Positions 1-64,000 of a stretch of 64,000 nt of DNA are shown piece by piece. The stretch is from the IMG/VR virus record IMGVR_UViG_3300027708_000021; one strand, 5' to 3'. A program made the position numbers and the translations under genes. The notes beneath the pieces are model-generated. The model ran no database searches. It saw only the letters and a list, made by a program, of their open reading frames with translations, and had not been told where the DNA came from. The DNA is from a virus. Positions within the stretch are counted from its first letter, which is position 1. Each line of letters opens with the position of its first letter.

Positions 1-1
1 A

Positions 2-73
2 GCTCCGCCATCACCCCCACCATCAGCTCCGCCATCACCCCCACCATCAGCTCCGCCATCACCCCCACCATCA
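2..73 (+). repeat. Three perfect 24-bp tandem repeats (gctccgccatcacccccaccatca) encoding APPSPPPS
   Basis: Seen at 2-25, 26-49 and 50-73; may continue upstream of the window. Confidence 0.95.
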
Positions 74-886
74 GTTGTAGCTCCTACAACTGCTCCAGTT
101 CCAGCTGCCGAAGTAGTAGCTCCGATGGTAGAAAAAATAAAAAAAGAAATATCGTCAGTACCATCAAAAGTTGGTAGCGGATTAGTAGCAGGTATGGACG
201 CTGTTAAGCAAATGATTATTCGTCATGAAGGACTAAGAACTAGACCATATAAAGATTCATTAGGTTTATGGACCGTTGGTGTTGGACACTTAATCGGTGA
301 TGGTAAATCATTACCAGCTGATATGAATAGAGAATTTAGTCAAAAAGAAGTAATGGACATGTTTGAACAAGACTTTGCTCATCATTATGGTATTGCTCAA
401 AAAACGCCAGGATGGGATAAAGCTAACGAAACTGGCAAAGGTGCTATGATTGATTTAGCATTTAATATGGGCCGTTGGTGGACTAAATTTCCAAATACAG
501 CTAAAGCATTAATGGCTGGAGATTTTTCGTCTGCTGCGGCAGGGCTAAGAGACAGCAAATGGTTTCAACAAGTAGGTAATCGCGGTAGTGAAATAGCATC
601 AATGATAGCACAAGGCGGTGGCGGCGGTAAAATGATGCAGTCGGCAGCTACAGGAGGAATATTAACTGGTCCAAAAAGTGGATATACTGCTATGCTACAT
701 GGTAATGAAGCAGTGGTGCCTTTACCAGATGGAAGAACTATTCCAATAGCAAACATGGGCGGATCAGACAATTCTTTTGAAAATAATAAGATAATTTCAA
801 TGAAGATAGCCAAATTGGATCAATTGATTAGCGGAATGATTAAAAACAACAATTTGTCAAGCAAGATATTACAGCGACAAAGTTAA
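2..886 (+). CDS. 5'-truncated tape-measure/tail-associated protein with C-terminal GH24 (T4-type) lysozyme domain
   Basis: Frame is open from position 2 (APPSPPPS x3 ...VVAPMVEK), so ATG 125 is probably internal. Catalytic pattern E-x8-D-x5-T (EGLRTRPYKDSLGLWT) and 'LRDSKWFQQVGNRG'. C-terminal 'GGILTGPKSGY..LHGNEAVVPLPDGRTIP' resembles tape-measure C-termini. Confidence 0.75.
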   Translation, partial: APPSPPPSAPPSPPPSAPPSPPPSVVAPTTAPVPAAEVVAPMVEKIKKEISSVPSKVGSGLVAGMDAVKQMIIRHEGLRTRPYKDSLGLWTVGVGHLIGDGKSLPADMNREFSQKEVMDMFEQDFAHHYGIAQKTPGWDKANETGKGAMIDLAFNMGRWWTKFPNTAKALMAGDFSSAAAGLRDSKWFQQVGNRGSEIASMIAQGGGGGKMMQSAATGGILTGPKSGYTAMLHGNEAVVPLPDGRTIPIANMGGSDNSFENNKIISMKIAKLDQLISGMIKNNNLSSKILQRQS

Positions 887-891
887 CAAAC

Positions 892-897
892 TAAATA
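892..897 (+). promoter_or_regulatory. T4-like late promoter core TAAATA before the portal gene. Also at 3475, 3803, 4106, 8176, 8967, 14094, 18126, 19947, 25683, 27003, 30929, 33960, 35115, 36486, 40336, 44689, 53968
   Basis: Recurs a short distance upstream of structural gene starts; matches the core of the T4 gp55 promoter TATAAATA. Confidence 0.7.
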
Positions 898-904
898 CAA
901 GACT

Positions 905-2740
905 ATGGCAATTAACAACGGCAAAAATGGACGCAATGGCGGCTGGAGAAAATACTTCAAAGTAGCTGATGTAAATCAGTTAGGACAATTAAGTCCGATT
1001 TCAGGCAAAAATAACTTTGGACTACCAGGGTATAATCGTCCTGGATCAGATTTTGAAAGTGGAACTCGTAATGAGTTTGCCTTTCGTAACTATGCGTCAC
1101 GCTTACCAGAAGTTTATTCAGGACATCCTAATCGATTAGAGCGTTACAATCAATATGAAAATATGGATTGCGATAGTGAAGTTAATGCCTGCTTGGATAT
1201 TATTGCTGAATTTAGCACTCAAAGTAATTTAGATAATAATACTCCTTTTGATATCGAATTTAATGATCAACCTACAGATCACGAAATTGAAATGGTTAAG
1301 AAACAACTAATACAATGGACTAAACTTAACAAATTAGACCAGCGTATGTTTAAATTATTCCGCAATACTATCAAGTATGGCGATCAAGTATTTGTGCGCG
1401 ACCCAGAAACATTTGAAATGTACTGGATTGACATGATTAAAGTAGCTCGTGTTATTGTTAATGAAAGTGAAGGCAAGCGTCCTGAACAGTATATCATTCG
1501 CGATATTAATCCCAACTTCCAAAACATGAGTATGGCAGCCAAAACAACTTCTGACTATTATGTTAGTCGTTCAACTGGCTCTGTTACTACGGGTAATAAC
1601 TATAATGCGCCAAATGGTGGAGCAGGTGGCGGTGGCGGCGGTGGAGTAGGCAATAGTCGTTTTACCCAAGCCATGAATGAATCATGTATTGATGCTAAAC
1701 ATGTTGTACATTTAAGTTTAAATGAAGGGCTAGATTACTTTTGGCCGTTTGGACAAAGTATTTTAGAAAACATTTACAAAGTTTACAAACAAAAAGAACT
1801 GTTAGAAGATTCAGTTCTTATCTATCGCGTTCAAAGAGCTCCAGAACGCCGTTTGTTTAAAATCGATGTGGGTAATATGCCCAGTCATATGGCCATGGCT
1901 TTTGTTGAGCGTGTTAAAAACGAAATGCATCAACGCCGTATTCCTACTGTAACAGGTGGCGGAGCTAACATGATGGATGCCAGTTATAATCCATTAAGTG
2001 TTAACGAAGACTATTTCTTTCCGCAAACGTCTGAAGGACGGGGCAGTTCTGTAGAAGTTCTGCCCGGCGGTCAGAATTTAGGTGAGATTGACGACTTAAA
2101 ATATTTTAACAACAAAATGGCCCGCGGTTTGCGTGTACCAAGTAGCTACTTGCCAACAGGCCCAGACGATTCTGGCGCCGCAATGAATGATGGTAAAGTA
2201 GGTACAGCATTAATTCAAGAATTCCGATTTAACAAGTATTGTGAACGCTTACAAAAGCTGATTATGCAAAAGTTAGATGACGAATTTAAATTGTTTTTAC
2301 GCTGGAGAGGCTTCAACATTGACAGCGGAATCTTTAGTATTAATTTATCTGAGCCACAAAATTTTGCCAGCTACCGTCAATCAGAACTTGATACAGCTCG
2401 TGTTGCTACCTTTTCAGCTATTGAACCGTTGCCATATATGAGTAAACGCTTTTTGCTTAAACGATATTTAGGTTTAACTGATGAAGAAATTCTTGAAAAT
2501 GAAACATTGTGGCAAGAAGAACGCGATGTAGCTAGTCAGATAAAAGCACAAGGTAAAGATCTGCGTAATGTTGGAGTAATGCCATCTGCCATGGATGCAG
2601 ACATTGCCACTGGCGCAGAAATGGCTGATTCTGGGTTAGGTACAGCAGAAACCGATACCGGAGCTGGCCCTGGCGAAATGCCTGCTACTCCTCCTGGTGG
2701 CTCAGCAGGTAGCCCAGCGGCTACTGGTGCCGGCGCTTAA
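905..2740 (+). CDS. gp20: Portal protein (T4 gp20-like)
   Basis: Motifs 'LLEDSVLIYRVQRAPERRLFKIDVGNMP', 'EDYFFP..GRGSSVEVLPGGQNLGEIDDLKYF..K..RGLRVPSS', 'EFRFNKYCERLQ'. Confidence 0.95.
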   Translation: MAINNGKNGRNGGWRKYFKVADVNQLGQLSPISGKNNFGLPGYNRPGSDFESGTRNEFAFRNYASRLPEVYSGHPNRLERYNQYENMDCDSEVNACLDIIAEFSTQSNLDNNTPFDIEFNDQPTDHEIEMVKKQLIQWTKLNKLDQRMFKLFRNTIKYGDQVFVRDPETFEMYWIDMIKVARVIVNESEGKRPEQYIIRDINPNFQNMSMAAKTTSDYYVSRSTGSVTTGNNYNAPNGGAGGGGGGGVGNSRFTQAMNESCIDAKHVVHLSLNEGLDYFWPFGQSILENIYKVYKQKELLEDSVLIYRVQRAPERRLFKIDVGNMPSHMAMAFVERVKNEMHQRRIPTVTGGGANMMDASYNPLSVNEDYFFPQTSEGRGSSVEVLPGGQNLGEIDDLKYFNNKMARGLRVPSSYLPTGPDDSGAAMNDGKVGTALIQEFRFNKYCERLQKLIMQKLDDEFKLFLRWRGFNIDSGIFSINLSEPQNFASYRQSELDTARVATFSAIEPLPYMSKRFLLKRYLGLTDEEILENETLWQEERDVASQIKAQGKDLRNVGVMPSAMDADIATGAEMADSGLGTAETDTGAGPGEMPATPPGGSAGSPAATGAGA

Positions 2741-2759
2741 TCAAAATATCAAATAGTAG

Positions 2760-2788
2760 TTGACAAGTAGTAAAATATCTGTTATTAT
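2760..2788 (+). promoter_or_regulatory. Sigma70-type promoter TTGACA-N17-TATTAT with extended -10 (TG)
   Basis: TTGACA 2760-2765, TG 2780-2781, TATTAT 2783-2788, ending 22 nt before ATG 2811. Confidence 0.75.
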
Positions 2789-2810
2789 CTATACATAACC
2801 TAGGAAAATT

Positions 2811-3524
2811 ATGGCAAGCAAAGTAGAAATCATCGGGGACGACTCATCTAGTCAAACAACTCAAGCTAATCAATTACAGTTGAATGAGTGGCATTATTTT
2901 ACTTCTGCTGTATATACTGTACAAAAGCCAGAATTTCTTAAAGACGTTAATAAAATTTCTAGAGAATATGTCAATCGCATTAAAAAAAATAGCAAGTTAG
3001 ATGAGATATATCCTGTTTATATGTCTGAAAATATGTACACAGATCCTAGACTTGGCGAGTTTACAAATTTTATAGCATACATATCTAAAGATATTTTAAC
3101 TAGACAAGGATATAATTTAACAAACTTGGATGTAGCGTTTTTTGAAATGTGGACACAAGAACATTATAAATTTTCTGGACAAGAAGAACATGTACATCCT
3201 GGCAGTCAGATTTCTGGATTTTATTTTTTAGATGTTCCTAAAAATTCGACCAGAGTTATCATACATGACCCAAGACCAGCTAAGATATTTTCAAATCTTC
3301 CTGAACAAGACATGTCATTAGCTACATATGGCAGTACTATGATTAATTTTATGCCAGAAGCTGGTACTATGATGTTTACTAATTCGTGGTTACCACATTC
3401 ATTTACTAAGAATCCTGCCGATAAACCATTTAGATTCATACATTTTAACTTGGGTGTAGTGGCTAAACAACAAATAAATACACAAGTTAGCGCAGGACCA
3501 GGCGCACAAGCTAGTATAATATGA
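2811..3524 (+). CDS. 2OG-Fe(II) oxygenase (TIGR02466/2OG-FeII_Oxy_5-like)
   Basis: 'HVHPGSQISGFYFL', 'DPRP', 'FTNSWLPHSF', 'RFIHFN'. Confidence 0.8.
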   Translation: MASKVEIIGDDSSSQTTQANQLQLNEWHYFTSAVYTVQKPEFLKDVNKISREYVNRIKKNSKLDEIYPVYMSENMYTDPRLGEFTNFIAYISKDILTRQGYNLTNLDVAFFEMWTQEHYKFSGQEEHVHPGSQISGFYFLDVPKNSTRVIIHDPRPAKIFSNLPEQDMSLATYGSTMINFMPEAGTMMFTNSWLPHSFTKNPADKPFRFIHFNLGVVAKQQINTQVSAGPGAQASII

Positions 3525-3772
3525 ACAAATATCTAATCCGTTTTAATAAATCTAGAGGACAACCTGGTAGAGGCTCCAAAGATCATGCTTGGCGCATATT
3601 CGAAGGTGATAAAGAATATATTGTTAAACATGTTGTCTTAGAAGTTCCCTGTCGTGACGAAATATCTGGCGATGGCCTAGGAAATGACGACTGGAATTTT
3701 GCTTGCACAGCATACATGAGTGTAGATAAAGCTACATCTACTGCTACTTTTACAGCTAAAAAACCCAAATAA
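3521..3772 (+). CDS. Hypothetical protein, 83 aa
   Basis: ATGA overlap with the upstream oxygenase; TAAATA at 3475. Confidence 0.7.
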   Translation: MNKYLIRFNKSRGQPGRGSKDHAWRIFEGDKEYIVKHVVLEVPCRDEISGDGLGNDDWNFACTAYMSVDKATSTATFTAKKPK

Positions 3773-3815
3773 AATCAAATATTCACTTTAAAATATAATG
3801 GCTAAATACTAAGCT

Positions 3816-4034
3816 ATGATTTTAAATGAACTCTACGAAAAAAGTCCTTCAGCATATCAGGACTTAAATGACGATAATTCGCAACCAGAAATGGGTCAAC
3901 TGCGTAAGACTCGCCTTACATTAAAGCAAATTCGCAAGTTAAGACAGATGAACGAACTACGCGAAATTGAATTTAAAGACAAATTAAAATATGTCAATAT
4001 GCAATATGCTCCTCCCCCAGAGCCAGCGGTGTAA
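3816..4034 (+). CDS. Small head-module protein, function unknown
   Basis: TAAATA at 3803; lies between portal and core genes; basic helical 'RKTRLTLKQIRKLRQM'. Confidence 0.7.
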   Translation: MILNELYEKSPSAYQDLNDDNSQPEMGQLRKTRLTLKQIRKLRQMNELREIEFKDKLKYVNMQYAPPPEPAV

Positions 4035-4140
4035 TCTTTTTTAATAAAAGTTACATAAAACACCTACTTTTCTCCCTATAATACACTAGTATTACTTTAC
4101 TTTAGTAAATAAAGTACGAGCCATTCTAAAGGAGAAATAA

Positions 4141-5076
4141 ATGACATCGAAATTTGAACAATTGATTGAATATGTAATCAATGATGACGAAGCGAAAGCT
4201 AAAGAATTATTCCATGATATCGTAGTTGAGAAATCACGCGAAATCTATGAGAATTTAATGAACGAAGAGTCTGATGCTGAAGAAGACGATCACGCTGAAC
4301 GTGCCGGCAAAAAAGTTGCCAAAGACATCGAGTATGATGACGAAAAAGATCGCACAGACGAAGATGAAGAAGGTGAAGAAGAGCCTATCGAAGAAGACAT
4401 GGACGATTCATCTGGGTCTGCTAGCCAAGATTTAATGCGCGAAGTTGAAACAGAGGAGCAAGGCATGACCGAAGAGTCCGATGCTGAGTTTGATGACGAA
4501 GCTGAAGAAGATGGCGAAGATTTAACTAAAGACATGGAACACGATCATGACGCAGAAGGCGATATTGAAGATCGCGTAGTCGATTTAGAAGATAAATTGG
4601 ACGAATTAATGGCTGAATTTGAAGCTCTTATGGGCGACGAAGCTGGTGAAGGACACGGCGATGACGAGTTCGATATGGAGCCAGTAGACGGTGAAGTAGG
4701 CGGTGACGCATACGCAGATGATGACACAAGTGAATTCCAAGACATGCCAATGAGCGAAAATATTAGTTTAGCTAAAGTTGCGGCCCCAACACACGGCGAC
4801 AACGGTGCTAACTCTAAGAGCCCAGTAGCAGCCAATTCAGGCGCAGCTGGCATGGCCGCAAAGCCAGTCCGTAACACAGCAACTGAAGCAAATCCAGATG
4901 GCACATCAGCTTATAAAGCTCCAACAAGCTATGCTGACAAAGGCCGTGGAAATTTGCCAGGCGCAGGACAGTTTAAAAATGTACCAGCTAAGAACGGCAG
5001 TAAGTTAGAAGCCGCTCCTAAGCCAAAGTTTGACCAAGGTGGTCAAAACACACGCACACCTTTTCCAAAAGGTTAA
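4141..5076 (+). CDS. Highly acidic putative prohead core protein
   Basis: Very D/E-rich, strong SD (AAGGAG), immediately before the protease as T4 gp67/gp68 are. Confidence 0.65.
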   Translation: MTSKFEQLIEYVINDDEAKAKELFHDIVVEKSREIYENLMNEESDAEEDDHAERAGKKVAKDIEYDDEKDRTDEDEEGEEEPIEEDMDDSSGSASQDLMREVETEEQGMTEESDAEFDDEAEEDGEDLTKDMEHDHDAEGDIEDRVVDLEDKLDELMAEFEALMGDEAGEGHGDDEFDMEPVDGEVGGDAYADDDTSEFQDMPMSENISLAKVAAPTHGDNGANSKSPVAANSGAAGMAAKPVRNTATEANPDGTSAYKAPTSYADKGRGNLPGAGQFKNVPAKNGSKLEAAPKPKFDQGGQNTRTPFPKG

Positions 5077-5085
5077 TCCATAGAT

Positions 5086-5748
5086 ATGGCTCGCAACACT
5101 TATCTCAAGGAACATCTTAGCTTTACTCAGGCAGAGGTTAAACTCTTGTCTGAGGAAGCAGAAGATGGTTCTGGTAAGAAAATCAAAACCCTCTATATGG
5201 AGGGAATTTGTATTCAAGGCGATAAGTTGAATGCAAATGAGCGTATCTATCCAGCAAGAGAAATTGCTACTGCTGTTCAAACCATCAACGAACAACTTAA
5301 AACAGGTCACTCTGTATTAGGTGAAGTAGATCACCCAGATGATTTAAAAATTAATTTAGATCGTGTAAGTCACATGATTGAAAAAATGTGGATGAATGGC
5401 GCAGACGGCTATGGCAAACTTAAAATATTACCTACACCAATGGGCGAACTAGTTAAGACTATGTTAGACTCTGGTGTTAAACTAGGGGTTAGTAGTCGTG
5501 GATCAGGAAACGTCGACGACAGAACCGGACATGTCAGTGACTTTGAAATAGTCACTGTTGATGTAGTTGCTCAGCCAAGTGCTCCAAACGCATATCCAAC
5601 AGCAATTTACGAAGGTTTGTTAAATCACACCGGCGGACAAAAGATTTTGGAAATGTTCAAGGACCCAGCTAAAAGCAACAAAGCACAAAGATACGTACAG
5701 AACGAAGTAATTCGACTAATACGTGGTCTTAAGATTGAAGGGAAATAA
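5086..5748 (+). CDS. gp21: Prohead protease (T4 gp21-like)
   Basis: 'NANERIYP', 'LGEVDHP', 'INLDRVSH', 'LGVSSRGSG', 'DVVAQPSAPNAY'. Confidence 0.95.
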   Translation: MARNTYLKEHLSFTQAEVKLLSEEAEDGSGKKIKTLYMEGICIQGDKLNANERIYPAREIATAVQTINEQLKTGHSVLGEVDHPDDLKINLDRVSHMIEKMWMNGADGYGKLKILPTPMGELVKTMLDSGVKLGVSSRGSGNVDDRTGHVSDFEIVTVDVVAQPSAPNAYPTAIYEGLLNHTGGQKILEMFKDPAKSNKAQRYVQNEVIRLIRGLKIEGK

Positions 5749-5749
5749 A

Positions 5750-6847
5750 ATGCTAGACGCACTAAAGCCGTTGTTAGATAGTGAGTTAGTTACCGAAGAA
5801 GCGAAAGCTGAAATCAACGAAGCTTGGGAAGCCAAGATTGTTGAAGCTAAGGAACTAGCACGTGCAGAACTCCGCGAAGAGTTTGCACAACGCTATGAGC
5901 ATGACAAACAAGTGATGGTCGAAGCCCTTGATCGCATGGTATCAGAAAGTCTCATCGCAGAAGTTCAACAGTTACGAGCAGAAAAATCTGCTCTTGCTGA
6001 AGATCGTGTTAAATTCCAACGCAAAATTAAAGAAGACGCCAACAAGTTTAATAGCTTTATGGTTTCCAAATTAGCGGAAGAAATTGGCGAACTGCGTAGA
6101 GATCGTAAAACACATAACGAAGGCCTTAAGAAGTTAGAAGGTTTCATCGTTCATGCGTTAGCTAGTGAAATCCAAGAATTTGCCCAAGACAAGCGCGATG
6201 TAGTTGAAACTAAAGTTCGTTTAGTTACAAATGCTCGTAGCCAGTTAGAAGGCTTAAAAGCACGTTTCGTAAAAGAATCTGCTCAAAAGATGACACAAGC
6301 TGTATCCAAGCATCTCAAGGCTGAATTAAGTAGTCTGAAAGAAGATATCCAAGTTGCTCGCGAGAACAATTTTGGACGTCGTATTTTTGAAGCATACTCA
6401 GCTGAATTTGGCGCAACTCATTTAAATGAGAAAGCGGAAGTTCGCAAGTTACATAATATGCTAGCTCAAAAAGATCAGAAGATTGCTGAAGCCATCAAAT
6501 TCGCCAAGAAAGCAACTGTTCTTGTCGAATCCAAGGAACGTGAAGTACGCATCCTTAAAGAGTCCAATGAGCGCACCCGCACAATGGATGACCTGTTAGC
6601 TCCTTTAAACGAGGAAAAAGCAGAAGTAATGCGTAATTTACTCGAAAGCGTTCAGACTACCCGTCTAAAGAACGCATTTGAAAAGTATCTTCCAGCTGTT
6701 TTGGAAAATCGTTCAGTAAAAGCTCGTAAAACAGTGATTACAGAATCATTAACCGAAGTAACTGGCGATAAATCTGCCCGTAGCCAAGAGCAAGATGAGC
6801 TGAGCGAAAGCAATGTCATCGACTTAAAGCGTTTGGCAGGGCTGTAA
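5750..6847 (+). CDS. gp22: Prohead core/scaffolding protein (T4 gp22-like)
   Basis: Long coiled-coil, E/K-rich protein between protease and MCP. Real start is probably ATG 5750 (MLDALK), not GTG 5723. Confidence 0.8.
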   Translation: MLDALKPLLDSELVTEEAKAEINEAWEAKIVEAKELARAELREEFAQRYEHDKQVMVEALDRMVSESLIAEVQQLRAEKSALAEDRVKFQRKIKEDANKFNSFMVSKLAEEIGELRRDRKTHNEGLKKLEGFIVHALASEIQEFAQDKRDVVETKVRLVTNARSQLEGLKARFVKESAQKMTQAVSKHLKAELSSLKEDIQVARENNFGRRIFEAYSAEFGATHLNEKAEVRKLHNMLAQKDQKIAEAIKFAKKATVLVESKEREVRILKESNERTRTMDDLLAPLNEEKAEVMRNLLESVQTTRLKNAFEKYLPAVLENRSVKARKTVITESLTEVTGDKSARSQEQDELSESNVIDLKRLAGL

Positions 6848-6871
6848 AAAGAAAAGAAAAAGGAGACTTAA

Positions 6872-8068
6872 ATGTCACAAGATTTATTAGAAAGCCGTTG
6901 GGGCGAAACCAAAGATGCGTTGCTTGAAGGCCTAGGCGGTTCCAAGCGCAATTCAATGAGTGTAATCCTAGAAAATACACGCAAGTATTTGAAAGAGAAC
7001 GCAAGTTCAGGTTCAACAGCAAGTGGTAACATTGCTACATTGAATCGTGTTATTCTCCCAGTAATCCGTCGTGTAATGCCAACCGTTATCGCTAACGAGT
7101 TGGTTGGTGTACAGCCAATGACTGGTCCTGTAAGCCAAATCCACACATTACGTGTACGCTATGCTCAGAGTTTAACTGATAATAGTTTAGCCGCTACTTC
7201 TGTAACAGCTGGTCAAGAAGCTTTAAGCCCATTCACCATTGCTACAGCATACTCTACAGTTCCACAAGGTACTACTACTGCTACTGGTTATACTGGTAAC
7301 AATACAGCCACTATGGAAGGTACAGGCGGTAAGCAGATCTCCATCCAGATCTTGAAACAAGCTGTTGAAGCTAAGACACGTAAGTTACAAGCTCGTTGGA
7401 CATTTGAAAGTGCTCAAGACGCACAAGCTATGCATGGTATCGATGTAGAAGCTGAAATCATGGCCGCATTGGCTCAAGAGATCACAGCTGAGATCGACCA
7501 AGAGATTTTATTATCTTTAAGTGCATTGGCTGCTACAGAGTACACATACAACCAAGCTACAGTTTCAGGTACAGCTACATTCGTTGGTGACGAGCATGCC
7601 GCTTTGGCAGTTCTTATCAATCGTGTTGCTAACTTGATCGCTCAGCGCACACGTCGTGGCGCAGGTAACTGGGCTGTTGTATCAAGTGCTGCTTTAACAG
7701 TATTGCAAAGTGCTACAACAAGTGCGTTTGCTCGTACAACAGAAGGTACATTCGAAGCACCTACAAACACCAAGTTTGTTGGTACATTGAACGGTAGTTT
7801 ACGTGTATTCGTAAACAGCTATGCTCCAGATACACAATCAGTGTTAGTTGGTTACAAAGGTTCTTCAGAGGCTGATGCCGCTGCGTTCTATTGCCCATAC
7901 ATTCCATTGATGAGCTCTGGTGTTGTATTGGATCCGACAACATTCGAACCAGTCGTATCATTTATGACTCGCTACGGATTCGTAGAATTAACAAATACTG
8001 CAAGTTCGTTTGGTAATGCTGCCGATTATGTAGGCGAGATAGCAGTGCAAAACTTGTCATTCTCTTAA
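6872..8068 (+). CDS. gp23: Major capsid protein (T4 gp23-like)
   Basis: 'VIRRVMPTVIANELVGVQPMTGP', 'AKTRKLQARWTFE', 'EITAEIDQE', 'FYCPYIPL', 'MTRYG'; SD AAGGAG. Confidence 0.97.
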   Translation: MSQDLLESRWGETKDALLEGLGGSKRNSMSVILENTRKYLKENASSGSTASGNIATLNRVILPVIRRVMPTVIANELVGVQPMTGPVSQIHTLRVRYAQSLTDNSLAATSVTAGQEALSPFTIATAYSTVPQGTTTATGYTGNNTATMEGTGGKQISIQILKQAVEAKTRKLQARWTFESAQDAQAMHGIDVEAEIMAALAQEITAEIDQEILLSLSALAATEYTYNQATVSGTATFVGDEHAALAVLINRVANLIAQRTRRGAGNWAVVSSAALTVLQSATTSAFARTTEGTFEAPTNTKFVGTLNGSLRVFVNSYAPDTQSVLVGYKGSSEADAAAFYCPYIPLMSSGVVLDPTTFEPVVSFMTRYGFVELTNTASSFGNAADYVGEIAVQNLSFS

Positions 8069-8105
8069 TCCAAAAGATACAAAGAGTTTTACAAAAAGCA
8101 ATATC

Positions 8106-8131
8106 AAAAAAGCAACTTCGGTTGCTTTTTT
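8106..8131 (+). terminator. Intrinsic terminator after MCP (AAAAAAGCAAC-TTCG-GTTGCTTTTTT)
   Basis: Perfect stem with UUCG tetraloop and U-tract. Confidence 0.9.
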
Positions 8132-8132
8132 G

Positions 8133-8161
8133 TTGACTATTAACTCTAAATATGCTATTAT
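8133..8161 (+). promoter_or_regulatory. Sigma70-type promoter TTGACT-N17-TATTAT with extended -10, for the endonuclease
   Basis: TTGACT 8133-8138, TG 8153-8154, TATTAT 8156-8161. Confidence 0.6.
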
Positions 8162-8186
8162 GGAGCTAACTAACATAAATAAACAT

Positions 8187-8930
8187 ATGAACAAATACAC
8201 AAAATGGTATAATAATATTACCGATAAAGCTAAAAATAGAAAATTGGATTGCTATACTGAGTCACATCATATCAAACCCCGCAGTATGGGCGGACTAGAT
8301 ACACCAGACAACCTAGTTGACCTTACTCCCCGAGAACATTTTATCTGTCATTGGTTATTAGTTAAAATGACTACAGGTAAAAATCATCATAAAATGTTAA
8401 ATGCCTTGAGAATGATGAGGGCTGAAAATCTAAATCAAGAAAGATACACTACTAAAATTACCGCTAGAGTATATGAAAGTATTAAACAAGAATATTCTGA
8501 ATTACAAAGTAAAAAATTTACAGGTAAAGGTAATGGTATGTTTGGTAAACAACATACACAAGAAGCTAAAGATAAAATAAGACAAAAAAATCTTGGTAAA
8601 AAATTAACGGCAGAACAAATAGAAAATCTTAAAAGAGCTGTTACTGGTAAAAAGAAACCTCCATTTACCGATGAACACAAAGCAAAATTGTCAGCCGCAG
8701 GATCTGGAAAAAATAATGCTAATTACGGAAAAACAGCATCAGAAGAAACTCGCAAGAAGATAGGTGATAGGATTCGTGGTCGTAAGCAAACTTCTGAAGA
8801 ACGATTAGCCAGAGGACTGGCTAACATAGGTAAAAAGCGTGAAAAGAAACTTTGTATTCATTGTAGTCAATTAATAGCAGTAAACACTTACCCCCGTTTC
8901 CACGGCGCCAACTGTAAACAAAAGCCTTAA
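8187..8930 (+). mobile_element. Free-standing HNH homing endonuclease with NUMOD3 repeats
   Basis: 'ESHHIKPRSMGG.D..DNLV.LT.REHFICHWLL' HNH core; repeats 'MFGKQHTQEAKDKIR' and 'YGKTASEETRKKIG'; C-terminal CxxC..HG.NC. Likely start is ATG 8187. Confidence 0.9.
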
Positions 8931-8969
8931 TACGCTCGCTGGCACGGCACAAACTGCCGAATCCGCTAA
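8931..8969 (+). pseudogene. Relic C-terminus of a second HNH/NUMOD3 endonuclease (YARWHGTNCRIR*)
   Basis: In frame right after the stop at 8928-8930; aligns with the intact gene's end YPRFHGANCKQKP*. Confidence 0.65.
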
Positions 8970-8995
8970 ATAAGTGTTAGTAAAGGACATCAATC

Positions 8996-9142
8996 ATGGG
9001 GTTGGAAATTGGCGGTGGCATCACAATAGGCGGCGGCATCGTAATAACCTTGACACCGGCTGACCCTGCCAACTACATTTGTACAGAATTGGATCAACGC
9101 CTGCTGACTGAAGACAGCAACAATCTGATAACAGAGTCATAG
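8996..9142 (+). CDS. 48-aa protein missing from the ORF track (MGLEIGGGITIGGGIVITLTPADPANYICTELDQRLLTEDSNNLITES)
   Basis: SD AAAGGA, TAAATA at 8967; N-terminus resembles the tag on the adhesin-like genes. Confidence 0.75.
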   Translation: MGLEIGGGITIGGGIVITLTPADPANYICTELDQRLLTEDSNNLITES

Positions 9143-9167
9143 CCACTATAATATAAAAGGAAACAAA

Positions 9168-10919
9168 ATGGCAAACATTAAAATTAGTCAGTTGCCCCAG
9201 GCACCTAACGTGTCAACAGCAACCACACTAGCAGTGGTCCAAAGTGGCACAACATATCAAGCCACACTGGCACAAGTTGGCACAGCTATTGCTACACCAG
9301 CCAACGCAGAAACATTAACAGGCACATTCCTTGCCAGCAACGTGATCAATTCAAGTTTACAAACAGTTGGTGTAATGACGGGATTGTCGGTAAGTGGCGG
9401 AGTTCAAGTCAACGGTAATATCAGTGCTAATACCAATATTTCCGTTACAGGCAATGCTACTGTGGGAAATATATTAACAGCTGGATTGATTTCAGCTACC
9501 GGCAATGCTACTGTGGGAAATTTATTAACTGCTGGATTGATTTCAGCTACTTCAACTATAACAAGTGCTGCCAATATCAGTGGCAGTAATATTCTAACCG
9601 CTGGATTGATTTCAGCTACGGGCAATGTCATTGGTAGTAATGTCAACACCGCACAAGTATATAATGCTACAGGGCTAACAATTACCAATGGTAGTGGCAA
9701 CATCAGTCTTAGCCCAGCCGGCAACGTTGTTGTTAACAGCAAGTACATTAATAATGTATTGGATCCAGTACAAAATCAAGACGTGGCCACCAAGTCTTAT
9801 GTGGACAATTTGGCCACAACTGGTATAGCTTACCATCAACCAGTGGTAGCAGCCACAACAACTACTTTGGCCACTACAACAGGTGGTACCGTTACTTATA
9901 TCCAACCCAATGGTGTAGCCAATGGCGTTGGTGCTACATTGACCACAACTGGATCGTTTAATTTAATTGACACGGCCAACATTCAGACCGTGGGCACACG
10001 TATTTTAGTCAAAGACGAAGCCAACGCAGTATTCAACGGTGTGTATACATGGGCCAATGCCACAAACATTGTTCGTTCCCTGGACACTGATGAATATGGT
10101 CCTGATAGTGTTGCTCAATTGAGTATTAATGACTACTTCTTTACCACTGGCGGTAATGTCAATGCTGGCACAGCATTTGTTGTCAGCGCACCCGCAGGTA
10201 CGATTACTTTTGGTACCAGCAATATCCAGTTTAGTACATTCAGTACGTCGCAGGTTTACTCAGCTAACACTAGTGCAGGTATTAGTTTAAATGGCACAGT
10301 ATTCAGTGCCAAAGTTGACAACGCGACCACGGCATTTGACGGATCTGGAAATATCAGTGTCAAGGCTGGTGCTGTATTAACAACCCCCAATGTTGGCGTG
10401 GCAACTGCTACTTCGATCAACAAAGTAACAATTACTGCTCCAGCTACCAGCTCAACATTGACTGTAGCTGATGGTAAAACATTCACAGCCAGTAACACAT
10501 TAACATTGACTGGCACTGACGCTACTTCTTTCGCATTTCCTGGAACTAGCGATACTGTAGCAACTCTTGCTGCCACTCAGACACTTACCAACAAGCGTAT
10601 CAATCCTAGAACAGTCAGCACCGCATCCACTGCCACGTTGACGCCGGATATTTCAGCATACGATCAGCTTAATCTAACAGCACAGGCTGTATCTTTGACT
10701 GTGGCCGCTCCTACTGGCACTCCGGTTGATGGAAACAAATTGGTTATCCGTATCTTGGACAATGGTACACCACAAACTATCACTTGGAATGCCACATATA
10801 CTGTGATTGGTGTAACATTGCCAACCACTACCACTGCTAACAAAATGGTATATATTGGATGTGTGTATAATTCAACAAATACTCGTTGGGACGTGGTAGC
10901 AGTCTCAACTCAGGCTTAA
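9168..10919 (+). CDS. Tail-fibre-like virion protein, 583 aa
   Basis: N-terminal 'IKISQLP', G-N-[IV] repeats, 'DVATKSYVD' fibre motif; shares a domain with 44717..50320. Confidence 0.7.
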   Translation: MANIKISQLPQAPNVSTATTLAVVQSGTTYQATLAQVGTAIATPANAETLTGTFLASNVINSSLQTVGVMTGLSVSGGVQVNGNISANTNISVTGNATVGNILTAGLISATGNATVGNLLTAGLISATSTITSAANISGSNILTAGLISATGNVIGSNVNTAQVYNATGLTITNGSGNISLSPAGNVVVNSKYINNVLDPVQNQDVATKSYVDNLATTGIAYHQPVVAATTTTLATTTGGTVTYIQPNGVANGVGATLTTTGSFNLIDTANIQTVGTRILVKDEANAVFNGVYTWANATNIVRSLDTDEYGPDSVAQLSINDYFFTTGGNVNAGTAFVVSAPAGTITFGTSNIQFSTFSTSQVYSANTSAGISLNGTVFSAKVDNATTAFDGSGNISVKAGAVLTTPNVGVATATSINKVTITAPATSSTLTVADGKTFTASNTLTLTGTDATSFAFPGTSDTVATLAATQTLTNKRINPRTVSTASTATLTPDISAYDQLNLTAQAVSLTVAAPTGTPVDGNKLVIRILDNGTPQTITWNATYTVIGVTLPTTTTANKMVYIGCVYNSTNTRWDVVAVSTQA

Positions 10920-10932
10920 TCAAGGAAATAAA

Positions 10933-11109
10933 ATGAACTCTATACCGTTTCAATTTGATACCCAATATGGTCAATTCAGCGATGCGTTAGTTTTGACTGA
11001 CGAAGAACTTGCCGCATTAACTCAAGTTGATATTGAAGCAATGAAACAGCAACGCTTAACAAACTGGTTGGCTGTTGTTGAAACTCCACAGGAACAATTA
11101 AATGGCTGA
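10933..11109 (+). CDS. 58-aa protein missing from the ORF track (MNSIPFQFDTQYGQFSDAL...MKQQRLTNWLAVVETPQEQLNG)
   Basis: SD AAGGA; fills the gap and overlaps the next start at 11102. Confidence 0.75.
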   Translation: MNSIPFQFDTQYGQFSDALVLTDEELAALTQVDIEAMKQQRLTNWLAVVETPQEQLNG

Positions 11110-14011
11110 TAGATACTGGCGTGGCGGTAGCGGTACTTGGGACGCTTTTAACACAACCAACTGGTCTGCTAGTTCGGGCGGTGCGGGTGGGGCATCTGTG
11201 CCAACTTCAACAGATGCAGTTATTATTGACGCCAACTCAGGTTCACCAACTATCACAATTAACAGTAATAGACCTTGTTTAAGTGTAACAACCACTGGCG
11301 CAACTTGCAACATCTCAGGACTGGCTGGAATAACCGTTTCAGGCAACATCACTCTATCTACAAACACTACATGGTCAAACACTTCCACGATAACCATTGC
11401 AGCAAATAGTACTATAACTACCAATGGTGTGACAATTAATAGTGCTATCACCAGCGCATTTAACGTTACTTTGGGTAGTGCGTTAACCGTGGCCACAGCA
11501 AAATCTTTTGCGTTTACCGGCAGTACTTTGACATTATCAAACTTTATACTTTCGACCGGAAACTTTACTTCTAGCGCAGGAACTCGGGTATTTGCGTTTG
11601 GTACAGGCGCAATCACCATAACCGGTTCGGGCGTTAGTTCGTTTAGCGTTGATGGTTCAGGCCTCACATATACAGGAACCCCAACTATAAACATCAGTAA
11701 CAGCAGCGGAGTAGCTTCTCGTATAACAGCACCTAACTTTACAGAAACCACAGCGTTTGATTATAATATTACTACCGGCACTTATACACTTGACATACCA
11801 GTGGGTATCAACGTAAAAACATTGAACTTCACTGGTTTTACAGGTACCTGGGCTCCCTTTACAAGTTCCTTTACTTTCTATGGTAACTTGACCCTAGTAT
11901 CTGGCATGACCTTTACCACGGGCTCAGGTGTGTTTACCTTTGCCAACACTTCTGGTACAACAACCATTACACCTGCTGGTAAAACTTTAAACCCAATTAC
12001 TCAAAATGGTGTGGGCGGCACTTTCGCATTAACTTCTAATTTGACCATTGTTTCATCAACAACGGGGATATTTGTACTTACCGCCGGCACATTGAATCTA
12101 GCAGGCTTTACACTATCTGCGGGAGCATTTACTTCAAATAATACTAATACCCGTGTGATTCAGTTTGGCTCGGGAGCAATTACCGTAACCAGCACTGGGA
12201 GTCAAGCATTTTTCGTTAATGGTACCGGACTCACATACACAGGTACACCAACTGTAAACATCTCAAACAACAGCGCCACTTCATTAACCATTAACACAGC
12301 CACAGGCTTTACAGAAACCAATGCTTTCAACTTCAACGTTACCACTGGAACTTATACACTCACAGTAACAACTGCTGGTGTGTTTAAATCTTTGATCTTT
12401 ACTGGTTTTACAGGTACATGGAGTTCAGGTTCAACCAGTGTTACGTTTTACGGTTCTTTGACCCTAGTATCTGGCATGACCTATAGTGCAACCACAGGTA
12501 CATACACTTTTGCCAATACTTCTGGTACAGCAATTATTACAGCTGGTGGCAAAACATTTGGCCCTATTACGATAAACGCACCCGGTGGCACAGTACAGTT
12601 AGCAGATACATTTAGCCAAGCAACTACCCGAGCATTTACTTACACAGCTGGAACCGTGGATATAAACAGTCAGACCAATACTTTTGGTGTGTTGACAATA
12701 ACATCTTATCCAACCATTACTAATGGTCCACTAAATGCCACAACAGTTACACAATCATCTGGAACAGTAACTGTTCCTGCATCATCTACCGCAAAGTTTA
12801 CGAGTACAGGTGCGTATACATTTACAGCCGGTGGCACTATTGATCTTAGCACAAACAACTCTGTATTATCTGTGGGCTCTTTTGTTTCAACAGGTTCTGC
12901 CACACGTGTAATTCAATTTGGTACAGGTGCGATTACCACAACTGGCTCAGGTACAGCATTCAACGCAACTGGCACTAACCTCACATACACAGGTACACCA
13001 ACTGTAAACATCTCAAATAACAGCGGAACAGCCACTACTGTCACAGCTTCCACTGGCTTTACAGAAACCAATGCATTCAACTTTAACATTACTGTTGGAA
13101 GCTATACATTAACAATGTCTGGTGGCGTGTTTAAATCATTAAACTTTACTGGCTTTACAGGTAGTTATTCACAATCTACACTCACGTTGTACGGTTCCTT
13201 GACCCTAGCATCTGGCATGACCTATACTCCCACTGGCAGTACAATAACCTTTGCCAACACTTCTGGCACAGCAATCATTACATGTGCTGGTAAAACCCTG
13301 GGAGTAGTTACTCAAAATGGTGCGGGTGGAACGGTACAGTTGGCTGACGCACTATCAAGTAATTCAACATTAACTCTAACCGCTGGTATATTTGATGCTA
13401 ACAACTTTAATGTTAGTGTTAAAAATTTTAGTTCAAGCAACACCAACACTCGAACACTTACCATGGGATCTGGTCTTTGGTCGCTAAGTGGTGATCTAGT
13501 TCCTTGGACTTTAGACACAGTCACTAATTTGACATTTAACAAAGGCACAGCCAATATTGTTTTAAGTGGTGGTACTAATAATAATGTTCGTTCATTTTCC
13601 GGAGGAGGATTGACTTACAACACTTTGACCATTGGCGGTGGATCTGAAACTAGTACCAGCGTTAGATTCTATCAGGGAGATACTTTTGATACCCTGGCTA
13701 GTACAAAAACTGTAGCATATACTCTTATACTATTAGCAGGCGCAACTATGACAGTTGGGAATTTTAATGTGTCTGGTTCTGCAGGCAATTTAATAACATT
13801 ACGCAGCTCAATATCAGGTACACAAGCCATATTATCAAAAGTAAATGGTACAGTCAATGTCAATTACCTGTCAATCCAAGATTCTAACGCAACTGGAGGT
13901 GCTGTTTGGAATCCAGGAGCAGACTCCATAAACGTGAGCAACAATAGTGGCTGGCAATTTGCCGCACCTGTTACTACTGGTACTGGCAATTTCTTCCTAC
14001 TTTTTGCTTAA
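11102..14011 (+). CDS. Thr/Gly/Ser-rich putative beta-helical virion protein with a triplicated internal block, 969 aa
   Basis: Three copies of 'LTYTGTPT.NISN...FTET.AF..N.T.G.YTL...K.L.FTGFTG...YG.LTL.SGMT...TFANTSGT..IT..GKT'. Confidence 0.65.
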   Translation: MADRYWRGGSGTWDAFNTTNWSASSGGAGGASVPTSTDAVIIDANSGSPTITINSNRPCLSVTTTGATCNISGLAGITVSGNITLSTNTTWSNTSTITIAANSTITTNGVTINSAITSAFNVTLGSALTVATAKSFAFTGSTLTLSNFILSTGNFTSSAGTRVFAFGTGAITITGSGVSSFSVDGSGLTYTGTPTINISNSSGVASRITAPNFTETTAFDYNITTGTYTLDIPVGINVKTLNFTGFTGTWAPFTSSFTFYGNLTLVSGMTFTTGSGVFTFANTSGTTTITPAGKTLNPITQNGVGGTFALTSNLTIVSSTTGIFVLTAGTLNLAGFTLSAGAFTSNNTNTRVIQFGSGAITVTSTGSQAFFVNGTGLTYTGTPTVNISNNSATSLTINTATGFTETNAFNFNVTTGTYTLTVTTAGVFKSLIFTGFTGTWSSGSTSVTFYGSLTLVSGMTYSATTGTYTFANTSGTAIITAGGKTFGPITINAPGGTVQLADTFSQATTRAFTYTAGTVDINSQTNTFGVLTITSYPTITNGPLNATTVTQSSGTVTVPASSTAKFTSTGAYTFTAGGTIDLSTNNSVLSVGSFVSTGSATRVIQFGTGAITTTGSGTAFNATGTNLTYTGTPTVNISNNSGTATTVTASTGFTETNAFNFNITVGSYTLTMSGGVFKSLNFTGFTGSYSQSTLTLYGSLTLASGMTYTPTGSTITFANTSGTAIITCAGKTLGVVTQNGAGGTVQLADALSSNSTLTLTAGIFDANNFNVSVKNFSSSNTNTRTLTMGSGLWSLSGDLVPWTLDTVTNLTFNKGTANIVLSGGTNNNVRSFSGGGLTYNTLTIGGGSETSTSVRFYQGDTFDTLASTKTVAYTLILLAGATMTVGNFNVSGSAGNLITLRSSISGTQAILSKVNGTVNVNYLSIQDSNATGGAVWNPGADSINVSNNSGWQFAAPVTTGTGNFFLLFA

Positions 14012-14122
14012 ACGCTCTGCTGTTGTTGCAATTGTGCTATAATCAGTATACGACTCAATCGATCAAACTATAAATTCAAAATCCAAAAGCCCATAAATAT
14101 ACTATCAAATGAAGAATAAATT

Positions 14123-17100
14123 ATGGCAACGATAATCTTTGGTGGCGGAGCAAGTTTTAGTGGAGGAGCAGCCACCTCAGTCCCGGCTAGCCCAACAATG
14201 CAGGCCACTGCGGGATCCGTTACCACAGTAATAGTCGCAGTCAATCAAGCTATCACTAGTTTTAGCCCGTTCGCATCAGTACAATATGGTATCAGTCCCT
14301 ATACATACAGCGTTAGTTCAGGCACATTGCCCACAGGTGTAACTATCAACAGCGCGACTGGCTTGGTGTCTGGCGTGGCCACTGTGACTCAATCGGCTAG
14401 TAATGTGACATTCAGCGTGACTGGTGCTGACGGTGTTGCAGCTTCAACTACATCTACTGTGTCATTTACTGTTAATAGTGCGATAACAGCCACGGCTACC
14501 TCAGTTCCTATCGTGGGTGTTTATCCCAATCAAGCTATAACTAGCTTTTATCCATTTAGCAGCGTATCGGGTGGTAGTCAACCATATTGGTATTTCATTA
14601 TATCTGGTACACTACCTGATAGAGTCACATTAAATCCTGGTACTGGTCTAGTATCCGGTACACCCACAGCATATTATCCCATAACTTCGGTGACTTTTGG
14701 TGTGAGAGATGCCGGCGGAGTCGTAGCCGCTACAACCAGTACAGTTAGCTTTACCAATGTTACAAACACCACTGTTAACTATATTGGTGTGGGTGGCGGT
14801 GGTGGTGGCGGAGTATATGGTGGCGGTGGTGGCGGCGGCCTAGTAACTGCTCCGCTGTCGGTGCCTACATACCCTGGAGGATGCTTTATAACTGTAACTG
14901 TAGGTACTGGTGGTGCTGGCAATCCGTCATTAACTCCCCCTAACCCTACTTGGGTAGGATCGGGTACTAGCGGTAGTAATACTGTTATTAATGGTAATAC
15001 ACTTTTGTTTGGACAGAGCTTTGGCGATATTATCTCTCTAGGTGGCGGCGGCGCTGCTACATGCGGCGGCGCCAATCCTGGAAGTCCTGGCGGGTCTGGG
15101 GGCGGCGGGGGTGGTAGCACTCCACCGGCTATTCCTGGATGTGGTGCTAAACTTGGCGGAACAAGTACACAACCTACACAAAATCCAGGAATAGTGGGTA
15201 TAATACAATATGGTAGGTCAGGTGGTGGAACTGGAAATAGTTCATTTGCTGGAGGTGGTGGTGGTGGTGCTACTACAGTAGGTGGTAACGCTACTGGCCC
15301 TACTGGTGGTCCAGGCGGTTCGGGGTACACTTGGCCATTTACAGGAAATATATACGGTGGTGGTGGTGGTGCCGGCGTATTTAATAGCGGTACACGTGGA
15401 ACAGGAGGCCCAGGTGGCGGTGGCCTTGGCGGTAACAACGGATCAACTGCTGGAGCAGCAGGTACTGCTGGACTTGGTGGTGGCGGTGGTGGTGGTGGCG
15501 GATCTTGCGGTAGTATCCGTAGTGCTGGCGGTCGTGGTGGTAACGGTGTGGCTATTTTTGCCTATGCTAGTTCAACGGTTTTATTTACAGGTGGTACACT
15601 ATCAACTCCCCCAGCAGCGCCTGGCTACCAAGTACATACATTTACTACACCTGGTACACTGACTTACTCGACAAATGCTATAATATCAACAGCTGGCTCC
15701 ACTACAACGGTATTAGCCACACAAAATATAGCTATAACCAGTTTTAATTCGTTTAGCAGCGTATCAAATGGAACTCTTCCTTATACATACTTTGTCAGCG
15801 CAGGCACATTGCCCACTGGCATAACACTGAATTCAAGCACTGGTCTAGTAAGTGGAACACCCAATGCGGTATATGCCGCAGCCAGTGTTACATTCAGTGT
15901 TAAAGACGCGACCAATGCGGTTTCTGGTACAACTACTACAGTTAGCTTTAATGTAAATGCTGAAGTAACATCAACGGCTGGTGCCACTACCACTGTTTCA
16001 GGAACTCAATTTGTAGCTATTACCAGTTTCAGTCCATTTAGCAGCGTTGCTGGTGGATATACGCCTTATACATATTATATTAGTTCAGGCACATTGCCCA
16101 CTGGTATAACCCTTAATAGTAGTACTGGTCTAGTATCCGGAACACCTACCTCGGCATATTCAACAGCCAGTGTAACATTTAGTGTTAGAGATGTAAATAG
16201 TGTCTCATCCGCAACAACTTCTACTGTTAGCTTCACTGTAGCTGCGGCAACATCAATTGCTGCTCAATATCTAGTCATAGCAGGTGGTGGTGGTGGCGGT
16301 GGCAGTTGCTTTACTGGATTTTACGGTGGTGGCGGTGGTGCAGGCGGACTATTACAAGGACCTGTTAATCTAGCTATAGGTGTAACTTACAATATCACTG
16401 TAGGAGCAGGTGGCGCTGGTGGTTGCGCCCCAATAGTTCCCACAGGATTTGGCGGCGCCAACATTGGATATGGTATCCAAGGTTCACCAAGTTTTGTTTC
16501 TGGAACACCTATCACTACAATAACTGCCATAGGCGGTGGTGGTGGTGGTGGTGGTGGTATAAATTCGCCAAGTGGTCTTGGTAGAGGCGGTCCAGGAGGA
16601 TCAGGCGGCGGTCCTGGATCAAGTGTGTCCCCAACATCTTTCACGGGCGGATGTGGCACACCCGGACAAGGATATCCTGGCGGAGGGGGTCCAGGAGCAC
16701 CAACTAACGGTAGCTCAGGCGGTGGAGCAGGCGGCCCTGGATTTCAAAAAGCAGGTGTTACGCCGCAACCTAGTGGAGCTGGATACACATGGCCATACAC
16801 AGGAAATACCTATGCTTCAGGTGGCGGATATGGATACGGACTTTCTTGTGGGCCTGTGTCACCGGGCGGTGGCGGACGAGGCGGTCCTACTTCTGGTGGA
16901 GGACTAGCGCCCTATTGTGGAGGAGCCGGAACTCCAGGCACCGGCGGTGGCGGAGGCGGTGGTGGTAGAAGTCCAGGCCCTGCTCCAACTGGTCGTGGTC
17001 TTGGAGGTCGCGGCGGACCTGGTACAGTTATCCTAGCCGTCCCAACTGTAGCATACCCAACTTTAATTGCTCCGGGAGCCGCTGTAACAACACCACCAAG

Positions 17101-18091
17101 TGCACCTGGATATACAGTATTAACTTATACTACGCCTAGTCCTACCGCACCAGCTTCGTTTACTCTTGCTACAGCAAATGTACAGTATACAGTACAATAT
17201 CTAGTCGTAGCCGGCGGTGGTGGAGGTGGTTCTACATGGTTGTCTTCTGGTTATGGAGCAGGTGGCGGAGGGGCAGGCGGATTCATAGCAGGAAATACAA
17301 TAGTAAACCAAGGAGTATCATACTCTGTTCAAGTTGGCGCAGGCGGAGCAGGAAGTACCACTATGTTTCCAACTAATGGAGTAGCAGGATCACCTGGTTC
17401 TAATTCAATCTTTTCAGCAGTTACAGCAATAGGTGGTGGTGGTGGTGGAACAAATTATACTTGTAATGTTTGCAGAGGTTTAACTGGCGGATCTGGTGGT
17501 GGTAGTACTCATGGAGGAAGTGTTGGATTGGCAACAGGAAGTCCAGGAACAGGACTAGCGGGTACACAAGGTTATCCGGGTGGATCAAGTGTAACATCTC
17601 CTCCAGCTTTTGGTGGCGGCGGAGGTGGTGGGGCTGGAGCGGCAGGCACAGCTGGAACAAGTTGTTCAGGAGGCCCTGGCGGCAATGGCTTAACTTGGGC
17701 ATATACCGGGCCAGGTATATATTATGCTGGCGGCGGTGGCGGTGGAATAAGTGGAGCATTGCCAAAATTACCTGGAACAGGAGGATTAGGCGGTGGTGGT
17801 CCTGGTGGACCTTATGTTTGTCCTCGAGGAGCTGCTGGAGTAACTGCTACCCCTAACACTGGAGGCGGTGGAGGAGCTGGATCATCTGCTAATGGCGGAA
17901 CTCCTGCTTTAGGAACCGGTGGAAGAGGAGCAAACGGAATAGTGATTTTAGCGGTTCCAACACCATATTATCCAGCTGTAAGTGCGCCGGGTGCAGCAGT
18001 ATCGACCCCGCCAGCAGCACCGGGAATGACTGTACTGACCTATACATCTCCTGGTCCTACTGTTACATCACCATTTACCTTTACAGCGTAA
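14123..18091 (+). CDS. Adhesin-like protein: N-tag, 2 Ig-like, Gly-rich, 2 Ig-like, 2 Gly-rich domains
   Basis: Ig-like 'PYTY.VSSGTLPTG.T.N..TGLVSG.P' repeats; 'Y...GGGGGGG...GGGGAGG' polyglycine domains. Confidence 0.75.
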   Translation: MATIIFGGGASFSGGAATSVPASPTMQATAGSVTTVIVAVNQAITSFSPFASVQYGISPYTYSVSSGTLPTGVTINSATGLVSGVATVTQSASNVTFSVTGADGVAASTTSTVSFTVNSAITATATSVPIVGVYPNQAITSFYPFSSVSGGSQPYWYFIISGTLPDRVTLNPGTGLVSGTPTAYYPITSVTFGVRDAGGVVAATTSTVSFTNVTNTTVNYIGVGGGGGGGVYGGGGGGGLVTAPLSVPTYPGGCFITVTVGTGGAGNPSLTPPNPTWVGSGTSGSNTVINGNTLLFGQSFGDIISLGGGGAATCGGANPGSPGGSGGGGGGSTPPAIPGCGAKLGGTSTQPTQNPGIVGIIQYGRSGGGTGNSSFAGGGGGGATTVGGNATGPTGGPGGSGYTWPFTGNIYGGGGGAGVFNSGTRGTGGPGGGGLGGNNGSTAGAAGTAGLGGGGGGGGGSCGSIRSAGGRGGNGVAIFAYASSTVLFTGGTLSTPPAAPGYQVHTFTTPGTLTYSTNAIISTAGSTTTVLATQNIAITSFNSFSSVSNGTLPYTYFVSAGTLPTGITLNSSTGLVSGTPNAVYAAASVTFSVKDATNAVSGTTTTVSFNVNAEVTSTAGATTTVSGTQFVAITSFSPFSSVAGGYTPYTYYISSGTLPTGITLNSSTGLVSGTPTSAYSTASVTFSVRDVNSVSSATTSTVSFTVAAATSIAAQYLVIAGGGGGGGSCFTGFYGGGGGAGGLLQGPVNLAIGVTYNITVGAGGAGGCAPIVPTGFGGANIGYGIQGSPSFVSGTPITTITAIGGGGGGGGGINSPSGLGRGGPGGSGGGPGSSVSPTSFTGGCGTPGQGYPGGGGPGAPTNGSSGGGAGGPGFQKAGVTPQPSGAGYTWPYTGNTYASGGGYGYGLSCGPVSPGGGGRGGPTSGGGLAPYCGGAGTPGTGGGGGGGGRSPGPAPTGRGLGGRGGPGTVILAVPTVAYPTLIAPGAAVTTPPSAPGYTVLTYTTPSPTAPASFTLATANVQYTVQYLVVAGGGGGGSTWLSSGYGAGGGGAGGFIAGNTIVNQGVSYSVQVGAGGAGSTTMFPTNGVAGSPGSNSIFSAVTAIGGGGGGTNYTCNVCRGLTGGSGGGSTHGGSVGLATGSPGTGLAGTQGYPGGSSVTSPPAFGGGGGGGAGAAGTAGTSCSGGPGGNGLTWAYTGPGIYYAGGGGGGISGALPKLPGTGGLGGGGPGGPYVCPRGAAGVTATPNTGGGGGAGSSANGGTPALGTGGRGANGIVILAVPTPYYPAVSAPGAAVSTPPAAPGMTVLTYTSPGPTVTSPFTFTA

Positions 18092-18155
18092 ATTTAAAAA
18101 TCCAAGAGCATTTGCTTTTTTTGACTAAATACGGTATAAATTCTAAAGGGTAATA

Positions 18156-19940
18156 ATGGCAGGTTTTTCTATCACTGGCGGTATCACATTTGGTCCTGGC
18201 ATCACTTATGCTACTGAACAATTTTTCACCGTAAATTACCTAGCTGTAGGCGGTGGAGGTGGTGGTGGAGCTATATCAACTGCTGGTTTTGTTGGTGGCG
18301 GTGGTGGAGCCGGTGGGGTATCAACTGGAGTATTCAATGCGCCAGTATCGGGTACAGTAACAATCAATGTGGGCACAGGCGGTGCTGGTGGCTTAGGAAA
18401 TAGTATAGCAGGCACCTCTGGCTCAAATACTAATATCTCCGGTACAGGATTTACTACTATCACTGCTGTAGGCGGTGGTGGCGGTGGTGCTGGATACGGA
18501 CCAGGTACAAGTCCCGTGGCAATAGGACTAGCAGGAGGTTCTGGAGGCGGAGCAGGTGGACAGACTCCCGCGGCTACCGTAGGTTCTGGATACCTTTCGC
18601 CCAGTCCCATACAACAAGGTTATCCAGGCTTACAATTTGCTGGCGGTGGTGCTGGCGGTAGAGGCACTAATTCAGGTAGCGCACTTGGTGGACCAGGTGG
18701 CCCAGGATACACTTGGCCTTTTACTGGAAATACATATGGTGGAGGAGGTAGTTCTGGACGCAACGGAGCACCTTGTAATAGTCCTTTGGCAGCAGCACCT
18801 GGTGGTGGTGGTGCTGGTAGTAGAGGTCTTAATGCCGCTGGTAGTGCTGGTACCGATGGTCTGGGAGGCGGTGGTGGTGGTGGAGGATTCTGCGCTACAC
18901 CACAAACTTCACTAGGCGGCAAGGGCGGTAACGGTGTAGTAGCTATTGCCTATCAAAGTGCTACTCAATTATTTGGAGGTGGTACTGTAACGCCTGGAGC
19001 AAGCAATCCAGCAGCACCTGGTTACTATGTACACACATTTACAAGTCCAGGCTCATTGACCCTCGGAGCTAACAGTCAAATTGTTGCTCAATATCTCGTA
19101 GTAGCTGGCGGCGGTGGCGGTGGCTCTAATTGGGGCGGTGGTGGTGGTGGCGGTGGCCTTCTTACAGGATCTGTTATCTTAGGTCCAGGCACTCCAATTA
19201 CAATTACAGTCGGTGCTGGCGGCGCTAATACCAATCCTGGTGGCTCGGGCGGAAACAGTATAATTTATAACAGCGCCACTAGTTCTAATGTAGCAGTGGC
19301 TTTTGGTGGAGGTGGAGGCGGTTTTGCTGGCGGCAGCCCAGGCGGAGGCAGTGGTCCTGGTATAGCGGGCGGATCAGGCGGTGGCGGTGGTTGGGGGACC
19401 GGTGGTGGCGCAGGATCAGGTTATCCTGGACCTACACAACAAGGTTATCCGGGTGGGTCGGGTTCGGGTGGTAGTTATGCCACAGCAGGCGGCGGAGGCG
19501 GTGCCGGAGCGGCAGGAAACCCAGCTCCTGGTTCTGCGGGCGGCCCTGGCGGTAACGGATATACTTGGCCGTATACTGGAAACACCTACGCAGGCGGCGG
19601 CGGTGGTGGTGCTGGCGGTTCTGGAACAAATACTATTGCTCCAGGTGGTACAGGCGGTGGCGGATATGGTAACTGGGCACCGGGAGGATTAAGTGCAAAC
19701 GGTCAAGCTGGAACACCCGGTCTAGGTGGTGGTGGCGGTGGTGGGTCAACTAATGGTGGTGTAGGCGGTGCTGGCGGATCTGGCGTAGTTATCATAGCTG
19801 TTCCAACCCCAAATTATCCAGGTTTTGCTCCGGGTGCTAGTAATGTATCAAACACTTATCCTGGCGCTCCAGGGTTGACGGTAATAACTTATACTACGCC
19901 AAGTCCAGGTGCTCCGGCGACATTTACTTATACTGCATAA
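18156..19940 (+). CDS. Adhesin-like protein: N-tag and 2 Gly-rich domains
   Basis: Two paralogous polyglycine domains; ends TFTYTA. Confidence 0.75.
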   Translation: MAGFSITGGITFGPGITYATEQFFTVNYLAVGGGGGGGAISTAGFVGGGGGAGGVSTGVFNAPVSGTVTINVGTGGAGGLGNSIAGTSGSNTNISGTGFTTITAVGGGGGGAGYGPGTSPVAIGLAGGSGGGAGGQTPAATVGSGYLSPSPIQQGYPGLQFAGGGAGGRGTNSGSALGGPGGPGYTWPFTGNTYGGGGSSGRNGAPCNSPLAAAPGGGGAGSRGLNAAGSAGTDGLGGGGGGGGFCATPQTSLGGKGGNGVVAIAYQSATQLFGGGTVTPGASNPAAPGYYVHTFTSPGSLTLGANSQIVAQYLVVAGGGGGGSNWGGGGGGGGLLTGSVILGPGTPITITVGAGGANTNPGGSGGNSIIYNSATSSNVAVAFGGGGGGFAGGSPGGGSGPGIAGGSGGGGGWGTGGGAGSGYPGPTQQGYPGGSGSGGSYATAGGGGGAGAAGNPAPGSAGGPGGNGYTWPYTGNTYAGGGGGGAGGSGTNTIAPGGTGGGGYGNWAPGGLSANGQAGTPGLGGGGGGGSTNGGVGGAGGSGVVIIAVPTPNYPGFAPGASNVSNTYPGAPGLTVITYTTPSPGAPATFTYTA

Positions 19941-19971
19941 AACTAATAAATACTCTATAGGAAAATAAATT

Positions 19972-22900
19972 ATGGCTGTAACTATAAATTCAGGTTGGAC
20001 AGTAGGCAATGGTTGGTATGCAGCCGGCTTAAACAACTATCAATTAAATGCTTGGGGTAATAATAGTTTTGGACAACTGGCTCAAAGCAACAATACCCAC
20101 TATTCTAGCCCAGTACAAGTGGGTACTAGTATTGGTTGGACCAATGTGTCAGACGGATATAATTATTCCGCGGCACTTCAAAGCCCTGGCGTATTATTCA
20201 CATGGGGAAATAACAGTTTTGGCCAATTGGGTCTTAATACTTTGACTAACTACTCTAGTCCAGTACAAGTATCAGCTCCAAATGTGTCTTTAATAAATCC
20301 ATGGAGAACTCTCGCGACAATAGGGGGTCAAAATGGAAATTTTACATTTGAAAGTGCCATACAGAGTAATGGTACACTATGGGCCTGGGGTGATGATCAA
20401 CTTGGCCAATTAGGTCTTAATACTTTAACCGGTTTTTCTAGCCCACAACAAATTGGCACATTGAGTACATGGTCTAAAGTAGCTTGCGGATATGGCTGGA
20501 TTTTGGCGATTCAAAGCCCAGGCACATTATATTCTTGGGGTTATAACGCTGCTGGCCAGTTAGGTAATAATAATACAACAAGTAGATCTAGTCCTGTACA
20601 AGTAGGTGTATTAAACTATTGGACTCAAGTAGCAGGAGGAAAAGGGCATTCTGTAGCTTTACAAAGCAACGGAACAATATGGGCTTGGGGTGCTAACCAG
20701 GCTGGTCAATTGGCTCAAAACAATACTCAAAGTTATTCTAGTCCAGTACAAGTATTTAACATAGGATTGTCTGCATGGCAGCGGGTTGGTACAACATTAT
20801 CAGCAAGTCAATTAGCTATTCAAACTAATGGAACATTATGGGCTTGGGGCAATAATAGTTATGGCCAATTAGGGTTTAGTGATCAAACAAATCGTTCTAG
20901 TCCAGTACAGATAGGTGCTCTGAGTATATGGACTCAAGTTGCTGTAGGTGGCCTTGGTATTTCAAGTGCCCATGTTATGGCGATTCAAAGTCCAGGCACA
21001 CTATGGTCTTGGGGATTGAATAGTTTTGGACAGTTAGGTAATAACAGTACAACATTTATTCCTGTTTATAGTCCGGTACAAGTTGGCACATTAAGTACTT
21101 GGACTCAAGTTGCCTGCGGATACAATTATACCGCAGCCATACAAAGTCCTGGCACACTATGGACTTGGGGACTTAATTCTTCTGGCCAATTAGGACTTAA
21201 TACTCCCACTACAAATAATGCTTCTAGTCCTGTGCAAATAGGCGCTGTTAATTATTGGACACAAGTTGCAGCTGGAGCTGGACACATAGTGGCTATACAA
21301 AGCCCAGGCACACTATGGTCCTGGGGTAATAATACTCAAGGGCAATTGGGACTTAGCGATACCACTAACAGATCAAGCCCTGTACAAATAGGCTCATCCA
21401 GCTTATGGACGCAAGTTGCTTGCGGACCTTATTTCACTACAGCACTGCAGACTCCTGGCACGTTATGGGCATGGGGTAATAACAGTTTTGGGCAACTGGG
21501 CACAAGTAATCAAGTAAATATTTCCAGTCCAGTTCAAGTAGGCGCACTGAGTTTATGGACTCAAATCTCTTGCGGATACACGTTTACCACAGCACTGCAA
21601 ACTCCTGGTTCATTATGGGTCTGGGGCAATAACAGTTTTGGACAGTTAGGACTTAGTGATGTAACACATCGTTCTAGTCCAGTACAAGTAGGTTCATTAA
21701 ACACATGGACTCAGACTGTTGGCGGATTCAATGATACAGTGGCTATAGCAAGTCCAGGAACATTATACGCTTGGGGTAGTAACTCTTATGGTCAGTTAGG
21801 TGCTTATACAGCTATTGCTAATGGCAGAAGTAGCCCAGCACAAATATCTTCGCCTGCAACAGCTAGTTGGAGAGCTGTGGTAAGTGGAGCTAATTTTGTA
21901 TCGGCTATTCAAACTAATGGCACATTATGGGCTTGGGGCGACAATCAATTTGGTCAGTTGGGTCTAAGCGATCTAACGAATAGATTAAGTCCAAATCAAA
22001 TAGGTTCGTTAAGTACATGGACACAAGTAGCTGATGGATATTATTATTGTCTAGCGATACAAAGTAATGGCACATTATGGGCATGGGGCAACAATAGTTT
22101 TGGTCAGTTGGGTCTAAGCGATCAAACACATCGTTCCAGTCCAGTCCAAGTACTTGGTGGTTCTTGGGCACAAGTTTCTTGTGGGTTTAGTCATAGTTTA
22201 GCATTACAAAGTACAGGCACATTATGGGCTTGGGGGCAGAATAATTTTGGTCAATTAGGCAATAGTAATAGTACGACGGATCAATATAGTCCAATACAAA
22301 TAGGGATATTAAGTGGGTGGCAACAAGTAAGTGCTGGTTTGCGAGGATCATACGCTATTCAAAGTAACGGAACATTTTATTCATGGGGATTAAACAGCCA
22401 AGGTCAATTGGGTCTTAATACTACAGTAGCTACATCATATCCAAATATTGTCCTCAATCCTGCTCAAGGAGCTTGGAATCAGATATCCTGCGGATATCGT
22501 GCTACCGCGGCATTGATATCTCCTGGTACATTATGGGTATGGGGCAATAATAGTTTTGGCGTATTGGGCAATAATAGTCTAACTAATTCTTCAAGTCCTA
22601 TACAAGTAGGTTCGTTGAGTATATGGACACAAGTATCCAGCGGATTCTTTGCCATGTCCGGTATACAATCACCTGGTACATTATGGTCCTGGGGCAATAA
22701 TAGTTTTGGTCAATTGGGACAATTTGATACAGCAAATCGTTCTAGTCCAACACAAATAGGCGCATTAAGCACTTGGACACAAGTTAGCATGGGTCAATCA
22801 TATTGTCTAGCTATACAGACACCTGGTTCATTATGGTCATGGGGATTGAATACCTTTGGACAACTAGGTCTTAATACTACGACTAATATTTCAAGTCCTG

Positions 22901-23298
22901 TGCAGGTAGGAGCTCTTACCACTTGGACACTAGTAACAGCTGGTGGTGGCGGTTCTGCTGCAGCCATAGCAAGTCCTGGCACATTATATGTATGGGGTAA
23001 CAACAGTTTTGGTCAATTGGGTCTTAATACTACGACATTAAGTGCTATTTCTAGTCCAGTACAATTAGGCACTGGTAGCAACTGGTCTCAAGTATACATG
23101 CCGGGTGCGACGTCTAACGGTCAATTTATGGTAGCACTACAAAGCAATGGCACATTATGGTCATGGGGATTGAATACTTTTGGTCAGCTAGGTCTTAATA
23201 CCACAACTAACTATTCTAGTCCTATACAGATAGGAGCATTAACTACTTGGACTACTGCTAGTGTAGGTCAAAATTATGTTACAGCAATACGCTATTAA
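19972..23298 (+). CDS. RCC1/BLIP-II repeat protein, 21 repeats (three 7-bladed propellers predicted)
   Basis: ~50-aa repeat '[20 protein letters not shown]...SSPVQVG..WTQV.CG'; 21 counted by hand. Confidence 0.9.
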
Positions 23299-23322
23299 TA
23301 TGTCATCTATGGAAAAAGTATC

Positions 23323-24147
23323 ATGCCATCACAGATAGGAACCGGTTGGACTGTAGGCAACGGCTGGACTTTTGGTTATGCTATATCTCCATATACAGTA
23401 CAATATCTAGCAGTTGGCGGCGGCGGTGCTGGCAATGGTGGACAAGTAGGTGTATATTATGGTTCAGGCGGGGCAGGCGGTACAGTTCGTTCTGGGAATA
23501 CAGTCTTAACTCCTGGCACAACTTATTCAATTACAGTAGGATCAGGTGGCGCACTAGGCACTCCGGTTACTACTCAAGGTAGTGCTGGCGGTACATCAAA
23601 TATATATGTTGGCGCTACAACCATAGTATCAGCTACAGGTGGCGGCGCTGGAATTCCAACTACTGGTACCGGCGGTAGTAACGCAGATTATTCTGGGTAT
23701 AATGCTGGTGGAGGCGGAGCAGGTCCTGGCTATGCTAGTGGTGGGGGTGCTGGTTCAGGACAAACGGCTACTAGCCCGGCTGGCGGCAACGGTACTACTA
23801 GTAATATTACTGGGACAAGTACATATTATGGTGGAGGTGGTGGTGGCGCAACTCAAAGTGGCGGAGGCGGTGCGGGTGGTCTAGGTGGTGGTGGTACCGG
23901 GGCGGCCGAATCATACAATACGTCAGGTACACCTGGTCTAGGAGGAGGTGGTGGTGGTGGGTCTAGTATTACTGTTAACGGCGCTGGCGGTTCTGGAATA
24001 GTTATTTTATCAATACCAACTCCTAGTTATCCAGGCAGTGCTCCGGGCGCAGCAGTAACAACGCCTCCAGCAGCACCTGGGTACACAATATTAACTTATA
24101 CTTCACCAAGCCCTGGCACTCCAGCTACATATACATATACAGCATAA
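23323..24147 (+). CDS. Adhesin-like protein: N-tag and 1 Gly-rich domain
   Basis: N-terminal GWTVGNGW shared with 19972; polyglycine domain; ends TYTYTA. Confidence 0.75.
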   Translation: MPSQIGTGWTVGNGWTFGYAISPYTVQYLAVGGGGAGNGGQVGVYYGSGGAGGTVRSGNTVLTPGTTYSITVGSGGALGTPVTTQGSAGGTSNIYVGATTIVSATGGGAGIPTTGTGGSNADYSGYNAGGGGAGPGYASGGGAGSGQTATSPAGGNGTTSNITGTSTYYGGGGGGATQSGGGGAGGLGGGGTGAAESYNTSGTPGLGGGGGGGSSITVNGAGGSGIVILSIPTPSYPGSAPGAAVTTPPAAPGYTILTYTSPSPGTPATYTYTA

Positions 24148-24149
24148 AC

Positions 24150-24174
24150 AAAAAGCACCCTAGGGTGCTTTTTT
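24150..24174. terminator. Bidirectional intrinsic terminator (AAAAAGCACCCTAGGGTGCTTTTT)
   Basis: Perfect palindrome between convergent genes. Confidence 0.85.
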
Positions 24175-24196
24175 ATTGACTACAAATACTACAGTA

Positions 24197-25030
24197 TTAT
24201 TTGAAGCGTGGACCCAATACCCAAGCTACTAAACTATAACGCTTGCCTTTGGTAACTGGAGTAACTTCGTGTAAGGTATATCCTGGGAAGAAAATACCTG
24301 TGCCCTGTTGACGATGTGGACGCTCTGGGTCATCACGAGTATGCAACAACAAATCGCCACCTTCATAATCACCGCTGTCTGATAGTTGTATACTAACACT
24401 TAACTTTCTTGTACCTGTACCCTGATACATCATGTCAATATGCTTGCCATAGAAGCCTGATTCTTTGCCATCGTAACTGGTAAATTGTAAACTCTGGATT
24501 TCTGACAATTCATAGTTAAAGAATTGGTCATTGATATTTTTGATAGCATCACGCATACGTTGGAAGATCCAATGATTTTCTTGGATATCTGAACGGATCC
24601 AAGCCACTGGACTTTTGCGTACTTTGGCTACTTTTTCAAGATCACTTTCGCTTTGATGTAAATCACCTACTGTGCCATATGTTAATGGACTGGCTAACCT
24701 ACCACCAGTACCTACATCGATAATCTTCTGGCATTCTTCGGGAGTAAAGATATTATGAGCATAAGCCCAATTTTCATTTGTAGTGCTGTCTAACCACCAG
24801 TTAAACGAACTAGCATACTCTGCTACTTTAGGAATGAGATCTTTGTTAAGTTTAGATTCACCAACTACTTGACTATTCTCAGTCAAGATCTTAGTGATAT
24901 TGGGATTCTTTTTTCTAGCTACTGTGGCAGCAGATTCTTTTACTACAGCAGGTTTGGTTACCTTAGATGCTTTAGTAGTAGTTTTAGTATGTTTAGCTGG
25001 CTTTACAGCTTGTGCAGTTTTTTTTATCAT
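24197..25030 (-). CDS. 2OG-Fe(II) oxygenase, prolyl-4-hydroxylase/PKHD-like, with Lys-rich N-terminal extension
   Basis: HxD 'YGKHID', 'RKLSVSIQLS', 'YEGGDL', 'LHEVTPVTKGKRYSLVAW'. Confidence 0.88.
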   Translation of the reverse strand: MIKKTAQAVKPAKHTKTTTKASKVTKPAVVKESAATVARKKNPNITKILTENSQVVGESKLNKDLIPKVAEYASSFNWWLDSTTNENWAYAHNIFTPEECQKIIDVGTGGRLASPLTYGTVGDLHQSESDLEKVAKVRKSPVAWIRSDIQENHWIFQRMRDAIKNINDQFFNYELSEIQSLQFTSYDGKESGFYGKHIDMMYQGTGTRKLSVSIQLSDSGDYEGGDLLLHTRDDPERPHRQQGTGIFFPGYTLHEVTPVTKGKRYSLVAWVLGPRFK

Positions 25031-25587
25031 TTTTTAATTCCTAACATAGGCCTTTTGTCAAATTTATAATCTTTGTAAATTCCGTTGGCATCAACATAAT
25101 GCAAAAATAACTGTATCTGTTGATTGCCTTCGTATGGCTCACGCCAGTGTTCCACATCACACCCTTTATATATCGCTATATCGCCGGGGTTGAGTAAAAT
25201 TTTCTTACCTTCCATAAAGATAGGCCAAGGTTTTGGATCATTGTCAATACATAATGTCGCGCTGTATTGACAGCTGGGTCTGTCTTTGTGTGCTGCTAGG
25301 GTAGAACCCTTCCAATAGATCCTACCATAGGTATAAGTTGGATACAATTCCAATCCTGTCTGCTCTTGCATCAATGGAAGCAATGTAACCGCTAGACTAT
25401 CACAGATAGTATGTCCATAAAATGGATAGCCCACAGGACTTTGCTCATCACCAAATTCAGTCTTGTTTTCTGGATCAATCCCTTTTAAGTGATAATCCAC
25501 AGCTTTAGTCAGCAATAGTGTATTTTTTAGCAAGTCCAGGGTATCTGGACTGATAACTTGTCGTGCTACTCGATATGGTTGTTTCAT
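25027..25587 (-). CDS. 2OG-Fe(II) oxygenase
   Basis: HxD 'HKDRPSCQYSATL', distal His 'EHWRE', 'QLFLHY'; ATGA overlap with the next oxygenase. Confidence 0.8.
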   Translation of the reverse strand: MKQPYRVARQVISPDTLDLLKNTLLLTKAVDYHLKGIDPENKTEFGDEQSPVGYPFYGHTICDSLAVTLLPLMQEQTGLELYPTYTYGRIYWKGSTLAAHKDRPSCQYSATLCIDNDPKPWPIFMEGKKILLNPGDIAIYKGCDVEHWREPYEGNQQIQLFLHYVDANGIYKDYKFDKRPMLGIKK

Positions 25588-25721
25588 AGGTCAGTTAAAA
25601 TGTGTAATATACTTAGTGATTATACAATCTTGCTGGAAAAAAGATGAATATTTTGGTAATATCCAGTCAAGCTGTATACTGGTAAATATATAATAATATA
25701 TTTTTAATCAAGGAAAATATA

Positions 25722-26990
25722 ATGTCGGTTATAATAAATGGAGATTGGATAATTAGTGCTACTACTACTATAGACATAGCACGAATATCGGCTACAGCAG
25801 GAGCCACTACCACAGTATCGGGTACTCAAAATACAGCTATCACTAGTTTTAGTCCATTTAGTAGTGTTACTGGTGGATATAGTCCTTATACATATTATGT
25901 CAGCGCAGGTACACTACCCACTGGCATAACACTCAATCCAAGTACTGGTCTAGTAAGTGGAACACCTACTGCAGCATATTCAACAGCCAGCGTTACATTT
26001 AGTGTACAAGATGCCAATCAACAGGTAGCTGTTACAACTAGTACCGTTAGCTTTACTATAATAGTAGCAACTAATCCAGCAAATTATATAGTAGTAGGTG
26101 GCGGCGGCGGTGGCGGTGGTTCTTACATGTTTACTCCTTATGTTTTTATGCAACCTGGAATAACAAGCCAGCTAGCTGGTGGTGGAGGCGGCGGCGGCCA
26201 AGTTCTAACCGGAACTGCGGCATTGCTTCCAGGCACTCCATATAGTATTGTAGTAGGTGGTGGTGGTGGTGGTGGTTGTGGTGCTTATGGAAGTGTAGGG
26301 CCAACATGTAATTTTGCCGGACAAGGCACACCCAGTTCATTTTACTGTCGCGTCGCTGTTGGCGGTTGTGGAGGAAGTGCTGGTAGCGGAACAGCACCCA
26401 AGGGCCCGTGTAAATCAAATTTAGGAGGCAAAGGTGGCAACGGAGGTCGCGGTAGTCTCTCCGGAGCAGCAAGTTCAATACCTGGTGGTGCTTATCAATA
26501 TCGTGGTGGCAGTGGCGGTGGTGGTTCGGCTACTCCTGGGGTTGGAACAGCCGCTAGCAATCAAGGCGGTGCCGGCGGTGCTGGATTACTATGGCCTCAA
26601 ACTGGTCCAGGAGTATATTATGGTAACGGAGCCAGCGGTGGTAGTGCTTATTGTATAGCACCTGGGGTTCCTCCTAGTGGCACTGGTCGTGGCGGCTATG
26701 GCAGAACACCTTTTTATCCCCCTGCATATGGTGTCGCTTATGGAGCTCCAACTGCTGGTGGCACCAATATCGGACAGGGTGGCGGTGGCAATGGTGGAAC
26801 CCAAGGTCCTCCTTCGGGTCCTGCTTGTAGTTTTGGAATGGCTGGCGGATCTGGAGTAGTTATATTAGCTATCCCAACTCCCACTTATACTGGAGTATAT
26901 TCAGGTGGCCCTGTGGTTGTATCAAATCCTCCCGCGGCTCCAGGACAAACAGTATTGAAATTCACAGGATCTGGAACTTACACAGCCTAA
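25722..26990 (+). CDS. Adhesin-like protein: N-tag, 1 Ig-like, 1 Gly-rich domain
   Basis: Ig-like repeat close to the 4th Ig of 14123; ends 'LKFTGSGTYTA'. Confidence 0.75.
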   Translation: MSVIINGDWIISATTTIDIARISATAGATTTVSGTQNTAITSFSPFSSVTGGYSPYTYYVSAGTLPTGITLNPSTGLVSGTPTAAYSTASVTFSVQDANQQVAVTTSTVSFTIIVATNPANYIVVGGGGGGGGSYMFTPYVFMQPGITSQLAGGGGGGGQVLTGTAALLPGTPYSIVVGGGGGGGCGAYGSVGPTCNFAGQGTPSSFYCRVAVGGCGGSAGSGTAPKGPCKSNLGGKGGNGGRGSLSGAASSIPGGAYQYRGGSGGGGSATPGVGTAASNQGGAGGAGLLWPQTGPGVYYGNGASGGSAYCIAPGVPPSGTGRGGYGRTPFYPPAYGVAYGAPTAGGTNIGQGGGGNGGTQGPPSGPACSFGMAGGSGVVILAIPTPTYTGVYSGGPVVVSNPPAAPGQTVLKFTGSGTYTA

Positions 26991-27038
26991 ATATTACCAG
27001 CATAAATATACTATTATTAGATTGTTAAGGAAATAATA

Positions 27039-27416
27039 ATGGGTCATTTTGCTAAAATAGAAAACAATATCGTAACACAGGTTATTGTAGCCGAACAGGA
27101 TTTCATCGACGCTGGACATGTGGGCGATCCTAATAGTTGGGTACAAACTAGCTATAACACACGACGCGGAGTACATTATAATCCAGAAACAGGCCAACCA
27201 GATGGCGGTATAGCACTACGCGGTAACTACGCCAGAATTGGTCATATATATGATGCAGCGTTGGATGCTTTTTATCCGCCCAGTCCATTCCCAAGTTGGA
27301 CTATGAACACCACAACATACACTTGGCAAGCACCTGTACCACAGCCAACCGACGAAGGCAAAATCTTTGGTTGGAATGAAACAACTAAATCTTGGGATGA
27401 TCTAACCCCAGTTTAG
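27039..27416 (+). CDS. Small phage protein, possibly an adhesin/fibre assembly partner
   Basis: 'MGHFAKIENNIVTQVIVA...WVQTSYN...LRGNYA.IG..YD...DAF..P.PFPSW...WQAP.P.P...W.E....W'; own TAAATA and SD. Confidence 0.6.
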   Translation: MGHFAKIENNIVTQVIVAEQDFIDAGHVGDPNSWVQTSYNTRRGVHYNPETGQPDGGIALRGNYARIGHIYDAALDAFYPPSPFPSWTMNTTTYTWQAPVPQPTDEGKIFGWNETTKSWDDLTPV

Positions 27417-27433
27417 AAATAGGATAAAATAAT

Positions 27434-30400
27434 ATGCCATTATCAATGACAGGAAGTTGGAATATATCGGGCAATGTTTCCATGGATTCTGTCGCCACTC
27501 TTACGGCTGTAGCAAGCGCAACTACTTCTGTAGCTCTACTGCAAAATCAGGCTATGACTAGTTTTAGTCCTCTTTCCAGTGCGTCAGGTGGCTACGCTCC
27601 ACTTAGCTATGTGGTCCAATCAGGTATACTACCTCCTGGTATAACATTAAATTCTACTACAGGTCTAGTATCTGGAACTCCTACTACGATACAAAATTCT
27701 AGCCCTGTGGTTTTTGCCGTACAAGACAAATATGGTAATCAATCTGCCGTTACATCTACAATAAATTTTGCCGTAGCATCATTACCAGTACTAGCTACTG
27801 TGGGAACGAATACCCCAGTAGTAGGTGTAATTAATAATACTATTACTAGTTTTTATCCACTGATCAACGCATCGAATGGATTTGCTCCATTGACATATTC
27901 CATATCATCTGGAACATTACCTGTTGGAATAACACTGGATGCTGTTACTGGTCTAGTATCTGGTACTCCTACTGTGATACAAGGTGCCGCCAATGTTACA
28001 TTTATTGTCAAAGATTCACAAAACAATCAAGCTGCTACTACAGTTACAATTAGCTTTACAGTAAACAACTTCTCAGCTACGCCTGGAACTACTACTCTAG
28101 TTACGCAACTTCAAAATACTGCTATTACTAGCTTTAACACATTTGTTAGTATTAATGGTGGATACACTCCATATACATATTACGTACAATCGGGTACACT
28201 ACCTACAGGAATAACACTTGATCCAAGTACAGGTATAGTATCTGGCACTCCTACTGTGTTACAAACAGCATCCAATGTAGTATTTGCTGTAAAAGATGCT
28301 CAAAATAACATAGCAACTGGAACTCTTACCGTTACTTTTGAAGTTACATTATACATAGCAAGATATCTAGTAGTAGGTGGCGGTGGTGGTGGCGCATCTG
28401 GTCCAAGTGGCTGCCCTACTTATGGTGCAGGTGGAGGTGGAGCCGGTGGTTTATTACAAGGTAACGTTTGTTTAGTAAGTGGAGGAATTTATAATATTCA
28501 AGTCGGTGGCGCTGCTCCTTTTACTGGCCCACAAGGCAATCCGTTAATTGTACAAGGTTATTCTAGCAATATTACCGGTCCGGGTATTTCAACTATTACT
28601 ACAGTAGGTGGCGGCAGTGGTACTCCAGGCGTAGGTGGTGTTGGCCAAGTAGGAGGCTCTGGTGGTGGTGGTGGCTCTCCTGGCGGAATAGGAGGTCTTG
28701 CTACTGGAAGTCCCGCTATAGGCGTTGCAGGAACGCAAGGATATCCAGGATCTCCAGGTCCTAGCTTCAGTGGTGGTAGCGGTGGTGGTGCTGGTGGTGC
28801 TGGTGGAATTGGTTGCAATCCTGGTCCTGGATATACTTGGCCTTATAACGGAATAGTTTATGCTCAAGGTGGCCGCGGCGCTAGCTTTAATGTGATCAGC
28901 ACCCCGAAAACTCCTGGTGTAGCAGGCACAGGTCAAGGTGGTAATGCTAGCGGTAATGTTTTTGGGACCGGCGGCTCTGGTGGTTCTGGTACTGTTATAT
29001 TAGCATTTCCAAATGCGTTATATCCAGCTATAAATTCACCAACTGCTACAGTAACCACACCTCCAGCAGCCCAGGATCAACAGTATTGACCTTCGCAACT
29101 CCTAGTCCGGGTATACCAACAAGTCATATGATAGCAGTTAATTATCCCGGGACATTTGCGACACAATATCTCGTAGTAGGTGGCGGCGGCGGCGCTGGTC
29201 GAGGCGGATATGGTGGCGGCGGTGGCGCTGGCGGCCTATTACAAGGAAATATCTTGTTGACAGCTAACACAACTTATACTATCCAGGTTGGTGCTGGTGG
29301 TGCTGGATTAGCCGCTGGACCTGCAAATTCTGGTAATCCTGGGCTGAGTAGTAATATCACCAGCTCAAGCCCAAATTTTGGTAATATCACTACCCTTGGT
29401 GGCGGAGGAGGCGGAGCTCAAAATCCGTCACCAGTATTCAGCAATGTTTCTGCTTCTCTTCCTGGTGGTTCTGGCGGTGGCGCTGGTATAGGTCAATTAG
29501 GTCAAGGTACTGCATCTAGTCAACCCGGCTCTCCTGGAACTTTGGGACAAGGATATAGTGGTGGTGGTTCTAGCGGCCTTCCTGCTCCAGCTACTAGTTT
29601 CAGCGGTGGTGGTGGTGGAGGAGCTGGTGGTGGTGGAGCATCATCTTGTGGAGTAGGCGGCCCAGGAGTAATATTCCCAGCAACAGGACTTTACTATGCA
29701 GGCGGTGGCGGTGGCTATTCCTATCCGGGTATTCTTAATCTTGGTGGACAAGGCGGTGGCGGAAGAGGAGGTAACTCGCAAACTCCGGGGTCTTCTTCTG
29801 GTACTCCGGGTCTTGGCGGTGGTGGCGGCGGTAGTCAAGGCTGTACACCTAGTCCGTCGGGTGGATCAGGTACAGTTATCATAGCTGTACCAACACTGGT
29901 ATATCCTTCAGTAAGTGCTCCAGGCGCCACAGTATCTACCCCACCCGCAGCACCAGGTCGAACAGTACTAACCTATACCACGCCAACACCAACAATACCG
30001 GCTTCTTATAGCTTGAGTATTGCAAATTTGTCATTTTATAATATTCAATATCTAGCTGTAGGCGGTGGTGGTGGTGGTGGATGGCGTGGTGGTGGTGGTG
30101 GCGGTGGTATAGCCACTGGAAATACAACAGTTCGATGTGGATTATCTTTGTCTATCACAGTAGGTGGAGGTGGTTCTGGCGTAGCAAACTATAACAACAT
30201 TTGCCGACCTGCTAATGGAGCTGCAGGTGTAGGCACCAATGGTAATAATTCAAGTATTTCTGGCCCCGCAATTTCTACTACCATAACTGCTCAGGGTGGT
30301 GGTTTTGGTGGAGCCACTGGTAGTTGTGGCACCAATGTTGGTCCCGGTGGATGCGGTGGATCAGGTGGTGGTGCTGGTACTGCTATTGGTACTTCTACAC

Positions 30401-30897
30401 AGCCCAGTCAAAATCCTGGAATCGCCAATCTTACAAATTACGGTAATCCAGGTGGCCTAGGAGAAGGTGGCGGTGGCGCAACAGGAGTTGGAACAACCGC
30501 CGGCGGCGCCGGATATACTTGGCCGTTTACAGGAAATATCTATGCGGGCGGCGGTGGTAAAGGTGGATACGCTGGTAGCGGTGCTGGTGCCAGTGGTCCA
30601 GGTGGTGGCGGTGCTGGAAATCCTGGTGGTGGTGGAACTGCGCCTGCTGGTACACCAGGTCTAGGTGGTGGTGGTGGCGGAGCAGGCACTAATTTTTGTA
30701 GCAGACCTCGCCAACAATCATATGGAGGCCCTGGTGGATCTGGTACAGTTATATTAGCTGTGCCAAACATAGCTTATCCAACTATAGTTGCGCCTGGAGC
30801 AGCAGTATCAACACCACCTGCTGCGCCTGGATATACTGTATTAACTTATACAGCGCCAACACCTGGTACTCCAGCAACATTTACATTTACCACTTAA
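27434..30897 (+). pseudogene. Adhesin-like gene (N-tag, 3 Ig-like, 3 Gly-rich) split by a 1-nt frameshift near 29070 into ORFs 27434..29089 and 29086..30897
   Basis: ...PPAA-QDQQY* becomes ...PPAA-PGSTVLTFATPSPG with one added base, matching the paralog consensus PPAAPGxTVLTY. Confidence 0.8.
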
Positions 30898-30939
30898 TAT
30901 AACAATTATTCCAAGCTAATATATGCCATAAATATCTTT

Positions 30940-32727
30940 ATGGCAGTCACTATAAACGGATCAGTAGCAATAACAGGCACCACTAGTATGGATCCTGCTA
31001 TATTGCCGGTAGTAGCCGTAGCAGGTACTACTACTACGGTATCAGCTAGAGTAGGTGTCGCACTTAGTTTTAGTCCATTTGCTAGCCTTACCAACGGATA
31101 TCCTCCATATATAGTTTCTGTACAGTCAGGTACATTGCCCGCAGGATTGACAATAAACAGCGTGGGAGTAGTATCTGGTACTCCCACTACGGTACAAGCG
31201 GCAGCTAATGTGGTATTTGCTGTCACTGATTATTTTGGTAATCCAGCTGCTACCACTGTTACAGTGAATTTTACAGTATTGAACATGTCAGCTGTAGCTG
31301 GAGCTACTACGACTGTATCAACAGCGGTTAATCAATCTATTACCAGCTTTAGTCCATTTAGTAGCGTAACAGGCGGAGTTAGTCCGCTGGTATATTATGT
31401 CAGTTCTGGTACCTTACCTCCTGGTATCACTATTAACAGTAGTACCGGTTTAGTATCTGGCACTCCTACTACCGTACAGTCAGCATCCAATGTAATATTT
31501 GCTGTTAGAGATTCAGCAGGTAATCAAGCTACGACTACAGTTACAGTTGGTTTTACAGTAACTAGTATTGTAGCTGTAGCTGGAGCTACTACTACGGTAT
31601 TTGTAGTAATAAATACTGCTATCACTAATTTTAGTCCGTTTTCTAGTGTGTCATATGGATACACTCCATATACATATTTTGTCAGTTCAGGTACATTGCC
31701 CACAGGTATTACACTTAACAGTAGCACTGGAGTAGTATCTGGTACCCCTACTGCGTTATACACAGCAGCTAATGTAGTATTTGCAGTTAAGGATGCACAA
31801 AATAATCAAGCTGTGACCACAGTCACAGTCAGCTTTGAAGTAGTAGCCCCAGGATATACTCTTAACTATCTAATAGTAGCCGGTGGTGGCGGCGGCGGAT
31901 ATAGCTCAGTTGGAAGTTATGGTGGTGGCGGTGGCGGTGGTGGTGGATTTTTATCAGGGAACACTTATGTATCCTTTGGAAATCCATACAGTATTCAAGT
32001 TGGAGCAGGTGGACTTGGATCTACAGGTACGGGTGCAGGTGCGCCAGGAAATAATTCAATTTTTTCTAGCTTTACCTCAATCGGTGGCGGTGGTGGTGGC
32101 AGTACCCTTTGCGCTCCTGTCATGCCAGGTCAACCCGGCGGTTCAGGTGGCGGAGGCATGGGTTATCAGCCTATGGGCATAGCCATTGGTAGTCCTGGTT
32201 ATGGTGTAGCTGGCACTCAAGGATATCCTGGCGGCGCAGGAATTACATTGCCAGGTATTCCTTCTTTTGCTGGCGGTAGTGGCGGCGGCGCTGGGGGTAC
32301 AGGAAATTTTAGCACTTGTACTGTTGCTGGCCCTGGCGGCCTTGGTCGTCTTTGGCCATTTAATAATACCACGTATGCCGGCGGTGGTGGTGCTGGACTA
32401 GGAGGTCCTGGTAGTGCTAGTGGTCCCAGCCCAGGCGGTGGCGCCAGTGGAGGTCCGTTTAATCCACCGCTTGGCAGCGTTGGATTTAATGCAGGAACCA
32501 ATACTGGAGGTGGTGGTGGAGGAGGCTCTCACGGAACCAGCATTGGTAGAGGTGGTGGCAACGGAGCAGCCGGAACAGTTGCCTTAGCAATACCAACGCC
32601 ATTTTATCCAGGAGTAGTTGCGCCAGGCGCTGCTGTATCAACACCAGCAAATGCTCCAGGTTATACTGTGTTGACATATACAACCCCAGGACCTACTGTA
32701 ACATCACCATTTACATTTACTGCCTAA
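30940..32727 (+). CDS. Adhesin-like protein: N-tag, 3 Ig-like, 1 Gly-rich domain
   Basis: Same modules; C-terminus PGPTVTSPFTFTA is identical to that of 14123. Confidence 0.75.
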   Translation: MAVTINGSVAITGTTSMDPAILPVVAVAGTTTTVSARVGVALSFSPFASLTNGYPPYIVSVQSGTLPAGLTINSVGVVSGTPTTVQAAANVVFAVTDYFGNPAATTVTVNFTVLNMSAVAGATTTVSTAVNQSITSFSPFSSVTGGVSPLVYYVSSGTLPPGITINSSTGLVSGTPTTVQSASNVIFAVRDSAGNQATTTVTVGFTVTSIVAVAGATTTVFVVINTAITNFSPFSSVSYGYTPYTYFVSSGTLPTGITLNSSTGVVSGTPTALYTAANVVFAVKDAQNNQAVTTVTVSFEVVAPGYTLNYLIVAGGGGGGYSSVGSYGGGGGGGGGFLSGNTYVSFGNPYSIQVGAGGLGSTGTGAGAPGNNSIFSSFTSIGGGGGGSTLCAPVMPGQPGGSGGGGMGYQPMGIAIGSPGYGVAGTQGYPGGAGITLPGIPSFAGGSGGGAGGTGNFSTCTVAGPGGLGRLWPFNNTTYAGGGGAGLGGPGSASGPSPGGGASGGPFNPPLGSVGFNAGTNTGGGGGGGSHGTSIGRGGGNGAAGTVALAIPTPFYPGVVAPGAAVSTPANAPGYTVLTYTTPGPTVTSPFTFTA

Positions 32728-32730
32728 TAA

Positions 32731-32754
32731 AAAAAGCACCCTAGGGTGCTTTTT
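32731..32754. terminator. Bidirectional terminator identical to the one at 24150
   Basis: AAAAAGCACCCTAGGGTGCTTTTT between convergent genes. Confidence 0.85.
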
Positions 32755-32755
32755 G

Positions 32756-33907
32756 TTATATCTTAAATAATTTTAGATTATTTTCAATCTGTGCTAAGGG
32801 TTCGTCCCAAGCACCTATACTAGGTTGGCGGAATATACGACAACTACTGTACCAAGGACTGTCATTGCGTTTCAGCAACCAGCGCCAGTCCTGGCCAAAC
32901 TGATTCAATGGCAACCAGAATGGGCGACCCAGAGCTCCAGCTAAGTGACCTACGGCAGTATCTACAGCTATGACCACATCGAGATTCATGATCAATCCTG
33001 CTGTGTCGTTCCAGTCTTTAATCTCACCGTTATATTGTGTTACACCTTGTGCTACTAACTTATCCAGTTCTTCTTGAGTACAGTCTGTTTGTAAATTGAC
33101 CCATTCATATTGGGGATTACGCTGGATCAAGTCAAATATCTTGTCAAAAGGCACAGCTTTGTGCTGATTGATCCAACTGTCTCTGCGCCCGGACCAGCAT
33201 ACACCCACACGCAATTTCATTTTTCTGCCCAGTCGCTCCTGCCATGCCCGTGTGCTCATTGAACTAGGAGCTAGGTACTGTAATTTGTGTGGCAAATTAG
33301 CATAATTTATATTTAAAAATCCAGGCAAACTCATCATGGGGCTCCAATAATCAAAGTGTGGCAGGATATCATCTGAACCTAGTACTGTAACAGGCGATGC
33401 AAATGAATTTACCAATAATGCTTTTAGATTGTTCTCTACACATATGACCACATTAGCCCCTAGCTTGATCAATTGTTCAGCAAAGCGGCAAAATTGTATG
33501 TTATCGCCATGGCCTTGTTCGCCTGTGATTATGATAGTCTTGTCTTTTAAATCCTGACCTTCCCATCGCGGCTGACTCAACTTAGGAAGGGTACCATCTA
33601 AGTGTTCAAACTGCCAGCGTTTTTCATACTGCTTCCATCCACGATCTAGATCTCCAGCTAACAAATATGCCACAGCAAGATTAAATTGGGCCACACTATC
33701 TTTATCATTGATAGCTATGGCATTTAATAAAAATCCAATGGCTCTGTCTGGATAACCCATCTCTCTAACTACATTTCCATAGTTGTTATAAGCTGATCCC
33801 ATGTCAGGATTTTGTATAAATGCTTGGGCATAACAAGCTAGGGCTTTTTCTGGTTCGGAAATTGAGCGAAAATGATTACCATGTGCTAGTAGTTCGTCGT
33901 GTGTCAT
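32756..33907 (-). CDS. TPR + GT-B (GT9-like) glycosyltransferase
   Basis: N-terminal TPRs ('AYNNYGNV', 'AQFNLAVAYL'), 'GW..YE.RW', 'EQGHGDNIQFCRF', 'VGVCWSG', 'DTAGLI.NLDVVIAVDTAVGHLAGALG', 'DWRW...SPWY'. Confidence 0.88.
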   Translation of the reverse strand: MTHDELLAHGNHFRSISEPEKALACYAQAFIQNPDMGSAYNNYGNVVREMGYPDRAIGFLLNAIAINDKDSVAQFNLAVAYLLAGDLDRGWKQYEKRWQFEHLDGTLPKLSQPRWEGQDLKDKTIIITGEQGHGDNIQFCRFAEQLIKLGANVVICVENNLKALLVNSFASPVTVLGSDDILPHFDYWSPMMSLPGFLNINYANLPHKLQYLAPSSMSTRAWQERLGRKMKLRVGVCWSGRRDSWINQHKAVPFDKIFDLIQRNPQYEWVNLQTDCTQEELDKLVAQGVTQYNGEIKDWNDTAGLIMNLDVVIAVDTAVGHLAGALGRPFWLPLNQFGQDWRWLLKRNDSPWYSSCRIFRQPSIGAWDEPLAQIENNLKLFKI

Positions 33908-33913
33908 GGGTAA

Positions 33914-33919
33914 TATTTA
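33914..33919 (-). promoter_or_regulatory. Possible late promoter TAAATA for the glycosyltransferase
   Basis: TATTTA on + strand, 6 nt upstream of the - strand ATG at 33907; similar short spacing to the portal gene. Confidence 0.5.
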
Positions 33920-33957
33920 CTTGAAATTAAACACCCACTTTAAAAAACACCTTAATT

Positions 33958-33965
33958 TATAAATA
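33958..33965 (+). promoter_or_regulatory. Full T4 late promoter TATAAATA
   Basis: Exact consensus, followed by a ~90-nt leader and SD AAGGAG. Confidence 0.75.
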
Positions 33966-34058
33966 CTTGTCAAGGCAATAATGCTTTTTATGCTGAGATT
34001 AAACCCCACAGCGTAGCGGAATAGAACCCGCATCGGACTTCTTTAAGGAGAAAACAAA

Positions 34059-35012
34059 ATGGGTCGTCCACTTAAAATTAAAAAATCAACCACCATTGAT
34101 ATTGGTTTCAATGACTTTGGTAACTTAGATCCTGGTACAGCAGTTATTCCAGTTGGAATGACAAGCACAGAATTCTTGGGTGTAGTTGGTGGTGCCAATA
34201 CCAATATTGCCACTAGCGCATATCCTGTAGTTAAAATTACAGCTAACGTTAATGGTCAACAAGGTGCTGCTTATATTATCACACAAAAAGGCCAAATAAA
34301 ATATTTGGTAGCTGGCGAAGATTCAGTAAATGCTGGCAGTTTCACAGTGGGATATTCATATCAAATTACTAGCCTAGGTGACACTAACTGGACAGCGATT
34401 GGTGCTGGTGTTAACCCACAAATCGGCGGCATTTTTACAGCCACTGGCGTAGGTTCAGGTACAGGTACAGCCACTGATTGCGGTCAATGCTCTTTGGTTA
34501 CTAGCGGAACGCTTGCTAGTGGTCAAATGAACATGGTATTTGATGTCGATGGCGGTGTACAATACGCTAGCCGTTTGACTAACAAATTTATCTGGGATGC
34601 CAACACAACTCCAAATCGTTATGCTGTTAACTTCTTCGTATCTGGAGAAACAACACCAGTAACACTTGGTACTGTAGCTGTTGCTAATACCAGCGGTTGG
34701 TTTACTGCTAACGCTACTACTATTACATCAGGTCAGTTGGTTTCAGTATCTGGAACATTAACTGGTAATGCTACAATTACTGGCTATACAAACCCAACTA
34801 CTTACTATGTAATCGACACTAACGGCACAACAACTTTACAGTTATCCACTACTTATAATGGAGCTAATATTGTTACTGTTGCTGGTAATACTCGTGGCCT
34901 TACATTTAGCCTAGCTAGTTCAACTACAGTTAAATCAGGCGCAGATATTGCTACATTTACCAATGGAACTGGTAATTTAACCTTAGCACAAGTTCAAAGT
35001 TACACATCGTAA
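34059..35012 (+). CDS. Putative abundant virion structural protein (MGRPLKIKK...)
   Basis: Own consensus promoter, strong SD and terminator; beta-rich sequence. Confidence 0.6.
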   Translation: MGRPLKIKKSTTIDIGFNDFGNLDPGTAVIPVGMTSTEFLGVVGGANTNIATSAYPVVKITANVNGQQGAAYIITQKGQIKYLVAGEDSVNAGSFTVGYSYQITSLGDTNWTAIGAGVNPQIGGIFTATGVGSGTGTATDCGQCSLVTSGTLASGQMNMVFDVDGGVQYASRLTNKFIWDANTTPNRYAVNFFVSGETTPVTLGTVAVANTSGWFTANATTITSGQLVSVSGTLTGNATITGYTNPTTYYVIDTNGTTTLQLSTTYNGANIVTVAGNTRGLTFSLASSTTVKSGADIATFTNGTGNLTLAQVQSYTS

Positions 35013-35061
35013 TTTATAACTAGCTAAATCCCAAGTAGATATAGCACGTCGAAGTACTTTG

Positions 35062-35088
35062 ATCCCCCACTAACCTGGGGGATTTTTT
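35062..35088 (+). terminator. Intrinsic terminator (ATCCCCCA-CTAACC-TGGGGGAT-TTTTT)
   Basis: GC stem followed by a U-tract. Confidence 0.8.
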
Positions 35089-35139
35089 ATGGTTCTAGCA
35101 TTTGTATTTTCACATAAATAATCAAAAGGATTCTTTCTG

Positions 35140-35757
35140 ATGTCTTCGTACAAAAATGTAAACAGTGATTATACACTAACTTGTGATAACGGCAACGGCC
35201 ATTTTACAGTTAATGCTATAACGGCATTCCAAGGAAATGTAGCTTTTAACGGTAATGTTACTTACATTGTGCCTGCTACGAACGAATCAGCGTTTTATAC
35301 AGCAGCAGCAAATAATACTGGCGCTATTACTGCCATGGGTTTGTTGGGGCAAACAGGACCAAATACTTTTGCTGGTTTAAAATTTGATAGTACAGTTAAT
35401 GCTTGGCAAACAAGTACTAGTGTAACTTCTACTGGAGTACCGATATCTCCTTATGCCAATATTGGAGGAAGCGGATCTACAGCGGCAGGATCTAATACAC
35501 AGATACAGTTTAATCAGGCAGGCGCATTTGGAGCCAGTGCCAACTTAGTCTACGATTATGCCAATAGTAGACTAACACTACAAGGTACTGAAATATTTGG
35601 CAACATTGGCGCTACACCGAGCTATTCAGGAAATGGTGTGGCAGTTTATAACAACACCGTAGGTGGAGGTGGCACAGGTCTTTATGTCAAAAATGCCACT
35701 GTTAACGACGAATTAGTAAGCAAAAGCAAAGCGATTGTTTACGCAATTATATTTTAA
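35140..35757 (+). CDS. Putative virion structural protein
   Basis: TAAATA at 35115; 'AAGSNTQIQFN..GAFGASANL' fibre-type motif. Confidence 0.6.
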   Translation: MSSYKNVNSDYTLTCDNGNGHFTVNAITAFQGNVAFNGNVTYIVPATNESAFYTAAANNTGAITAMGLLGQTGPNTFAGLKFDSTVNAWQTSTSVTSTGVPISPYANIGGSGSTAAGSNTQIQFNQAGAFGASANLVYDYANSRLTLQGTEIFGNIGATPSYSGNGVAVYNNTVGGGGTGLYVKNATVNDELVSKSKAIVYAIIF

Positions 35758-35766
35758 GGAATAAAA

Positions 35767-36078
35767 ATGACTATAGCATTAGCCCAATTAACAGATTCAG
35801 CAGATGCCATTTATACTAGTTCAGGTAATACGGCTATTACCTCATTAACTATGTGTAATTGGGGACCATCTCCAGTTACCGCCAATTTATATGTAGTACC
35901 CAATGGACAATTACCTGGCACTACTAACATTGCGTTATCGAGTGTACTAATTACTTCATCAGAAACTGCTCAACTGTATATGTTTGCAGAAAAATTATTA
36001 TTAGGACCCGGCGATACTATTTGTGCTAACACATCTGCTAATACTGTAACAGCGATAACTTCATATACTTCACTTTAA
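35767..36078 (+). CDS. Small beta-rich structural protein
   Basis: SD AAGGA; translationally coupled to the next gene. Confidence 0.6.
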   Translation: MTIALAQLTDSADAIYTSSGNTAITSLTMCNWGPSPVTANLYVVPNGQLPGTTNIALSSVLITSSETAQLYMFAEKLLLGPGDTICANTSANTVTAITSYTSL

Positions 36079-36488
36079 TGCCAAACTTTTATAAAAATCG
36101 TCTCTTGTTATCTGGAAGTACTGCTACTGTGTTGCCGGTTGGTGACGATGGTGACAGACCAGATTATCCGTTAACAGGCGCAATCAGATATAATACAGAT
36201 CTGTCTGGTATAGAATTTTATAACGGCAGTACTTGGATAAATGCAAGTGCTGGCGCAACTACATATACAATAGATAGTTTTGTTGGTGATGGAACTCAAA
36301 CACAATTTACATTGACATCGACTCCTAGTAATGCTTCGCAAATTATTGTGTTTGTTGGATCAGTTTATCAAGCACCATTTGTTCAAGGTGGCGGAATATC
36401 AGCGTATACTGTAGCTGGCGCTCAAATTGAATTTACTAGTGCGCCACCAAACAATGCCACAGTAAACGTCATACTTACAGCTAACTAA
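36078..36488 (+). CDS. Small baseplate/fibre-associated protein
   Basis: 'LPVG....RP....G.IRYNT....EFYNG..W' and 'F.GDG..T.FTL...Q.P...Y...FT.AP' modules shared with 38917 and 40366. Confidence 0.6.
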   Translation: MPNFYKNRLLLSGSTATVLPVGDDGDRPDYPLTGAIRYNTDLSGIEFYNGSTWINASAGATTYTIDSFVGDGTQTQFTLTSTPSNASQIIVFVGSVYQAPFVQGGGISAYTVAGAQIEFTSAPPNNATVNVILTAN

Positions 36489-36511
36489 ATATTAAATTAT
36501 CAGGATACTAA

Positions 36512-38917
36512 ATGTCAATTAATCAAATACCAGGACAACTATTACAAGGCAATCTTGAAAGAGATGGTAATAGCCTGGCCTTTGTCAATACAGCTAACAG
36601 CACACCTACATTATTTTTAGATATTGCTAATAGCAATGTTGGTATTAATACTGCCACACCGCAAACAGCGTTAGACATTGTAGGTACTTTAAGTGTTGAC
36701 ACTATCAATGCTCATACTTCTAGTGGCAATATTGCAATTAATACCAACGCTAATGTAAGTGGCAATATTTCTGCCACTGGAAATATCACTGGCGACTTCT
36801 TTTTTGGTAACGGCAGTCAATTAACAGGCATTGCGGCTTCGAGTGTTAATGCTAATAATTTAATTGGCAATACATTAAGTTCAAATGTAACAACTAGTAG
36901 TTTAACTGCGGTTGGAACATTGGCCTCATTAAGTGTAACAGGCAACACAACTAGTGGTAATTTATTAACTGCTGGATTAATTTCAGCTACTGGCAATGCT
37001 CAAGCTGCAAATATTACAACAGCTGGGTTGATCAGCGCCGCAGGAAATGTTGCGACTGGCGGTTTCTTCATAGGCGATGGCAGTTTGATTAGCAATATCA
37101 ATGCCAATGTAAATACTCAAACTCTTTATGTAGATAATATCATTTCATATACTAGTGGCGCTAACATCAATGTCATGCCATCGGGCAATGGAGTGTTTAC
37201 TATCGCGAATACCTACGGTGGCGCAACTGGAATACAACTAGGATCAAACACACAAGGCACATTTGTCAGTAATGCCACAGTATTAACTTCTAATACCAGT
37301 GTTACTAATGGGTTGGCATTATTAAATCAAGTATTAGGAAAATTAGTTCCTACCGCGCCGCCAAATTTTCCAGCTAATACAACATTAACTATTACTACAT
37401 CTAGTACTTCTGCTAGAATGTGTTCAGGTTTTACACAGCCAAATAATACAACAACAGGTAATAAAGCGGTGGCAGCGGGTACATTAGTCAGTGCTATTCG
37501 TTCGTCAACTTATACAACTAATACTATCAGTAATGCTGGTCCTGGTGATTCAGGAACATTACGGGTTTATCTAAATAGTGTGAATGCTGGCAATGTTACT
37601 TTTAACACAGCCGCTACTCCAACCGGTAACGGCGTATACAGTAATTTAGTAGTGACTAATAATTATGATTATCATAACGCTAATGCTAACGTTTTAGCAG
37701 GATTTTGGTATGTGTTTACATCGCAAGCTACCGGAACTGTGCCTTCGGGTTGGAATGAAGTTTATATGTCTGACACACAGACAGGAAATACAAACACACT
37801 GGGTTGGTATTATGATGCTAGTACAGCATCTGCTCCGGTATTTTCATCAAAAACATTTACAGCCTGTGCTAGTCCAAGTTTAACATATTCAAGCACTATT
37901 CCCCACTATAATTCAGGAACAAATTTTCTCATTGGATTTAGTGTAAACAATCTTAGTGGTAACATGTACCCAAACAATGGAAATTTACTAACAAACACAA
38001 CAACTGCTGGCGGTGCATTCCAAGCACCAGCCACTGTAAGTTATTCATCAGCGGGCATTACTGTTCCACTAGCACAAAATTTGTATGTAGGATCTGGCAA
38101 CGCTAATGCGGCAACTACTGCTGCTATTGTTACTGGATTCGGTAGTAGTGCCTCTGGTCCGCAAATCACAGTGACCAATAGTTACAATTCAACTGCCAGC
38201 ACATTTACACCATCTGGTACAGTATTGTATAAAACTGGAACATCAACAGCCATCGACGAATCCAATATTGTTATCGGATCAACTATTGGTTCAGGTTCCG
38301 GCAACGCTTATCGTATTGTAAATCCTGGCACAGGCAACACTCCAGTTTTCACAGGATCCGAAGCGCAGTTTAACAGTATAACAGGACCTTTTTATTCATA
38401 TGACGCTACAGTAGTTGGGTCAGGCTCACAAGGTGTTCTTAAATTTGATCAAACCAATTATGCCAGCGGATCATATTTACCCGCTGGACCAAATCTAACA
38501 GCACAAGGTTCGTCACAATGGTTTACATTTAAATTTGTACGCACGGCCACAAGTAAATTTGATATTCAGATAGCAGGAACTGTAGGCGGTATATGGGTAG
38601 CGTTACCTGGCAGCGTATTCGATACAAACGTCGGCGGCATTGGTCCAACATCAGATTTAAATGGTTGGTTGAATATGAGTTTACCTTATGGCGGTTCTGG
38701 AAGGCCAGGAGCCAGCACCGCTAACGGCGGAAATGGATCAAATGGCTGTGCGTTAAGTGGAGTGATACCAATAAACACCGCTATTAACGGAAGATATACT
38801 TGTACGTTTGGAACCGTTTCTAGTTCTTCCACTAGCGCAAATGAAATTTATGTACGCATTAGACTGACTAGTGGTCAAAGCGTTACAACGTTAGCATTAC
38901 AATCAGCGAGCAATTAA
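36512..38917 (+). CDS. Fibre-like virion protein, 801 aa
   Basis: 'NVGINTATPQTALDIVG' and G-N-[IV] repeats in the N-terminal part. Confidence 0.6.
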   Translation: MSINQIPGQLLQGNLERDGNSLAFVNTANSTPTLFLDIANSNVGINTATPQTALDIVGTLSVDTINAHTSSGNIAINTNANVSGNISATGNITGDFFFGNGSQLTGIAASSVNANNLIGNTLSSNVTTSSLTAVGTLASLSVTGNTTSGNLLTAGLISATGNAQAANITTAGLISAAGNVATGGFFIGDGSLISNINANVNTQTLYVDNIISYTSGANINVMPSGNGVFTIANTYGGATGIQLGSNTQGTFVSNATVLTSNTSVTNGLALLNQVLGKLVPTAPPNFPANTTLTITTSSTSARMCSGFTQPNNTTTGNKAVAAGTLVSAIRSSTYTTNTISNAGPGDSGTLRVYLNSVNAGNVTFNTAATPTGNGVYSNLVVTNNYDYHNANANVLAGFWYVFTSQATGTVPSGWNEVYMSDTQTGNTNTLGWYYDASTASAPVFSSKTFTACASPSLTYSSTIPHYNSGTNFLIGFSVNNLSGNMYPNNGNLLTNTTTAGGAFQAPATVSYSSAGITVPLAQNLYVGSGNANAATTAAIVTGFGSSASGPQITVTNSYNSTASTFTPSGTVLYKTGTSTAIDESNIVIGSTIGSGSGNAYRIVNPGTGNTPVFTGSEAQFNSITGPFYSYDATVVGSGSQGVLKFDQTNYASGSYLPAGPNLTAQGSSQWFTFKFVRTATSKFDIQIAGTVGGIWVALPGSVFDTNVGGIGPTSDLNGWLNMSLPYGGSGRPGASTANGGNGSNGCALSGVIPINTAINGRYTCTFGTVSSSSTSANEIYVRIRLTSGQSVTTLALQSASN

Positions 38918-40266
38918 TGACAATATCACAAGCACAATATGTTGATTTATTAGTTAAGAAACTTTCCGGCGTTGCTACAACCGATAACGCTGAAAATAAA
39001 AGCCCTTCTAACGAATCTATACCATCACCAGCACTTAATCGAGGCGACACCGTATGGACTCAAGCTGATCAAATTCCAAGCCTAGCTGCTAATGTAGCAA
39101 ATTTATCATTTCAGTATGCTAATTCAAATCCTATACAATGTACTGCTGATACAACATCGGTACCAATTAGAAACAGCCAAAGCCAATTAATTTATCCGAC
39201 TTGGTTAACTAGTGTACCAGAATGGATCCCACCAGAATTTGGCAGTGGGTATAGTGTTAAGGCTTATGTTGGTCCGGCAAATATTGGTAATTTAACTGGC
39301 GCAAATGTAACTCTTATTTCAGCTACTGGCCAAGGCGGATCATACCCCGGAGAATTCTTTTTTGATTACCAAGCTGGATTGTTATATTTTATCGGTGAAA
39401 CGATTCCTAATGTTTTAACCACAGGCAACGTAGTTTATATTACTGGCTACAGTTATGCAGGTTTAACCGGTGTTACTAATTTGCCCGGCAATACCAATAT
39501 TGGCAATATTAATATCACAGCTACCTCATTATCGTCGGTAGATATCAACGGAAATTTAATCGCATTCAGTGGCAATAGCGGCATTGTGCTGCCATCAGGA
39601 AATACTGCCCAGCAACCAAGCAATGCTGTGACGGGTACTACTCGATTTAACACAACCCTAAGTTCTATTGAAACATGGAGCGGCACAGCTTGGGTAACTG
39701 GCAGCGGTGGTGGCGGTAATGTTACTCCAGGCACAATCACTGACCAACAAATTACTCCCGACGGAATCTCAAATACTTACACTTTAAATCAATCTACATC
39801 AAGTGCTGGTGTTTTAGTGTCTATCAACGGTGTAGCCCAAATGCCAACTACGGCATATAGTGTAACTGGTAATTCTATAACATTTACACAAACACCGTTA
39901 ACACAAGATTTAATTGATATCCGATTTATTTCATATTCTAATACTGTGTCATCCTTAACAAATAGTTCTGGCAATGCGACAGTAACAGTCAGTGACGCGG
40001 GAAATGTTTCATTTACAGCCAACGGTAATCTAGTAACTACCATGTCAGCCAATCTAGTTTCCGTGACAGGCAATATTTACACTTCCGGTATAATACAGGG
40101 CAATGTATATACTGTAGCAACTTTGCCCTTGGCCAATGTCGCAGGCTCTGGATCTCGAACCTTTGTTAATAATTCAAATACTACAGTATTTTATAATATA
40201 GCAAACGCCGGCGGCAGCAATACAGTACCTGTATTTTCAGACGGAAATAACTGGCGTATAGGATAA
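38917..40266 (+). CDS. Virion structural protein, 449 aa
   Basis: TAATG coupling; shares modules with 36078 and 40366. Confidence 0.6.
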   Translation: MTISQAQYVDLLVKKLSGVATTDNAENKSPSNESIPSPALNRGDTVWTQADQIPSLAANVANLSFQYANSNPIQCTADTTSVPIRNSQSQLIYPTWLTSVPEWIPPEFGSGYSVKAYVGPANIGNLTGANVTLISATGQGGSYPGEFFFDYQAGLLYFIGETIPNVLTTGNVVYITGYSYAGLTGVTNLPGNTNIGNINITATSLSSVDINGNLIAFSGNSGIVLPSGNTAQQPSNAVTGTTRFNTTLSSIETWSGTAWVTGSGGGGNVTPGTITDQQITPDGISNTYTLNQSTSSAGVLVSINGVAQMPTTAYSVTGNSITFTQTPLTQDLIDIRFISYSNTVSSLTNSSGNATVTVSDAGNVSFTANGNLVTTMSANLVSVTGNIYTSGIIQGNVYTVATLPLANVAGSGSRTFVNNSNTTVFYNIANAGGSNTVPVFSDGNNWRIG

Positions 40267-40365
40267 TGTATACAGTTAATTCAAAAATAAAACAAGGCTT
40301 TTAATACCGTAAAACCAAATTTTTCCCAAAGCGAATAAATAACTTTATAACAGGAGACTATTACC

Positions 40366-43300
40366 GTGCCCGGGAATCTAACAAGAATTAATAATAATCA
40401 AATCACTGATGCTGTCAGTGGTAATACGCAATTTGGTATTAACGCTAATACCAAAGTCCAACCCTATTCCATTACATCAACACTACTGGCTAATAACTTT
40501 ACCTACGGTAATAATTTTACAATTACAGGTAACTTAACTGTTCAGGGAAATTCCACAGCGATCGATACAACAAATACAACGATCGAGGATCCACTATTAC
40601 TGTTAGCCAGTACACAAGCAGGAAGCCCAACGGTAGATATTGGCTTTATTGGTCAACGCGGCTCATCGAATAATATAGCATTTGTTTGGGATGAAAGTTC
40701 ATCAACATTCGTCACAGTTTTCACAGATTCTGGCGCTACCGACAACACAGTTGTTAATATTTTAAGTTATGCTGACTTTGCTACAGCTAACGCAAATGTT
40801 ACTGGCAATTTAATTGCTGGCAATGTATCTCTCCTTGGCAATGTAACCAGCGCATTAAATGTAACTGGTAATATCGCAGCCGGAAATATTGCGGCTGTTG
40901 GATTAATCAGTGCTACAGGTAATATCGCAACTGGTAATTTTATCATTGGTAACGGTTATTATATCACTGGTATTAATCCCGGCAACGTAGCAGTTACTAA
41001 AATTGTAAATGGCGGAAGTTATGGTAATATTGCTAGTTCAGACGGCAATTTAGTTATTGCTATTGGTGCTACGTCAAATGTTGCGGCTACATTCTACGAC
41101 ACTGGTGTAAATTTTGGTGGTAATATTAGTGTCAACGGTAATGTTACTGGCGCTAACTTTGTTGGTAATTTAAGTGGCGGCCTAGGTAGCAATTTAACTG
41201 TTAACAACTATGTTATTAAAGGCGGCAACTACGACGGCATTACACTAGCAATGCCAGTAGGCTTTGGCGCAAACTTATCATCAGCATACGAAGGTGGTGT
41301 AACACTAGCTGCTGGAGCTGGTGGCACTACAGCGGGTACTTTACTCCTTGATTCAACTGGTAACATAAGTATTAGCGGCAATGTTTATGCTGCAGGCAAT
41401 TTAAGTGTAGTTGGTACTGCTATAACAGGAAATATTATTCCTAGTACTAGCAATACATATTCATTAGGTAATGCTACTAATGTATTTTCGTCACTTTATC
41501 TCAGCCCAGATACATTATATCTTGGCACAACAAAAGTAGGCGCTAATACTACTTCCAATACATTGACAGTTAACAATGCTATTGCTGTTACATATAGTAA
41601 TGGCAATGCCGATATCACTGCTACTGGTAATGTTATCAGTGGCAATGTAAACACAGGCAATCTCAGTCTAACCGGCAATGTTATTAGTGCTTTAAATGTA
41701 ACATTAAATGCCACGGCTGGTAATGTTATTGCCGTAGGTAATGTAAGTGCTGGCGGTAATGTAGTTGCTTTTGACGCAGTCAATGCAGCTAATTTAAGTT
41801 TAACCGGCAATGTTATTTCAACATTAAATGTAACTGGTAATACCAATTCTAACAATGTTAATACAGTAAATGATGTAAGGGCTACAGGTAATGTTCACGG
41901 TGCTAATTTTATAACTGGTGGATTGATTACTGCTACTGGTAATGTAACTGCAGGTAATATTATAACAGGTGGTTTGATTAGTGCAACAGGTAATGTCAAC
42001 TCTGCCAATGTAATTGCTAGTGCTAATATTAGTGCTACTGGCAATATAAGCACTCAAGATACTTTTGTTGGCAATGCTTTATATGGTAATAATTTAACAA
42101 TTACTTCGACATACGATGGATTGAAATTTAGTGTAACTGGCAACATTAATTCTGGCAATACATATATCACTAATTTAATTAATCCAGAAAATCCACAAGA
42201 TGCTGCTACTAAATCATACGTTGATGCTATTGCCAACGGTTTACAAGTTAAAGCATCTAGTAACACAGCCACAACTGGTTCAATTTTAGCTACTACTACT
42301 CAGTCATACACATATAGCAATGGTACAGCTGGCGTAGGCGCAACTATCACATTTGGCGCAGTAGGCAATGTTACAATTGACACAGTATTACTTACAAGTG
42401 GTATGCGTGTTCTTATTAAGGACGAGCCATTGGTTGCTCCAACAGACGGAACAACTCCTAGTGCGGCCTACAATGGTATCTATACTGTAACAACAGCTGG
42501 TAGTCCAAGTGCTGCATTGGTACTGACTCGTGCCACAGACGACGACACCCCAAGTGAAATGTATAGTGCTTACACATTTATTACTTCGCCTATCATTGCT
42601 GATAATTCTAATTCTGGCTGGGCAAGCACAAATACTCCAACGAATCCTGGTCCAATCACAGTTGGAACCACGTTTTATATTTGGAGCCAGTTCTCATCAG
42701 TCGCTGAATACACCGGCGCTAATGGTATCAATATTACTGGTACATTAATCACTACAGTATATGACGGCAACACTATCGGTATAAATGGTTCTGGCCAATT
42801 ACACGTTCCAGCATACGCACTATTTACAACACCAAATATTGGTAGTGCTACTGGTGCTAATTTAAGCATACTAGGAAGTGTAATAGGTAATATATTCCAA
42901 GCTAACACAGTAAGTGTTATTGGTAACGCACAGATTGGTAATATTTCAACTGGAAATATCAGCCTTTCTGGTAATGTATTAACTGACCTAAACGTAACAA
43001 CTAGTGTATATGCCGGTAATTTGGTAACTAACGGGAATGTAACTGCTGTTGGCAATGTATATGGCGGTAATATTAGTTCAGCTAATATCTATGGTACAAA
43101 TATTGGCACAGAACAAATCGTATTTGGTAATGCTACCATTAATGGTTTATTAACCAGTGTTTCAACATTAACCACAGACGGTAACAATGTTACTGCTGGT
43201 GGAAATATCAATGCCAGCGGTAATGTAATAGCTGGTAATTTCCAGACTATTGGCTCTGGCGGCAATATTTCTGGTGCTAATTATATCAAAGGTAATATAT

Positions 43301-44637
43301 TATCTGTTACTGGTAATGTTTACGGCGCTAATGTTACAACTGTTGGAAATATCAGTGCTACAGGTAATATTGCGACTGGCAATTATTTTGTTGGTAATGG
43401 TTATTATATCACTGGTATTAATCCCGGCAACGTAGCAGTTACTAAAATTGTAAATGGCGGAAGTTATGGTAATATTGCTAGTTCAGACGGCAATTTAGTT
43501 ATTGCTATTGGTGCTACTTCAAATACAGTAGCAACATTCTACGACACTGGTGTTGACTTTGCTGGCAATCTCAGTGTTGCTGGCAATGTTATTGGTGGAA
43601 ACATAACTACAATTGGCCTAGTAACAGCAACAGGAAATGTAACTGGTGGAAATATCTTAACAGGTGGACTTGTTAGTGCTACTGGTGATATCAATACTAG
43701 CGGTAATGTCAGCGCAGTTGGCAATGTAATAGCTGGAAACATTTCAACATCGGGCGCAAGTGGCAATATCACAGGTGCTAACATAGTTAGTGCTGTAACA
43801 TTTACAGCTACTGGCAATGTTTACGCTGTTAATGTGTTTGCTTCTACAGATGTAAGTGCTACTGGTAATGTACTAGCCACTGCTAATATAACAGGCGGCA
43901 ATATTTTAACTGCTAATATTGTTAGTGCTGGCGGTAATATCCAATCTGGCACAACAATGCTTGTTGATACTACTACAGGATCTGTAACACTTGGCGCTAA
44001 CGTAACACTAACAGCAGGCGCAACTCTAGCCATTAACGCTACTGACAGTATGTTAATTCCAGTTGGTACCACAGGCGATCGGCCAGGTACACCAGCTACT
44101 GGTATGTTACGTTACAACAGCACGTTATCATCTTGCGAAATATGGAATGGCGCAGCTTGGGTAGCAGTAGGTGGATCTAGCTATACAGTTATTACAAACG
44201 AGCAATTTAACGGTGACGGCTCAACAGTAGCATTTACTTTAGGATCAAGTCAAACCACTGATAGCTGTATCGTTACTATCAACGGTGTGGTACAAATCCC
44301 AACTACAGCATATTCTGTAAGCGGAATATACCCAACTTGCGTATTAACATTTACTGAAGCTCCAGCAATTAGTGATATAATCGATGTTCGTGAAATTACT
44401 AGTACTTCAACTGTAACAGCTATTTCTAATAGTCCTGGTAATGCTATAGTTTCTGTATCTTCAACAATTGGACAAGTTAATATTGCTGGTAACTTAGTGG
44501 CACAAGTTAACGCTACGGCTCCAAGTTTAACTGGTAATTCAACAATGTCATTCCAGTTAATTAGCAATACAAGTTTAGCTATATTAGTTCGTGGTACAGA
44601 CGGTGTTACAAGAAGCACAACCCTTACACTATCTTAA
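40366..44637 (+). CDS. Long tail-fibre-like protein, 1423 aa (GTG start)
   Basis: SD AGGAG; 'TTIEDPLLLL', 'DAATKSYVD', many GN[VI] repeats. Confidence 0.7.
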   Translation: MPGNLTRINNNQITDAVSGNTQFGINANTKVQPYSITSTLLANNFTYGNNFTITGNLTVQGNSTAIDTTNTTIEDPLLLLASTQAGSPTVDIGFIGQRGSSNNIAFVWDESSSTFVTVFTDSGATDNTVVNILSYADFATANANVTGNLIAGNVSLLGNVTSALNVTGNIAAGNIAAVGLISATGNIATGNFIIGNGYYITGINPGNVAVTKIVNGGSYGNIASSDGNLVIAIGATSNVAATFYDTGVNFGGNISVNGNVTGANFVGNLSGGLGSNLTVNNYVIKGGNYDGITLAMPVGFGANLSSAYEGGVTLAAGAGGTTAGTLLLDSTGNISISGNVYAAGNLSVVGTAITGNIIPSTSNTYSLGNATNVFSSLYLSPDTLYLGTTKVGANTTSNTLTVNNAIAVTYSNGNADITATGNVISGNVNTGNLSLTGNVISALNVTLNATAGNVIAVGNVSAGGNVVAFDAVNAANLSLTGNVISTLNVTGNTNSNNVNTVNDVRATGNVHGANFITGGLITATGNVTAGNIITGGLISATGNVNSANVIASANISATGNISTQDTFVGNALYGNNLTITSTYDGLKFSVTGNINSGNTYITNLINPENPQDAATKSYVDAIANGLQVKASSNTATTGSILATTTQSYTYSNGTAGVGATITFGAVGNVTIDTVLLTSGMRVLIKDEPLVAPTDGTTPSAAYNGIYTVTTAGSPSAALVLTRATDDDTPSEMYSAYTFITSPIIADNSNSGWASTNTPTNPGPITVGTTFYIWSQFSSVAEYTGANGINITGTLITTVYDGNTIGINGSGQLHVPAYALFTTPNIGSATGANLSILGSVIGNIFQANTVSVIGNAQIGNISTGNISLSGNVLTDLNVTTSVYAGNLVTNGNVTAVGNVYGGNISSANIYGTNIGTEQIVFGNATINGLLTSVSTLTTDGNNVTAGGNINASGNVIAGNFQTIGSGGNISGANYIKGNILSVTGNVYGANVTTVGNISATGNIATGNYFVGNGYYITGINPGNVAVTKIVNGGSYGNIASSDGNLVIAIGATSNTVATFYDTGVDFAGNLSVAGNVIGGNITTIGLVTATGNVTGGNILTGGLVSATGDINTSGNVSAVGNVIAGNISTSGASGNITGANIVSAVTFTATGNVYAVNVFASTDVSATGNVLATANITGGNILTANIVSAGGNIQSGTTMLVDTTTGSVTLGANVTLTAGATLAINATDSMLIPVGTTGDRPGTPATGMLRYNSTLSSCEIWNGAAWVAVGGSSYTVITNEQFNGDGSTVAFTLGSSQTTDSCIVTINGVVQIPTTAYSVSGIYPTCVLTFTEAPAISDIIDVREITSTSTVTAISNSPGNAIVSVSSTIGQVNIAGNLVAQVNATAPSLTGNSTMSFQLISNTSLAILVRGTDGVTRSTTLTLS
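40954..43517 (+). repeat. 119-bp identical direct repeat (40954-41072 and 43399-43517) inside the fibre gene
   Basis: Direct comparison; encodes GYYITGINPGNVAVTKIVNGGSYGNIASSDGNLVIAIGA. Confidence 0.9.
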
Positions 44638-44657
44638 AAATTAAGATAAAGTGAGAA

Positions 44658-44685
44658 AACAGGACCCTTGTGGTCCTGTTGTTTT
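44658..44685 (+). terminator. Probable terminator (AACAGGACC-CTTGT-GGTCCTGTT-GTTTT)
   Basis: 9-bp stem just after the stop of 40366..44637. Confidence 0.7.
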
Positions 44686-44716
44686 GACTAAATAATACTA
44701 ATATATTGGAAAAACA

Positions 44717-47700
44717 ATGGGCTTAACACGAATCCGCGCAGAGCAAATATCAGACATTGATTATAAACAAGCAGTTAGAGTCATCTCAACTTCTGACGTT
44801 AATTTAACCGGCGGAGCTCCCAGTCAAGTCGACGGTGTATCTCTTAATGTCAAAGATAGAATCCTAGTAACAGGACAAAGTACTGCTAGCCAAAACGGAC
44901 TATATGATGTAACTGTAGTTGGTAGTGGATCAAATGGCACTTGGGTAAGAACGTCAGATTCTAATGCCACTGGTGAAATCAATGCCGGTATGATTGTCAT
45001 GGTTACCGAAGGTAACACCTACGCAGATACCTCCTGGAAATTAATCACAGATGATCCTATTGTAATAGGTATTACAGCATTAACATTCTTACAAAATACT
45101 GGTAATTCTTTCAGTATTATCGATATCGTAGGCAGCGCAAATGTTGTAGCCAATGCTGTAAGTAGTACAGTATCATTTGCCAGTGGAAACAATTTTTCAA
45201 TTACCGGCAATGCTGCGGCCGACACAATCACATTCAATGTCGTTCAGAATCCAAGTTTCACTGGTAATGTCTACGGCGGCAATCTACTAACTGCTGGTTT
45301 AATAAGTGCCACTGGCAATGCTATAGTTGGTAATTTATCAGCAACAGGTAATATCGCTGGCAATTACTTTATTGGTAACGGAGCATTTTTAACAGGTATA
45401 TCAGGTGGTAACAGTGGTGGTAGTGGCAGTAATATTTCTAATGGCACAAGTAATATAACAGTAGTAGGCGCCAACGATAATATCACGGTGGGTGTAAGTG
45501 GAGTGGGCAATGTTGTAGTATTTGCCCCTACAGGAGAATATGTTACTGGTTTAATAAGTGCTACAGGCAACGTTACTGGTAATTACATCTTAGGCAACGG
45601 TAGTCAATTAACTAATACAAGCATTTCGGTCAGTAATTGGTATACTGGTAATGTAATATCGAATAGTATTTCCAATATAGAATTTTTAAGATTTAATGCT
45701 AACTCAGGTATTTCAGTCAGTGACCTGGGCAATAATTCTGCATTGGTTACTCTAGGTAGCTCATTTAAAACTTGGGAAGTAGCTGGCCAAGCTAACTTAG
45801 TTGCTGTTGGCGAAGATGTTGTTCAATTTGTAGCTGGTAATAATATTGTTATCACTACTAATGCTAATGTTATACCACAACAAATTTCTTTTGCAGTTAA
45901 TAGTAATTTAACTGGAATAAGTGTAAGTGTAACAGGCAATGTTACCGGTGGCAATTTACTGACAGGTGGATTAATTTCAGCTACTGGAAATATCTATGGA
46001 ACAAATTTTATTGGTAACCTAAGTAATGGTAATAGTAAAATTAGCGTGGCCAACAATGGCAATGTCACAGTTGGAATAGGACCGTTTGATACAACTTATG
46101 TAACCATTGCCCCGGCGTTGCTCAGTGTAACTGGTAACATTATTGCCAGCGGCAACATAACTGTTGTTGGTAATATCTCAGCTAATAATAGTATAATTAC
46201 TGGATTTGAATCAGTAACTGGCAATGTTTATGGTGGTAATATATTAACAGCTGGGTTAATTTCAGCAACATCAACTATAACAAGTGCTGCTAATATTAGC
46301 GGCGGTAATATATTGACAGCTGGATTAATTTCAGCAACATCGACTATAACAAGTGCTGCTAATATTAGCGGTGGTAATATATTAACAGCTGGATTAATTT
46401 CAGCAACATCGACTATAACAAGTGCCGCTAATATTAGCGGTGGTAATATATTAACAGCTGGACAGTTAAGTGCGGTGGGCAACGCGATAGCTGGCAATCT
46501 AGCAACAGCAGGCATAGTAACAGCAACTGGTAATGTTATTGCCGGTAATATCTTAACTGGCGGGCTAGCATCGATAACTGGAAATATTACAACTGCCGGC
46601 AATATTAATACAGCTAATATATATGGAGCTACGGGCGTAACTATTGCTACAGGCGGTAATAATAATATTAATTTATATCCAGGCGGTACTGGTAATATTG
46701 TATTACCATCTGGTAATGCCACTTATATTAATAATTTACCGCTAACCCCGGTACAAGATAACGATGCGGCATCCAAATATTATGTTGATATATTAGCGTC
46801 ATCGGGTCTTGCGTATCATACGCCAGTTTATGTGGCCACCACAACAACTTTGGCTACAACTACCGGTGGCACAATTACATACGCTCAGCCTAACGGAGCT
46901 GGCAACGGTATTGGAGCAACAATTACTACAACTGGGTCGTTTAATTTAATCGATACCGGTAATGTACAAACTGTAGGTACCCGCATCTTAGTTAAAGACG
47001 AAGCTAATGCTGTTCTTAACGGAATATACACTTGGTCCAATGCTACTGCGATTGTTCGTAGTACTGACGCAGATGAATATGGTCCAGATAGTGCTAATGC
47101 TTTAAGTCTTAATGATTATTTCTTTACAACTAACGGTAATGTCAACATTGGTACCGCATTTATTGTTAATGCGCCACCTGGTGTCATTACTTTTGGCACA
47201 AGCAACATTACCTTTGCGACATTTAGTACAAATCAAACTTATACCAGCGGCAACGGTATCAGTATTGCTGGTACTGTAATTAACGCTAGAGTCGATAATG
47301 TTACAACAGCATTTGATCTTGGCGGCAATATTAGTGTAAAAGCCGGTGCTAATTTAACGACTCCAAATATTGGCGCTGCCACTGGTACAAGTTTAAGTGC
47401 TACTGGAGCATTACAAGCTGGAACAACGATCAGTGCCGCTGGTAATGTCACTGGCGGTAATATATTAACAGGTGGATTAGTAAGTGCTACCGGCAATGTT
47501 ACTGGTAATTATATACTAGGTAACGGAGCATTATTAACTGGTGTTACTACATCAAGTAATACGATATTCAACGCTAATAGTAATGTAGCAATAGCCACAG
47601 CCAATGCCAATGTCACAGTATCAGTAAGCACGGTAGGTAACGTGGTAGTTATAACTCCAACTGGATTGAGTGTCACAGGTACAATAACTTCTACTGGCAA

Positions 47701-50320
47701 CGCAACAGCCGGTAATATTCTAACTGCTGGATTAATGTCAAGTACTGGCAATGCTATTCATGGTAATATTTTAACTGCTGGACTAATAACAGCTACAGGC
47801 AATATTACTGGTGGTAATATTCTAACTACTGGATTAATGTCAAGTACTGGCAATGCTATTCATGGTAATATTTTAACTGCTGGACTAGTAAGTGCTACTG
47901 GCAACGCAACAGCCGGTAATATTCTAACTACTGGATTAATTTCTGCTACTTCAACTATAATAAGTGCCGCTAATATTAGTGGTGGTAATATTTCAACAGC
48001 TGGACTAATAACAGCTACAGGCAATGTTACTGGTGGAAATATATTAACTGCTGGATTAATCTCAGCTACAGGTAATGCCACTAGCGGTAATATTTCAACA
48101 GCCGGACTAATAACAGCTACAGGCAATGTTACTGGTGGCAATTTATTAACTGGTGGCAATATCACTGCTACTGGTAATGTAACAGCATTAGGGTTTGTAT
48201 CCACGGGCGGTACTGGCGTAATTTCTGGCACTGGTAATGTTATTGCTGGAAATATTTTAACAGGTGGAGTAGTTTCAGCCACCGGTAATGTAACCGGTAA
48301 CTACTTTATTGGTAATGGCAGTCAATTAACTGGAGTTGCTGCGTCAAGTGTTAACGCTAACGCTTTGGTTGGTACAACATTAAGTTCAAATGTATTGATT
48401 AGTAGTCTAACAGCCGTTGGCACATTGTCTATATTAAGTGTAGCAGGTAATACAACTAGTGGAAATTTATTAACTCCTGGACTACTAAGTGCTACTGGTA
48501 ATCTTACTGGTAATTATATCCTGGGTAACGGAGCATTTTTAACTGGGGTCTCTACATCATACAATACGATATATAACGGCAATAGTAATGTAACAATAGA
48601 TAGTGCTAATGCTAATATTACTTTGGCAGTAAGCACAGTAGGAAATGTGGCAGTATTTACTACAACTGGATTGAGTGTTACAGGTACTGTAACTTCTAAT
48701 GGTAATATCACTGGCGGTAATATAACAACAGCTGGACTACTTAGTGCTACTGGCAATGTCATTGGCGGTAATATAACAACAGCTGGATTAATCAGTGCTA
48801 CTGGTAATGCTCAAGCAGGTAATATATTAACAGCTGGATTAATTTCAGCGACCTCAACAATTACAAGTGCTGCTAATATTAGTGGTGGCAATATACTAAC
48901 GACTGGATTGATCAGTGCTACTGGTAATATAATTTCTCCAGACTTTATTGGTAATCTAAGCAATGGTAATAGTAAAATTAGTGTGGCTACTGACGGTAAT
49001 GTTACAGTCGGCCTAGGCGCAAATAATACAACATATCTAACTGTTTCTCCAGGATTACTTAGTGTAACTGGTAATATTAAAGCTAGTGGTTTTGTCAGTG
49101 CTGTTGGTAACGTCATTGGTAATTACTTTGTTGGTAATGGTAGCCAATTAACTGGAATTATAGCCAGTGCTGGAGCGGCTATTACTAATGGTAATAGTAA
49201 TGTAACTGTAAATGAGAATGGTAATGTAACAGTAGGAGTCACTGGAGTCAGCAATGTTCTAGTTATATCACCAGACGTAGTAAGTGCTACTGGAAATCTT
49301 GCTGGTAATTATATACTGGGTAACGGAGCATTATTAACGGGCGTTACTACATCAAGCAGTACCATATTCAACGGCAATAGTAATGTAGCAATAGCCACAG
49401 CTAACGCAAATATCACAGTATCAGTAAGCACAGTAGGTAATGTAGCAGTATTCACTCCAACTGGATTAAGCGTTACAGGCAATGTATATGGTAATTTATT
49501 TGTATCTTCAGGTAGCGGCGGTGGAATATCTGCTCCAGGTAATATCGTTGGCGGAAACCTCATTACAGCCGGTAATGTTACAGGTAATTATTTTATAGGT
49601 GACGGTAGTCAATTAACGGGTATTGTTTCCACAGCGGCAAATCTTAGTAATGGTTTAAGTAACGTTACTATAGCTAGTGCCAATGCCAATGTTACAGTTT
49701 CAGTAAGCGGTACTGGTAATATTGCGGTGTTCACTCCATCCAGTATCAATATCACTGGCAATATTACCGCAACTGGTAATATAGTAGCTGGTGGTGTTAG
49801 ATCTACTTCCAGTGCTAGTGCCCCAACAAATCCTACTACTGGCGATTTCTGGTATGATACCAGCACTAATACACAGTATAGATTTACCTTTGACGGTACT
49901 AATTATTACTGGATAGATGATTTTGGTGCTACTGCTGCAACACAGCCGTTGTTCACAGGGCCGGTGTTATTTAACGATGTTTCGACCCAGACCAACGGCC
50001 AAAAAGGTGTATTTGCCCTGAAAAATAATCAGGCCAATGTTGCTGGCGTGGCTAATAGTAAACAGTTACAAGTTGTTTTAAACGGGGCAGTACAAACCCC
50101 ATTTGTCAAGACTTGGGTATGGCCTTTCTGGTGTGTAGATGTTAGTTTTAAAGGATTTAAAGTAACTACTCTAGGATATAGTGCTACAGCTAATTCCGTA
50201 GTTCTTTATAGACCTCCTGCCAAAGGAACTCAAGTGAGCATAACTCAGGTAAATACAGCTACAGATTCGCAGTTGTTAAGATACCCATATTCAGCAACTA
50301 CTATAGCGATTTCAGATTAA
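44717..50320 (+). CDS. Long tail-fibre-like protein, 1867 aa
   Basis: Many GNILTAGLISATGN repeats; 'DRILV..Q....QNGLY' domain. Confidence 0.7.
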   Translation: MGLTRIRAEQISDIDYKQAVRVISTSDVNLTGGAPSQVDGVSLNVKDRILVTGQSTASQNGLYDVTVVGSGSNGTWVRTSDSNATGEINAGMIVMVTEGNTYADTSWKLITDDPIVIGITALTFLQNTGNSFSIIDIVGSANVVANAVSSTVSFASGNNFSITGNAAADTITFNVVQNPSFTGNVYGGNLLTAGLISATGNAIVGNLSATGNIAGNYFIGNGAFLTGISGGNSGGSGSNISNGTSNITVVGANDNITVGVSGVGNVVVFAPTGEYVTGLISATGNVTGNYILGNGSQLTNTSISVSNWYTGNVISNSISNIEFLRFNANSGISVSDLGNNSALVTLGSSFKTWEVAGQANLVAVGEDVVQFVAGNNIVITTNANVIPQQISFAVNSNLTGISVSVTGNVTGGNLLTGGLISATGNIYGTNFIGNLSNGNSKISVANNGNVTVGIGPFDTTYVTIAPALLSVTGNIIASGNITVVGNISANNSIITGFESVTGNVYGGNILTAGLISATSTITSAANISGGNILTAGLISATSTITSAANISGGNILTAGLISATSTITSAANISGGNILTAGQLSAVGNAIAGNLATAGIVTATGNVIAGNILTGGLASITGNITTAGNINTANIYGATGVTIATGGNNNINLYPGGTGNIVLPSGNATYINNLPLTPVQDNDAASKYYVDILASSGLAYHTPVYVATTTTLATTTGGTITYAQPNGAGNGIGATITTTGSFNLIDTGNVQTVGTRILVKDEANAVLNGIYTWSNATAIVRSTDADEYGPDSANALSLNDYFFTTNGNVNIGTAFIVNAPPGVITFGTSNITFATFSTNQTYTSGNGISIAGTVINARVDNVTTAFDLGGNISVKAGANLTTPNIGAATGTSLSATGALQAGTTISAAGNVTGGNILTGGLVSATGNVTGNYILGNGALLTGVTTSSNTIFNANSNVAIATANANVTVSVSTVGNVVVITPTGLSVTGTITSTGNATAGNILTAGLMSSTGNAIHGNILTAGLITATGNITGGNILTTGLMSSTGNAIHGNILTAGLVSATGNATAGNILTTGLISATSTIISAANISGGNISTAGLITATGNVTGGNILTAGLISATGNATSGNISTAGLITATGNVTGGNLLTGGNITATGNVTALGFVSTGGTGVISGTGNVIAGNILTGGVVSATGNVTGNYFIGNGSQLTGVAASSVNANALVGTTLSSNVLISSLTAVGTLSILSVAGNTTSGNLLTPGLLSATGNLTGNYILGNGAFLTGVSTSYNTIYNGNSNVTIDSANANITLAVSTVGNVAVFTTTGLSVTGTVTSNGNITGGNITTAGLLSATGNVIGGNITTAGLISATGNAQAGNILTAGLISATSTITSAANISGGNILTTGLISATGNIISPDFIGNLSNGNSKISVATDGNVTVGLGANNTTYLTVSPGLLSVTGNIKASGFVSAVGNVIGNYFVGNGSQLTGIIASAGAAITNGNSNVTVNENGNVTVGVTGVSNVLVISPDVVSATGNLAGNYILGNGALLTGVTTSSSTIFNGNSNVAIATANANITVSVSTVGNVAVFTPTGLSVTGNVYGNLFVSSGSGGGISAPGNIVGGNLITAGNVTGNYFIGDGSQLTGIVSTAANLSNGLSNVTIASANANVTVSVSGTGNIAVFTPSSINITGNITATGNIVAGGVRSTSSASAPTNPTTGDFWYDTSTNTQYRFTFDGTNYYWIDDFGATAATQPLFTGPVLFNDVSTQTNGQKGVFALKNNQANVAGVANSKQLQVVLNGAVQTPFVKTWVWPFWCVDVSFKGFKVTTLGYSATANSVVLYRPPAKGTQVSITQVNTATDSQLLRYPYSATTIAISD
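46232..46462 (+). repeat. About 3.3 tandem copies of a 69-bp unit (GGNILTAGLISATSTITSAANIS)
   Basis: Units start at 46232, 46301, 46370 and 46439; differences are synonymous. Confidence 0.9.
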
Positions 50321-50329
50321 GGAAAAAAG

Positions 50330-53188
50330 ATGCGACATGTAATTATAGAAAACTACACATTTACCCCAAGTTCCAATCAGGTATTTGTAAACGGAAAAAA
50401 TCTCCGCCCCGAACAACTATTGCTAATCACAGATGTGACAGCAGGCGTAGTACTTTATAATTTTAGCGATCCTAGTCTAGGATATACAAATATTAATAAT
50501 CAGGTATCTAATGTAAGTGGATTAGAAACTACTACTGTTACTTTAGCATATAACTGCTCAGGCCTCAGCTCAACTGATAAAATCTCTATCCTGTACGAAG
50601 AATCTTACGATTTAATCACCCCAAATGAAACCATGCGCGATCCTGTGGATAAATTGCGTGTATCAAACCCACAGGGTTTGATTGACACTGACTTTGAATA
50701 TGGTACACAGCCAGGTAAATGGGAAAATCTTTGTTTATTAAATAATCGTCCTAGTATGTTCTATAACATACAAAATCCTATTAGCAATACAGCAACTAAC
50801 CTAAGCTTCTGGGCTAATGGTGGTAATTCTCAAGGAAGCTCATATACATTAACCAATGTGGCAGCTAGTGGAAATACTGTAACAGTCAGTTTGAATAATA
50901 CCACAGGTATAGCCAACGGCACACCAATTTTTATCCAAGGTACGCTTGACATGGGTAATGCTGATGGTTTCTATCTAGCTAACAGCGTAGTAGCCAATAC
51001 AAGTTTTACTTATACTACAACTGGTACCCCAGCCACTACACTATTCATTCCTAATAGAACCTATCTTTTTCCAGGTTATTGGTTTAGTGGATCAGCTATT
51101 CCAGCAGGAACTAATGCTATTGTATTAAACGGAACTATAGCTACAGTTACTACAACTAACGATCATGGATTACGAGTTGGCAATGGTATATACATTACTG
51201 GCGGCTCGGGTCAGACTGGGCAAGTCAATGGTTCATGGATAGTAGCAAGCACTCCAACTAACAATACATTTACATTTGCTTGTACAGCTACAGGTACAAC
51301 TACTCTCGCGTTAAATGCTTCGATATACCCGCGTCAATTGGGTTATGTGGAAAGTCGTCCACAACTTGGTGGAATAGCATTTAGTAATCAGACAGCGGCA
51401 CATGGTTATCAGACCATTCGCGCGACTCGTCGTAATTTTAGATATCAGTCTGGTAAAGGTATTCAGTTCTCGACTGGTAGTAGTATGAAACCAATTATCT
51501 ATGTTAATAGTATAACTAGTAGTGGTACTACCTGTACAGTAAGCACATTATTCCCACATGGATTAAATCCAGGCGCCCAAGTATTAATAGCAGGTGCTAC
51601 ACAAACTGCTTATAACGGAACATTCACTGTTGTTACTGCTGCATCGCCTAGTACTTTTACATATACAGCATTGACCGCACCAAGTGCTAGTCCAGCCACA
51701 GGTTCAATAACAGCCAATCCATACAGCTGGTATGGTGCTAAAAATCGTATAGGCATGTTTACCGAACAAAATGGCATGTTCTTTGAATTCGATGGTCAAA
51801 CATTATACGCAGTTCGAAGATCAGCTTCTACTTATGCTTCTGGAACTATAGCAGTAAGTACCGGCAGTCAAACTGTAACAGGAACTAATACTTTATTCAG
51901 CAGTCAGCTAACACCAGGGCAAAGTGTTGTAATTGCTGGTCAGACTTATTTTGTACAACAGATTACTAGTAATACAACAATGTATATCTATCCTGAATAT
52001 CGCGGCGCAAACAATATTACCAGCGATTTCCTCTCACTAGTAGTTGATACAAAATATCCGCAATCACAATGGAACATTGATCCATGTAACGGGACAGGTG
52101 CTAGTTTGTTCAATTTAGATTTGACTAAAATGCAAATGTTCTACATGGACTATAGCTGGTACGGCGCCGGCGCTATCCGTTTTGGATTTAAGAATAATCG
52201 CGGCGAAGTTATCTACTGCCATCGTGTGCCAAACAACAACTTAAATCAGGTAGCATTCTTGCGTTCTGGTAACTTGCCAGGTAGATATGAAACTAATACT
52301 CAGCCACCCATAACAACGTTAGCAGCTACATTAGCTAACTCGGCTACTACCGGAGCTAGTATTTCAGTAGCCAACGTATCAGGATTCCCAAGTTCAGGAA
52401 CTGTGGTATTGACTCAAGCGGCAGCTACAGCAGCAGCTATTGAGTATATTTCATATAGTGCCGTAGTTGGAAATACATTTACTATTACCAGTCGTGCCCA
52501 AACGGGCGGCAATGGTACAGCGCAGACATTTACATATTCAGCTACTGCTCCTATTAAAGTTGAGCTATATAGTCCGCAGGCAAGTAGTACTATCAATCAC
52601 TGGGGTACTAGTGTGATTATTGACGGCGGACAATCTGACGACAATCAATATGTATTCAGTGCTGGTATGGCAACTACCTTGACCAATCAAGCGGGTAATG
52701 TGCGTAGTGCTCTACTGAGTATGCGACTAGCACCAAGTACTGATAGTGGTACTACTGGAATATTGGGTGTTAGAGAAATTATCACTCGTATGCAGGTACA
52801 GCCAGTTCAAATTGACGCTTATACAACAGGTAACACTTCCTTCCGTATTGACTTGGTATTGAACGGTGTGCCAAGTGGTGGAACATTTACTCCAGTGGGC
52901 GGATCTAGTTTGACCCAGTTGAGTCTGCATGCTGCTAACACCACTGTATTTGGCGGCGAAACTATATACAGCTTCTTTACCAGTCCAAACAGCGCGACAT
53001 CACAACCTTTGAACCAGATTAGAGATATTGGAACTAGTATATTGAGTGGTGGTACTACATACAACGTTCCAACAAACCCTACTAATTTGTATCCTGATGG
53101 ACCTGATATTTTAACTGTTTGTGCTACCCCGTTGAATGGTACAAATTCAGTTAATGCTCGTTTTAGTTGGACTGAGAACCAGTCTTAA
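50330..53188 (+). CDS. Virion structural protein with repeated beta domains, 952 aa
   Basis: Repeats like 'TVTT..DHGL..G..I.ITG....NG.W.V......TFT'; 'DYSWYGAG.IRFG' motif. Confidence 0.6.
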   Translation: MRHVIIENYTFTPSSNQVFVNGKNLRPEQLLLITDVTAGVVLYNFSDPSLGYTNINNQVSNVSGLETTTVTLAYNCSGLSSTDKISILYEESYDLITPNETMRDPVDKLRVSNPQGLIDTDFEYGTQPGKWENLCLLNNRPSMFYNIQNPISNTATNLSFWANGGNSQGSSYTLTNVAASGNTVTVSLNNTTGIANGTPIFIQGTLDMGNADGFYLANSVVANTSFTYTTTGTPATTLFIPNRTYLFPGYWFSGSAIPAGTNAIVLNGTIATVTTTNDHGLRVGNGIYITGGSGQTGQVNGSWIVASTPTNNTFTFACTATGTTTLALNASIYPRQLGYVESRPQLGGIAFSNQTAAHGYQTIRATRRNFRYQSGKGIQFSTGSSMKPIIYVNSITSSGTTCTVSTLFPHGLNPGAQVLIAGATQTAYNGTFTVVTAASPSTFTYTALTAPSASPATGSITANPYSWYGAKNRIGMFTEQNGMFFEFDGQTLYAVRRSASTYASGTIAVSTGSQTVTGTNTLFSSQLTPGQSVVIAGQTYFVQQITSNTTMYIYPEYRGANNITSDFLSLVVDTKYPQSQWNIDPCNGTGASLFNLDLTKMQMFYMDYSWYGAGAIRFGFKNNRGEVIYCHRVPNNNLNQVAFLRSGNLPGRYETNTQPPITTLAATLANSATTGASISVANVSGFPSSGTVVLTQAAATAAAIEYISYSAVVGNTFTITSRAQTGGNGTAQTFTYSATAPIKVELYSPQASSTINHWGTSVIIDGGQSDDNQYVFSAGMATTLTNQAGNVRSALLSMRLAPSTDSGTTGILGVREIITRMQVQPVQIDAYTTGNTSFRIDLVLNGVPSGGTFTPVGGSSLTQLSLHAANTTVFGGETIYSFFTSPNSATSQPLNQIRDIGTSILSGGTTYNVPTNPTNLYPDGPDILTVCATPLNGTNSVNARFSWTENQS

Positions 53189-53197
53189 TCTACTGAT

Positions 53198-53893
53198 ATG
53201 ACAGCATCTACCAATCTAGTACACATTGTAAGTACTACTCAGCCAACAGGTTTGAATTTAGGGGACGAATGGTATAATCCTACGACCAACACTCTATACA
53301 AAAATCTGTTGGTCAATGGTACTACCACACTGGTAAATCAGTTGCCGGCATCAGCCAATTCAACAAGCAATATTTCCATGCCAACAGGCACAGGAGCAGC
53401 AGCTGTTCAAGGCTTATCTACTAATATTGCCAGCGGAAATGTTACGCCTTCCACATCGGGAACCAGTATTGACTTTACTGGCATTCCTAGTTGGGTAAAA
53501 CGTATAACTATAGTGTTTAATGGAGTTTCTGAAAACTCTGCAAGTCAAAATCTTATAATACAGATAGGAAATGGCAATATTGTTACAACAGGTTATGCTT
53601 CAAGCGCGGCTTATGCTGGAGCAAGTCCGGCAGGAGCCACTAGTACTGCTGGTTTAATTGTTGCTAATACAGTGAATTCCGCCAACATCTTGTCCGGCAC
53701 AATAACACTTACAACTTTAGGTCAAAATATTTGGGTGTCTTCAGGAACCATATCTATAACAAACGGCGCTTTTGTTTTCTTAGCCGGTGGAAATTCTCCT
53801 ACTCTTACCAGTGCTTTAGATAGAGTCCGTATTACTACAGAAGGCGGCACAGCTACATTTACCGCTGGTAGAATCGGCATTCTTTACGAATAA
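53198..53893 (+). CDS. Short fibre/adhesin-like protein
   Basis: 'P.GL..GDEWYNP.T..LY' N-terminal motif; 'SIDFTGIPSWVKRITI...LDRVRITT' C-terminal domain. Confidence 0.6.
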   Translation: MTASTNLVHIVSTTQPTGLNLGDEWYNPTTNTLYKNLLVNGTTTLVNQLPASANSTSNISMPTGTGAAAVQGLSTNIASGNVTPSTSGTSIDFTGIPSWVKRITIVFNGVSENSASQNLIIQIGNGNIVTTGYASSAAYAGASPAGATSTAGLIVANTVNSANILSGTITLTTLGQNIWVSSGTISITNGAFVFLAGGNSPTLTSALDRVRITTEGGTATFTAGRIGILYE

Positions 53894-54003
53894 TCACCCG
53901 GCAGTAATCCTACATTTTCTCTAGTAAAATTCTAGCTCGAACATTGGCTATATCAAATTGTTTTGACTAAATATACTAATAATCGAGGACGCGATAAACA
54001 AAG

Positions 54004-56622
54004 ATGGCATTCCCTAGCTCACCAACAAACGGTCAACAGACCACTATAAACGGTATAACTTATCAGTATTCCAGTACTAGTAATTCGTGGACTAGAGTAA
54101 TATTACCATTTGCTAATATAGCGGCCAACGGTTATATTACTGCTACCAGTTATATCAGTGCAGCTGGCAATGTCCTTGGCAATAATATCATTGCCACTGG
54201 CAATATAGTTGGTAACTTAACTACTTCTGGCGCCGTATCTACTACGGGTAATATCTACGGTGGCAATGCGCTAATTTCTGGAAATGAATCAGTAACAGGT
54301 AATGTTATAGCCGGTAATATCTCTACAGGCACTTTCAGTGCCACTGGTAATATCACATCAAATAGTTATATTATCGGTAACGGAGCATTCTTATCCGGCA
54401 TACTTGTCAGCAGCTCAGGCAATATTTCTAGTGGTCAAAGTAATGTATCTATAAATGCTGCCAATGCCAATGTGACAGTTGGCGTAAGCACAGTGGGTAA
54501 TGTAGCAGTATTCACTCCTCTAGGATTAAATGTCACCGGCGCTATTAGTGCCAGTGGTAATGTAACAGGATTAGGATTTTTAAGTACAGGCGGTGCTGGA
54601 GTTATTTCTGGTTCTGGTAACATTATCGCAGGTAATTTCTTTTCTACTGGTAATATAAGTGTAGCAGGTAATGTAACAGGGGTGGGGCTTATATCCACAG
54701 GTGGCGCTGGTACTGTCAGTGCTAGTGGTAATGTAACTGGCGGAAATTTATTAACACCTAATAATGTTAGTGCTGGCGGTAATATAACCAGTGCAATATT
54801 TGTTACTACTGGAGCTAACGGTATAATATCTGGTGCTGGTAATATCTATGCTGGTAATATAAGTGCTACTGGCAATATCCTGGCTAATTTTGCAAGTGTC
54901 GTAGGTAACATATACGGCGCCAATATTATTGTAAATAATTTTGCTATCCTCTCAAGTTTTAGTGTTACTGGTAATATCACTGGAGGGAATCTACTTACTC
55001 CTAACAATGTTAGTGCTGGCGGCAATGTAACAAGCGCGGCTCTTGTTACCAGCGGAGCTGGTGGCATACTATCTGGTACAGGTAATATCTTTGCCGGTAA
55101 TATAAGTGCTAGTGGTAATATTTTTACCGGCACTAATTTAAGTGCTAGTGGCAATGTCTTAACAAGCGGCCTAATCAGCGCCGCTGGTAATGTTCTTGGT
55201 AATAATGTTTCGGCTAATATCTTAAATGCTACCAATTATATCAGTACCGTTGGTAATATATACGGAGCCGCTGCTACCATAGGTAATATAACCGTTACTG
55301 GAAGTTACAGCCTTACTGGTAATGTTGTTGGCGGAAATTTATTAACTAGTGGCTATGTCAGTGCTACTGGTAATGTAACGAGTTCAGCACTAATCACTAG
55401 CGGAGCTGGTGGTTTAATATCTGGTACAGGTAATATCTTTGCCGGTAATATAAGTGCTAGTGGTAATATTGTAGCCAACATTAGTTCAGCTAATACCATC
55501 AGTGCTGTCGGTAACATATTCAGTGCTAATGCAAACATAGGAAATTTATTTACAACATCGAGTTTCAGTACCGCCGGCAATCTAACAGGAAATACTATCC
55601 TTACTTCAGGTACTGCGGGCAACATTTCCGGTTCAGGTAACATCATTGCTGGTGCGTTGATTACAATCGGAACAGGTGGTATCATATCTGGTACTGGCAA
55701 CATTATTGCCGGTAATATACTTTCTACGGGTAATCTCGTCACAGCATCGGGTACAGGTGGTAATATTACTGGCGCCAATGTTATCTCTTCTAATACATTT
55801 AATGCAGTCACAGTCAGTGCTACTGGTAACGTATACGGTGCCAATGCTATTATAGGTAATATATCTATTACTGGAAATTACAGCGTTACAGGTAATGTAA
55901 CCGGTAATAATATTACTACTCTAGGTAGTGCGGGTAATATCTCCGGTTCAGGTAATATCATCGCTGGTGCTTTGATTACTACTGGCGCTGGCGGCATACT
56001 ATCTGGTACTGGTAACATCTATGCTGGCAATATAATTTCTGCGGGTAATCTCGTCACAGCATCGGGCACTGGTGGAAATATTACTGGGGCCAACGTTATC
56101 TCTGCTAATACATTTAGTGCTGTGGTAGTAAGTGCCACGGGTAATATACAAACAAGTAATTATTTCGTTGGCAATGGTTTTTACATAACAGGAGTTGGCG
56201 GACTCAATATCACTGATCAGCTAGCATCAGCTAATGTATTCTATCCGTTATTAGGCAACACTTCATCTGGTACACTAAATGCTGTTAACACTAGCAGTAC
56301 TAAATTAAACTATGTACCCAGTACCGGTACACTAAGCTCTACGGTATTTAATACTACATCTGATGCTGATAAAAAATCAAATATTGAAATTATAGCCAAC
56401 GCACTAGATATCGTTAACAATTTACGCGGGGTGACATTTGAATTCACTGACACTGGCGCACAGTCAGCTGGCTTGATAGCACAGGATGTGGAAAAATATT
56501 TGCCCCAGCTGGTAACAGCGTCAGACAACGGCAAGGCATTAAACTATAATGGAGTGATTGGCATACTGGTCGAGGCAGTGAAAACCCTGTCTGAGCAAGT
56601 CAAGAAATTGGAGGGCAAGTAA
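54004..56622 (+). CDS. Tail fibre with C-terminal peptidase S74 intramolecular chaperone
   Basis: 'TSDADKKSNI...ALD.V..LRGV.F...GLIAQDVE..LP.LV...LNYNG....LVEAVK.L'. Confidence 0.85.
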   Translation: MAFPSSPTNGQQTTINGITYQYSSTSNSWTRVILPFANIAANGYITATSYISAAGNVLGNNIIATGNIVGNLTTSGAVSTTGNIYGGNALISGNESVTGNVIAGNISTGTFSATGNITSNSYIIGNGAFLSGILVSSSGNISSGQSNVSINAANANVTVGVSTVGNVAVFTPLGLNVTGAISASGNVTGLGFLSTGGAGVISGSGNIIAGNFFSTGNISVAGNVTGVGLISTGGAGTVSASGNVTGGNLLTPNNVSAGGNITSAIFVTTGANGIISGAGNIYAGNISATGNILANFASVVGNIYGANIIVNNFAILSSFSVTGNITGGNLLTPNNVSAGGNVTSAALVTSGAGGILSGTGNIFAGNISASGNIFTGTNLSASGNVLTSGLISAAGNVLGNNVSANILNATNYISTVGNIYGAAATIGNITVTGSYSLTGNVVGGNLLTSGYVSATGNVTSSALITSGAGGLISGTGNIFAGNISASGNIVANISSANTISAVGNIFSANANIGNLFTTSSFSTAGNLTGNTILTSGTAGNISGSGNIIAGALITIGTGGIISGTGNIIAGNILSTGNLVTASGTGGNITGANVISSNTFNAVTVSATGNVYGANAIIGNISITGNYSVTGNVTGNNITTLGSAGNISGSGNIIAGALITTGAGGILSGTGNIYAGNIISAGNLVTASGTGGNITGANVISANTFSAVVVSATGNIQTSNYFVGNGFYITGVGGLNITDQLASANVFYPLLGNTSSGTLNAVNTSSTKLNYVPSTGTLSSTVFNTTSDADKKSNIEIIANALDIVNNLRGVTFEFTDTGAQSAGLIAQDVEKYLPQLVTASDNGKALNYNGVIGILVEAVKTLSEQVKKLEGK

Positions 56623-59600
56623 TGCCTTTTAATCAAGACAATTCAGATATATCTACATATTTTTCCAAGATAACGGATTATAGCGGGTGGACCAACTATT
56701 CCAGTGCCCAAGTAATTGGCAATAACAGTTATGGGCAGTTGGGTCTCAACACTAGAACTAACTATAGTAGCCCAGTGGTGGTAACACAAAGTACTAATCC
56801 CACTTGGCTAGATGCCGCGTATGTTAGATCTGGCCTTGGTCTAGCTTTAGTAAATCAAAATAATCAACCATTCTATTCTGGAGTAGCATTTTCAGATACC
56901 ACTAACAGAAGTAGTCCAGTACAAGTTAGCGCAGTAAGCAACTGGACACAAGTTGCTTGCGGATATGCTCACACCGCAGCTCTACAAAATAATGGCACAT
57001 GGTGGACTTGGGGAATAAATAGTTACGGACAACTAGGCCTTAGTAATACAACTAATAGATCAAGCCCGATTCAAGTAGGCACATTAAATAGCTGGACACA
57101 AGTCTCGTGTGGGTATATGTACACTACAGCTATAATAAGTCCTGGCATCTTATATGCCTGTGGATATAATAGCAGCGGTCAACTAGGCCTTAATACGAGT
57201 ACAACAGCCATCTCCAGTCCAGTTCAATTAGGTTTAGGACTGGCAGCTTTGTGGAATCAAGTTTCTGCTGGAGTGCAGTCCGCATTAGCTATACAAAGCA
57301 ATGGTACACTATGGTCATGGGGCAATAACAGTTATGGTCAATTAGGTCTTAGTAATATAACTCATAGAAGTAGTCCAGTACAAGTAGGCGCAATAAATTA
57401 TTGGACACAAGTTGCTGCTGGGTATTATCATGTTGCGGCCATACAAAGCCCTGGCACCTTATGGACCTGGGGACAAAATAATTTTGGTCAATTGGGTAAT
57501 AATAGTATAACTAATCAATCAAGTCCAATACAAATATCATATCCATTGCTAGGGTTAGCATCATGGCGAAGTCTTGGGTCGTTTTTCGGGTGGCATCAAT
57601 TAGGTATACAAACCAATGGCACGTTGTGGGCTTGGGGATGGAATGTCACTGGCCAGTTAGGACTTAGTAATACAACTGCTAGAAGTAGTCCAGTACAAGT
57701 TGGCACATTAAGTACCTGGACTCAGGTTGCTGGTGGTGGCCTCAATAATGGTTTTACCATAGCTATACAAACACCAGGCACACTTTGGGCATGGGGTAAT
57801 GATGGGTATGGGCAATTAGGTCTTAACACTACAACAAATTATTCTAGTCCAGTACAAGTAGGCGCACTAACTAATTGGACTCGAATTGCTGTCGGAGCAG
57901 CATATTATACTACAGTAATCCAAAGCAATGGTACACTATGGTCGTGGGGTAATAATAGTTTTGGTCAATTAGGTGTAAGTAATAGTACCCACTATTCTAG
58001 CCCAGTACAAGTAGGAGCATTGAGTGTTTGGACTCAAGTGGCATGTGGTTATAGCCATACTGTAGCTATACAAACTAATGGTACACTTTGGAGTTGGGGA
58101 GCTAATACTCGTGGACAATTAGGACTTAATACTACTACCATAAATTTATATAGTCCAGTTCAAGTGGGCGCACTAAGCACATGGACTCAAATCTCATGTG
58201 GATATTACCATACACTAGCATTACAAACACCAGGCACATTATGGGCCTGGGGACTTGGCCTAACCGGCCAATTAGGAAATAATAGTACAATAATTCAGAT
58301 TAGTCCAGTACAAATAGGCGCTCTAAGTAATTGGACTCGGGTATCTGGTGTGGCTACGGCCTCTTTCGCTATACAAACGCCAGGCACATTATGGGCATGG
58401 GGAGCAAATAGTACTGGCCAATTAGGTCTCAATACCACAGTAGGAGTGTTTAGTCCAGTACAAGTAGGATCACTAAGTAATTGGACTCAAGCAGGTGGTA
58501 TATCATTGCTCAGTGCGTGGGGTTTAGTAAGCCCGGGTGTGTTATATGAATGGGGTAATAATAGTTATGGTCAATTAGGAGCCAATACCGCAGCAACTAA
58601 TCCGGTATCAAGTCCAGTATTAATATATTCGGCTACAATTCCTGGTACTTGGAATCGTGTAGCATGTGGATATGGCCATACTGTTGCTATACAAAGCAAT
58701 GGCTCATTATGGTCGTGGGGAATAAATAATTACGGACAACTAGGCCTTGGCGATACAGTTAATAGAAGTAGTCTAATACAAATAGGATCAGCAAGTGCAT
58801 GGACCCAAGTCTCCGCTGGCGTCAATCAGATCTATGCGCTACAAAGTCCAGGAACATTATGGGCATGTGGTTACAATGGCTTTGGTCAGTTGGGTAATAA
58901 TAGTGTATTTAATGTATCAAGTCTAGTACAAGTGGGCACAATTAACTACTGGACACAAGTGGTCGGTGGCGGTGATTCTGCGTTTGGAATACAAAGTCCT
59001 GGAACATTATGGGCTTGGGGCAATAATAGTTATGGCCAATTAGGGTTTAGTGATCAAACAAATCGTTCTAGTCCAGTACAAGTAGGTCCTCTGAGTATAT
59101 GGACTCAAGTCTCTGCTGGGAATAACTTTGCTATTGCTGCACAGAGTAATGGTACGCTATGGGCGTGGGGTCTAAACAGTCAAGGCCAATTGGGTCTCAA
59201 TACCACAGTTGGTGTATCTAGCCCAGTACAGGTAGGCACGTTAAGCATATGGACTCGAGTGGCAGCTGGATTTTATTCTTCTTACAGTATCCAAACGTCA
59301 GGTACATTATACTCATACGGATTTAACTCGCTTGGAGAATTAGGACAAGGCGATACTACTAATCGTTCCAGTCCATTACAAATAGGTTCTGGACTATGGA
59401 CTCAGGTATCAGCTGGTTATCAGCATGCCGCAGCTATACAAAGTCCAGGCACATTATGGTCCTGGGGTAATGATGGGTATGGCCAATTAGGCCTTGGCAC
59501 TATAATTAATAGAAGTAGTCCAACACAAATTGGTGCGTCGAGTATATGGACTCAAGTTTCTTGTGGTCAATTAAATACTGTAGCTATACAAAGATACGGG

Positions 59601-61982
59601 GCTACATCATCAGGTACATTATGGACTTGGGGTAATAATAGTTTTGGGCAATTAGGACTTAATGATACCACACACCGTTCAAGCCCAGTTCAAGTAGGTG
59701 CGTTGACCACTTGGACACAAGTCTCCTGTGGATATTATGTTACAGCGGCTATACAAAACAACAGTACATTATGGATTTGGGGTTATAATAATCTTGGCCA
59801 ATTAGGACTTAATGATCTTACCAATAGAAGTAGTCCAGTACAGATAGGCGCACTTAGTACATGGACTCAAGTTTCTGCTGGATATCGTGTTACTGCTGGA
59901 CTAACAGCGCCAGGAATACTATATGCGTGGGGTAATAATAACAACGGGCAATTGGGACTTAACACTACTATTGGTGTATCAACACCTGTACAAGTAGGAA
60001 CATCAAGTACATGGACTAGTGTTACTAGCTCGTCGCAAGAGACATTGGCTATACAAAATAATGGCACATTATATGCGTGGGGATTGAATAGTTTTGGTCA
60101 GTTAGGCTTGTATAATCCGGCAGCATATTCAATTACCAATTACCCTAGTCAGTTCAGCACAGGAAATTATAAAAAAGTTACTACCAGCTATACCCAGAGC
60201 TATTTCCAAAAAACCGCGGATAATACCATAGTTCAGACTGGCACAGCAGATATACCCACTATAGATACCACTAACAGTATAGCTTGGTCAAGTTATGATA
60301 CAGGAGCTTATCATTTTGTTGGAGTACAAACCAATGGTACCGCTTGGAGTATAGGCGACAATAGTTATGGTCAACTGGGCCTTAATACTACAACAAGTAG
60401 TTACTCATCATTGACTCAGATCGGGTCTGGTTCCAACTGGGCAAGAGCCATAGCCGCTGATTACGGAAGTATGTTGATTGACAACAGCAATAATGCTTGG
60501 GTGTTTGGCAATAACAGTCAGTATCAACTGGGGTTAAGCGATCAAACCAACAGATCAAGTCCAGTACAGATTGCCTATATCACTGGTATTAGAAATGCAG
60601 CCATGGACAACAGTAACGTTTGGATGATCGATGGCAACAATAATCTCTGGGGCGGTGGTGCGTATAATGTCAGAGTAGCTATTAATACTTTACCAAATGT
60701 ATCAACACCTAGCCAAGCACCATTGAGTAACTGGACTACAGTGGTTGCCACGCAATATTCCACTCTTGGCATACAAAGCAATGGTACACTATGGTCATGG
60801 GGCAATAACAGTTATGGTCAATTAGGACAAGGAAATTTAACAAATCTTTCTACTCCTGTACAAGTTGGTGCCCTGAGTACCTGGACTAAGATTTCTGGTG
60901 TGGTTTCCACTGTTGCTATACAAACCAATGGCACATTATGGTCTTGGGGATTGAATAACGTTGGCCAATTAGGCAGTAGCAATACAACTAATAGAAGCAG
61001 TCCAGTACAGGTAGGAGCATTGAGTGTTTGGACACAAATTGCCTGCGGATATGCTCATACCGCATCTGTACAAACTAATGGTACGTTGTGGAGTTGGGGA
61101 GCCAATTCGTTTGGTCAATTAGGACTTAACGACGTGACAATTCGTTTAAGTCCAGTACAAGTGGGCGCATTGAGTGTATGGACTCGAGTGGCTAGTGGAG
61201 CTGCGCAAACTGCGGCATTACAGACTAATGGTACATTATGGGCCTGGGGTAATAACAGTTTTGGTCAGTTAGGTCTCAACGATGTGACACATCGTTCTAG
61301 TCCGGTACAAGTAGGTTCGTTAAGCACATGGACTCAAATTTCTTCTGCGCTTTCAGGTTATGCCACTGCAGCCATACAAACTCCTGGCACATTATGGATG
61401 TGGGGACTTAACACTTATGGACAATTAGGTTTAAATGATATAACCAATCGTTCTAGTCCAGTACAGGTAGGCGCACTTAGTACATGGGCCCGTGTTGCCT
61501 GCGGATATCAACACACTTTATCTGCGCTGAGTGATGGTACATTATATGTGTGGGGTAATAACAGCTACGGACAATTAGGTCTTAGTAATTCGACTAACAG
61601 AAGTAGTCCGGTACAATTAGGATCAACAAGTACATGGGCTCAGATCTCTGGTGGATATTTTCACACTACCGGAATACAAACTCCAGGTACATTGTACACT
61701 TGGGGTTATAATTTATTTGGGCAATTAGGTTTACCTGCTGTTCAATTTCCAAGACAACAGTTTGCCAGCAACTTATGGAACAATGCGGCTACCAATCAGG
61801 ATACTACATTATTAGTTTCTGTGAATAGTATAGTATATGGATTTGGAGTTAACAGCTATGGACAGTTAGGCATCAATACTTCTGGAGCTCCTTATCAATC
61901 TAGCCCCATACAAATTGGCTTTATAAATACTACAACAAAGGTAGAGACCAAAGCTGGTTCTTCTATAATATTATTTAAATGA
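56622..61982 (+). CDS. Giant RCC1/BLIP-II repeat protein, ~35 repeats (five propellers predicted)
   Basis: Hand count of 35 blades including degenerate ones; TAATG coupling to the fibre gene. Confidence 0.9.
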   Translation: MPFNQDNSDISTYFSKITDYSGWTNYSSAQVIGNNSYGQLGLNTRTNYSSPVVVTQSTNPTWLDAAYVRSGLGLALVNQNNQPFYSGVAFSDTTNRSSPVQVSAVSNWTQVACGYAHTAALQNNGTWWTWGINSYGQLGLSNTTNRSSPIQVGTLNSWTQVSCGYMYTTAIISPGILYACGYNSSGQLGLNTSTTAISSPVQLGLGLAALWNQVSAGVQSALAIQSNGTLWSWGNNSYGQLGLSNITHRSSPVQVGAINYWTQVAAGYYHVAAIQSPGTLWTWGQNNFGQLGNNSITNQSSPIQISYPLLGLASWRSLGSFFGWHQLGIQTNGTLWAWGWNVTGQLGLSNTTARSSPVQVGTLSTWTQVAGGGLNNGFTIAIQTPGTLWAWGNDGYGQLGLNTTTNYSSPVQVGALTNWTRIAVGAAYYTTVIQSNGTLWSWGNNSFGQLGVSNSTHYSSPVQVGALSVWTQVACGYSHTVAIQTNGTLWSWGANTRGQLGLNTTTINLYSPVQVGALSTWTQISCGYYHTLALQTPGTLWAWGLGLTGQLGNNSTIIQISPVQIGALSNWTRVSGVATASFAIQTPGTLWAWGANSTGQLGLNTTVGVFSPVQVGSLSNWTQAGGISLLSAWGLVSPGVLYEWGNNSYGQLGANTAATNPVSSPVLIYSATIPGTWNRVACGYGHTVAIQSNGSLWSWGINNYGQLGLGDTVNRSSLIQIGSASAWTQVSAGVNQIYALQSPGTLWACGYNGFGQLGNNSVFNVSSLVQVGTINYWTQVVGGGDSAFGIQSPGTLWAWGNNSYGQLGFSDQTNRSSPVQVGPLSIWTQVSAGNNFAIAAQSNGTLWAWGLNSQGQLGLNTTVGVSSPVQVGTLSIWTRVAAGFYSSYSIQTSGTLYSYGFNSLGELGQGDTTNRSSPLQIGSGLWTQVSAGYQHAAAIQSPGTLWSWGNDGYGQLGLGTIINRSSPTQIGASSIWTQVSCGQLNTVAIQRYGATSSGTLWTWGNNSFGQLGLNDTTHRSSPVQVGALTTWTQVSCGYYVTAAIQNNSTLWIWGYNNLGQLGLNDLTNRSSPVQIGALSTWTQVSAGYRVTAGLTAPGILYAWGNNNNGQLGLNTTIGVSTPVQVGTSSTWTSVTSSSQETLAIQNNGTLYAWGLNSFGQLGLYNPAAYSITNYPSQFSTGNYKKVTTSYTQSYFQKTADNTIVQTGTADIPTIDTTNSIAWSSYDTGAYHFVGVQTNGTAWSIGDNSYGQLGLNTTTSSYSSLTQIGSGSNWARAIAADYGSMLIDNSNNAWVFGNNSQYQLGLSDQTNRSSPVQIAYITGIRNAAMDNSNVWMIDGNNNLWGGGAYNVRVAINTLPNVSTPSQAPLSNWTTVVATQYSTLGIQSNGTLWSWGNNSYGQLGQGNLTNLSTPVQVGALSTWTKISGVVSTVAIQTNGTLWSWGLNNVGQLGSSNTTNRSSPVQVGALSVWTQIACGYAHTASVQTNGTLWSWGANSFGQLGLNDVTIRLSPVQVGALSVWTRVASGAAQTAALQTNGTLWAWGNNSFGQLGLNDVTHRSSPVQVGSLSTWTQISSALSGYATAAIQTPGTLWMWGLNTYGQLGLNDITNRSSPVQVGALSTWARVACGYQHTLSALSDGTLYVWGNNSYGQLGLSNSTNRSSPVQLGSTSTWAQISGGYFHTTGIQTPGTLYTWGYNLFGQLGLPAVQFPRQQFASNLWNNAATNQDTTLLVSVNSIVYGFGVNSYGQLGINTSGAPYQSSPIQIGFINTTTKVETKAGSSIILFK

Positions 61983-63472
61983 CCTCAAGCAATTATCTTA
62001 ATAATGCTGTTGATCTGGACAGCACATACATAGTTAACAATGATCCTAACTATCAAGGTATCCAGTCGGCGGTTACAAGTAGAAAGACTGTGATGTTTGG
62101 TCAGCAGATATTATCACAGACATATCCCATAGGCAATCTTAATAATGCTATCAACTATGCTCAATCTATACCCAGTCCAATAGTTGACCAAGACTCTGTT
62201 AATATTACTGGAGTAACACCTACTGCTGTATTTTATCGAAGTCGCGCCAACACCAGTCAAAGCACAGTAAGAGGAAATTTTAATCTACTAGAAAATATTC
62301 CGCAGACTACACCCTGGCAGACCACTCCCTCGCTGGGAAATTCCAGTACGCCAGTACAGTCAGGTTCTACGGCCAGTAACTGGAGTCAAATTGCATCTAA
62401 TTACCAGAGCGGCAGTGGCGGCGCCCCGGGGCTGGCTCCTGCGCTTGCACTTCAAAGCAATGGCACATTATGGGGTAGCGGATATAATAGCCGAGGCGCA
62501 TTGGGAAATAATTCTACTTCTGATTCAACTTTTTTCCAGCAAGTAATTGGACCCAACGCAACAGGTCCGATTAATTCTTGGTCTCAGGTTGTTGGTAGTA
62601 AGTGGGTATTGGCCATACAAAGTAATGGCACACTATGGTCATGGGGCTATAATCTTGCCGGCGAGTGCGGCCTCGGTACTGCCAATAATTCTTTCTCCAG
62701 TCCAGTACAAATAGGCACATCGCTTTGGTCTAAAATTGCTTGTGGTTACTCGTCTAATTTGGCCATACAAACTAATGGCACATTGTGGGCTTGGGGTCAG
62801 CAAAGATACGGACAATTGGGAAATGGGTCAACTGTTATAGGTAGTCTTAGTAGTCCAGTACAAATAGGCATTCAAAGTTATTGGGTCAATGTGGCCAATG
62901 GAAGTAGAAATAGTTTTATGTTTCAAAACAATGGCGTACTATGGGGTTCGGGAGATAATATTTTTGGAGCATTGGGAAATAATACCACTACCAGTTTTTC
63001 TACCCCCGTACAGGTAAGCACAATTAGTAATTGGAGTCAAGCAGCTTGCGGGTATAACTTTAGTGTAGCATTGCAAAGTAATGGCACGCTGTGGACGTGG
63101 GGTAATAATAGTTTTGGTCAGTTGGGTCAAAGCGATCTAATAAATCGCTCCAGTACAACACAAGTAGGCTCACTGAGTACATGGGTACAGATTGCCTGCG
63201 GCTATAGTCATGCTGTGGCTGTTCAAAGCAATGGCACAATATGGGCATGGGGCAATAATAGTTTTGGTCAGTTGGGTCTAAGTGATGTGACGCATCGTTC
63301 AAGTCCAGTACAGGTGGGTGCGCTGAGTGCGTGGACTCGTGTTGCTTGTGGAGGATATTATACTCTAGCTGTAAACAATGGTGTAATATATGGGTGGGGG
63401 AATAACTCTGCTGGTCAGTTTGGGCTTACTCCCACGGCAAATTCAGTAACTAAAGTAACATATGGATTATAA
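61979..63472 (+). CDS. RCC1-repeat protein: N-terminal domain plus 7 repeats
   Basis: Seven '[ST/N]NG.[LI][WY]..G' repeats; ATGA coupling. Confidence 0.88.
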   Translation: MTSSNYLNNAVDLDSTYIVNNDPNYQGIQSAVTSRKTVMFGQQILSQTYPIGNLNNAINYAQSIPSPIVDQDSVNITGVTPTAVFYRSRANTSQSTVRGNFNLLENIPQTTPWQTTPSLGNSSTPVQSGSTASNWSQIASNYQSGSGGAPGLAPALALQSNGTLWGSGYNSRGALGNNSTSDSTFFQQVIGPNATGPINSWSQVVGSKWVLAIQSNGTLWSWGYNLAGECGLGTANNSFSSPVQIGTSLWSKIACGYSSNLAIQTNGTLWAWGQQRYGQLGNGSTVIGSLSSPVQIGIQSYWVNVANGSRNSFMFQNNGVLWGSGDNIFGALGNNTTTSFSTPVQVSTISNWSQAACGYNFSVALQSNGTLWTWGNNSFGQLGQSDLINRSSTTQVGSLSTWVQIACGYSHAVAVQSNGTIWAWGNNSFGQLGLSDVTHRSSPVQVGALSAWTRVACGGYYTLAVNNGVIYGWGNNSAGQFGLTPTANSVTKVTYGL

Positions 63473-63476
63473 TTAA

Positions 63477-64000
63477 ATGGCAGATTTCGCATACGGCTTT
63501 AGACAAAATACCAATTATGTTATCACAAGTAACACGATGTATGAGATTGGTCGCAATTATAGATTTAATCAATCTGTGCCCTGCCAGACAGCTAATCAGG
63601 CAAATTACTGGACTCAGGTTTCCACCGGCAGTCAATATGCTTTAGGAATAGAAAGTCCAGGAACATTGTGGTCTTGGGGAAATAACAGTTTTGGTCAATT
63701 AGGGTTAAACACATCAACAGGTAACTTTTCTACTCCTATACAAGTGGGTACATCGAGTCTATGGACACAAATTTCAGCTGGCCCTCAGTTTGCTCTAGCT
63801 ATCCAAACACCTGGCACATTGTGGTCGTGGGGGAATAATACCCAAGGACAGTTAGGGCAGAGTAACACTACTAACTATAGTAGCCCAATCCAAGTAGGTA
63901 CGACATCAACTTGGACTAGAGTGGCTTGTGGATATTATCACGCTGTAGCTTTACAAGCGAATGGTTCATTATGGACTTGGGGTAATAACAGTTACGGTCA
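63477..64000 (+). CDS. RCC1-repeat protein, 3'-truncated, missing from the ORF track
   Basis: MADFAYGFRQ...[33 protein letters not shown]...; frame is open to the end of the window. Confidence 0.88.
   Translation, partial: MADFAYGFRQNTNYVITSNTMYEIGRNYRFNQSVPCQTANQANYWTQVSTGSQYALGIESPGTLWSWGNNSFGQLGLNTSTGNFSTPIQVGTSSLWTQISAGPQFALAIQTPGTLWSWGNNTQGQLGQSNTTNYSSPIQVGTTSTWTRVACGYYHAVALQANGSLWTWGNNSYG

Follow-up and report, generated by a model that had tools for sequence, protein, structure and literature searches.

Two candidate accessory systems, a 2OG-Fe(II) oxygenase pair and a TPR-glycosyltransferase, among the structural genes of an uncultured aquatic jumbo myophage

The structural region of this uncultured aquatic jumbo myophage may contain two independent accessory systems, a pair of 2OG-Fe(II) oxygenases (2OG_b and 2OG_a) that would tailor fibre tips and a TPR-glycosyltransferase (TPR-GT) that would act on virion proteins. 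We favour this reading tentatively and give it somewhat less than even chances. At the level of genome comparison, the pair and TPR-GT show themselves to be two separate systems and not one pathway. The window (the whole stretch of 64,000 nucleotides analysed, from IMG/VR record IMGVR_UViG_3300027708_000021) has only three genuine minus-strand genes, those encoding 2OG_a, 2OG_b and TPR-GT (Table 1), and every other minus-strand ORF of at least 100 aa is nested within a longer plus-strand ORF. The ORF list thus agrees with the sequence-only reading of this DNA, in which two 2OG oxygenases and a TPR-GT, in or at the edge of an array of fibre genes, were the only convincing genes on this strand. 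The oxygenase count was right for the minus-strand pair, but a third 2OG oxygenase, 2OG_c, encoded on the plus strand, had been missed.

Table 1. Positions of the oxygenase, fibre-array and glycosyltransferase genes and of the associated regulatory features in the window
Feature	Position	Strand	Description
2OG_c	2811..3524	+	Third 2OG oxygenase, TIGR02466/phrog_81; own TTGACA-N17-TATTAT promoter
Gly1322	14123..18091	+	Four He_PIG Ig domains and three Gly_rich_2 stretches; Pro-rich C-terminal tag
Gly594	18156..19940	+	Two Gly_rich_2 domains; 36% Gly; Pro-rich tag
RCC1 protein	19972..23298	+	1108 aa; 21 repeats; also nearly uncharged
Gly274	23323..24147	+	One Gly_rich_2 domain and Pro-rich tag; convergent with 2OG_a
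Terminator hairpin, copy 1	24150..24173	both	Palindromic A-tract/stem/T-tract, bidirectional, between Gly274 and 2OG_a
2OG_a	24197..25030	-	277 aa; PF13640 P4H/PKHD-type dioxygenase; start overlaps 2OG_b stop by 4 nt
2OG_b	25027..25587	-	186 aa; 2OG/Fe(II) dioxygenase, prolyl-4-hydroxylase-like fold; first gene of the pair
Pair promoter region	25588..25721	-	TATAAT 36 nt before ATG; without TAAATA
Gly422	25722..26990	+	He_PIG and Gly_rich_2; divergent from 2OG_b
p125	27039..27416	+	phrog_7759; small gene after Gly_rich_2 genes in many phage families
Gly551, Gly603, Gly595	27434..32727	+	Three further He_PIG and/or Gly_rich_2 proteins
Terminator hairpin, copy 2	32731..32754	both	Identical 24 nt, between Gly595 and TPR-GT
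TPR-GT	32756..33907	-	383 aa; three TPRs (1-100) and GT-B domain of GT9 type (about 117-383)
Divergent control region	33908..34058	both	Between TPR-GT and p317; TAAATA 6 nt before TPR-GT ATG

The array (14123-32727, plus strand) encodes seven Gly_rich_2 proteins, which match PF21722 at 30-132 bits (Pfam gathering cut-off 24.3), and one RCC1 protein. The eight proteins contain 13-36% Gly, 3.7-8.6% Pro and no more than 3.1% D+E+K+R (K+R 0.4-2.4%); the RCC1 protein has the lowest Gly (13%) and Pro (3.7%) contents, and the seven Gly_rich_2 proteins alone have 19-36% Gly and 6.6-8.6% Pro. The motifs PTPxYPG, APGAAV-TPPAAPG and SPSPG are real and make up a Pro-rich C-terminal tag common to the array proteins, which is kept in the array and in close kin carrying the oxygenase pair. 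These proteins had been described as almost uncharged with Pro-rich motifs, and this was confirmed, but the accompanying label 'Pro/Ser/Thr-rich' was an understatement, as Gly-richness is their main feature. Inspection by eye of the C-terminal stretches and of two full-length array proteins showed no Gly-X-Y collagen periodicity. The receptor-binding tips Pam3 gp24/gp25 and S16 gp38 are similar in having a Gly-rich receptor-binding domain with GGGGxGG motifs and a small gene downstream (PMC9608196), but the window has seven Gly-rich proteins, with Ig domains and the Pro-rich C-terminal tag. The likeness of p125 to Pam3 gp25 is one of position only (PMC9608196), and p125 is probably, by its gene position, a fibre chaperone or partner. 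PDB sequence searches with Gly274 and p125 returned nothing meaningful, with no sequence-level match to the solved Pam3/S16-type chains, and a megablast search of 23300-34000 against phages gave no match.

2OG_a matched PF13640 (2OG-FeII_Oxy_3) with an E-value of 5.4e-14 and 53.4 bits (gathering cut-off 27), and it also matched PKHD/PiuC-type hydroxylases (PiuC/Sbal_3634, about 1e-6; NF003974, 2.8e-19). Residues H197, D199, H254 and R264, corresponding to the iron triad and the basic 2OG-binding residue (RxS), are invariant (n=23). Residues 1 to about 70 form a Lys/Ala/Thr-rich basic tail present in close kin only. Homology to the Mimivirus L230-type lysyl hydroxylase reached only E = 0.7, and L230-like lysyl hydroxylation was rejected because the array proteins are almost devoid of Lys.

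2OG_b, which had no sequence match in Pfam, NCBIfam or the PDB, matched phrog_2954 (8e-47), a family labelled 'ferrochelatase'. Its AF2 model (pLDDT 92.9) has the DSBH fold and yielded 347 PDB matches at E <= 0.001 with P4H/PHD enzymes topmost, the best in Foldseek being PBCV-1 vCPH (5c5t, TM 0.61), followed by bacterial P4H and PHD2. AlkB-family chains are present lower in this list of fold matches. Residues H100, D102, R103, C106, H147, R149, H163 and Y164 are invariant, including the HxD...H iron triad (H100, D102 and H147; n=24 sequences). The P4H likeness that the sequence-only reading gave to one of the minus-strand oxygenases applies to both, through PF13640 for 2OG_a and the fold for 2OG_b. 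The GenBank label 'ferrochelatase' carried by 2OG_b homologues was rejected, since the fold is a P4H-like DSBH and ferrochelatase family matches are absent; this result corrects a widespread annotation of cyanophage genes. A TET/JBP or AlkB-type nucleic-acid oxygenase was not retained as the main hypothesis, given that both the family and the highest-ranking folds point to P4H/PHD.

The closest known counterpart in structure, vCPH, shares the DSBH fold and HxD...H triad with 2OG_b and its Pfam family (PF13640) with 2OG_a, and both vCPH and the window enzymes are virus-encoded and adjoin Pro-containing repetitive structural proteins. However, 2OG_b is only 10-16% identical to vCPH and to bacterial and animal P4H/PHD enzymes, two coupled and sometimes fused enzymes are found here, and their conserved partners are Gly-rich proteins in place of (PAPK)n or collagen repeats. 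A complex prediction for 2OG_a (residues 85-277) with 2OG_b, with alignments as input, gave a score of 0.02, which is evidence neither way.

The pair spans 25587-24197 on the minus strand, and its genes are translationally coupled through their overlap. Dozens of viral contigs have 2OG_a and 2OG_b as neighbours, in either order, and two contigs have them fused into a single ORF. The pair recurs beside Gly_rich_2 genes, often with p125, in this jumbo-phage clade, in T4-like cyano- and pelagiphages and in podophage-like contigs. A Gly_rich_2 gene lies 8-620 bp from the pair in 16 loci, the only PF21722 gene lies about 0.5-1.7 kb from it in the complete genomes of S-TIM4, Mosig and HTVC008M, and in Syn9 the only PF21722 gene directly precedes the dioxygenase array; in the podophage-like contigs, the pair directly follows tail-fibre-like genes. 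This recurrence across lineages favours a fibre-linked role, and the earlier suggestion that the oxygenases are linked to Gly-rich fibre genes thereby gains support at the level of gene context. However, the independent juxtapositions are few (about 3-5), because the synteny in Kyanoviridae is inherited. Each type of gene is also found without the other, and CRP-143 and Melnitz carry Gly_rich_2 and p125 genes with no annotated oxygenase gene nearby. The distribution of 2OG_a does not draw on the PF13640 genome search, which missed a known 2OG_a in one genome; a tblastn search with the S-TIM4 Gly_rich_2 protein was reduced by the low-complexity filter to 15 records, covering the N-terminal part only.

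We suggest that 2OG_b followed by 2OG_a constitutes a cassette placed against Gly-rich fibre-tip genes, often with p125, and that its most likely job would be the oxidative tailoring, probably hydroxylation, of a fibre-tip protein; the fold alone makes Pro our best guess for the residue modified. Transcription from a host-type promoter would supply the two enzymes ahead of the late proteins or together with them. Among the accessory genes of marine phages that await an explanation, those for 2OG-Fe(II) oxygenases rank with the most frequent; if the tailoring reading is true, part of this wealth would modify the phages' own receptor-binding proteins, and such chemical tailoring would add a layer to the determination of host range. 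The neighbouring Gly-rich fibre tip is a defined candidate substrate, which would make the function of these oxygenases testable.

Alternatively, the oxygenase genes may be auxiliary or serve host takeover, or their products may tailor small molecules, and the genes would lie near the fibre genes only because this region is a hot spot for accessory-gene insertion, a reading that we consider possible, if rather unlikely. A sigma-70-type promoter without the late motif, as found for the pair (TTGACA-N17-TATAAT in relatives) and for 2OG_c, fits host-directed or metabolic genes in such a hot spot. 2OG_c itself is a moron-like insertion between the portal and scaffold genes, missing at that site in relatives. 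Homologues of 2OG_b also lie within replication modules, alone amid replication or RNR genes in P-SSM7 and two contigs (L086 and L089), and as part of a pair with an extra 2OG_a-type gene in a third (L083). The pair forms part of larger arrays in cyanophages and podophage-like contigs, where halogenase-like and carbamoyltransferase-like genes accompany it, and the tandem dioxygenase arrays of Syn9-type cyanophages have been interpreted as secondary-metabolite clusters (Iyer, Abhiman, de Souza and Aravind 2010, PMC2938197). 2OG_b is homologous to Syn9 gp54, and these phages have a cluster of several unrelated 2OG dioxygenases following their tail-fibre region (PMC2938197), but the window has a two-gene core only, on the opposite strand and inside a jumbo-phage fibre-tip array. 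Against the auxiliary-gene reading, the pair adjoins Gly_rich_2/fibre genes in either gene order and in phages whose backbones differ widely, and the fold is nearest to protein prolyl hydroxylases. Furthermore, an Ofd1-like 2OG oxygenase has been found in the virion proteome of a cyanomyovirus, although the authors allow for carry-over (PMC12801897). A literature search on the expression timing of cyanophage oxygenase clusters yielded nothing usable.

TPR-GT matched TPR families at residues 7-100, where the AF2 model (pLDDT 88.9) has six helices, and the C-terminal part was identified as a GT-B catalytic domain by Foldseek and VIA-align. Foldseek returned the SPY/OGT architecture and the GT9 structures 1psw and 3tov, and the VIA-align Z scores (3tov 18.4; 1psw, WaaF, 17.6; 4rap, TibC, 16.4; 2h1f 16.3) indicate a GT9-like fold. 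OGT and SPY match by overall architecture, with an rmsd of 14-17 A, and GT9 fits the catalytic domain better. The match to PF01075 (GT9) remained below the cut-off (19.6 bits against 22) and covered a stretch of 28 residues only. The motifs GxGD and DTAVxH are invariant; TPR-GT thus keeps, in common with GT9 heptosyltransferases such as WaaC, a GD motif that follows strand 1 and a DTAVxH in the C-domain. With TibC/BAHT and the LPS heptosyltransferases (GT9), TPR-GT shares the GT-B fold (Z 16-18 over about 245 residues), but it adds a TPR arm and falls below the PF01075 cut-off. With FlmG, the Caulobacter flagellin O-glycosyltransferase, and OGT/SPY, it shares an N-terminal TPR arm, which binds the protein substrate in those enzymes, and a C-terminal GT-B domain (PMC7591256). 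However, it has three TPRs in 383 aa, versus 596 aa for FlmG, and its catalytic domain superposes better on GT9 enzymes than on GT41.

TPR-GT occurs almost throughout this phage clade and has 189 relatives in IMG/VR. Among 31 long related loci, it adjoins the MCP gene in 27 and is divergent from p317 in 30; a Gly-rich gene lies next to it in only five, and a whole array in only one (L001). Its homologues in two other phage groups are also located within structural modules. A TAAATA N4-9 ATG arrangement precedes the gene in 59 of 62 distinct loci, versus 1.3% of random windows, and this late-type motif also precedes structural genes. On the other side of the control region, TATAAATA at 33958 faces p317 and precedes a conserved leader of about 90 nt; p317 itself had no meaningful match in a PDB sequence search and none in the phage database. 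The earlier comparison of TPR-GT with protein glycosyltransferases is therefore supported at the level of context, by the architecture and by a promoter-like motif shared with structural genes. We propose that TPR-GT is expressed late and combines a catalytic domain of GT9 fold with a short TPR arm that would bind the substrate; O-glycosylation of a virion protein conserved in the clade would be its most likely activity. As candidate acceptors, we consider the capsid protein, p317 and other Ser/Thr-rich structural proteins; the Gly-rich array would be an additional substrate at most.

Virion glycosylation by phage GTs has so far been shown in mycobacteriophages (Freeman et al. 2023, as cited in PMC12619734); in that citing account, a phage GT lies in or near the structural module and capsid or tail proteins are likely acceptors. 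The GT families there differ from that of TPR-GT. If true, a late, clade-wide, protein-type GT beside the capsid gene would extend virion glycosylation to aquatic jumbo phages. The most general form of our proposal, in which the pair is a dedicated tailoring system for polyglycine-type tips in jumbo phages, T4-like cyano- and pelagiphages and marine podophages, and the clade-wide TPR-GT9 glycosylates the capsid or another conserved virion protein, is doubtful but worth stating.

TPR-GT could instead act on a non-protein acceptor, either phage DNA or, like the GT9 heptosyltransferases, LPS or envelope sugars of the host, but we judge this to be clearly unlikely. Its best structural matches are LPS heptosyltransferases, from which the GT9 fold is best known, and the T4 DNA glucosyltransferases also have a GT-B fold. 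However, a TPR arm is what protein-directed GT-B enzymes typically have, TibC, a protein heptosyltransferase, is within 2 Z units of the best match, and both the late-type motif common to structural genes and the location inside structural modules in three phage groups argue against such an acceptor.

The sequence-only reading had joined the three enzymes into one pathway, in which the oxygenases produce Hyp on the Pro-rich motifs of the array and TPR-GT then glycosylates that Hyp, and this now appears very improbable: all three enzymes are encoded within or bordering a single array, both oxygenases are P4H-like, the tags are conserved as described above and a GT, a Gly-rich gene and the pair likewise lie within 5 kb in one other locus (L002), but the GT and the pair are inherited independently, co-occurring only in this window and in L002, and have different promoter types (sigma-70-type for the pair, TAAATA late-type for the GT). 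The Hyp glycosyltransferases described so far (Gnt1 on Skp1; plant enzymes) are not known to be of GT9 type. The predicted tracking of Pro content with the presence of the enzymes also failed, as the Pro of the C-terminal tag showed no consistent relationship with the pair across lineages, the tag being missing from distant Gly_rich_2 partners of the pair, such as those in Kyanoviridae; within the clade, this comparison is confounded by incomplete contigs. The expected genomic co-occurrence of hydroxylase and glycosyltransferase was likewise not borne out: five complete Kyanoviridae genomes carry a 2OG_b homologue, beside a 2OG_a-type oxygenase in four of them, and none has the GT, whereas a 317-kb, 89%-complete relative has the GT and neither Gly_rich_2 nor 2OG_b.

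The window spans the head and fibre gene region from an uncultured tailed phage. Its major capsid protein shares 62–67% identity with the capsid proteins of jumbo myophages, Vibrio phage 2.275.O, PA5oct and Serratia BF among them. No near-identical DNA was found in the phage collection, and IMG/VR contained many relatives, on contigs of up to 317 kb, with capsid proteins 89–98% identical. The capsid gene is immediately followed by a homing endonuclease gene, and the relatives have other endonucleases, or none, at this site.

Features of the window discussed here, in order of position (nucleotides)
Feature	Position	Strand	Assignment
Portal	905-2740		Strong PHROG match
2OG_c	2811-3524	+	2OG oxygenase, TIGR02466 family, phrog_81
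Stretch after 2OG_c	3525-4140		616 nt
Acidic protein	4141-5076		311 aa, 30% D+E
Prohead protease	5086-5748		Strong PHROG match
Major capsid protein	6872-8068		Strong PHROG match
Homing endonuclease	8130-8930	+	
Array	14123-32727		Seven Gly_rich_2 (PF21722) proteins and one RCC1 protein
Gly274	23323-24147	+	Array protein with one Gly_rich_2 domain
Hairpin, first copy	24150-24173		AAAAAGCACCCTAGGGTGCTTTTT
2OG_a	24197-25030	-	2OG/Fe(II) dioxygenase
2OG_a tail	24821-25030	-	Residues 1 to ~70
2OG_b	25027-25587	-	2OG/Fe(II) dioxygenase
p125	27039-27416	+	phrog_7759
Hairpin, second copy	32731-32754		AAAAAGCACCCTAGGGTGCTTTTT
TPR-GT	32756-33907	-	TPR and GT-B glycosyltransferase
Stretch before p317	33958-34058	+	Putative 5' leader
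p317	34059-35012		Divergent from TPR-GT

The sequence-only reading had proposed that the adjacent dioxygenases 2OG_b and 2OG_a (hereafter the pair) hydroxylate the array proteins, which TPR-GT then glycosylates. Our analysis showed the GT and the pair to be separate systems, and this coupled pathway is therefore not supported. The GT was present in a 317-kb, 89%-complete relative in which searches including positive controls found neither a PF21722 gene nor 2OG_b, and it was not found in the complete genomes of five Kyanoviridae members, each with a 2OG_b homologue and four with a 2OG_a-type gene beside it.

The underlying gene description held. There are only three convincing minus-strand genes, all remaining minus-strand ORFs of at least 100 aa lying within longer plus-strand genes. 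A 24-nt palindromic hairpin is present in identical copies, one at each convergent junction, with no third copy elsewhere in the 64-kb window. This hairpin is probably a bidirectional terminator and, as it closes both convergent junctions and is found nowhere else, the minus-strand genes are therefore considered to be discrete transcription units. The array proteins are, as described, nearly uncharged (acidic and basic residues together at most 3.1% across the eight) and carry Pro-rich motifs. In the Pfam analysis, the PF21722 proteins often had He_PIG Ig domains, and the RCC1 protein had 21 repeats. Glycine content was 13–36% and proline content 3.7–8.6%, both minima being those of the RCC1 protein (19–36% and 6.6–8.6%, respectively, in the seven Gly_rich_2 proteins). 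The Pro-rich motifs form part of a common C-terminal tag of ~40–47 residues (PTPxYPG..APGAAV-TPPAAPG-YTVLTYT-P-PG..TFTYTA).

TPR-GT is best read as a candidate late protein O-glycosyltransferase acting on a conserved virion protein. The structural model (pLDDT 88.9) contains three TPRs, forming an arm of residues 1–100, and a GT-B domain, an overall architecture recalling those of SPY, OGT and FlmG, and the catalytic domain was best superposed on enzymes of the GT9 family, among them TibC, a protein heptosyltransferase (Z 16.3–18.4). The motifs GxGD135 and D316-TAV-x-H321 are invariant, and we take them to be the counterparts of the catalytic and donor-binding motifs of GT9 enzymes such as WaaC. 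IMG/VR contained 189 relatives. Of 31 long loci, 27 had TPR-GT next to the capsid gene, the two lying on opposite strands, and 30 had it divergent from a homologue of its neighbor p317; a Gly-rich gene adjoined it in five, with a whole array at this site in L001 only. Two homologues were also located in structural modules, one from a spring-water podovirus, two genes after the capsid gene and adjoining methyltransferase and galT-like genes, and the other from Synechococcus phage BUCT-ZZ01, amid fibre genes.

The motif TAAATA, comparable to the T4 late TATAAATA, was found 25–39 nt upstream of eleven plus-strand structural genes and 11–13 nt upstream of the portal gene, the array gene Gly595 and TPR-GT. 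Fifteen of its 34 plus-strand copies fell within the 3% of the sequence immediately 5' of gene starts, and TAAATA N4-9 ATG preceded TPR-GT in 59 of 62 distinct loci, versus 1.3% of random windows. A stretch of ~90 nt leading from the TATAAATA/TAAATA motif to the start of p317 was conserved clade-wide (relatives L001–L074), with the segments ...GCATAAAA...CTACGC...GGTTCTA..., and looks like a conserved 5' leader.

The genes of the pair overlap by four bases. 2OG_a is a clear PF13640 member resembling PKHD/PiuC-type hydroxylases, and it retains the invariant set H197-x-D199...H254...R264. Its basic Lys/Ala/Thr/Pro-rich tail, seen only in the 2OG_a proteins of this clade, may be a binding site for nucleic acid or for the highly acidic protein of 311 aa; it contains a conserved ES-AT-AR-K motif. 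2OG_b had no match in Pfam, NCBIfam or PDB sequences. Its invariant residues include H100-x-D102...H147, and its confident model (pLDDT 92.9) best matched the fold of a chlorovirus collagen prolyl hydroxylase, followed by bacterial P4H and PHD2 (TM 0.55–0.62). The GenBank label "ferrochelatase" carried by its homologues in cyanophages and pelagiphages (for example, Syn9 gp54, HTVC008M gp068 and S-TIM4 ORF_45) is wrong, as fold and motifs are those of a 2OG/Fe(II) dioxygenase.

We propose, with moderate confidence, that the pair is a candidate fibre-tip tailoring cassette. Genes of the a and b types lie side by side in dozens of viral contigs, in the order b–a in close kin and a–b in T4-like cyanophages and pelagiphages and in podophage-like contigs. 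They are fused in single ORFs in L096:7534-8847 (438 aa) and L101:9872-11074 (401 aa), with a 2OG_b-type N-terminal half and a 2OG_a-type C-terminal half. Fibre-like paralogues flank both fusions, and L096 additionally has a p125 homologue. With an iterated HMM seeded with the window's own domains, the pair was seen to have a Gly_rich_2 gene at a distance of 8–620 bp in L081, L082, L085, L098–100, L104–107, L110, L125, L126 and L128–130. With the Pfam model, the complete genomes of S-TIM4, Pelagibacter phage Mosig and HTVC008M each had a single PF21722 gene ~0.5–1.7 kb from the pair, and that of Syn9 had two, both immediately before its dioxygenase array. The Gly_rich_2 proteins in question are ORF_41 of S-TIM4 and gp065 of HTVC008M, and the Syn9 genes lie at 30.6–32.2 kb; the cassette is also present in S-PM2. 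In other podophage-like contigs, the pair directly follows tail-fibre-like genes.

However, the pair may instead consist of accessory or metabolic genes, the main alternative, and several observations weaken a fibre-tailoring role. The region upstream of the pair lacks TAAATA and has a TATAAT-type promoter, with a textbook TTGACA-N17-TATAAT in relatives; the moron-like 2OG_c, described below, has this type of promoter too. From the promoter motifs, early expression would be predicted for the pair and late expression for TPR-GT. Furthermore, in P-SSM7, L086 and L089, 2OG_b occurs without 2OG_a and its neighbors are replication or RNR genes. In L083, replication genes surround the pair, which is accompanied by an additional 2OG_a-type gene. 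No PF21722 gene was found in P-SSM7 with the Pfam model. The Kyanoviridae partner proteins lack the Pro-rich tag, their C-termini falling immediately behind the final strand of the domain, so the conserved target of the pair, if one exists, is not the tag. Finally, synteny within Kyanoviridae is inherited, and the independent juxtapositions therefore number only about three to five. The Syn9 array was described by Iyer et al. 2010 (PMC2938197), who proposed that it serves secondary-metabolite synthesis and, for bacterial operons, proposed hydroxylation and then sulfation of tail-collar and Gly-rich proteins. The upstream flank of the oxygenase genes in L083 (~9050-9180) and L131 (~1140-1260) contains ...GCTCAGTTGGTTAGAGC...GGTTCGAGTCC..., which looks like a tRNA gene.

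The small gene p125 accompanies Gly_rich_2 genes in podophages, myophages and jumbo phages (homologues: CRP-143 gp40, Melnitz _172, S-TIM4 ORF_46). It adjoins the pair at several loci; in a Roseobacter podophage and Methylophilales phage Melnitz it follows Gly_rich_2 genes, with no oxygenase gene annotated nearby. By position, it resembles the chaperone that comes after the glycine-rich tip of the Pam3 cyanophage fibre (PMC9608196), and by this analogy p125 is likely to be a fibre-tip chaperone or partner. A sequence search of the PDB gave no meaningful match to p125, which has no structurally solved relative. In the podophage-like L104:6851-14900 and L110:3554-9300, an oxygenase island located centrally within the structural module comes after a Gly_rich_2 gene and a homologue of p125; the L104 island also has carbamoyltransferase-like and flavin-halogenase-like ORFs, assigned from N-terminal motifs only.

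A third 2OG oxygenase, 2OG_c, missed previously, lies between the portal gene and an acidic scaffold-like gene, and no ORF of at least 100 aa was found in the 616 nt after it. It has its own TTGACA-N17-TATTAT, and this site in relatives consists of only ~355 nt without 2OG_c. Given this pair-type promoter and its absence from the site in relatives, 2OG_c looks like a moron.

What the first reader, a model, noticed from the sequence alone, without database searches (positions are those of the whole stretch)
56622..61982. Branched tree of five nested propellers in a 1786-aa RCC1 protein
Seen (hand count): blade groups 2 degenerate | 2 | 2 | 7 | 10 | 4 degenerate | 7 | 1 degenerate = 35. Atypical linkers lie at ~57228 (LGLGLAALW), ~57534 (ISYPLLGLASW), ~58617 (VLIYSATIPGTW), ~60108 (LYNPAAYSITNYP), ~60708 (PSQAPLSNW) and ~61734 (PAVQFPRQQFASNLW). 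The degenerate blades sum to 7 (2+4+1), a base propeller. It would carry one arm of three nested propellers (2+5, 2+5, 7) and a second arm of one. Each predicted closing blade has LY (VLYEW, TLYSY, TLYAW, TLYTW). The 5+5 split of the 10-group rests on that LY blade rather than a clear linker. Inference: a branched, multivalent protein grown by repeated whole-propeller insertion, repeating the pattern of 19972 in a second gene.
Basis: partly seen in the sequence, partly recalled or inferred. Interest (0 to 1): 0.85.

Follow-up and report, generated by a model that had tools for sequence, protein, structure and literature searches.

The report
Propellers nested inside propellers, phage protein
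A 1786-residue protein in the tail-fibre region of a giant phage appears to be built from five seven-bladed beta-propellers that are inserted into one another like a branching Russian doll rather than strung in a row, an arrangement I found described nowhere.

Summary
The C-D hairpin is exactly 9 aa in all 22 typical units and deviates only at the proposed junctions.

The nested, branched reading is well supported but not proven for every level.
- **Homologs:** In 23 homologs the degenerate "base" blades are conserved markers. The sequence between them is always about 0, 7, 14, 21, 28 or 63 repeats (45 arms, mean deviation 0.03 of a propeller), at four insertion sites.
- **Paralog model:** The AlphaFold2 model of the 19972 protein (whole, 1108 aa) contains three complete RCC1 propellers on concentric ranges: 264-630, about 150-860 and 21-1108.
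- **Target model:** The only folded propeller is aa 308-671, exactly between two atypical linkers. The two outer shells of arm 1 did not fold and rest on linker arithmetic, which recurs in three other proteins.
- **Base closure:** A complex test gave only weak support.

The gene lies in a jumbo-phage virion module, so a multivalent adhesin is the likely role; this is inferred. The same scan's first-stage notes had already flagged this pattern in two neighbouring genes. I found no described propeller-in-propeller precedent.

The parts
56622..61982 (+). Whole ORF: 1786-aa RCC1-repeat protein (P0001) with 35 repeat units
   Evidence: RBS and overlapping start codon
56622..56933 (+). Base propeller, N-terminal part (aa 1-104; two degenerate blades; marker A)
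   Evidence: Conserved at 35-69% identity at the N-terminus of 17 or more homologs
56934..57236 (+). Arm 1, outer propeller A, first 2 units (aa 105-205). It ends at the atypical linker VQLGLGLAALW (aa 201-211).
   Evidence: Linker length 11 instead of 9. Assignment to propeller A is inferred from 2+5=7.
57237..57545 (+). Arm 1, middle propeller B, first 2 units (aa 206-308). It ends at the linker IQISYPLLGLASW (aa 303-315).
   Evidence: Linker length 13. Assignment is inferred from 2+5=7.
57546..58634 (+). Arm 1, innermost propeller C: 7 contiguous units (aa 309-671)
   Evidence: In the AF2 model of P0001:95-1180, full RCC1/UVR8 propellers align to model residues 214-577, which is aa 308-671 (Z 33, rmsd 2.5-2.8, 325-332 aligned)
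58635..59387 (+). Arm 1, middle propeller B, last 5 units (aa 672-922). It runs from the linker VLIYSATIPGTW (aa 666-677) to the short linker LQIGSGLW (aa 919-926, the only GELG unit).
   Evidence: Not folded in the model. Inferred.
59388..60125 (+). Arm 1, outer propeller A, last 5 units (aa 923-1168). It exits at LYNPAAYSITNYP (aa 1163-1175).
   Evidence: The exit motif LYNPAAY...NYPSQF is conserved in homologs directly before base marker B.
60126..60713 (+). Base propeller, middle part (aa 1169-1364; four degenerate blades; markers B, C1, C2)
   Evidence: Markers at 34-94% identity in 23 homologs. They are contiguous in some and split by 7-unit blocks in others.
60714..61757 (+). Arm 2: propeller D, 7 contiguous units (aa 1365-1712), between the linkers PNVSTPSQAPLSNW and AVQFPRQQFASNLW
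   Evidence: This block is absent in P0039-type homologs and present in P0083, P0043 and P0054.
61758..61982 (+). Base propeller, C-terminal part (aa 1713-1786; last degenerate blade plus closing strands; marker D, which ends ...KVETKAGSSIILFK)
   Evidence: Conserved at the C-terminus of homologs

Best explanation
The protein is a tree of five seven-bladed RCC1-like beta-propellers made by domain insertion.

**Architecture.**
- A divergent base propeller is assembled from three separate stretches: aa 1-104, 1169-1364 and 1713-1786.
- Two of its C-D hairpins are opened.
- The first carries an arm of three propellers nested in one another: A is 2+5 units, B is 2+5 units, and C is 7 contiguous units.
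- The second carries a single propeller D.

**Why this is geometrically plausible (inferred; no coordinates were available).** An RCC1 propeller framed from linker to linker begins with an outer D strand and ends with the A-B-C strands of the same closing blade. Its two ends would therefore lie side by side, so it could sit in the C-D hairpin of a host blade.

**Family.** Related proteins use the same base and four permissive hairpins with 0 to 9 propellers per site, giving 2 to 13 propellers per protein.

**Role (inferred).** The gene is translationally coupled to a tail-fibre gene in the virion module of a jumbo phage, and the protein is almost uncharged and rich in N/S/T. The likely role is a multivalent adhesin or fibre component on the virion surface. 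Each propeller would be held by two adjacent strands rather than one flexible tether, presenting several binding faces in fixed relative positions.
For: **1. Linker arithmetic (shown).** Hairpin length is 9 aa in all 22 typical units and deviates only at the predicted junctions. The groups 2|2|2|7|5|5|4|7|1 give 7 five times over. Random cuts do so in 0.03% (8 cuts) to 0.9% (7 cuts) of trials. The five proposed propellers come out at 347-374 aa each.

**2. Comparative evidence (shown).**
- Base markers A, B, C1, C2 and D are found in 23 homologs.
- The extra sequence between them is about 0, 7, 14, 21, 28 or 63 units. Across 45 arms, length/352 aa deviates from an integer by 0.028 on average and 0.20 at most.
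- Four sites are used in different combinations: P0143 0/7/0/7, P0009 14/7/0/7, P0040 21/0/7/7, P0014 28/0/0/7, P0004 7/7/0/28, P0210 7/0/0/0, P0198 63/0/0/21.
- A sequential chain would force the same conserved blades into different propellers in different homologs.

**3. Structure prediction of the paralog P0122 (whole, 1108 aa; pLDDT 64).** VIA-align places complete RCC1/UVR8/HERC2 propellers (Z 40-46, rmsd 2.0-2.4 A, 332-353 residues aligned) on three concentric ranges:
- 264-630, contiguous.
- 142/163-851/870, with 337 residues aligned out of a 707-residue span.
- 21-1108, with 350 residues aligned out of a 1088-residue span.

The boundaries coincide with its four atypical linkers. The wide search repeats the inner and middle ranges.

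**4. Target's own model.** The single folded propeller is aa 308-671, between linkers u6 and u13. It is not at the 7-unit register counted from the start of the arm.

**5. The same nested arithmetic recurs independently.**
- P0039 family: 2|7|5.
- P0122, P0119 and P0045: 2|3|7|4|5.
- P0198 site-4 arm: 3|2|7|5|4.
- P0210 arm: 7 units with no internal linker.

Four random cuts in 21 units parse validly in 51 of 4845 cases, or 1.05%.

**6. Base closure.** The N-terminal piece (aa 1-106) was tested against aa 1168-1786.
- ipSAE was 0.36, against a best control of 0.00: weak support.
- That mark was reached by 58 of 80 solved complexes and 2 of 110 mismatched pairs. At 0.60 or under it was reached by only 7 of those 80 and by both mismatches that passed.
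- The runs agree in at least 70% of contacts, and the partner's pLDDT is at least 58.

**7. Context.**
- Portal, major head protein and tail-fibre genes lie on the same strand.
- The major capsid protein is 66% identical to those of jumbo phages.
- An orthologous locus, L001, has the same order of three RCC1 genes.
- In phAPEC6, gp003 and gp005, annotated 'DNA condensation protein', appear in the virion proteome table. I take them to be among the phage's RCC1-like proteins, which the excerpt does not say outright (PMC7247149).
Against: - I never saw coordinates. Topology is read from the first and last aligned residues and the aligned lengths only.
- The model of the target's arm 1 is poor (pLDDT 43.8). 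Residues 802-1022 are unfolded, so propellers A and B of this protein are not shown structurally.
- The paralog model has moderate confidence (pLDDT 64, pTM 0.43), and only the best of five models was examined.
- The entry junction at u2 has a normal 9-residue hairpin, and the u18 junction differs by only one residue.
- Blade-position-specific similarity does not pick out the nested register.
- The automatic linker calls for the long arms of P0014 and P0198 (site 1) did not give a valid parse. P0054, with the same length, may branch differently.
- No base-only protein was found.
- The function is inferred from context alone. No anchoring domain or ligand is identified.
Confidence: 0.72

Rival explanations
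1. The base propeller with inserted arms is real, but arm 1 (21 units) is organised differently inside. Examples are one propeller C flanked by a 4+3 propeller and a sequential sibling, or a branched '()()' form as is possible in P0054, rather than three concentric shells.
For: Propellers A and B did not fold in the target's model. The u18 linker is weak. P0054, a collinear ortholog, parses best as '' after two linker calls are dropped.
Against: A 4+3/7 split needs a junction at u16 and none at u4 or u18. Unit u16 is typical, while u4 (+2) and u18 (-1, the only GELG) are the atypical ones. The same concentric arithmetic is seen in P0122 (AF2-supported), the P0198 site-4 arm and the P0039 family.
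Confidence: 0.14
2. This is an ordinary string of five sequential seven-bladed propellers. The atypical linkers are just loop variants.
For: 35 = 5 x 7 fits this reading too. Tandem RCC1-like domains are common. AlphaFold can mis-pair near-identical repeats.
Against: - The linkers are spaced 2, 2, 7, 5, 5, 4 and 7 units apart, not 7.
- The propeller folded in the target's own model spans aa 308-671, which is out of the sequential register.
- The paralog model is concentric.
- The conserved degenerate blades are separated by 0 to 63 units in homologs, always in multiples of 7.
Confidence: 0.05
3. The degenerate stretches are not a propeller. They would be linkers or another small beta domain that merely separates cassettes of propellers, and the sum 2+4+1=7 is a coincidence.
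For: Support for the base closure is only weak. HMM scores for these units are low (4-40 bits).
Against: The stretches keep the RCC1 pattern: GQLG or YQLG loops, xWxxG strands and SSPxQ. They count seven B-C loops. They are conserved as a set across homologs whatever lies between them. ESMFold2 gave the chain that holds five of the base blades plus arm 2 a pLDDT of 86-87.
Confidence: 0.07

Closest known systems
RCC1-like domains (RCC1, UVR8, HERC1/2 RLDs, RPGR, BLIP-II)
   Same: The same roughly 50-aa repeat (Pfam PF00415, PF25390) and the same seven-bladed fold (Z 33-46, rmsd 2.0-2.8 A over 325-353 residues).
   Different: Known RLDs are contiguous single propellers, or separate RLDs along a chain as in HERC2. 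Here propellers are interrupted by other propellers. There is no evidence of GEF activity or chromatin binding.
UBR5 RCC1-like domain with inserted accessory domains
   Same: A discontinuous RCC1 propeller whose chain leaves between blades and returns. It has three insertions, after blades 1 and 4 (bioRxiv 10.1101/2022.11.03.515015).
   Different: The UBR5 inserts are a UBA domain and small beta-barrels on long loops. They are not further propellers, and the insertion is not recursive.
Integrin alpha-subunit propeller with the inserted alpha-I domain
   Same: A seven-bladed propeller with a whole domain inserted. From my own knowledge the site is between blades 2 and 3, close to the commonest site here (after unit 2). 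The insertion as such is in PMC12422189. Integrin propellers appear among the fold matches.
   Different: A different propeller family, a different inserted fold (vWA), and a single level.
DDB1 / CPSF160 / SF3B3 triple propellers and tandem propellers such as Aip1 and Elp2
   Same: Several seven-bladed propellers in one chain packed into a cluster, with strands exchanged at closures. The DDB1 double propeller is mentioned in papers found. The details are from my own knowledge.
   Different: These are WD40-like and essentially sequential with velcro cross-overs, not whole propellers nested to three levels. In the wide PDB search no chain aligned to more than one propeller of the P0122 model at a sensible rmsd. 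That is weak negative evidence.
RCC1-like proteins of jumbo phages (e.g. phAPEC6, eleven copies)
   Same: Multiple RCC1-like genes in a jumbo phage. In phAPEC6, gp003 and gp005 ('DNA condensation protein'), which I take to be among them, are listed in the virion proteome (PMC7247149).
   Different: Their architecture was not analysed, and the authors proposed a DNA-condensing role. No nested topology was described.

Membership tests
RCC1-like repeat beta-propeller superfamily (Pfam PF00415 / PF25390) | Tandem repeats of about 50 aa that match the RCC1 profile above the curated cut-off | tested here: met
   PF00415 970 bits (cut-off 21.7) with 31 stretches; PF25390 1131 bits (cut-off 150)
RCC1-like repeat beta-propeller superfamily (Pfam PF00415 / PF25390) | Seven blades closing into one propeller | tested here: met
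   aa 308-671 of the target aligns to whole UVR8/RCC1 propellers (Z 33, rmsd 2.5-2.8 A, about 328 aligned). Three such propellers are found in the paralog. The other four propellers of the target are inferred.
RCC1 proper (Ran guanine-nucleotide exchange factor) | Ran binding, a catalytic beta-wedge and chromatin binding | not tested
   No test was run. A phage virion context and 4% charged residues make this function unlikely.
Sequential multi-RLD proteins (HERC2-type beads on a string) | Each propeller is encoded by one contiguous run of seven repeats | tested here: not met
   Concentric alignment ranges in P0122. Linker spacing of 2|2|7|5|5|4|7. Conserved base blades separated by 7n units.
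Propellers carrying an inserted domain (UBR5 RLD, integrin alpha-I type) | The chain leaves the propeller between strands or blades, forms a separate domain and returns to complete the propeller | tested here: met
   Shown for P0122 by model ranges. For the target it is supported by homolog indels at four sites and by the boundaries of the inner propeller.
Phage tail fibre / receptor-binding protein | Encoded in the virion structural module next to fibre genes | tested here: met
   Portal, major head, tail-fibre (Peptidase_S74; PHROG tail fibre) and virion structural genes lie on the same strand. The start codon overlaps the stop of the fibre gene.
Phage tail fibre / receptor-binding protein | Present in the virion and binds a host surface receptor | not testable with these tools
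   This needs virion mass spectrometry and binding assays.
Phage tail fibre / receptor-binding protein | An N-terminal anchor or trimeric shaft domain | tested here: inconclusive
   Pfam finds only RCC1 families. The N-terminus is part of the base propeller. How the protein attaches is unknown.

The most novel reading that the evidence does not exclude
Jumbo phages and their relatives use a recursive building rule. A seven-bladed RCC1 propeller, whose ends I infer to lie side by side in its closing blade, can be dropped into the C-D hairpin of a blade of another copy, again and again and at several sites. This yields single polypeptides that are trees of 2 to at least 13 propellers (P0198, 4655 aa). 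It would be a natural self-similar protein architecture. It would have consequences for folding order, since the inner propellers are completed first while the outer ones must wait for their distal blades. It would also allow rapid evolution of multivalent host-binding surfaces.
Probability: 0.6. Interest if true: 0.85.

Novelty: new variant of a known kind. Interest (0 to 1): 0.78.

Why it matters
- **Domain insertion.** It is known, but insertion of a fold into itself, repeated to three levels and branched, is not something I could find for any propeller. I checked three full-text literature searches, a survey of repetitive propellers (PMC9218822) and about 48,000 representative solved chains.
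- **Folding.** If real, this gives a natural test bed for how very long repeat proteins fold when near-identical blades could pair in many ways.
- **Annotation.** It explains the quantised lengths of a large set of unannotated 'alpha-tubulin suppressor-like RCC1' proteins in metagenomes.
- **Evolution and design.** It suggests a modular way in which phages change the valency and geometry of surface adhesins. It also offers a design principle for rigid multi-propeller scaffolds.

Tried and rejected
- **Blade-position similarity.** Tested between the proposed propellers in all cyclic registers, for both the nested and the sequential models. There was no signal either way, because the repeats are too uniform (about 55% identity everywhere).
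- **Mean similarity by unit offset.** No period-7 peak.
- **Global pairwise alignments to homologs.** The gaps are scattered because the repeats are interchangeable. They could not be used to locate the missing propeller, apart from a suggestive 98-aa gap at u3-u4 against P0039.
- **Regex and score-based linker maps.** Too brittle for divergent homologs. Replaced by HMM-derived hairpin lengths.
- **Automatic nested parses.** They failed for the 28-unit arm of P0014 and the 63-unit arm of P0198 even after dropping up to four calls. Units were probably missed or miscounted.
- **AF2 of the target's arm 1 with a mixed alignment.** pLDDT 43.8 with 220 residues unfolded. Both fold jobs were then spent, so the full base propeller and arms A and B could not be folded.
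- **Search for a base-only protein.** Only N-terminally truncated fragments on short contigs turned up (P0251, P0289).
- **ESM Atlas shape search.** Two-propeller matches with TM 0.4-0.54 that say nothing about nesting.
- **Searches that came back empty.** No near-identical DNA in the phage collection, no whole genome held for this window, and this exact protein is not on record.
- **PDB wide search.** No chain aligned to more than one propeller at a sensible rmsd. That does not show that none exists.
Full report
**1. What is there**

The ORF 56622-61982 (+) is intact and encodes 1786 aa. A GGAGG lies 8 nt upstream, and the ATG overlaps the TAA of the preceding gene. The next gene starts within its stop codon.

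Pfam sees nothing but RCC1-type repeats: PF00415 at 970 bits with 31 stretches, and PF25390 at 1131 bits. Splitting at the G[QE]LG loops gives 31 clear units and four degenerate ones, 35 in all. I number them u1-u35.

**2. The linkers**

Within each unit the stretch between the conserved Pro of 'SSP' and the conserved Trp is the hairpin between the third and fourth strands of a blade. It is exactly 9 residues in all 22 typical units.

It deviates only at u4 (11), u6 (13), u13 (12), u18 (8), u23 (long), u27 (14) and u34 (14), and inside the degenerate blades at u1 and u26.

The groups are 2|2|2|7|5|5|4|7|1. Read as brackets they give 7 five times:
- u7-u13.
- u5-u6 plus u14-u18.
- u3-u4 plus u19-u23.
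- u28-u34.
- The degenerate blades, 2+4+1.

The five propellers so defined measure 347-374 aa each. Random cuts satisfy such a parse in 0.03% of trials (8 cuts), 0.9% (7 cuts completed by one more) or 10% (the 6 strongest cuts). Taken alone, the arithmetic is suggestive but not decisive.

**3. Comparative evidence**

Database searches gave hundreds of long RCC1 proteins whose lengths cluster near 1080, 1430, 1800, 2130, 2500 and 2840 aa.

I used the degenerate stretches of this protein as markers:
- A = aa 1-100.
- B = aa 1163-1235.
- C1 = aa 1262-1300.
- C2 = aa 1318-1366.
- D = aa 1704-1786.

They turned up in 23 homologs at 34-94% identity, always in the same order. The sequence between them is either nothing or a block of about 7, 14, 21, 28 or 63 typical units. 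Over 45 such arms, length divided by 352 aa differs from an integer by 0.028 on average and 0.20 at most.

| Protein | Length (aa) | Units at the four sites |
|---|---|---|
| P0210 | 721 | 7/0/0/0 |
| P0039 | 1082 | 14/0/0/0 |
| P0143 | 1104 | 0/7/0/7 |
| P0083 | 1433 | 14/0/0/7 |
| This protein, P0054 | 1786, 1762 | 21/0/0/7 |
| P0009 | 1807 | 14/7/0/7 |
| P0040 | 2129 | 21/0/7/7 |
| P0014 | 2168 | 28/0/0/7 |
| P0004 | 2513 | 7/7/0/28 |
| P0198 | 4655 | 63/0/0/21 |

The simplest reading is a conserved seven-bladed base whose hairpins accept whole propellers. A purely sequential chain would put the same conserved blades into different propellers in different homologs.

**4. Structure prediction, paralog**

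The 19972-23298 protein (P0122, 1108 aa) fits the size limit whole. With a 22-sequence alignment AlphaFold2 gave pLDDT 64 and pTM 0.43.

The structural aligner, however, reports where complete solved propellers map onto the model. UVR8, RPGR, RCC1 and HERC1/2 chains (Z 40-46, rmsd 2.0-2.4 A, 332-353 residues aligned out of 360-400) fall on three concentric ranges:
- 264-630.
- 142/163-851/870, with about 337 residues aligned inside a 707-residue span.
- 21-1108, with about 350 residues aligned inside a 1088-residue span.

The search of 48,161 representative chains repeats the inner and middle ranges. The spans minus the enclosed propellers equal one propeller each. The boundaries fall on the four atypical hairpins of P0122, giving 2|3|7|4|5, which is conserved in P0119 and P0045. 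No templates were used, and I know of no solved precedent the network could have copied.

**5. Structure prediction, target**

The arm-1 segment aa 95-1180 gave a poor model: pLDDT 43.8, with model residues 708-928 unfolded.

The one complete propeller in it is model 214-577, which is aa 308-671 (Z 33, rmsd 2.5-2.8 A, about 328 aligned). That is exactly the stretch between linkers u6 and u13. It is not the first seven units of the arm, as a sequential register would require. The flanks of 4 and 10 units cannot form propellers on their own and must combine across it.

The 2+5, 2+5 split is favoured because u4 and u18 are atypical while u16 is not. This level is inferred, not seen.

The same concentric arithmetic recurs in the P0039 family (2|7|5, five sequences), in the site-4 arm of P0198 (3|2|7|5|4) and, trivially, in P0210 (7 units with no internal linker). 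Four random cuts in 21 units parse validly in 1.05% of cases.

**6. Base closure**

I asked whether aa 1-106 docks on aa 1168-1786. The verdict was weak support:
- ipSAE 0.36 (runs 0.32, 0.36 and 0.53) against a best control of 0.00.
- The mark was reached by 58 of 80 solved complexes and 2 of 110 mismatched pairs. At 0.60 or under it was reached by only 7 of those 80 and by both mismatches that passed.
- The runs agree in at least 70% of contacts, and the partner's pLDDT is at least 58.
- The large chain itself scored pLDDT 86-87.

**7. Context and likely function**

The window is the virion module of a jumbo myovirus-like phage:
- Portal, major head protein, virion structural proteins, and a tail fibre with the endosialidase-chaperone domain immediately upstream.
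- The capsid protein is 66% identical to those of Vibrio phage 2.275.O, Sinorhizobium phage Phosso and Pseudomonas phage PA5oct.
- A related metagenomic contig (L001) has the ortholog P0054 followed by two more RCC1 genes in the same order.

In phAPEC6 the virion proteome table lists gp003 and gp005 as 'DNA condensation protein'. I take these to be two of its eleven RCC1-like proteins, and their role is unknown (PMC7247149).

The fold resembles phiKZ gp131 and the bacterial propeller lectins only at the generic propeller level (Z 18-19). I therefore infer, but have not shown, a multivalent surface adhesin or fibre component.

**8. Comparison with what is known**

The repeats and the fold are ordinary RCC1. 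Discontinuous RCC1 propellers with inserted accessory domains exist in UBR5. Integrin alpha chains carry the I domain inside their propeller.

Propellers inside propellers, recursively and branched, did not turn up in three literature searches. They are not mentioned in a survey of highly repetitive propellers in which the RCC1/BLIP-II group makes up 10% (PMC9218822). They did not appear among the solved chains searched. These are weak negatives.

**9. Verdict**

The base-plus-arms design is strongly supported by comparative data. The concentric nesting is supported by a model of the paralog and by the boundaries of the target's inner propeller. The two outer shells of arm 1 and the closure of the base in this particular protein remain inferences.

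The genetic route is open. It could be insertion of a copy, or an out-of-register tandem duplication of seven repeats that then folds as a nest.

First-stage notes from the same scan had already flagged the pattern in 19972 and in the gene just beyond the window's end. None of those notes had been followed up.

Noticed in passing
window 19972-23298 (+): The paralog P0122 (1108 aa, 21 units) has atypical hairpins that give 2|3|7|4|5. Its AF2 model shows three concentric propellers. The pattern is conserved in P0119 and P0045.
   Followed up: yes
window 61979-63472 (+) and 63477-63998 (+, runs off the end): Two further RCC1 genes follow directly, with overlapping stop and start codons. The same three-gene order (1762, 462 and at least 1991 aa) is found in the related contig L001. 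The 497-aa protein has a non-RCC1 N-terminal part of about 190-290 aa.
   Followed up: partly
window 56622-61982; L001:1241-3910: The protein has only 4% D/E/K/R residues and 72 N-x-S/T sequons, against 36 +/- 5 in shuffled sequence. In L001, three genes with glycosyltransferase hits (a GT2-methyltransferase fusion, a GT2 and a GT9; the last two hits weak) lie directly upstream of the ortholog. Glycosylation of these propellers seems worth testing.
   Followed up: partly
P0198 (4655 aa, metagenomic homolog): It has the same base markers, with about 63 units at site 1 and 21 at site 4. That is about 13 propellers (91 blades) in one polypeptide. Its site-4 arm parses as 3|2|7|5|4.
   Followed up: partly
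P0054 (ortholog, 1762 aa): It has the same number of units as the target, but its linker calls fit a branched arm (2 [7] 2 [7] 3) better than three concentric shells. The tree shape may differ between orthologs of equal length.
   Followed up: no
window 14123-32727: An array of seven genes combines the Gly_rich_2 (PF21722) domain with He_PIG Ig-like domains. They are interleaved with the 19972 RCC1 gene and with a few minus-strand ORFs (24197-25587).
   Followed up: no
window 40366-50320: Two very large ORFs (1423 and 1867 aa) have no Pfam hit and at most faint PHROG tail-fibre hits.
   Followed up: no
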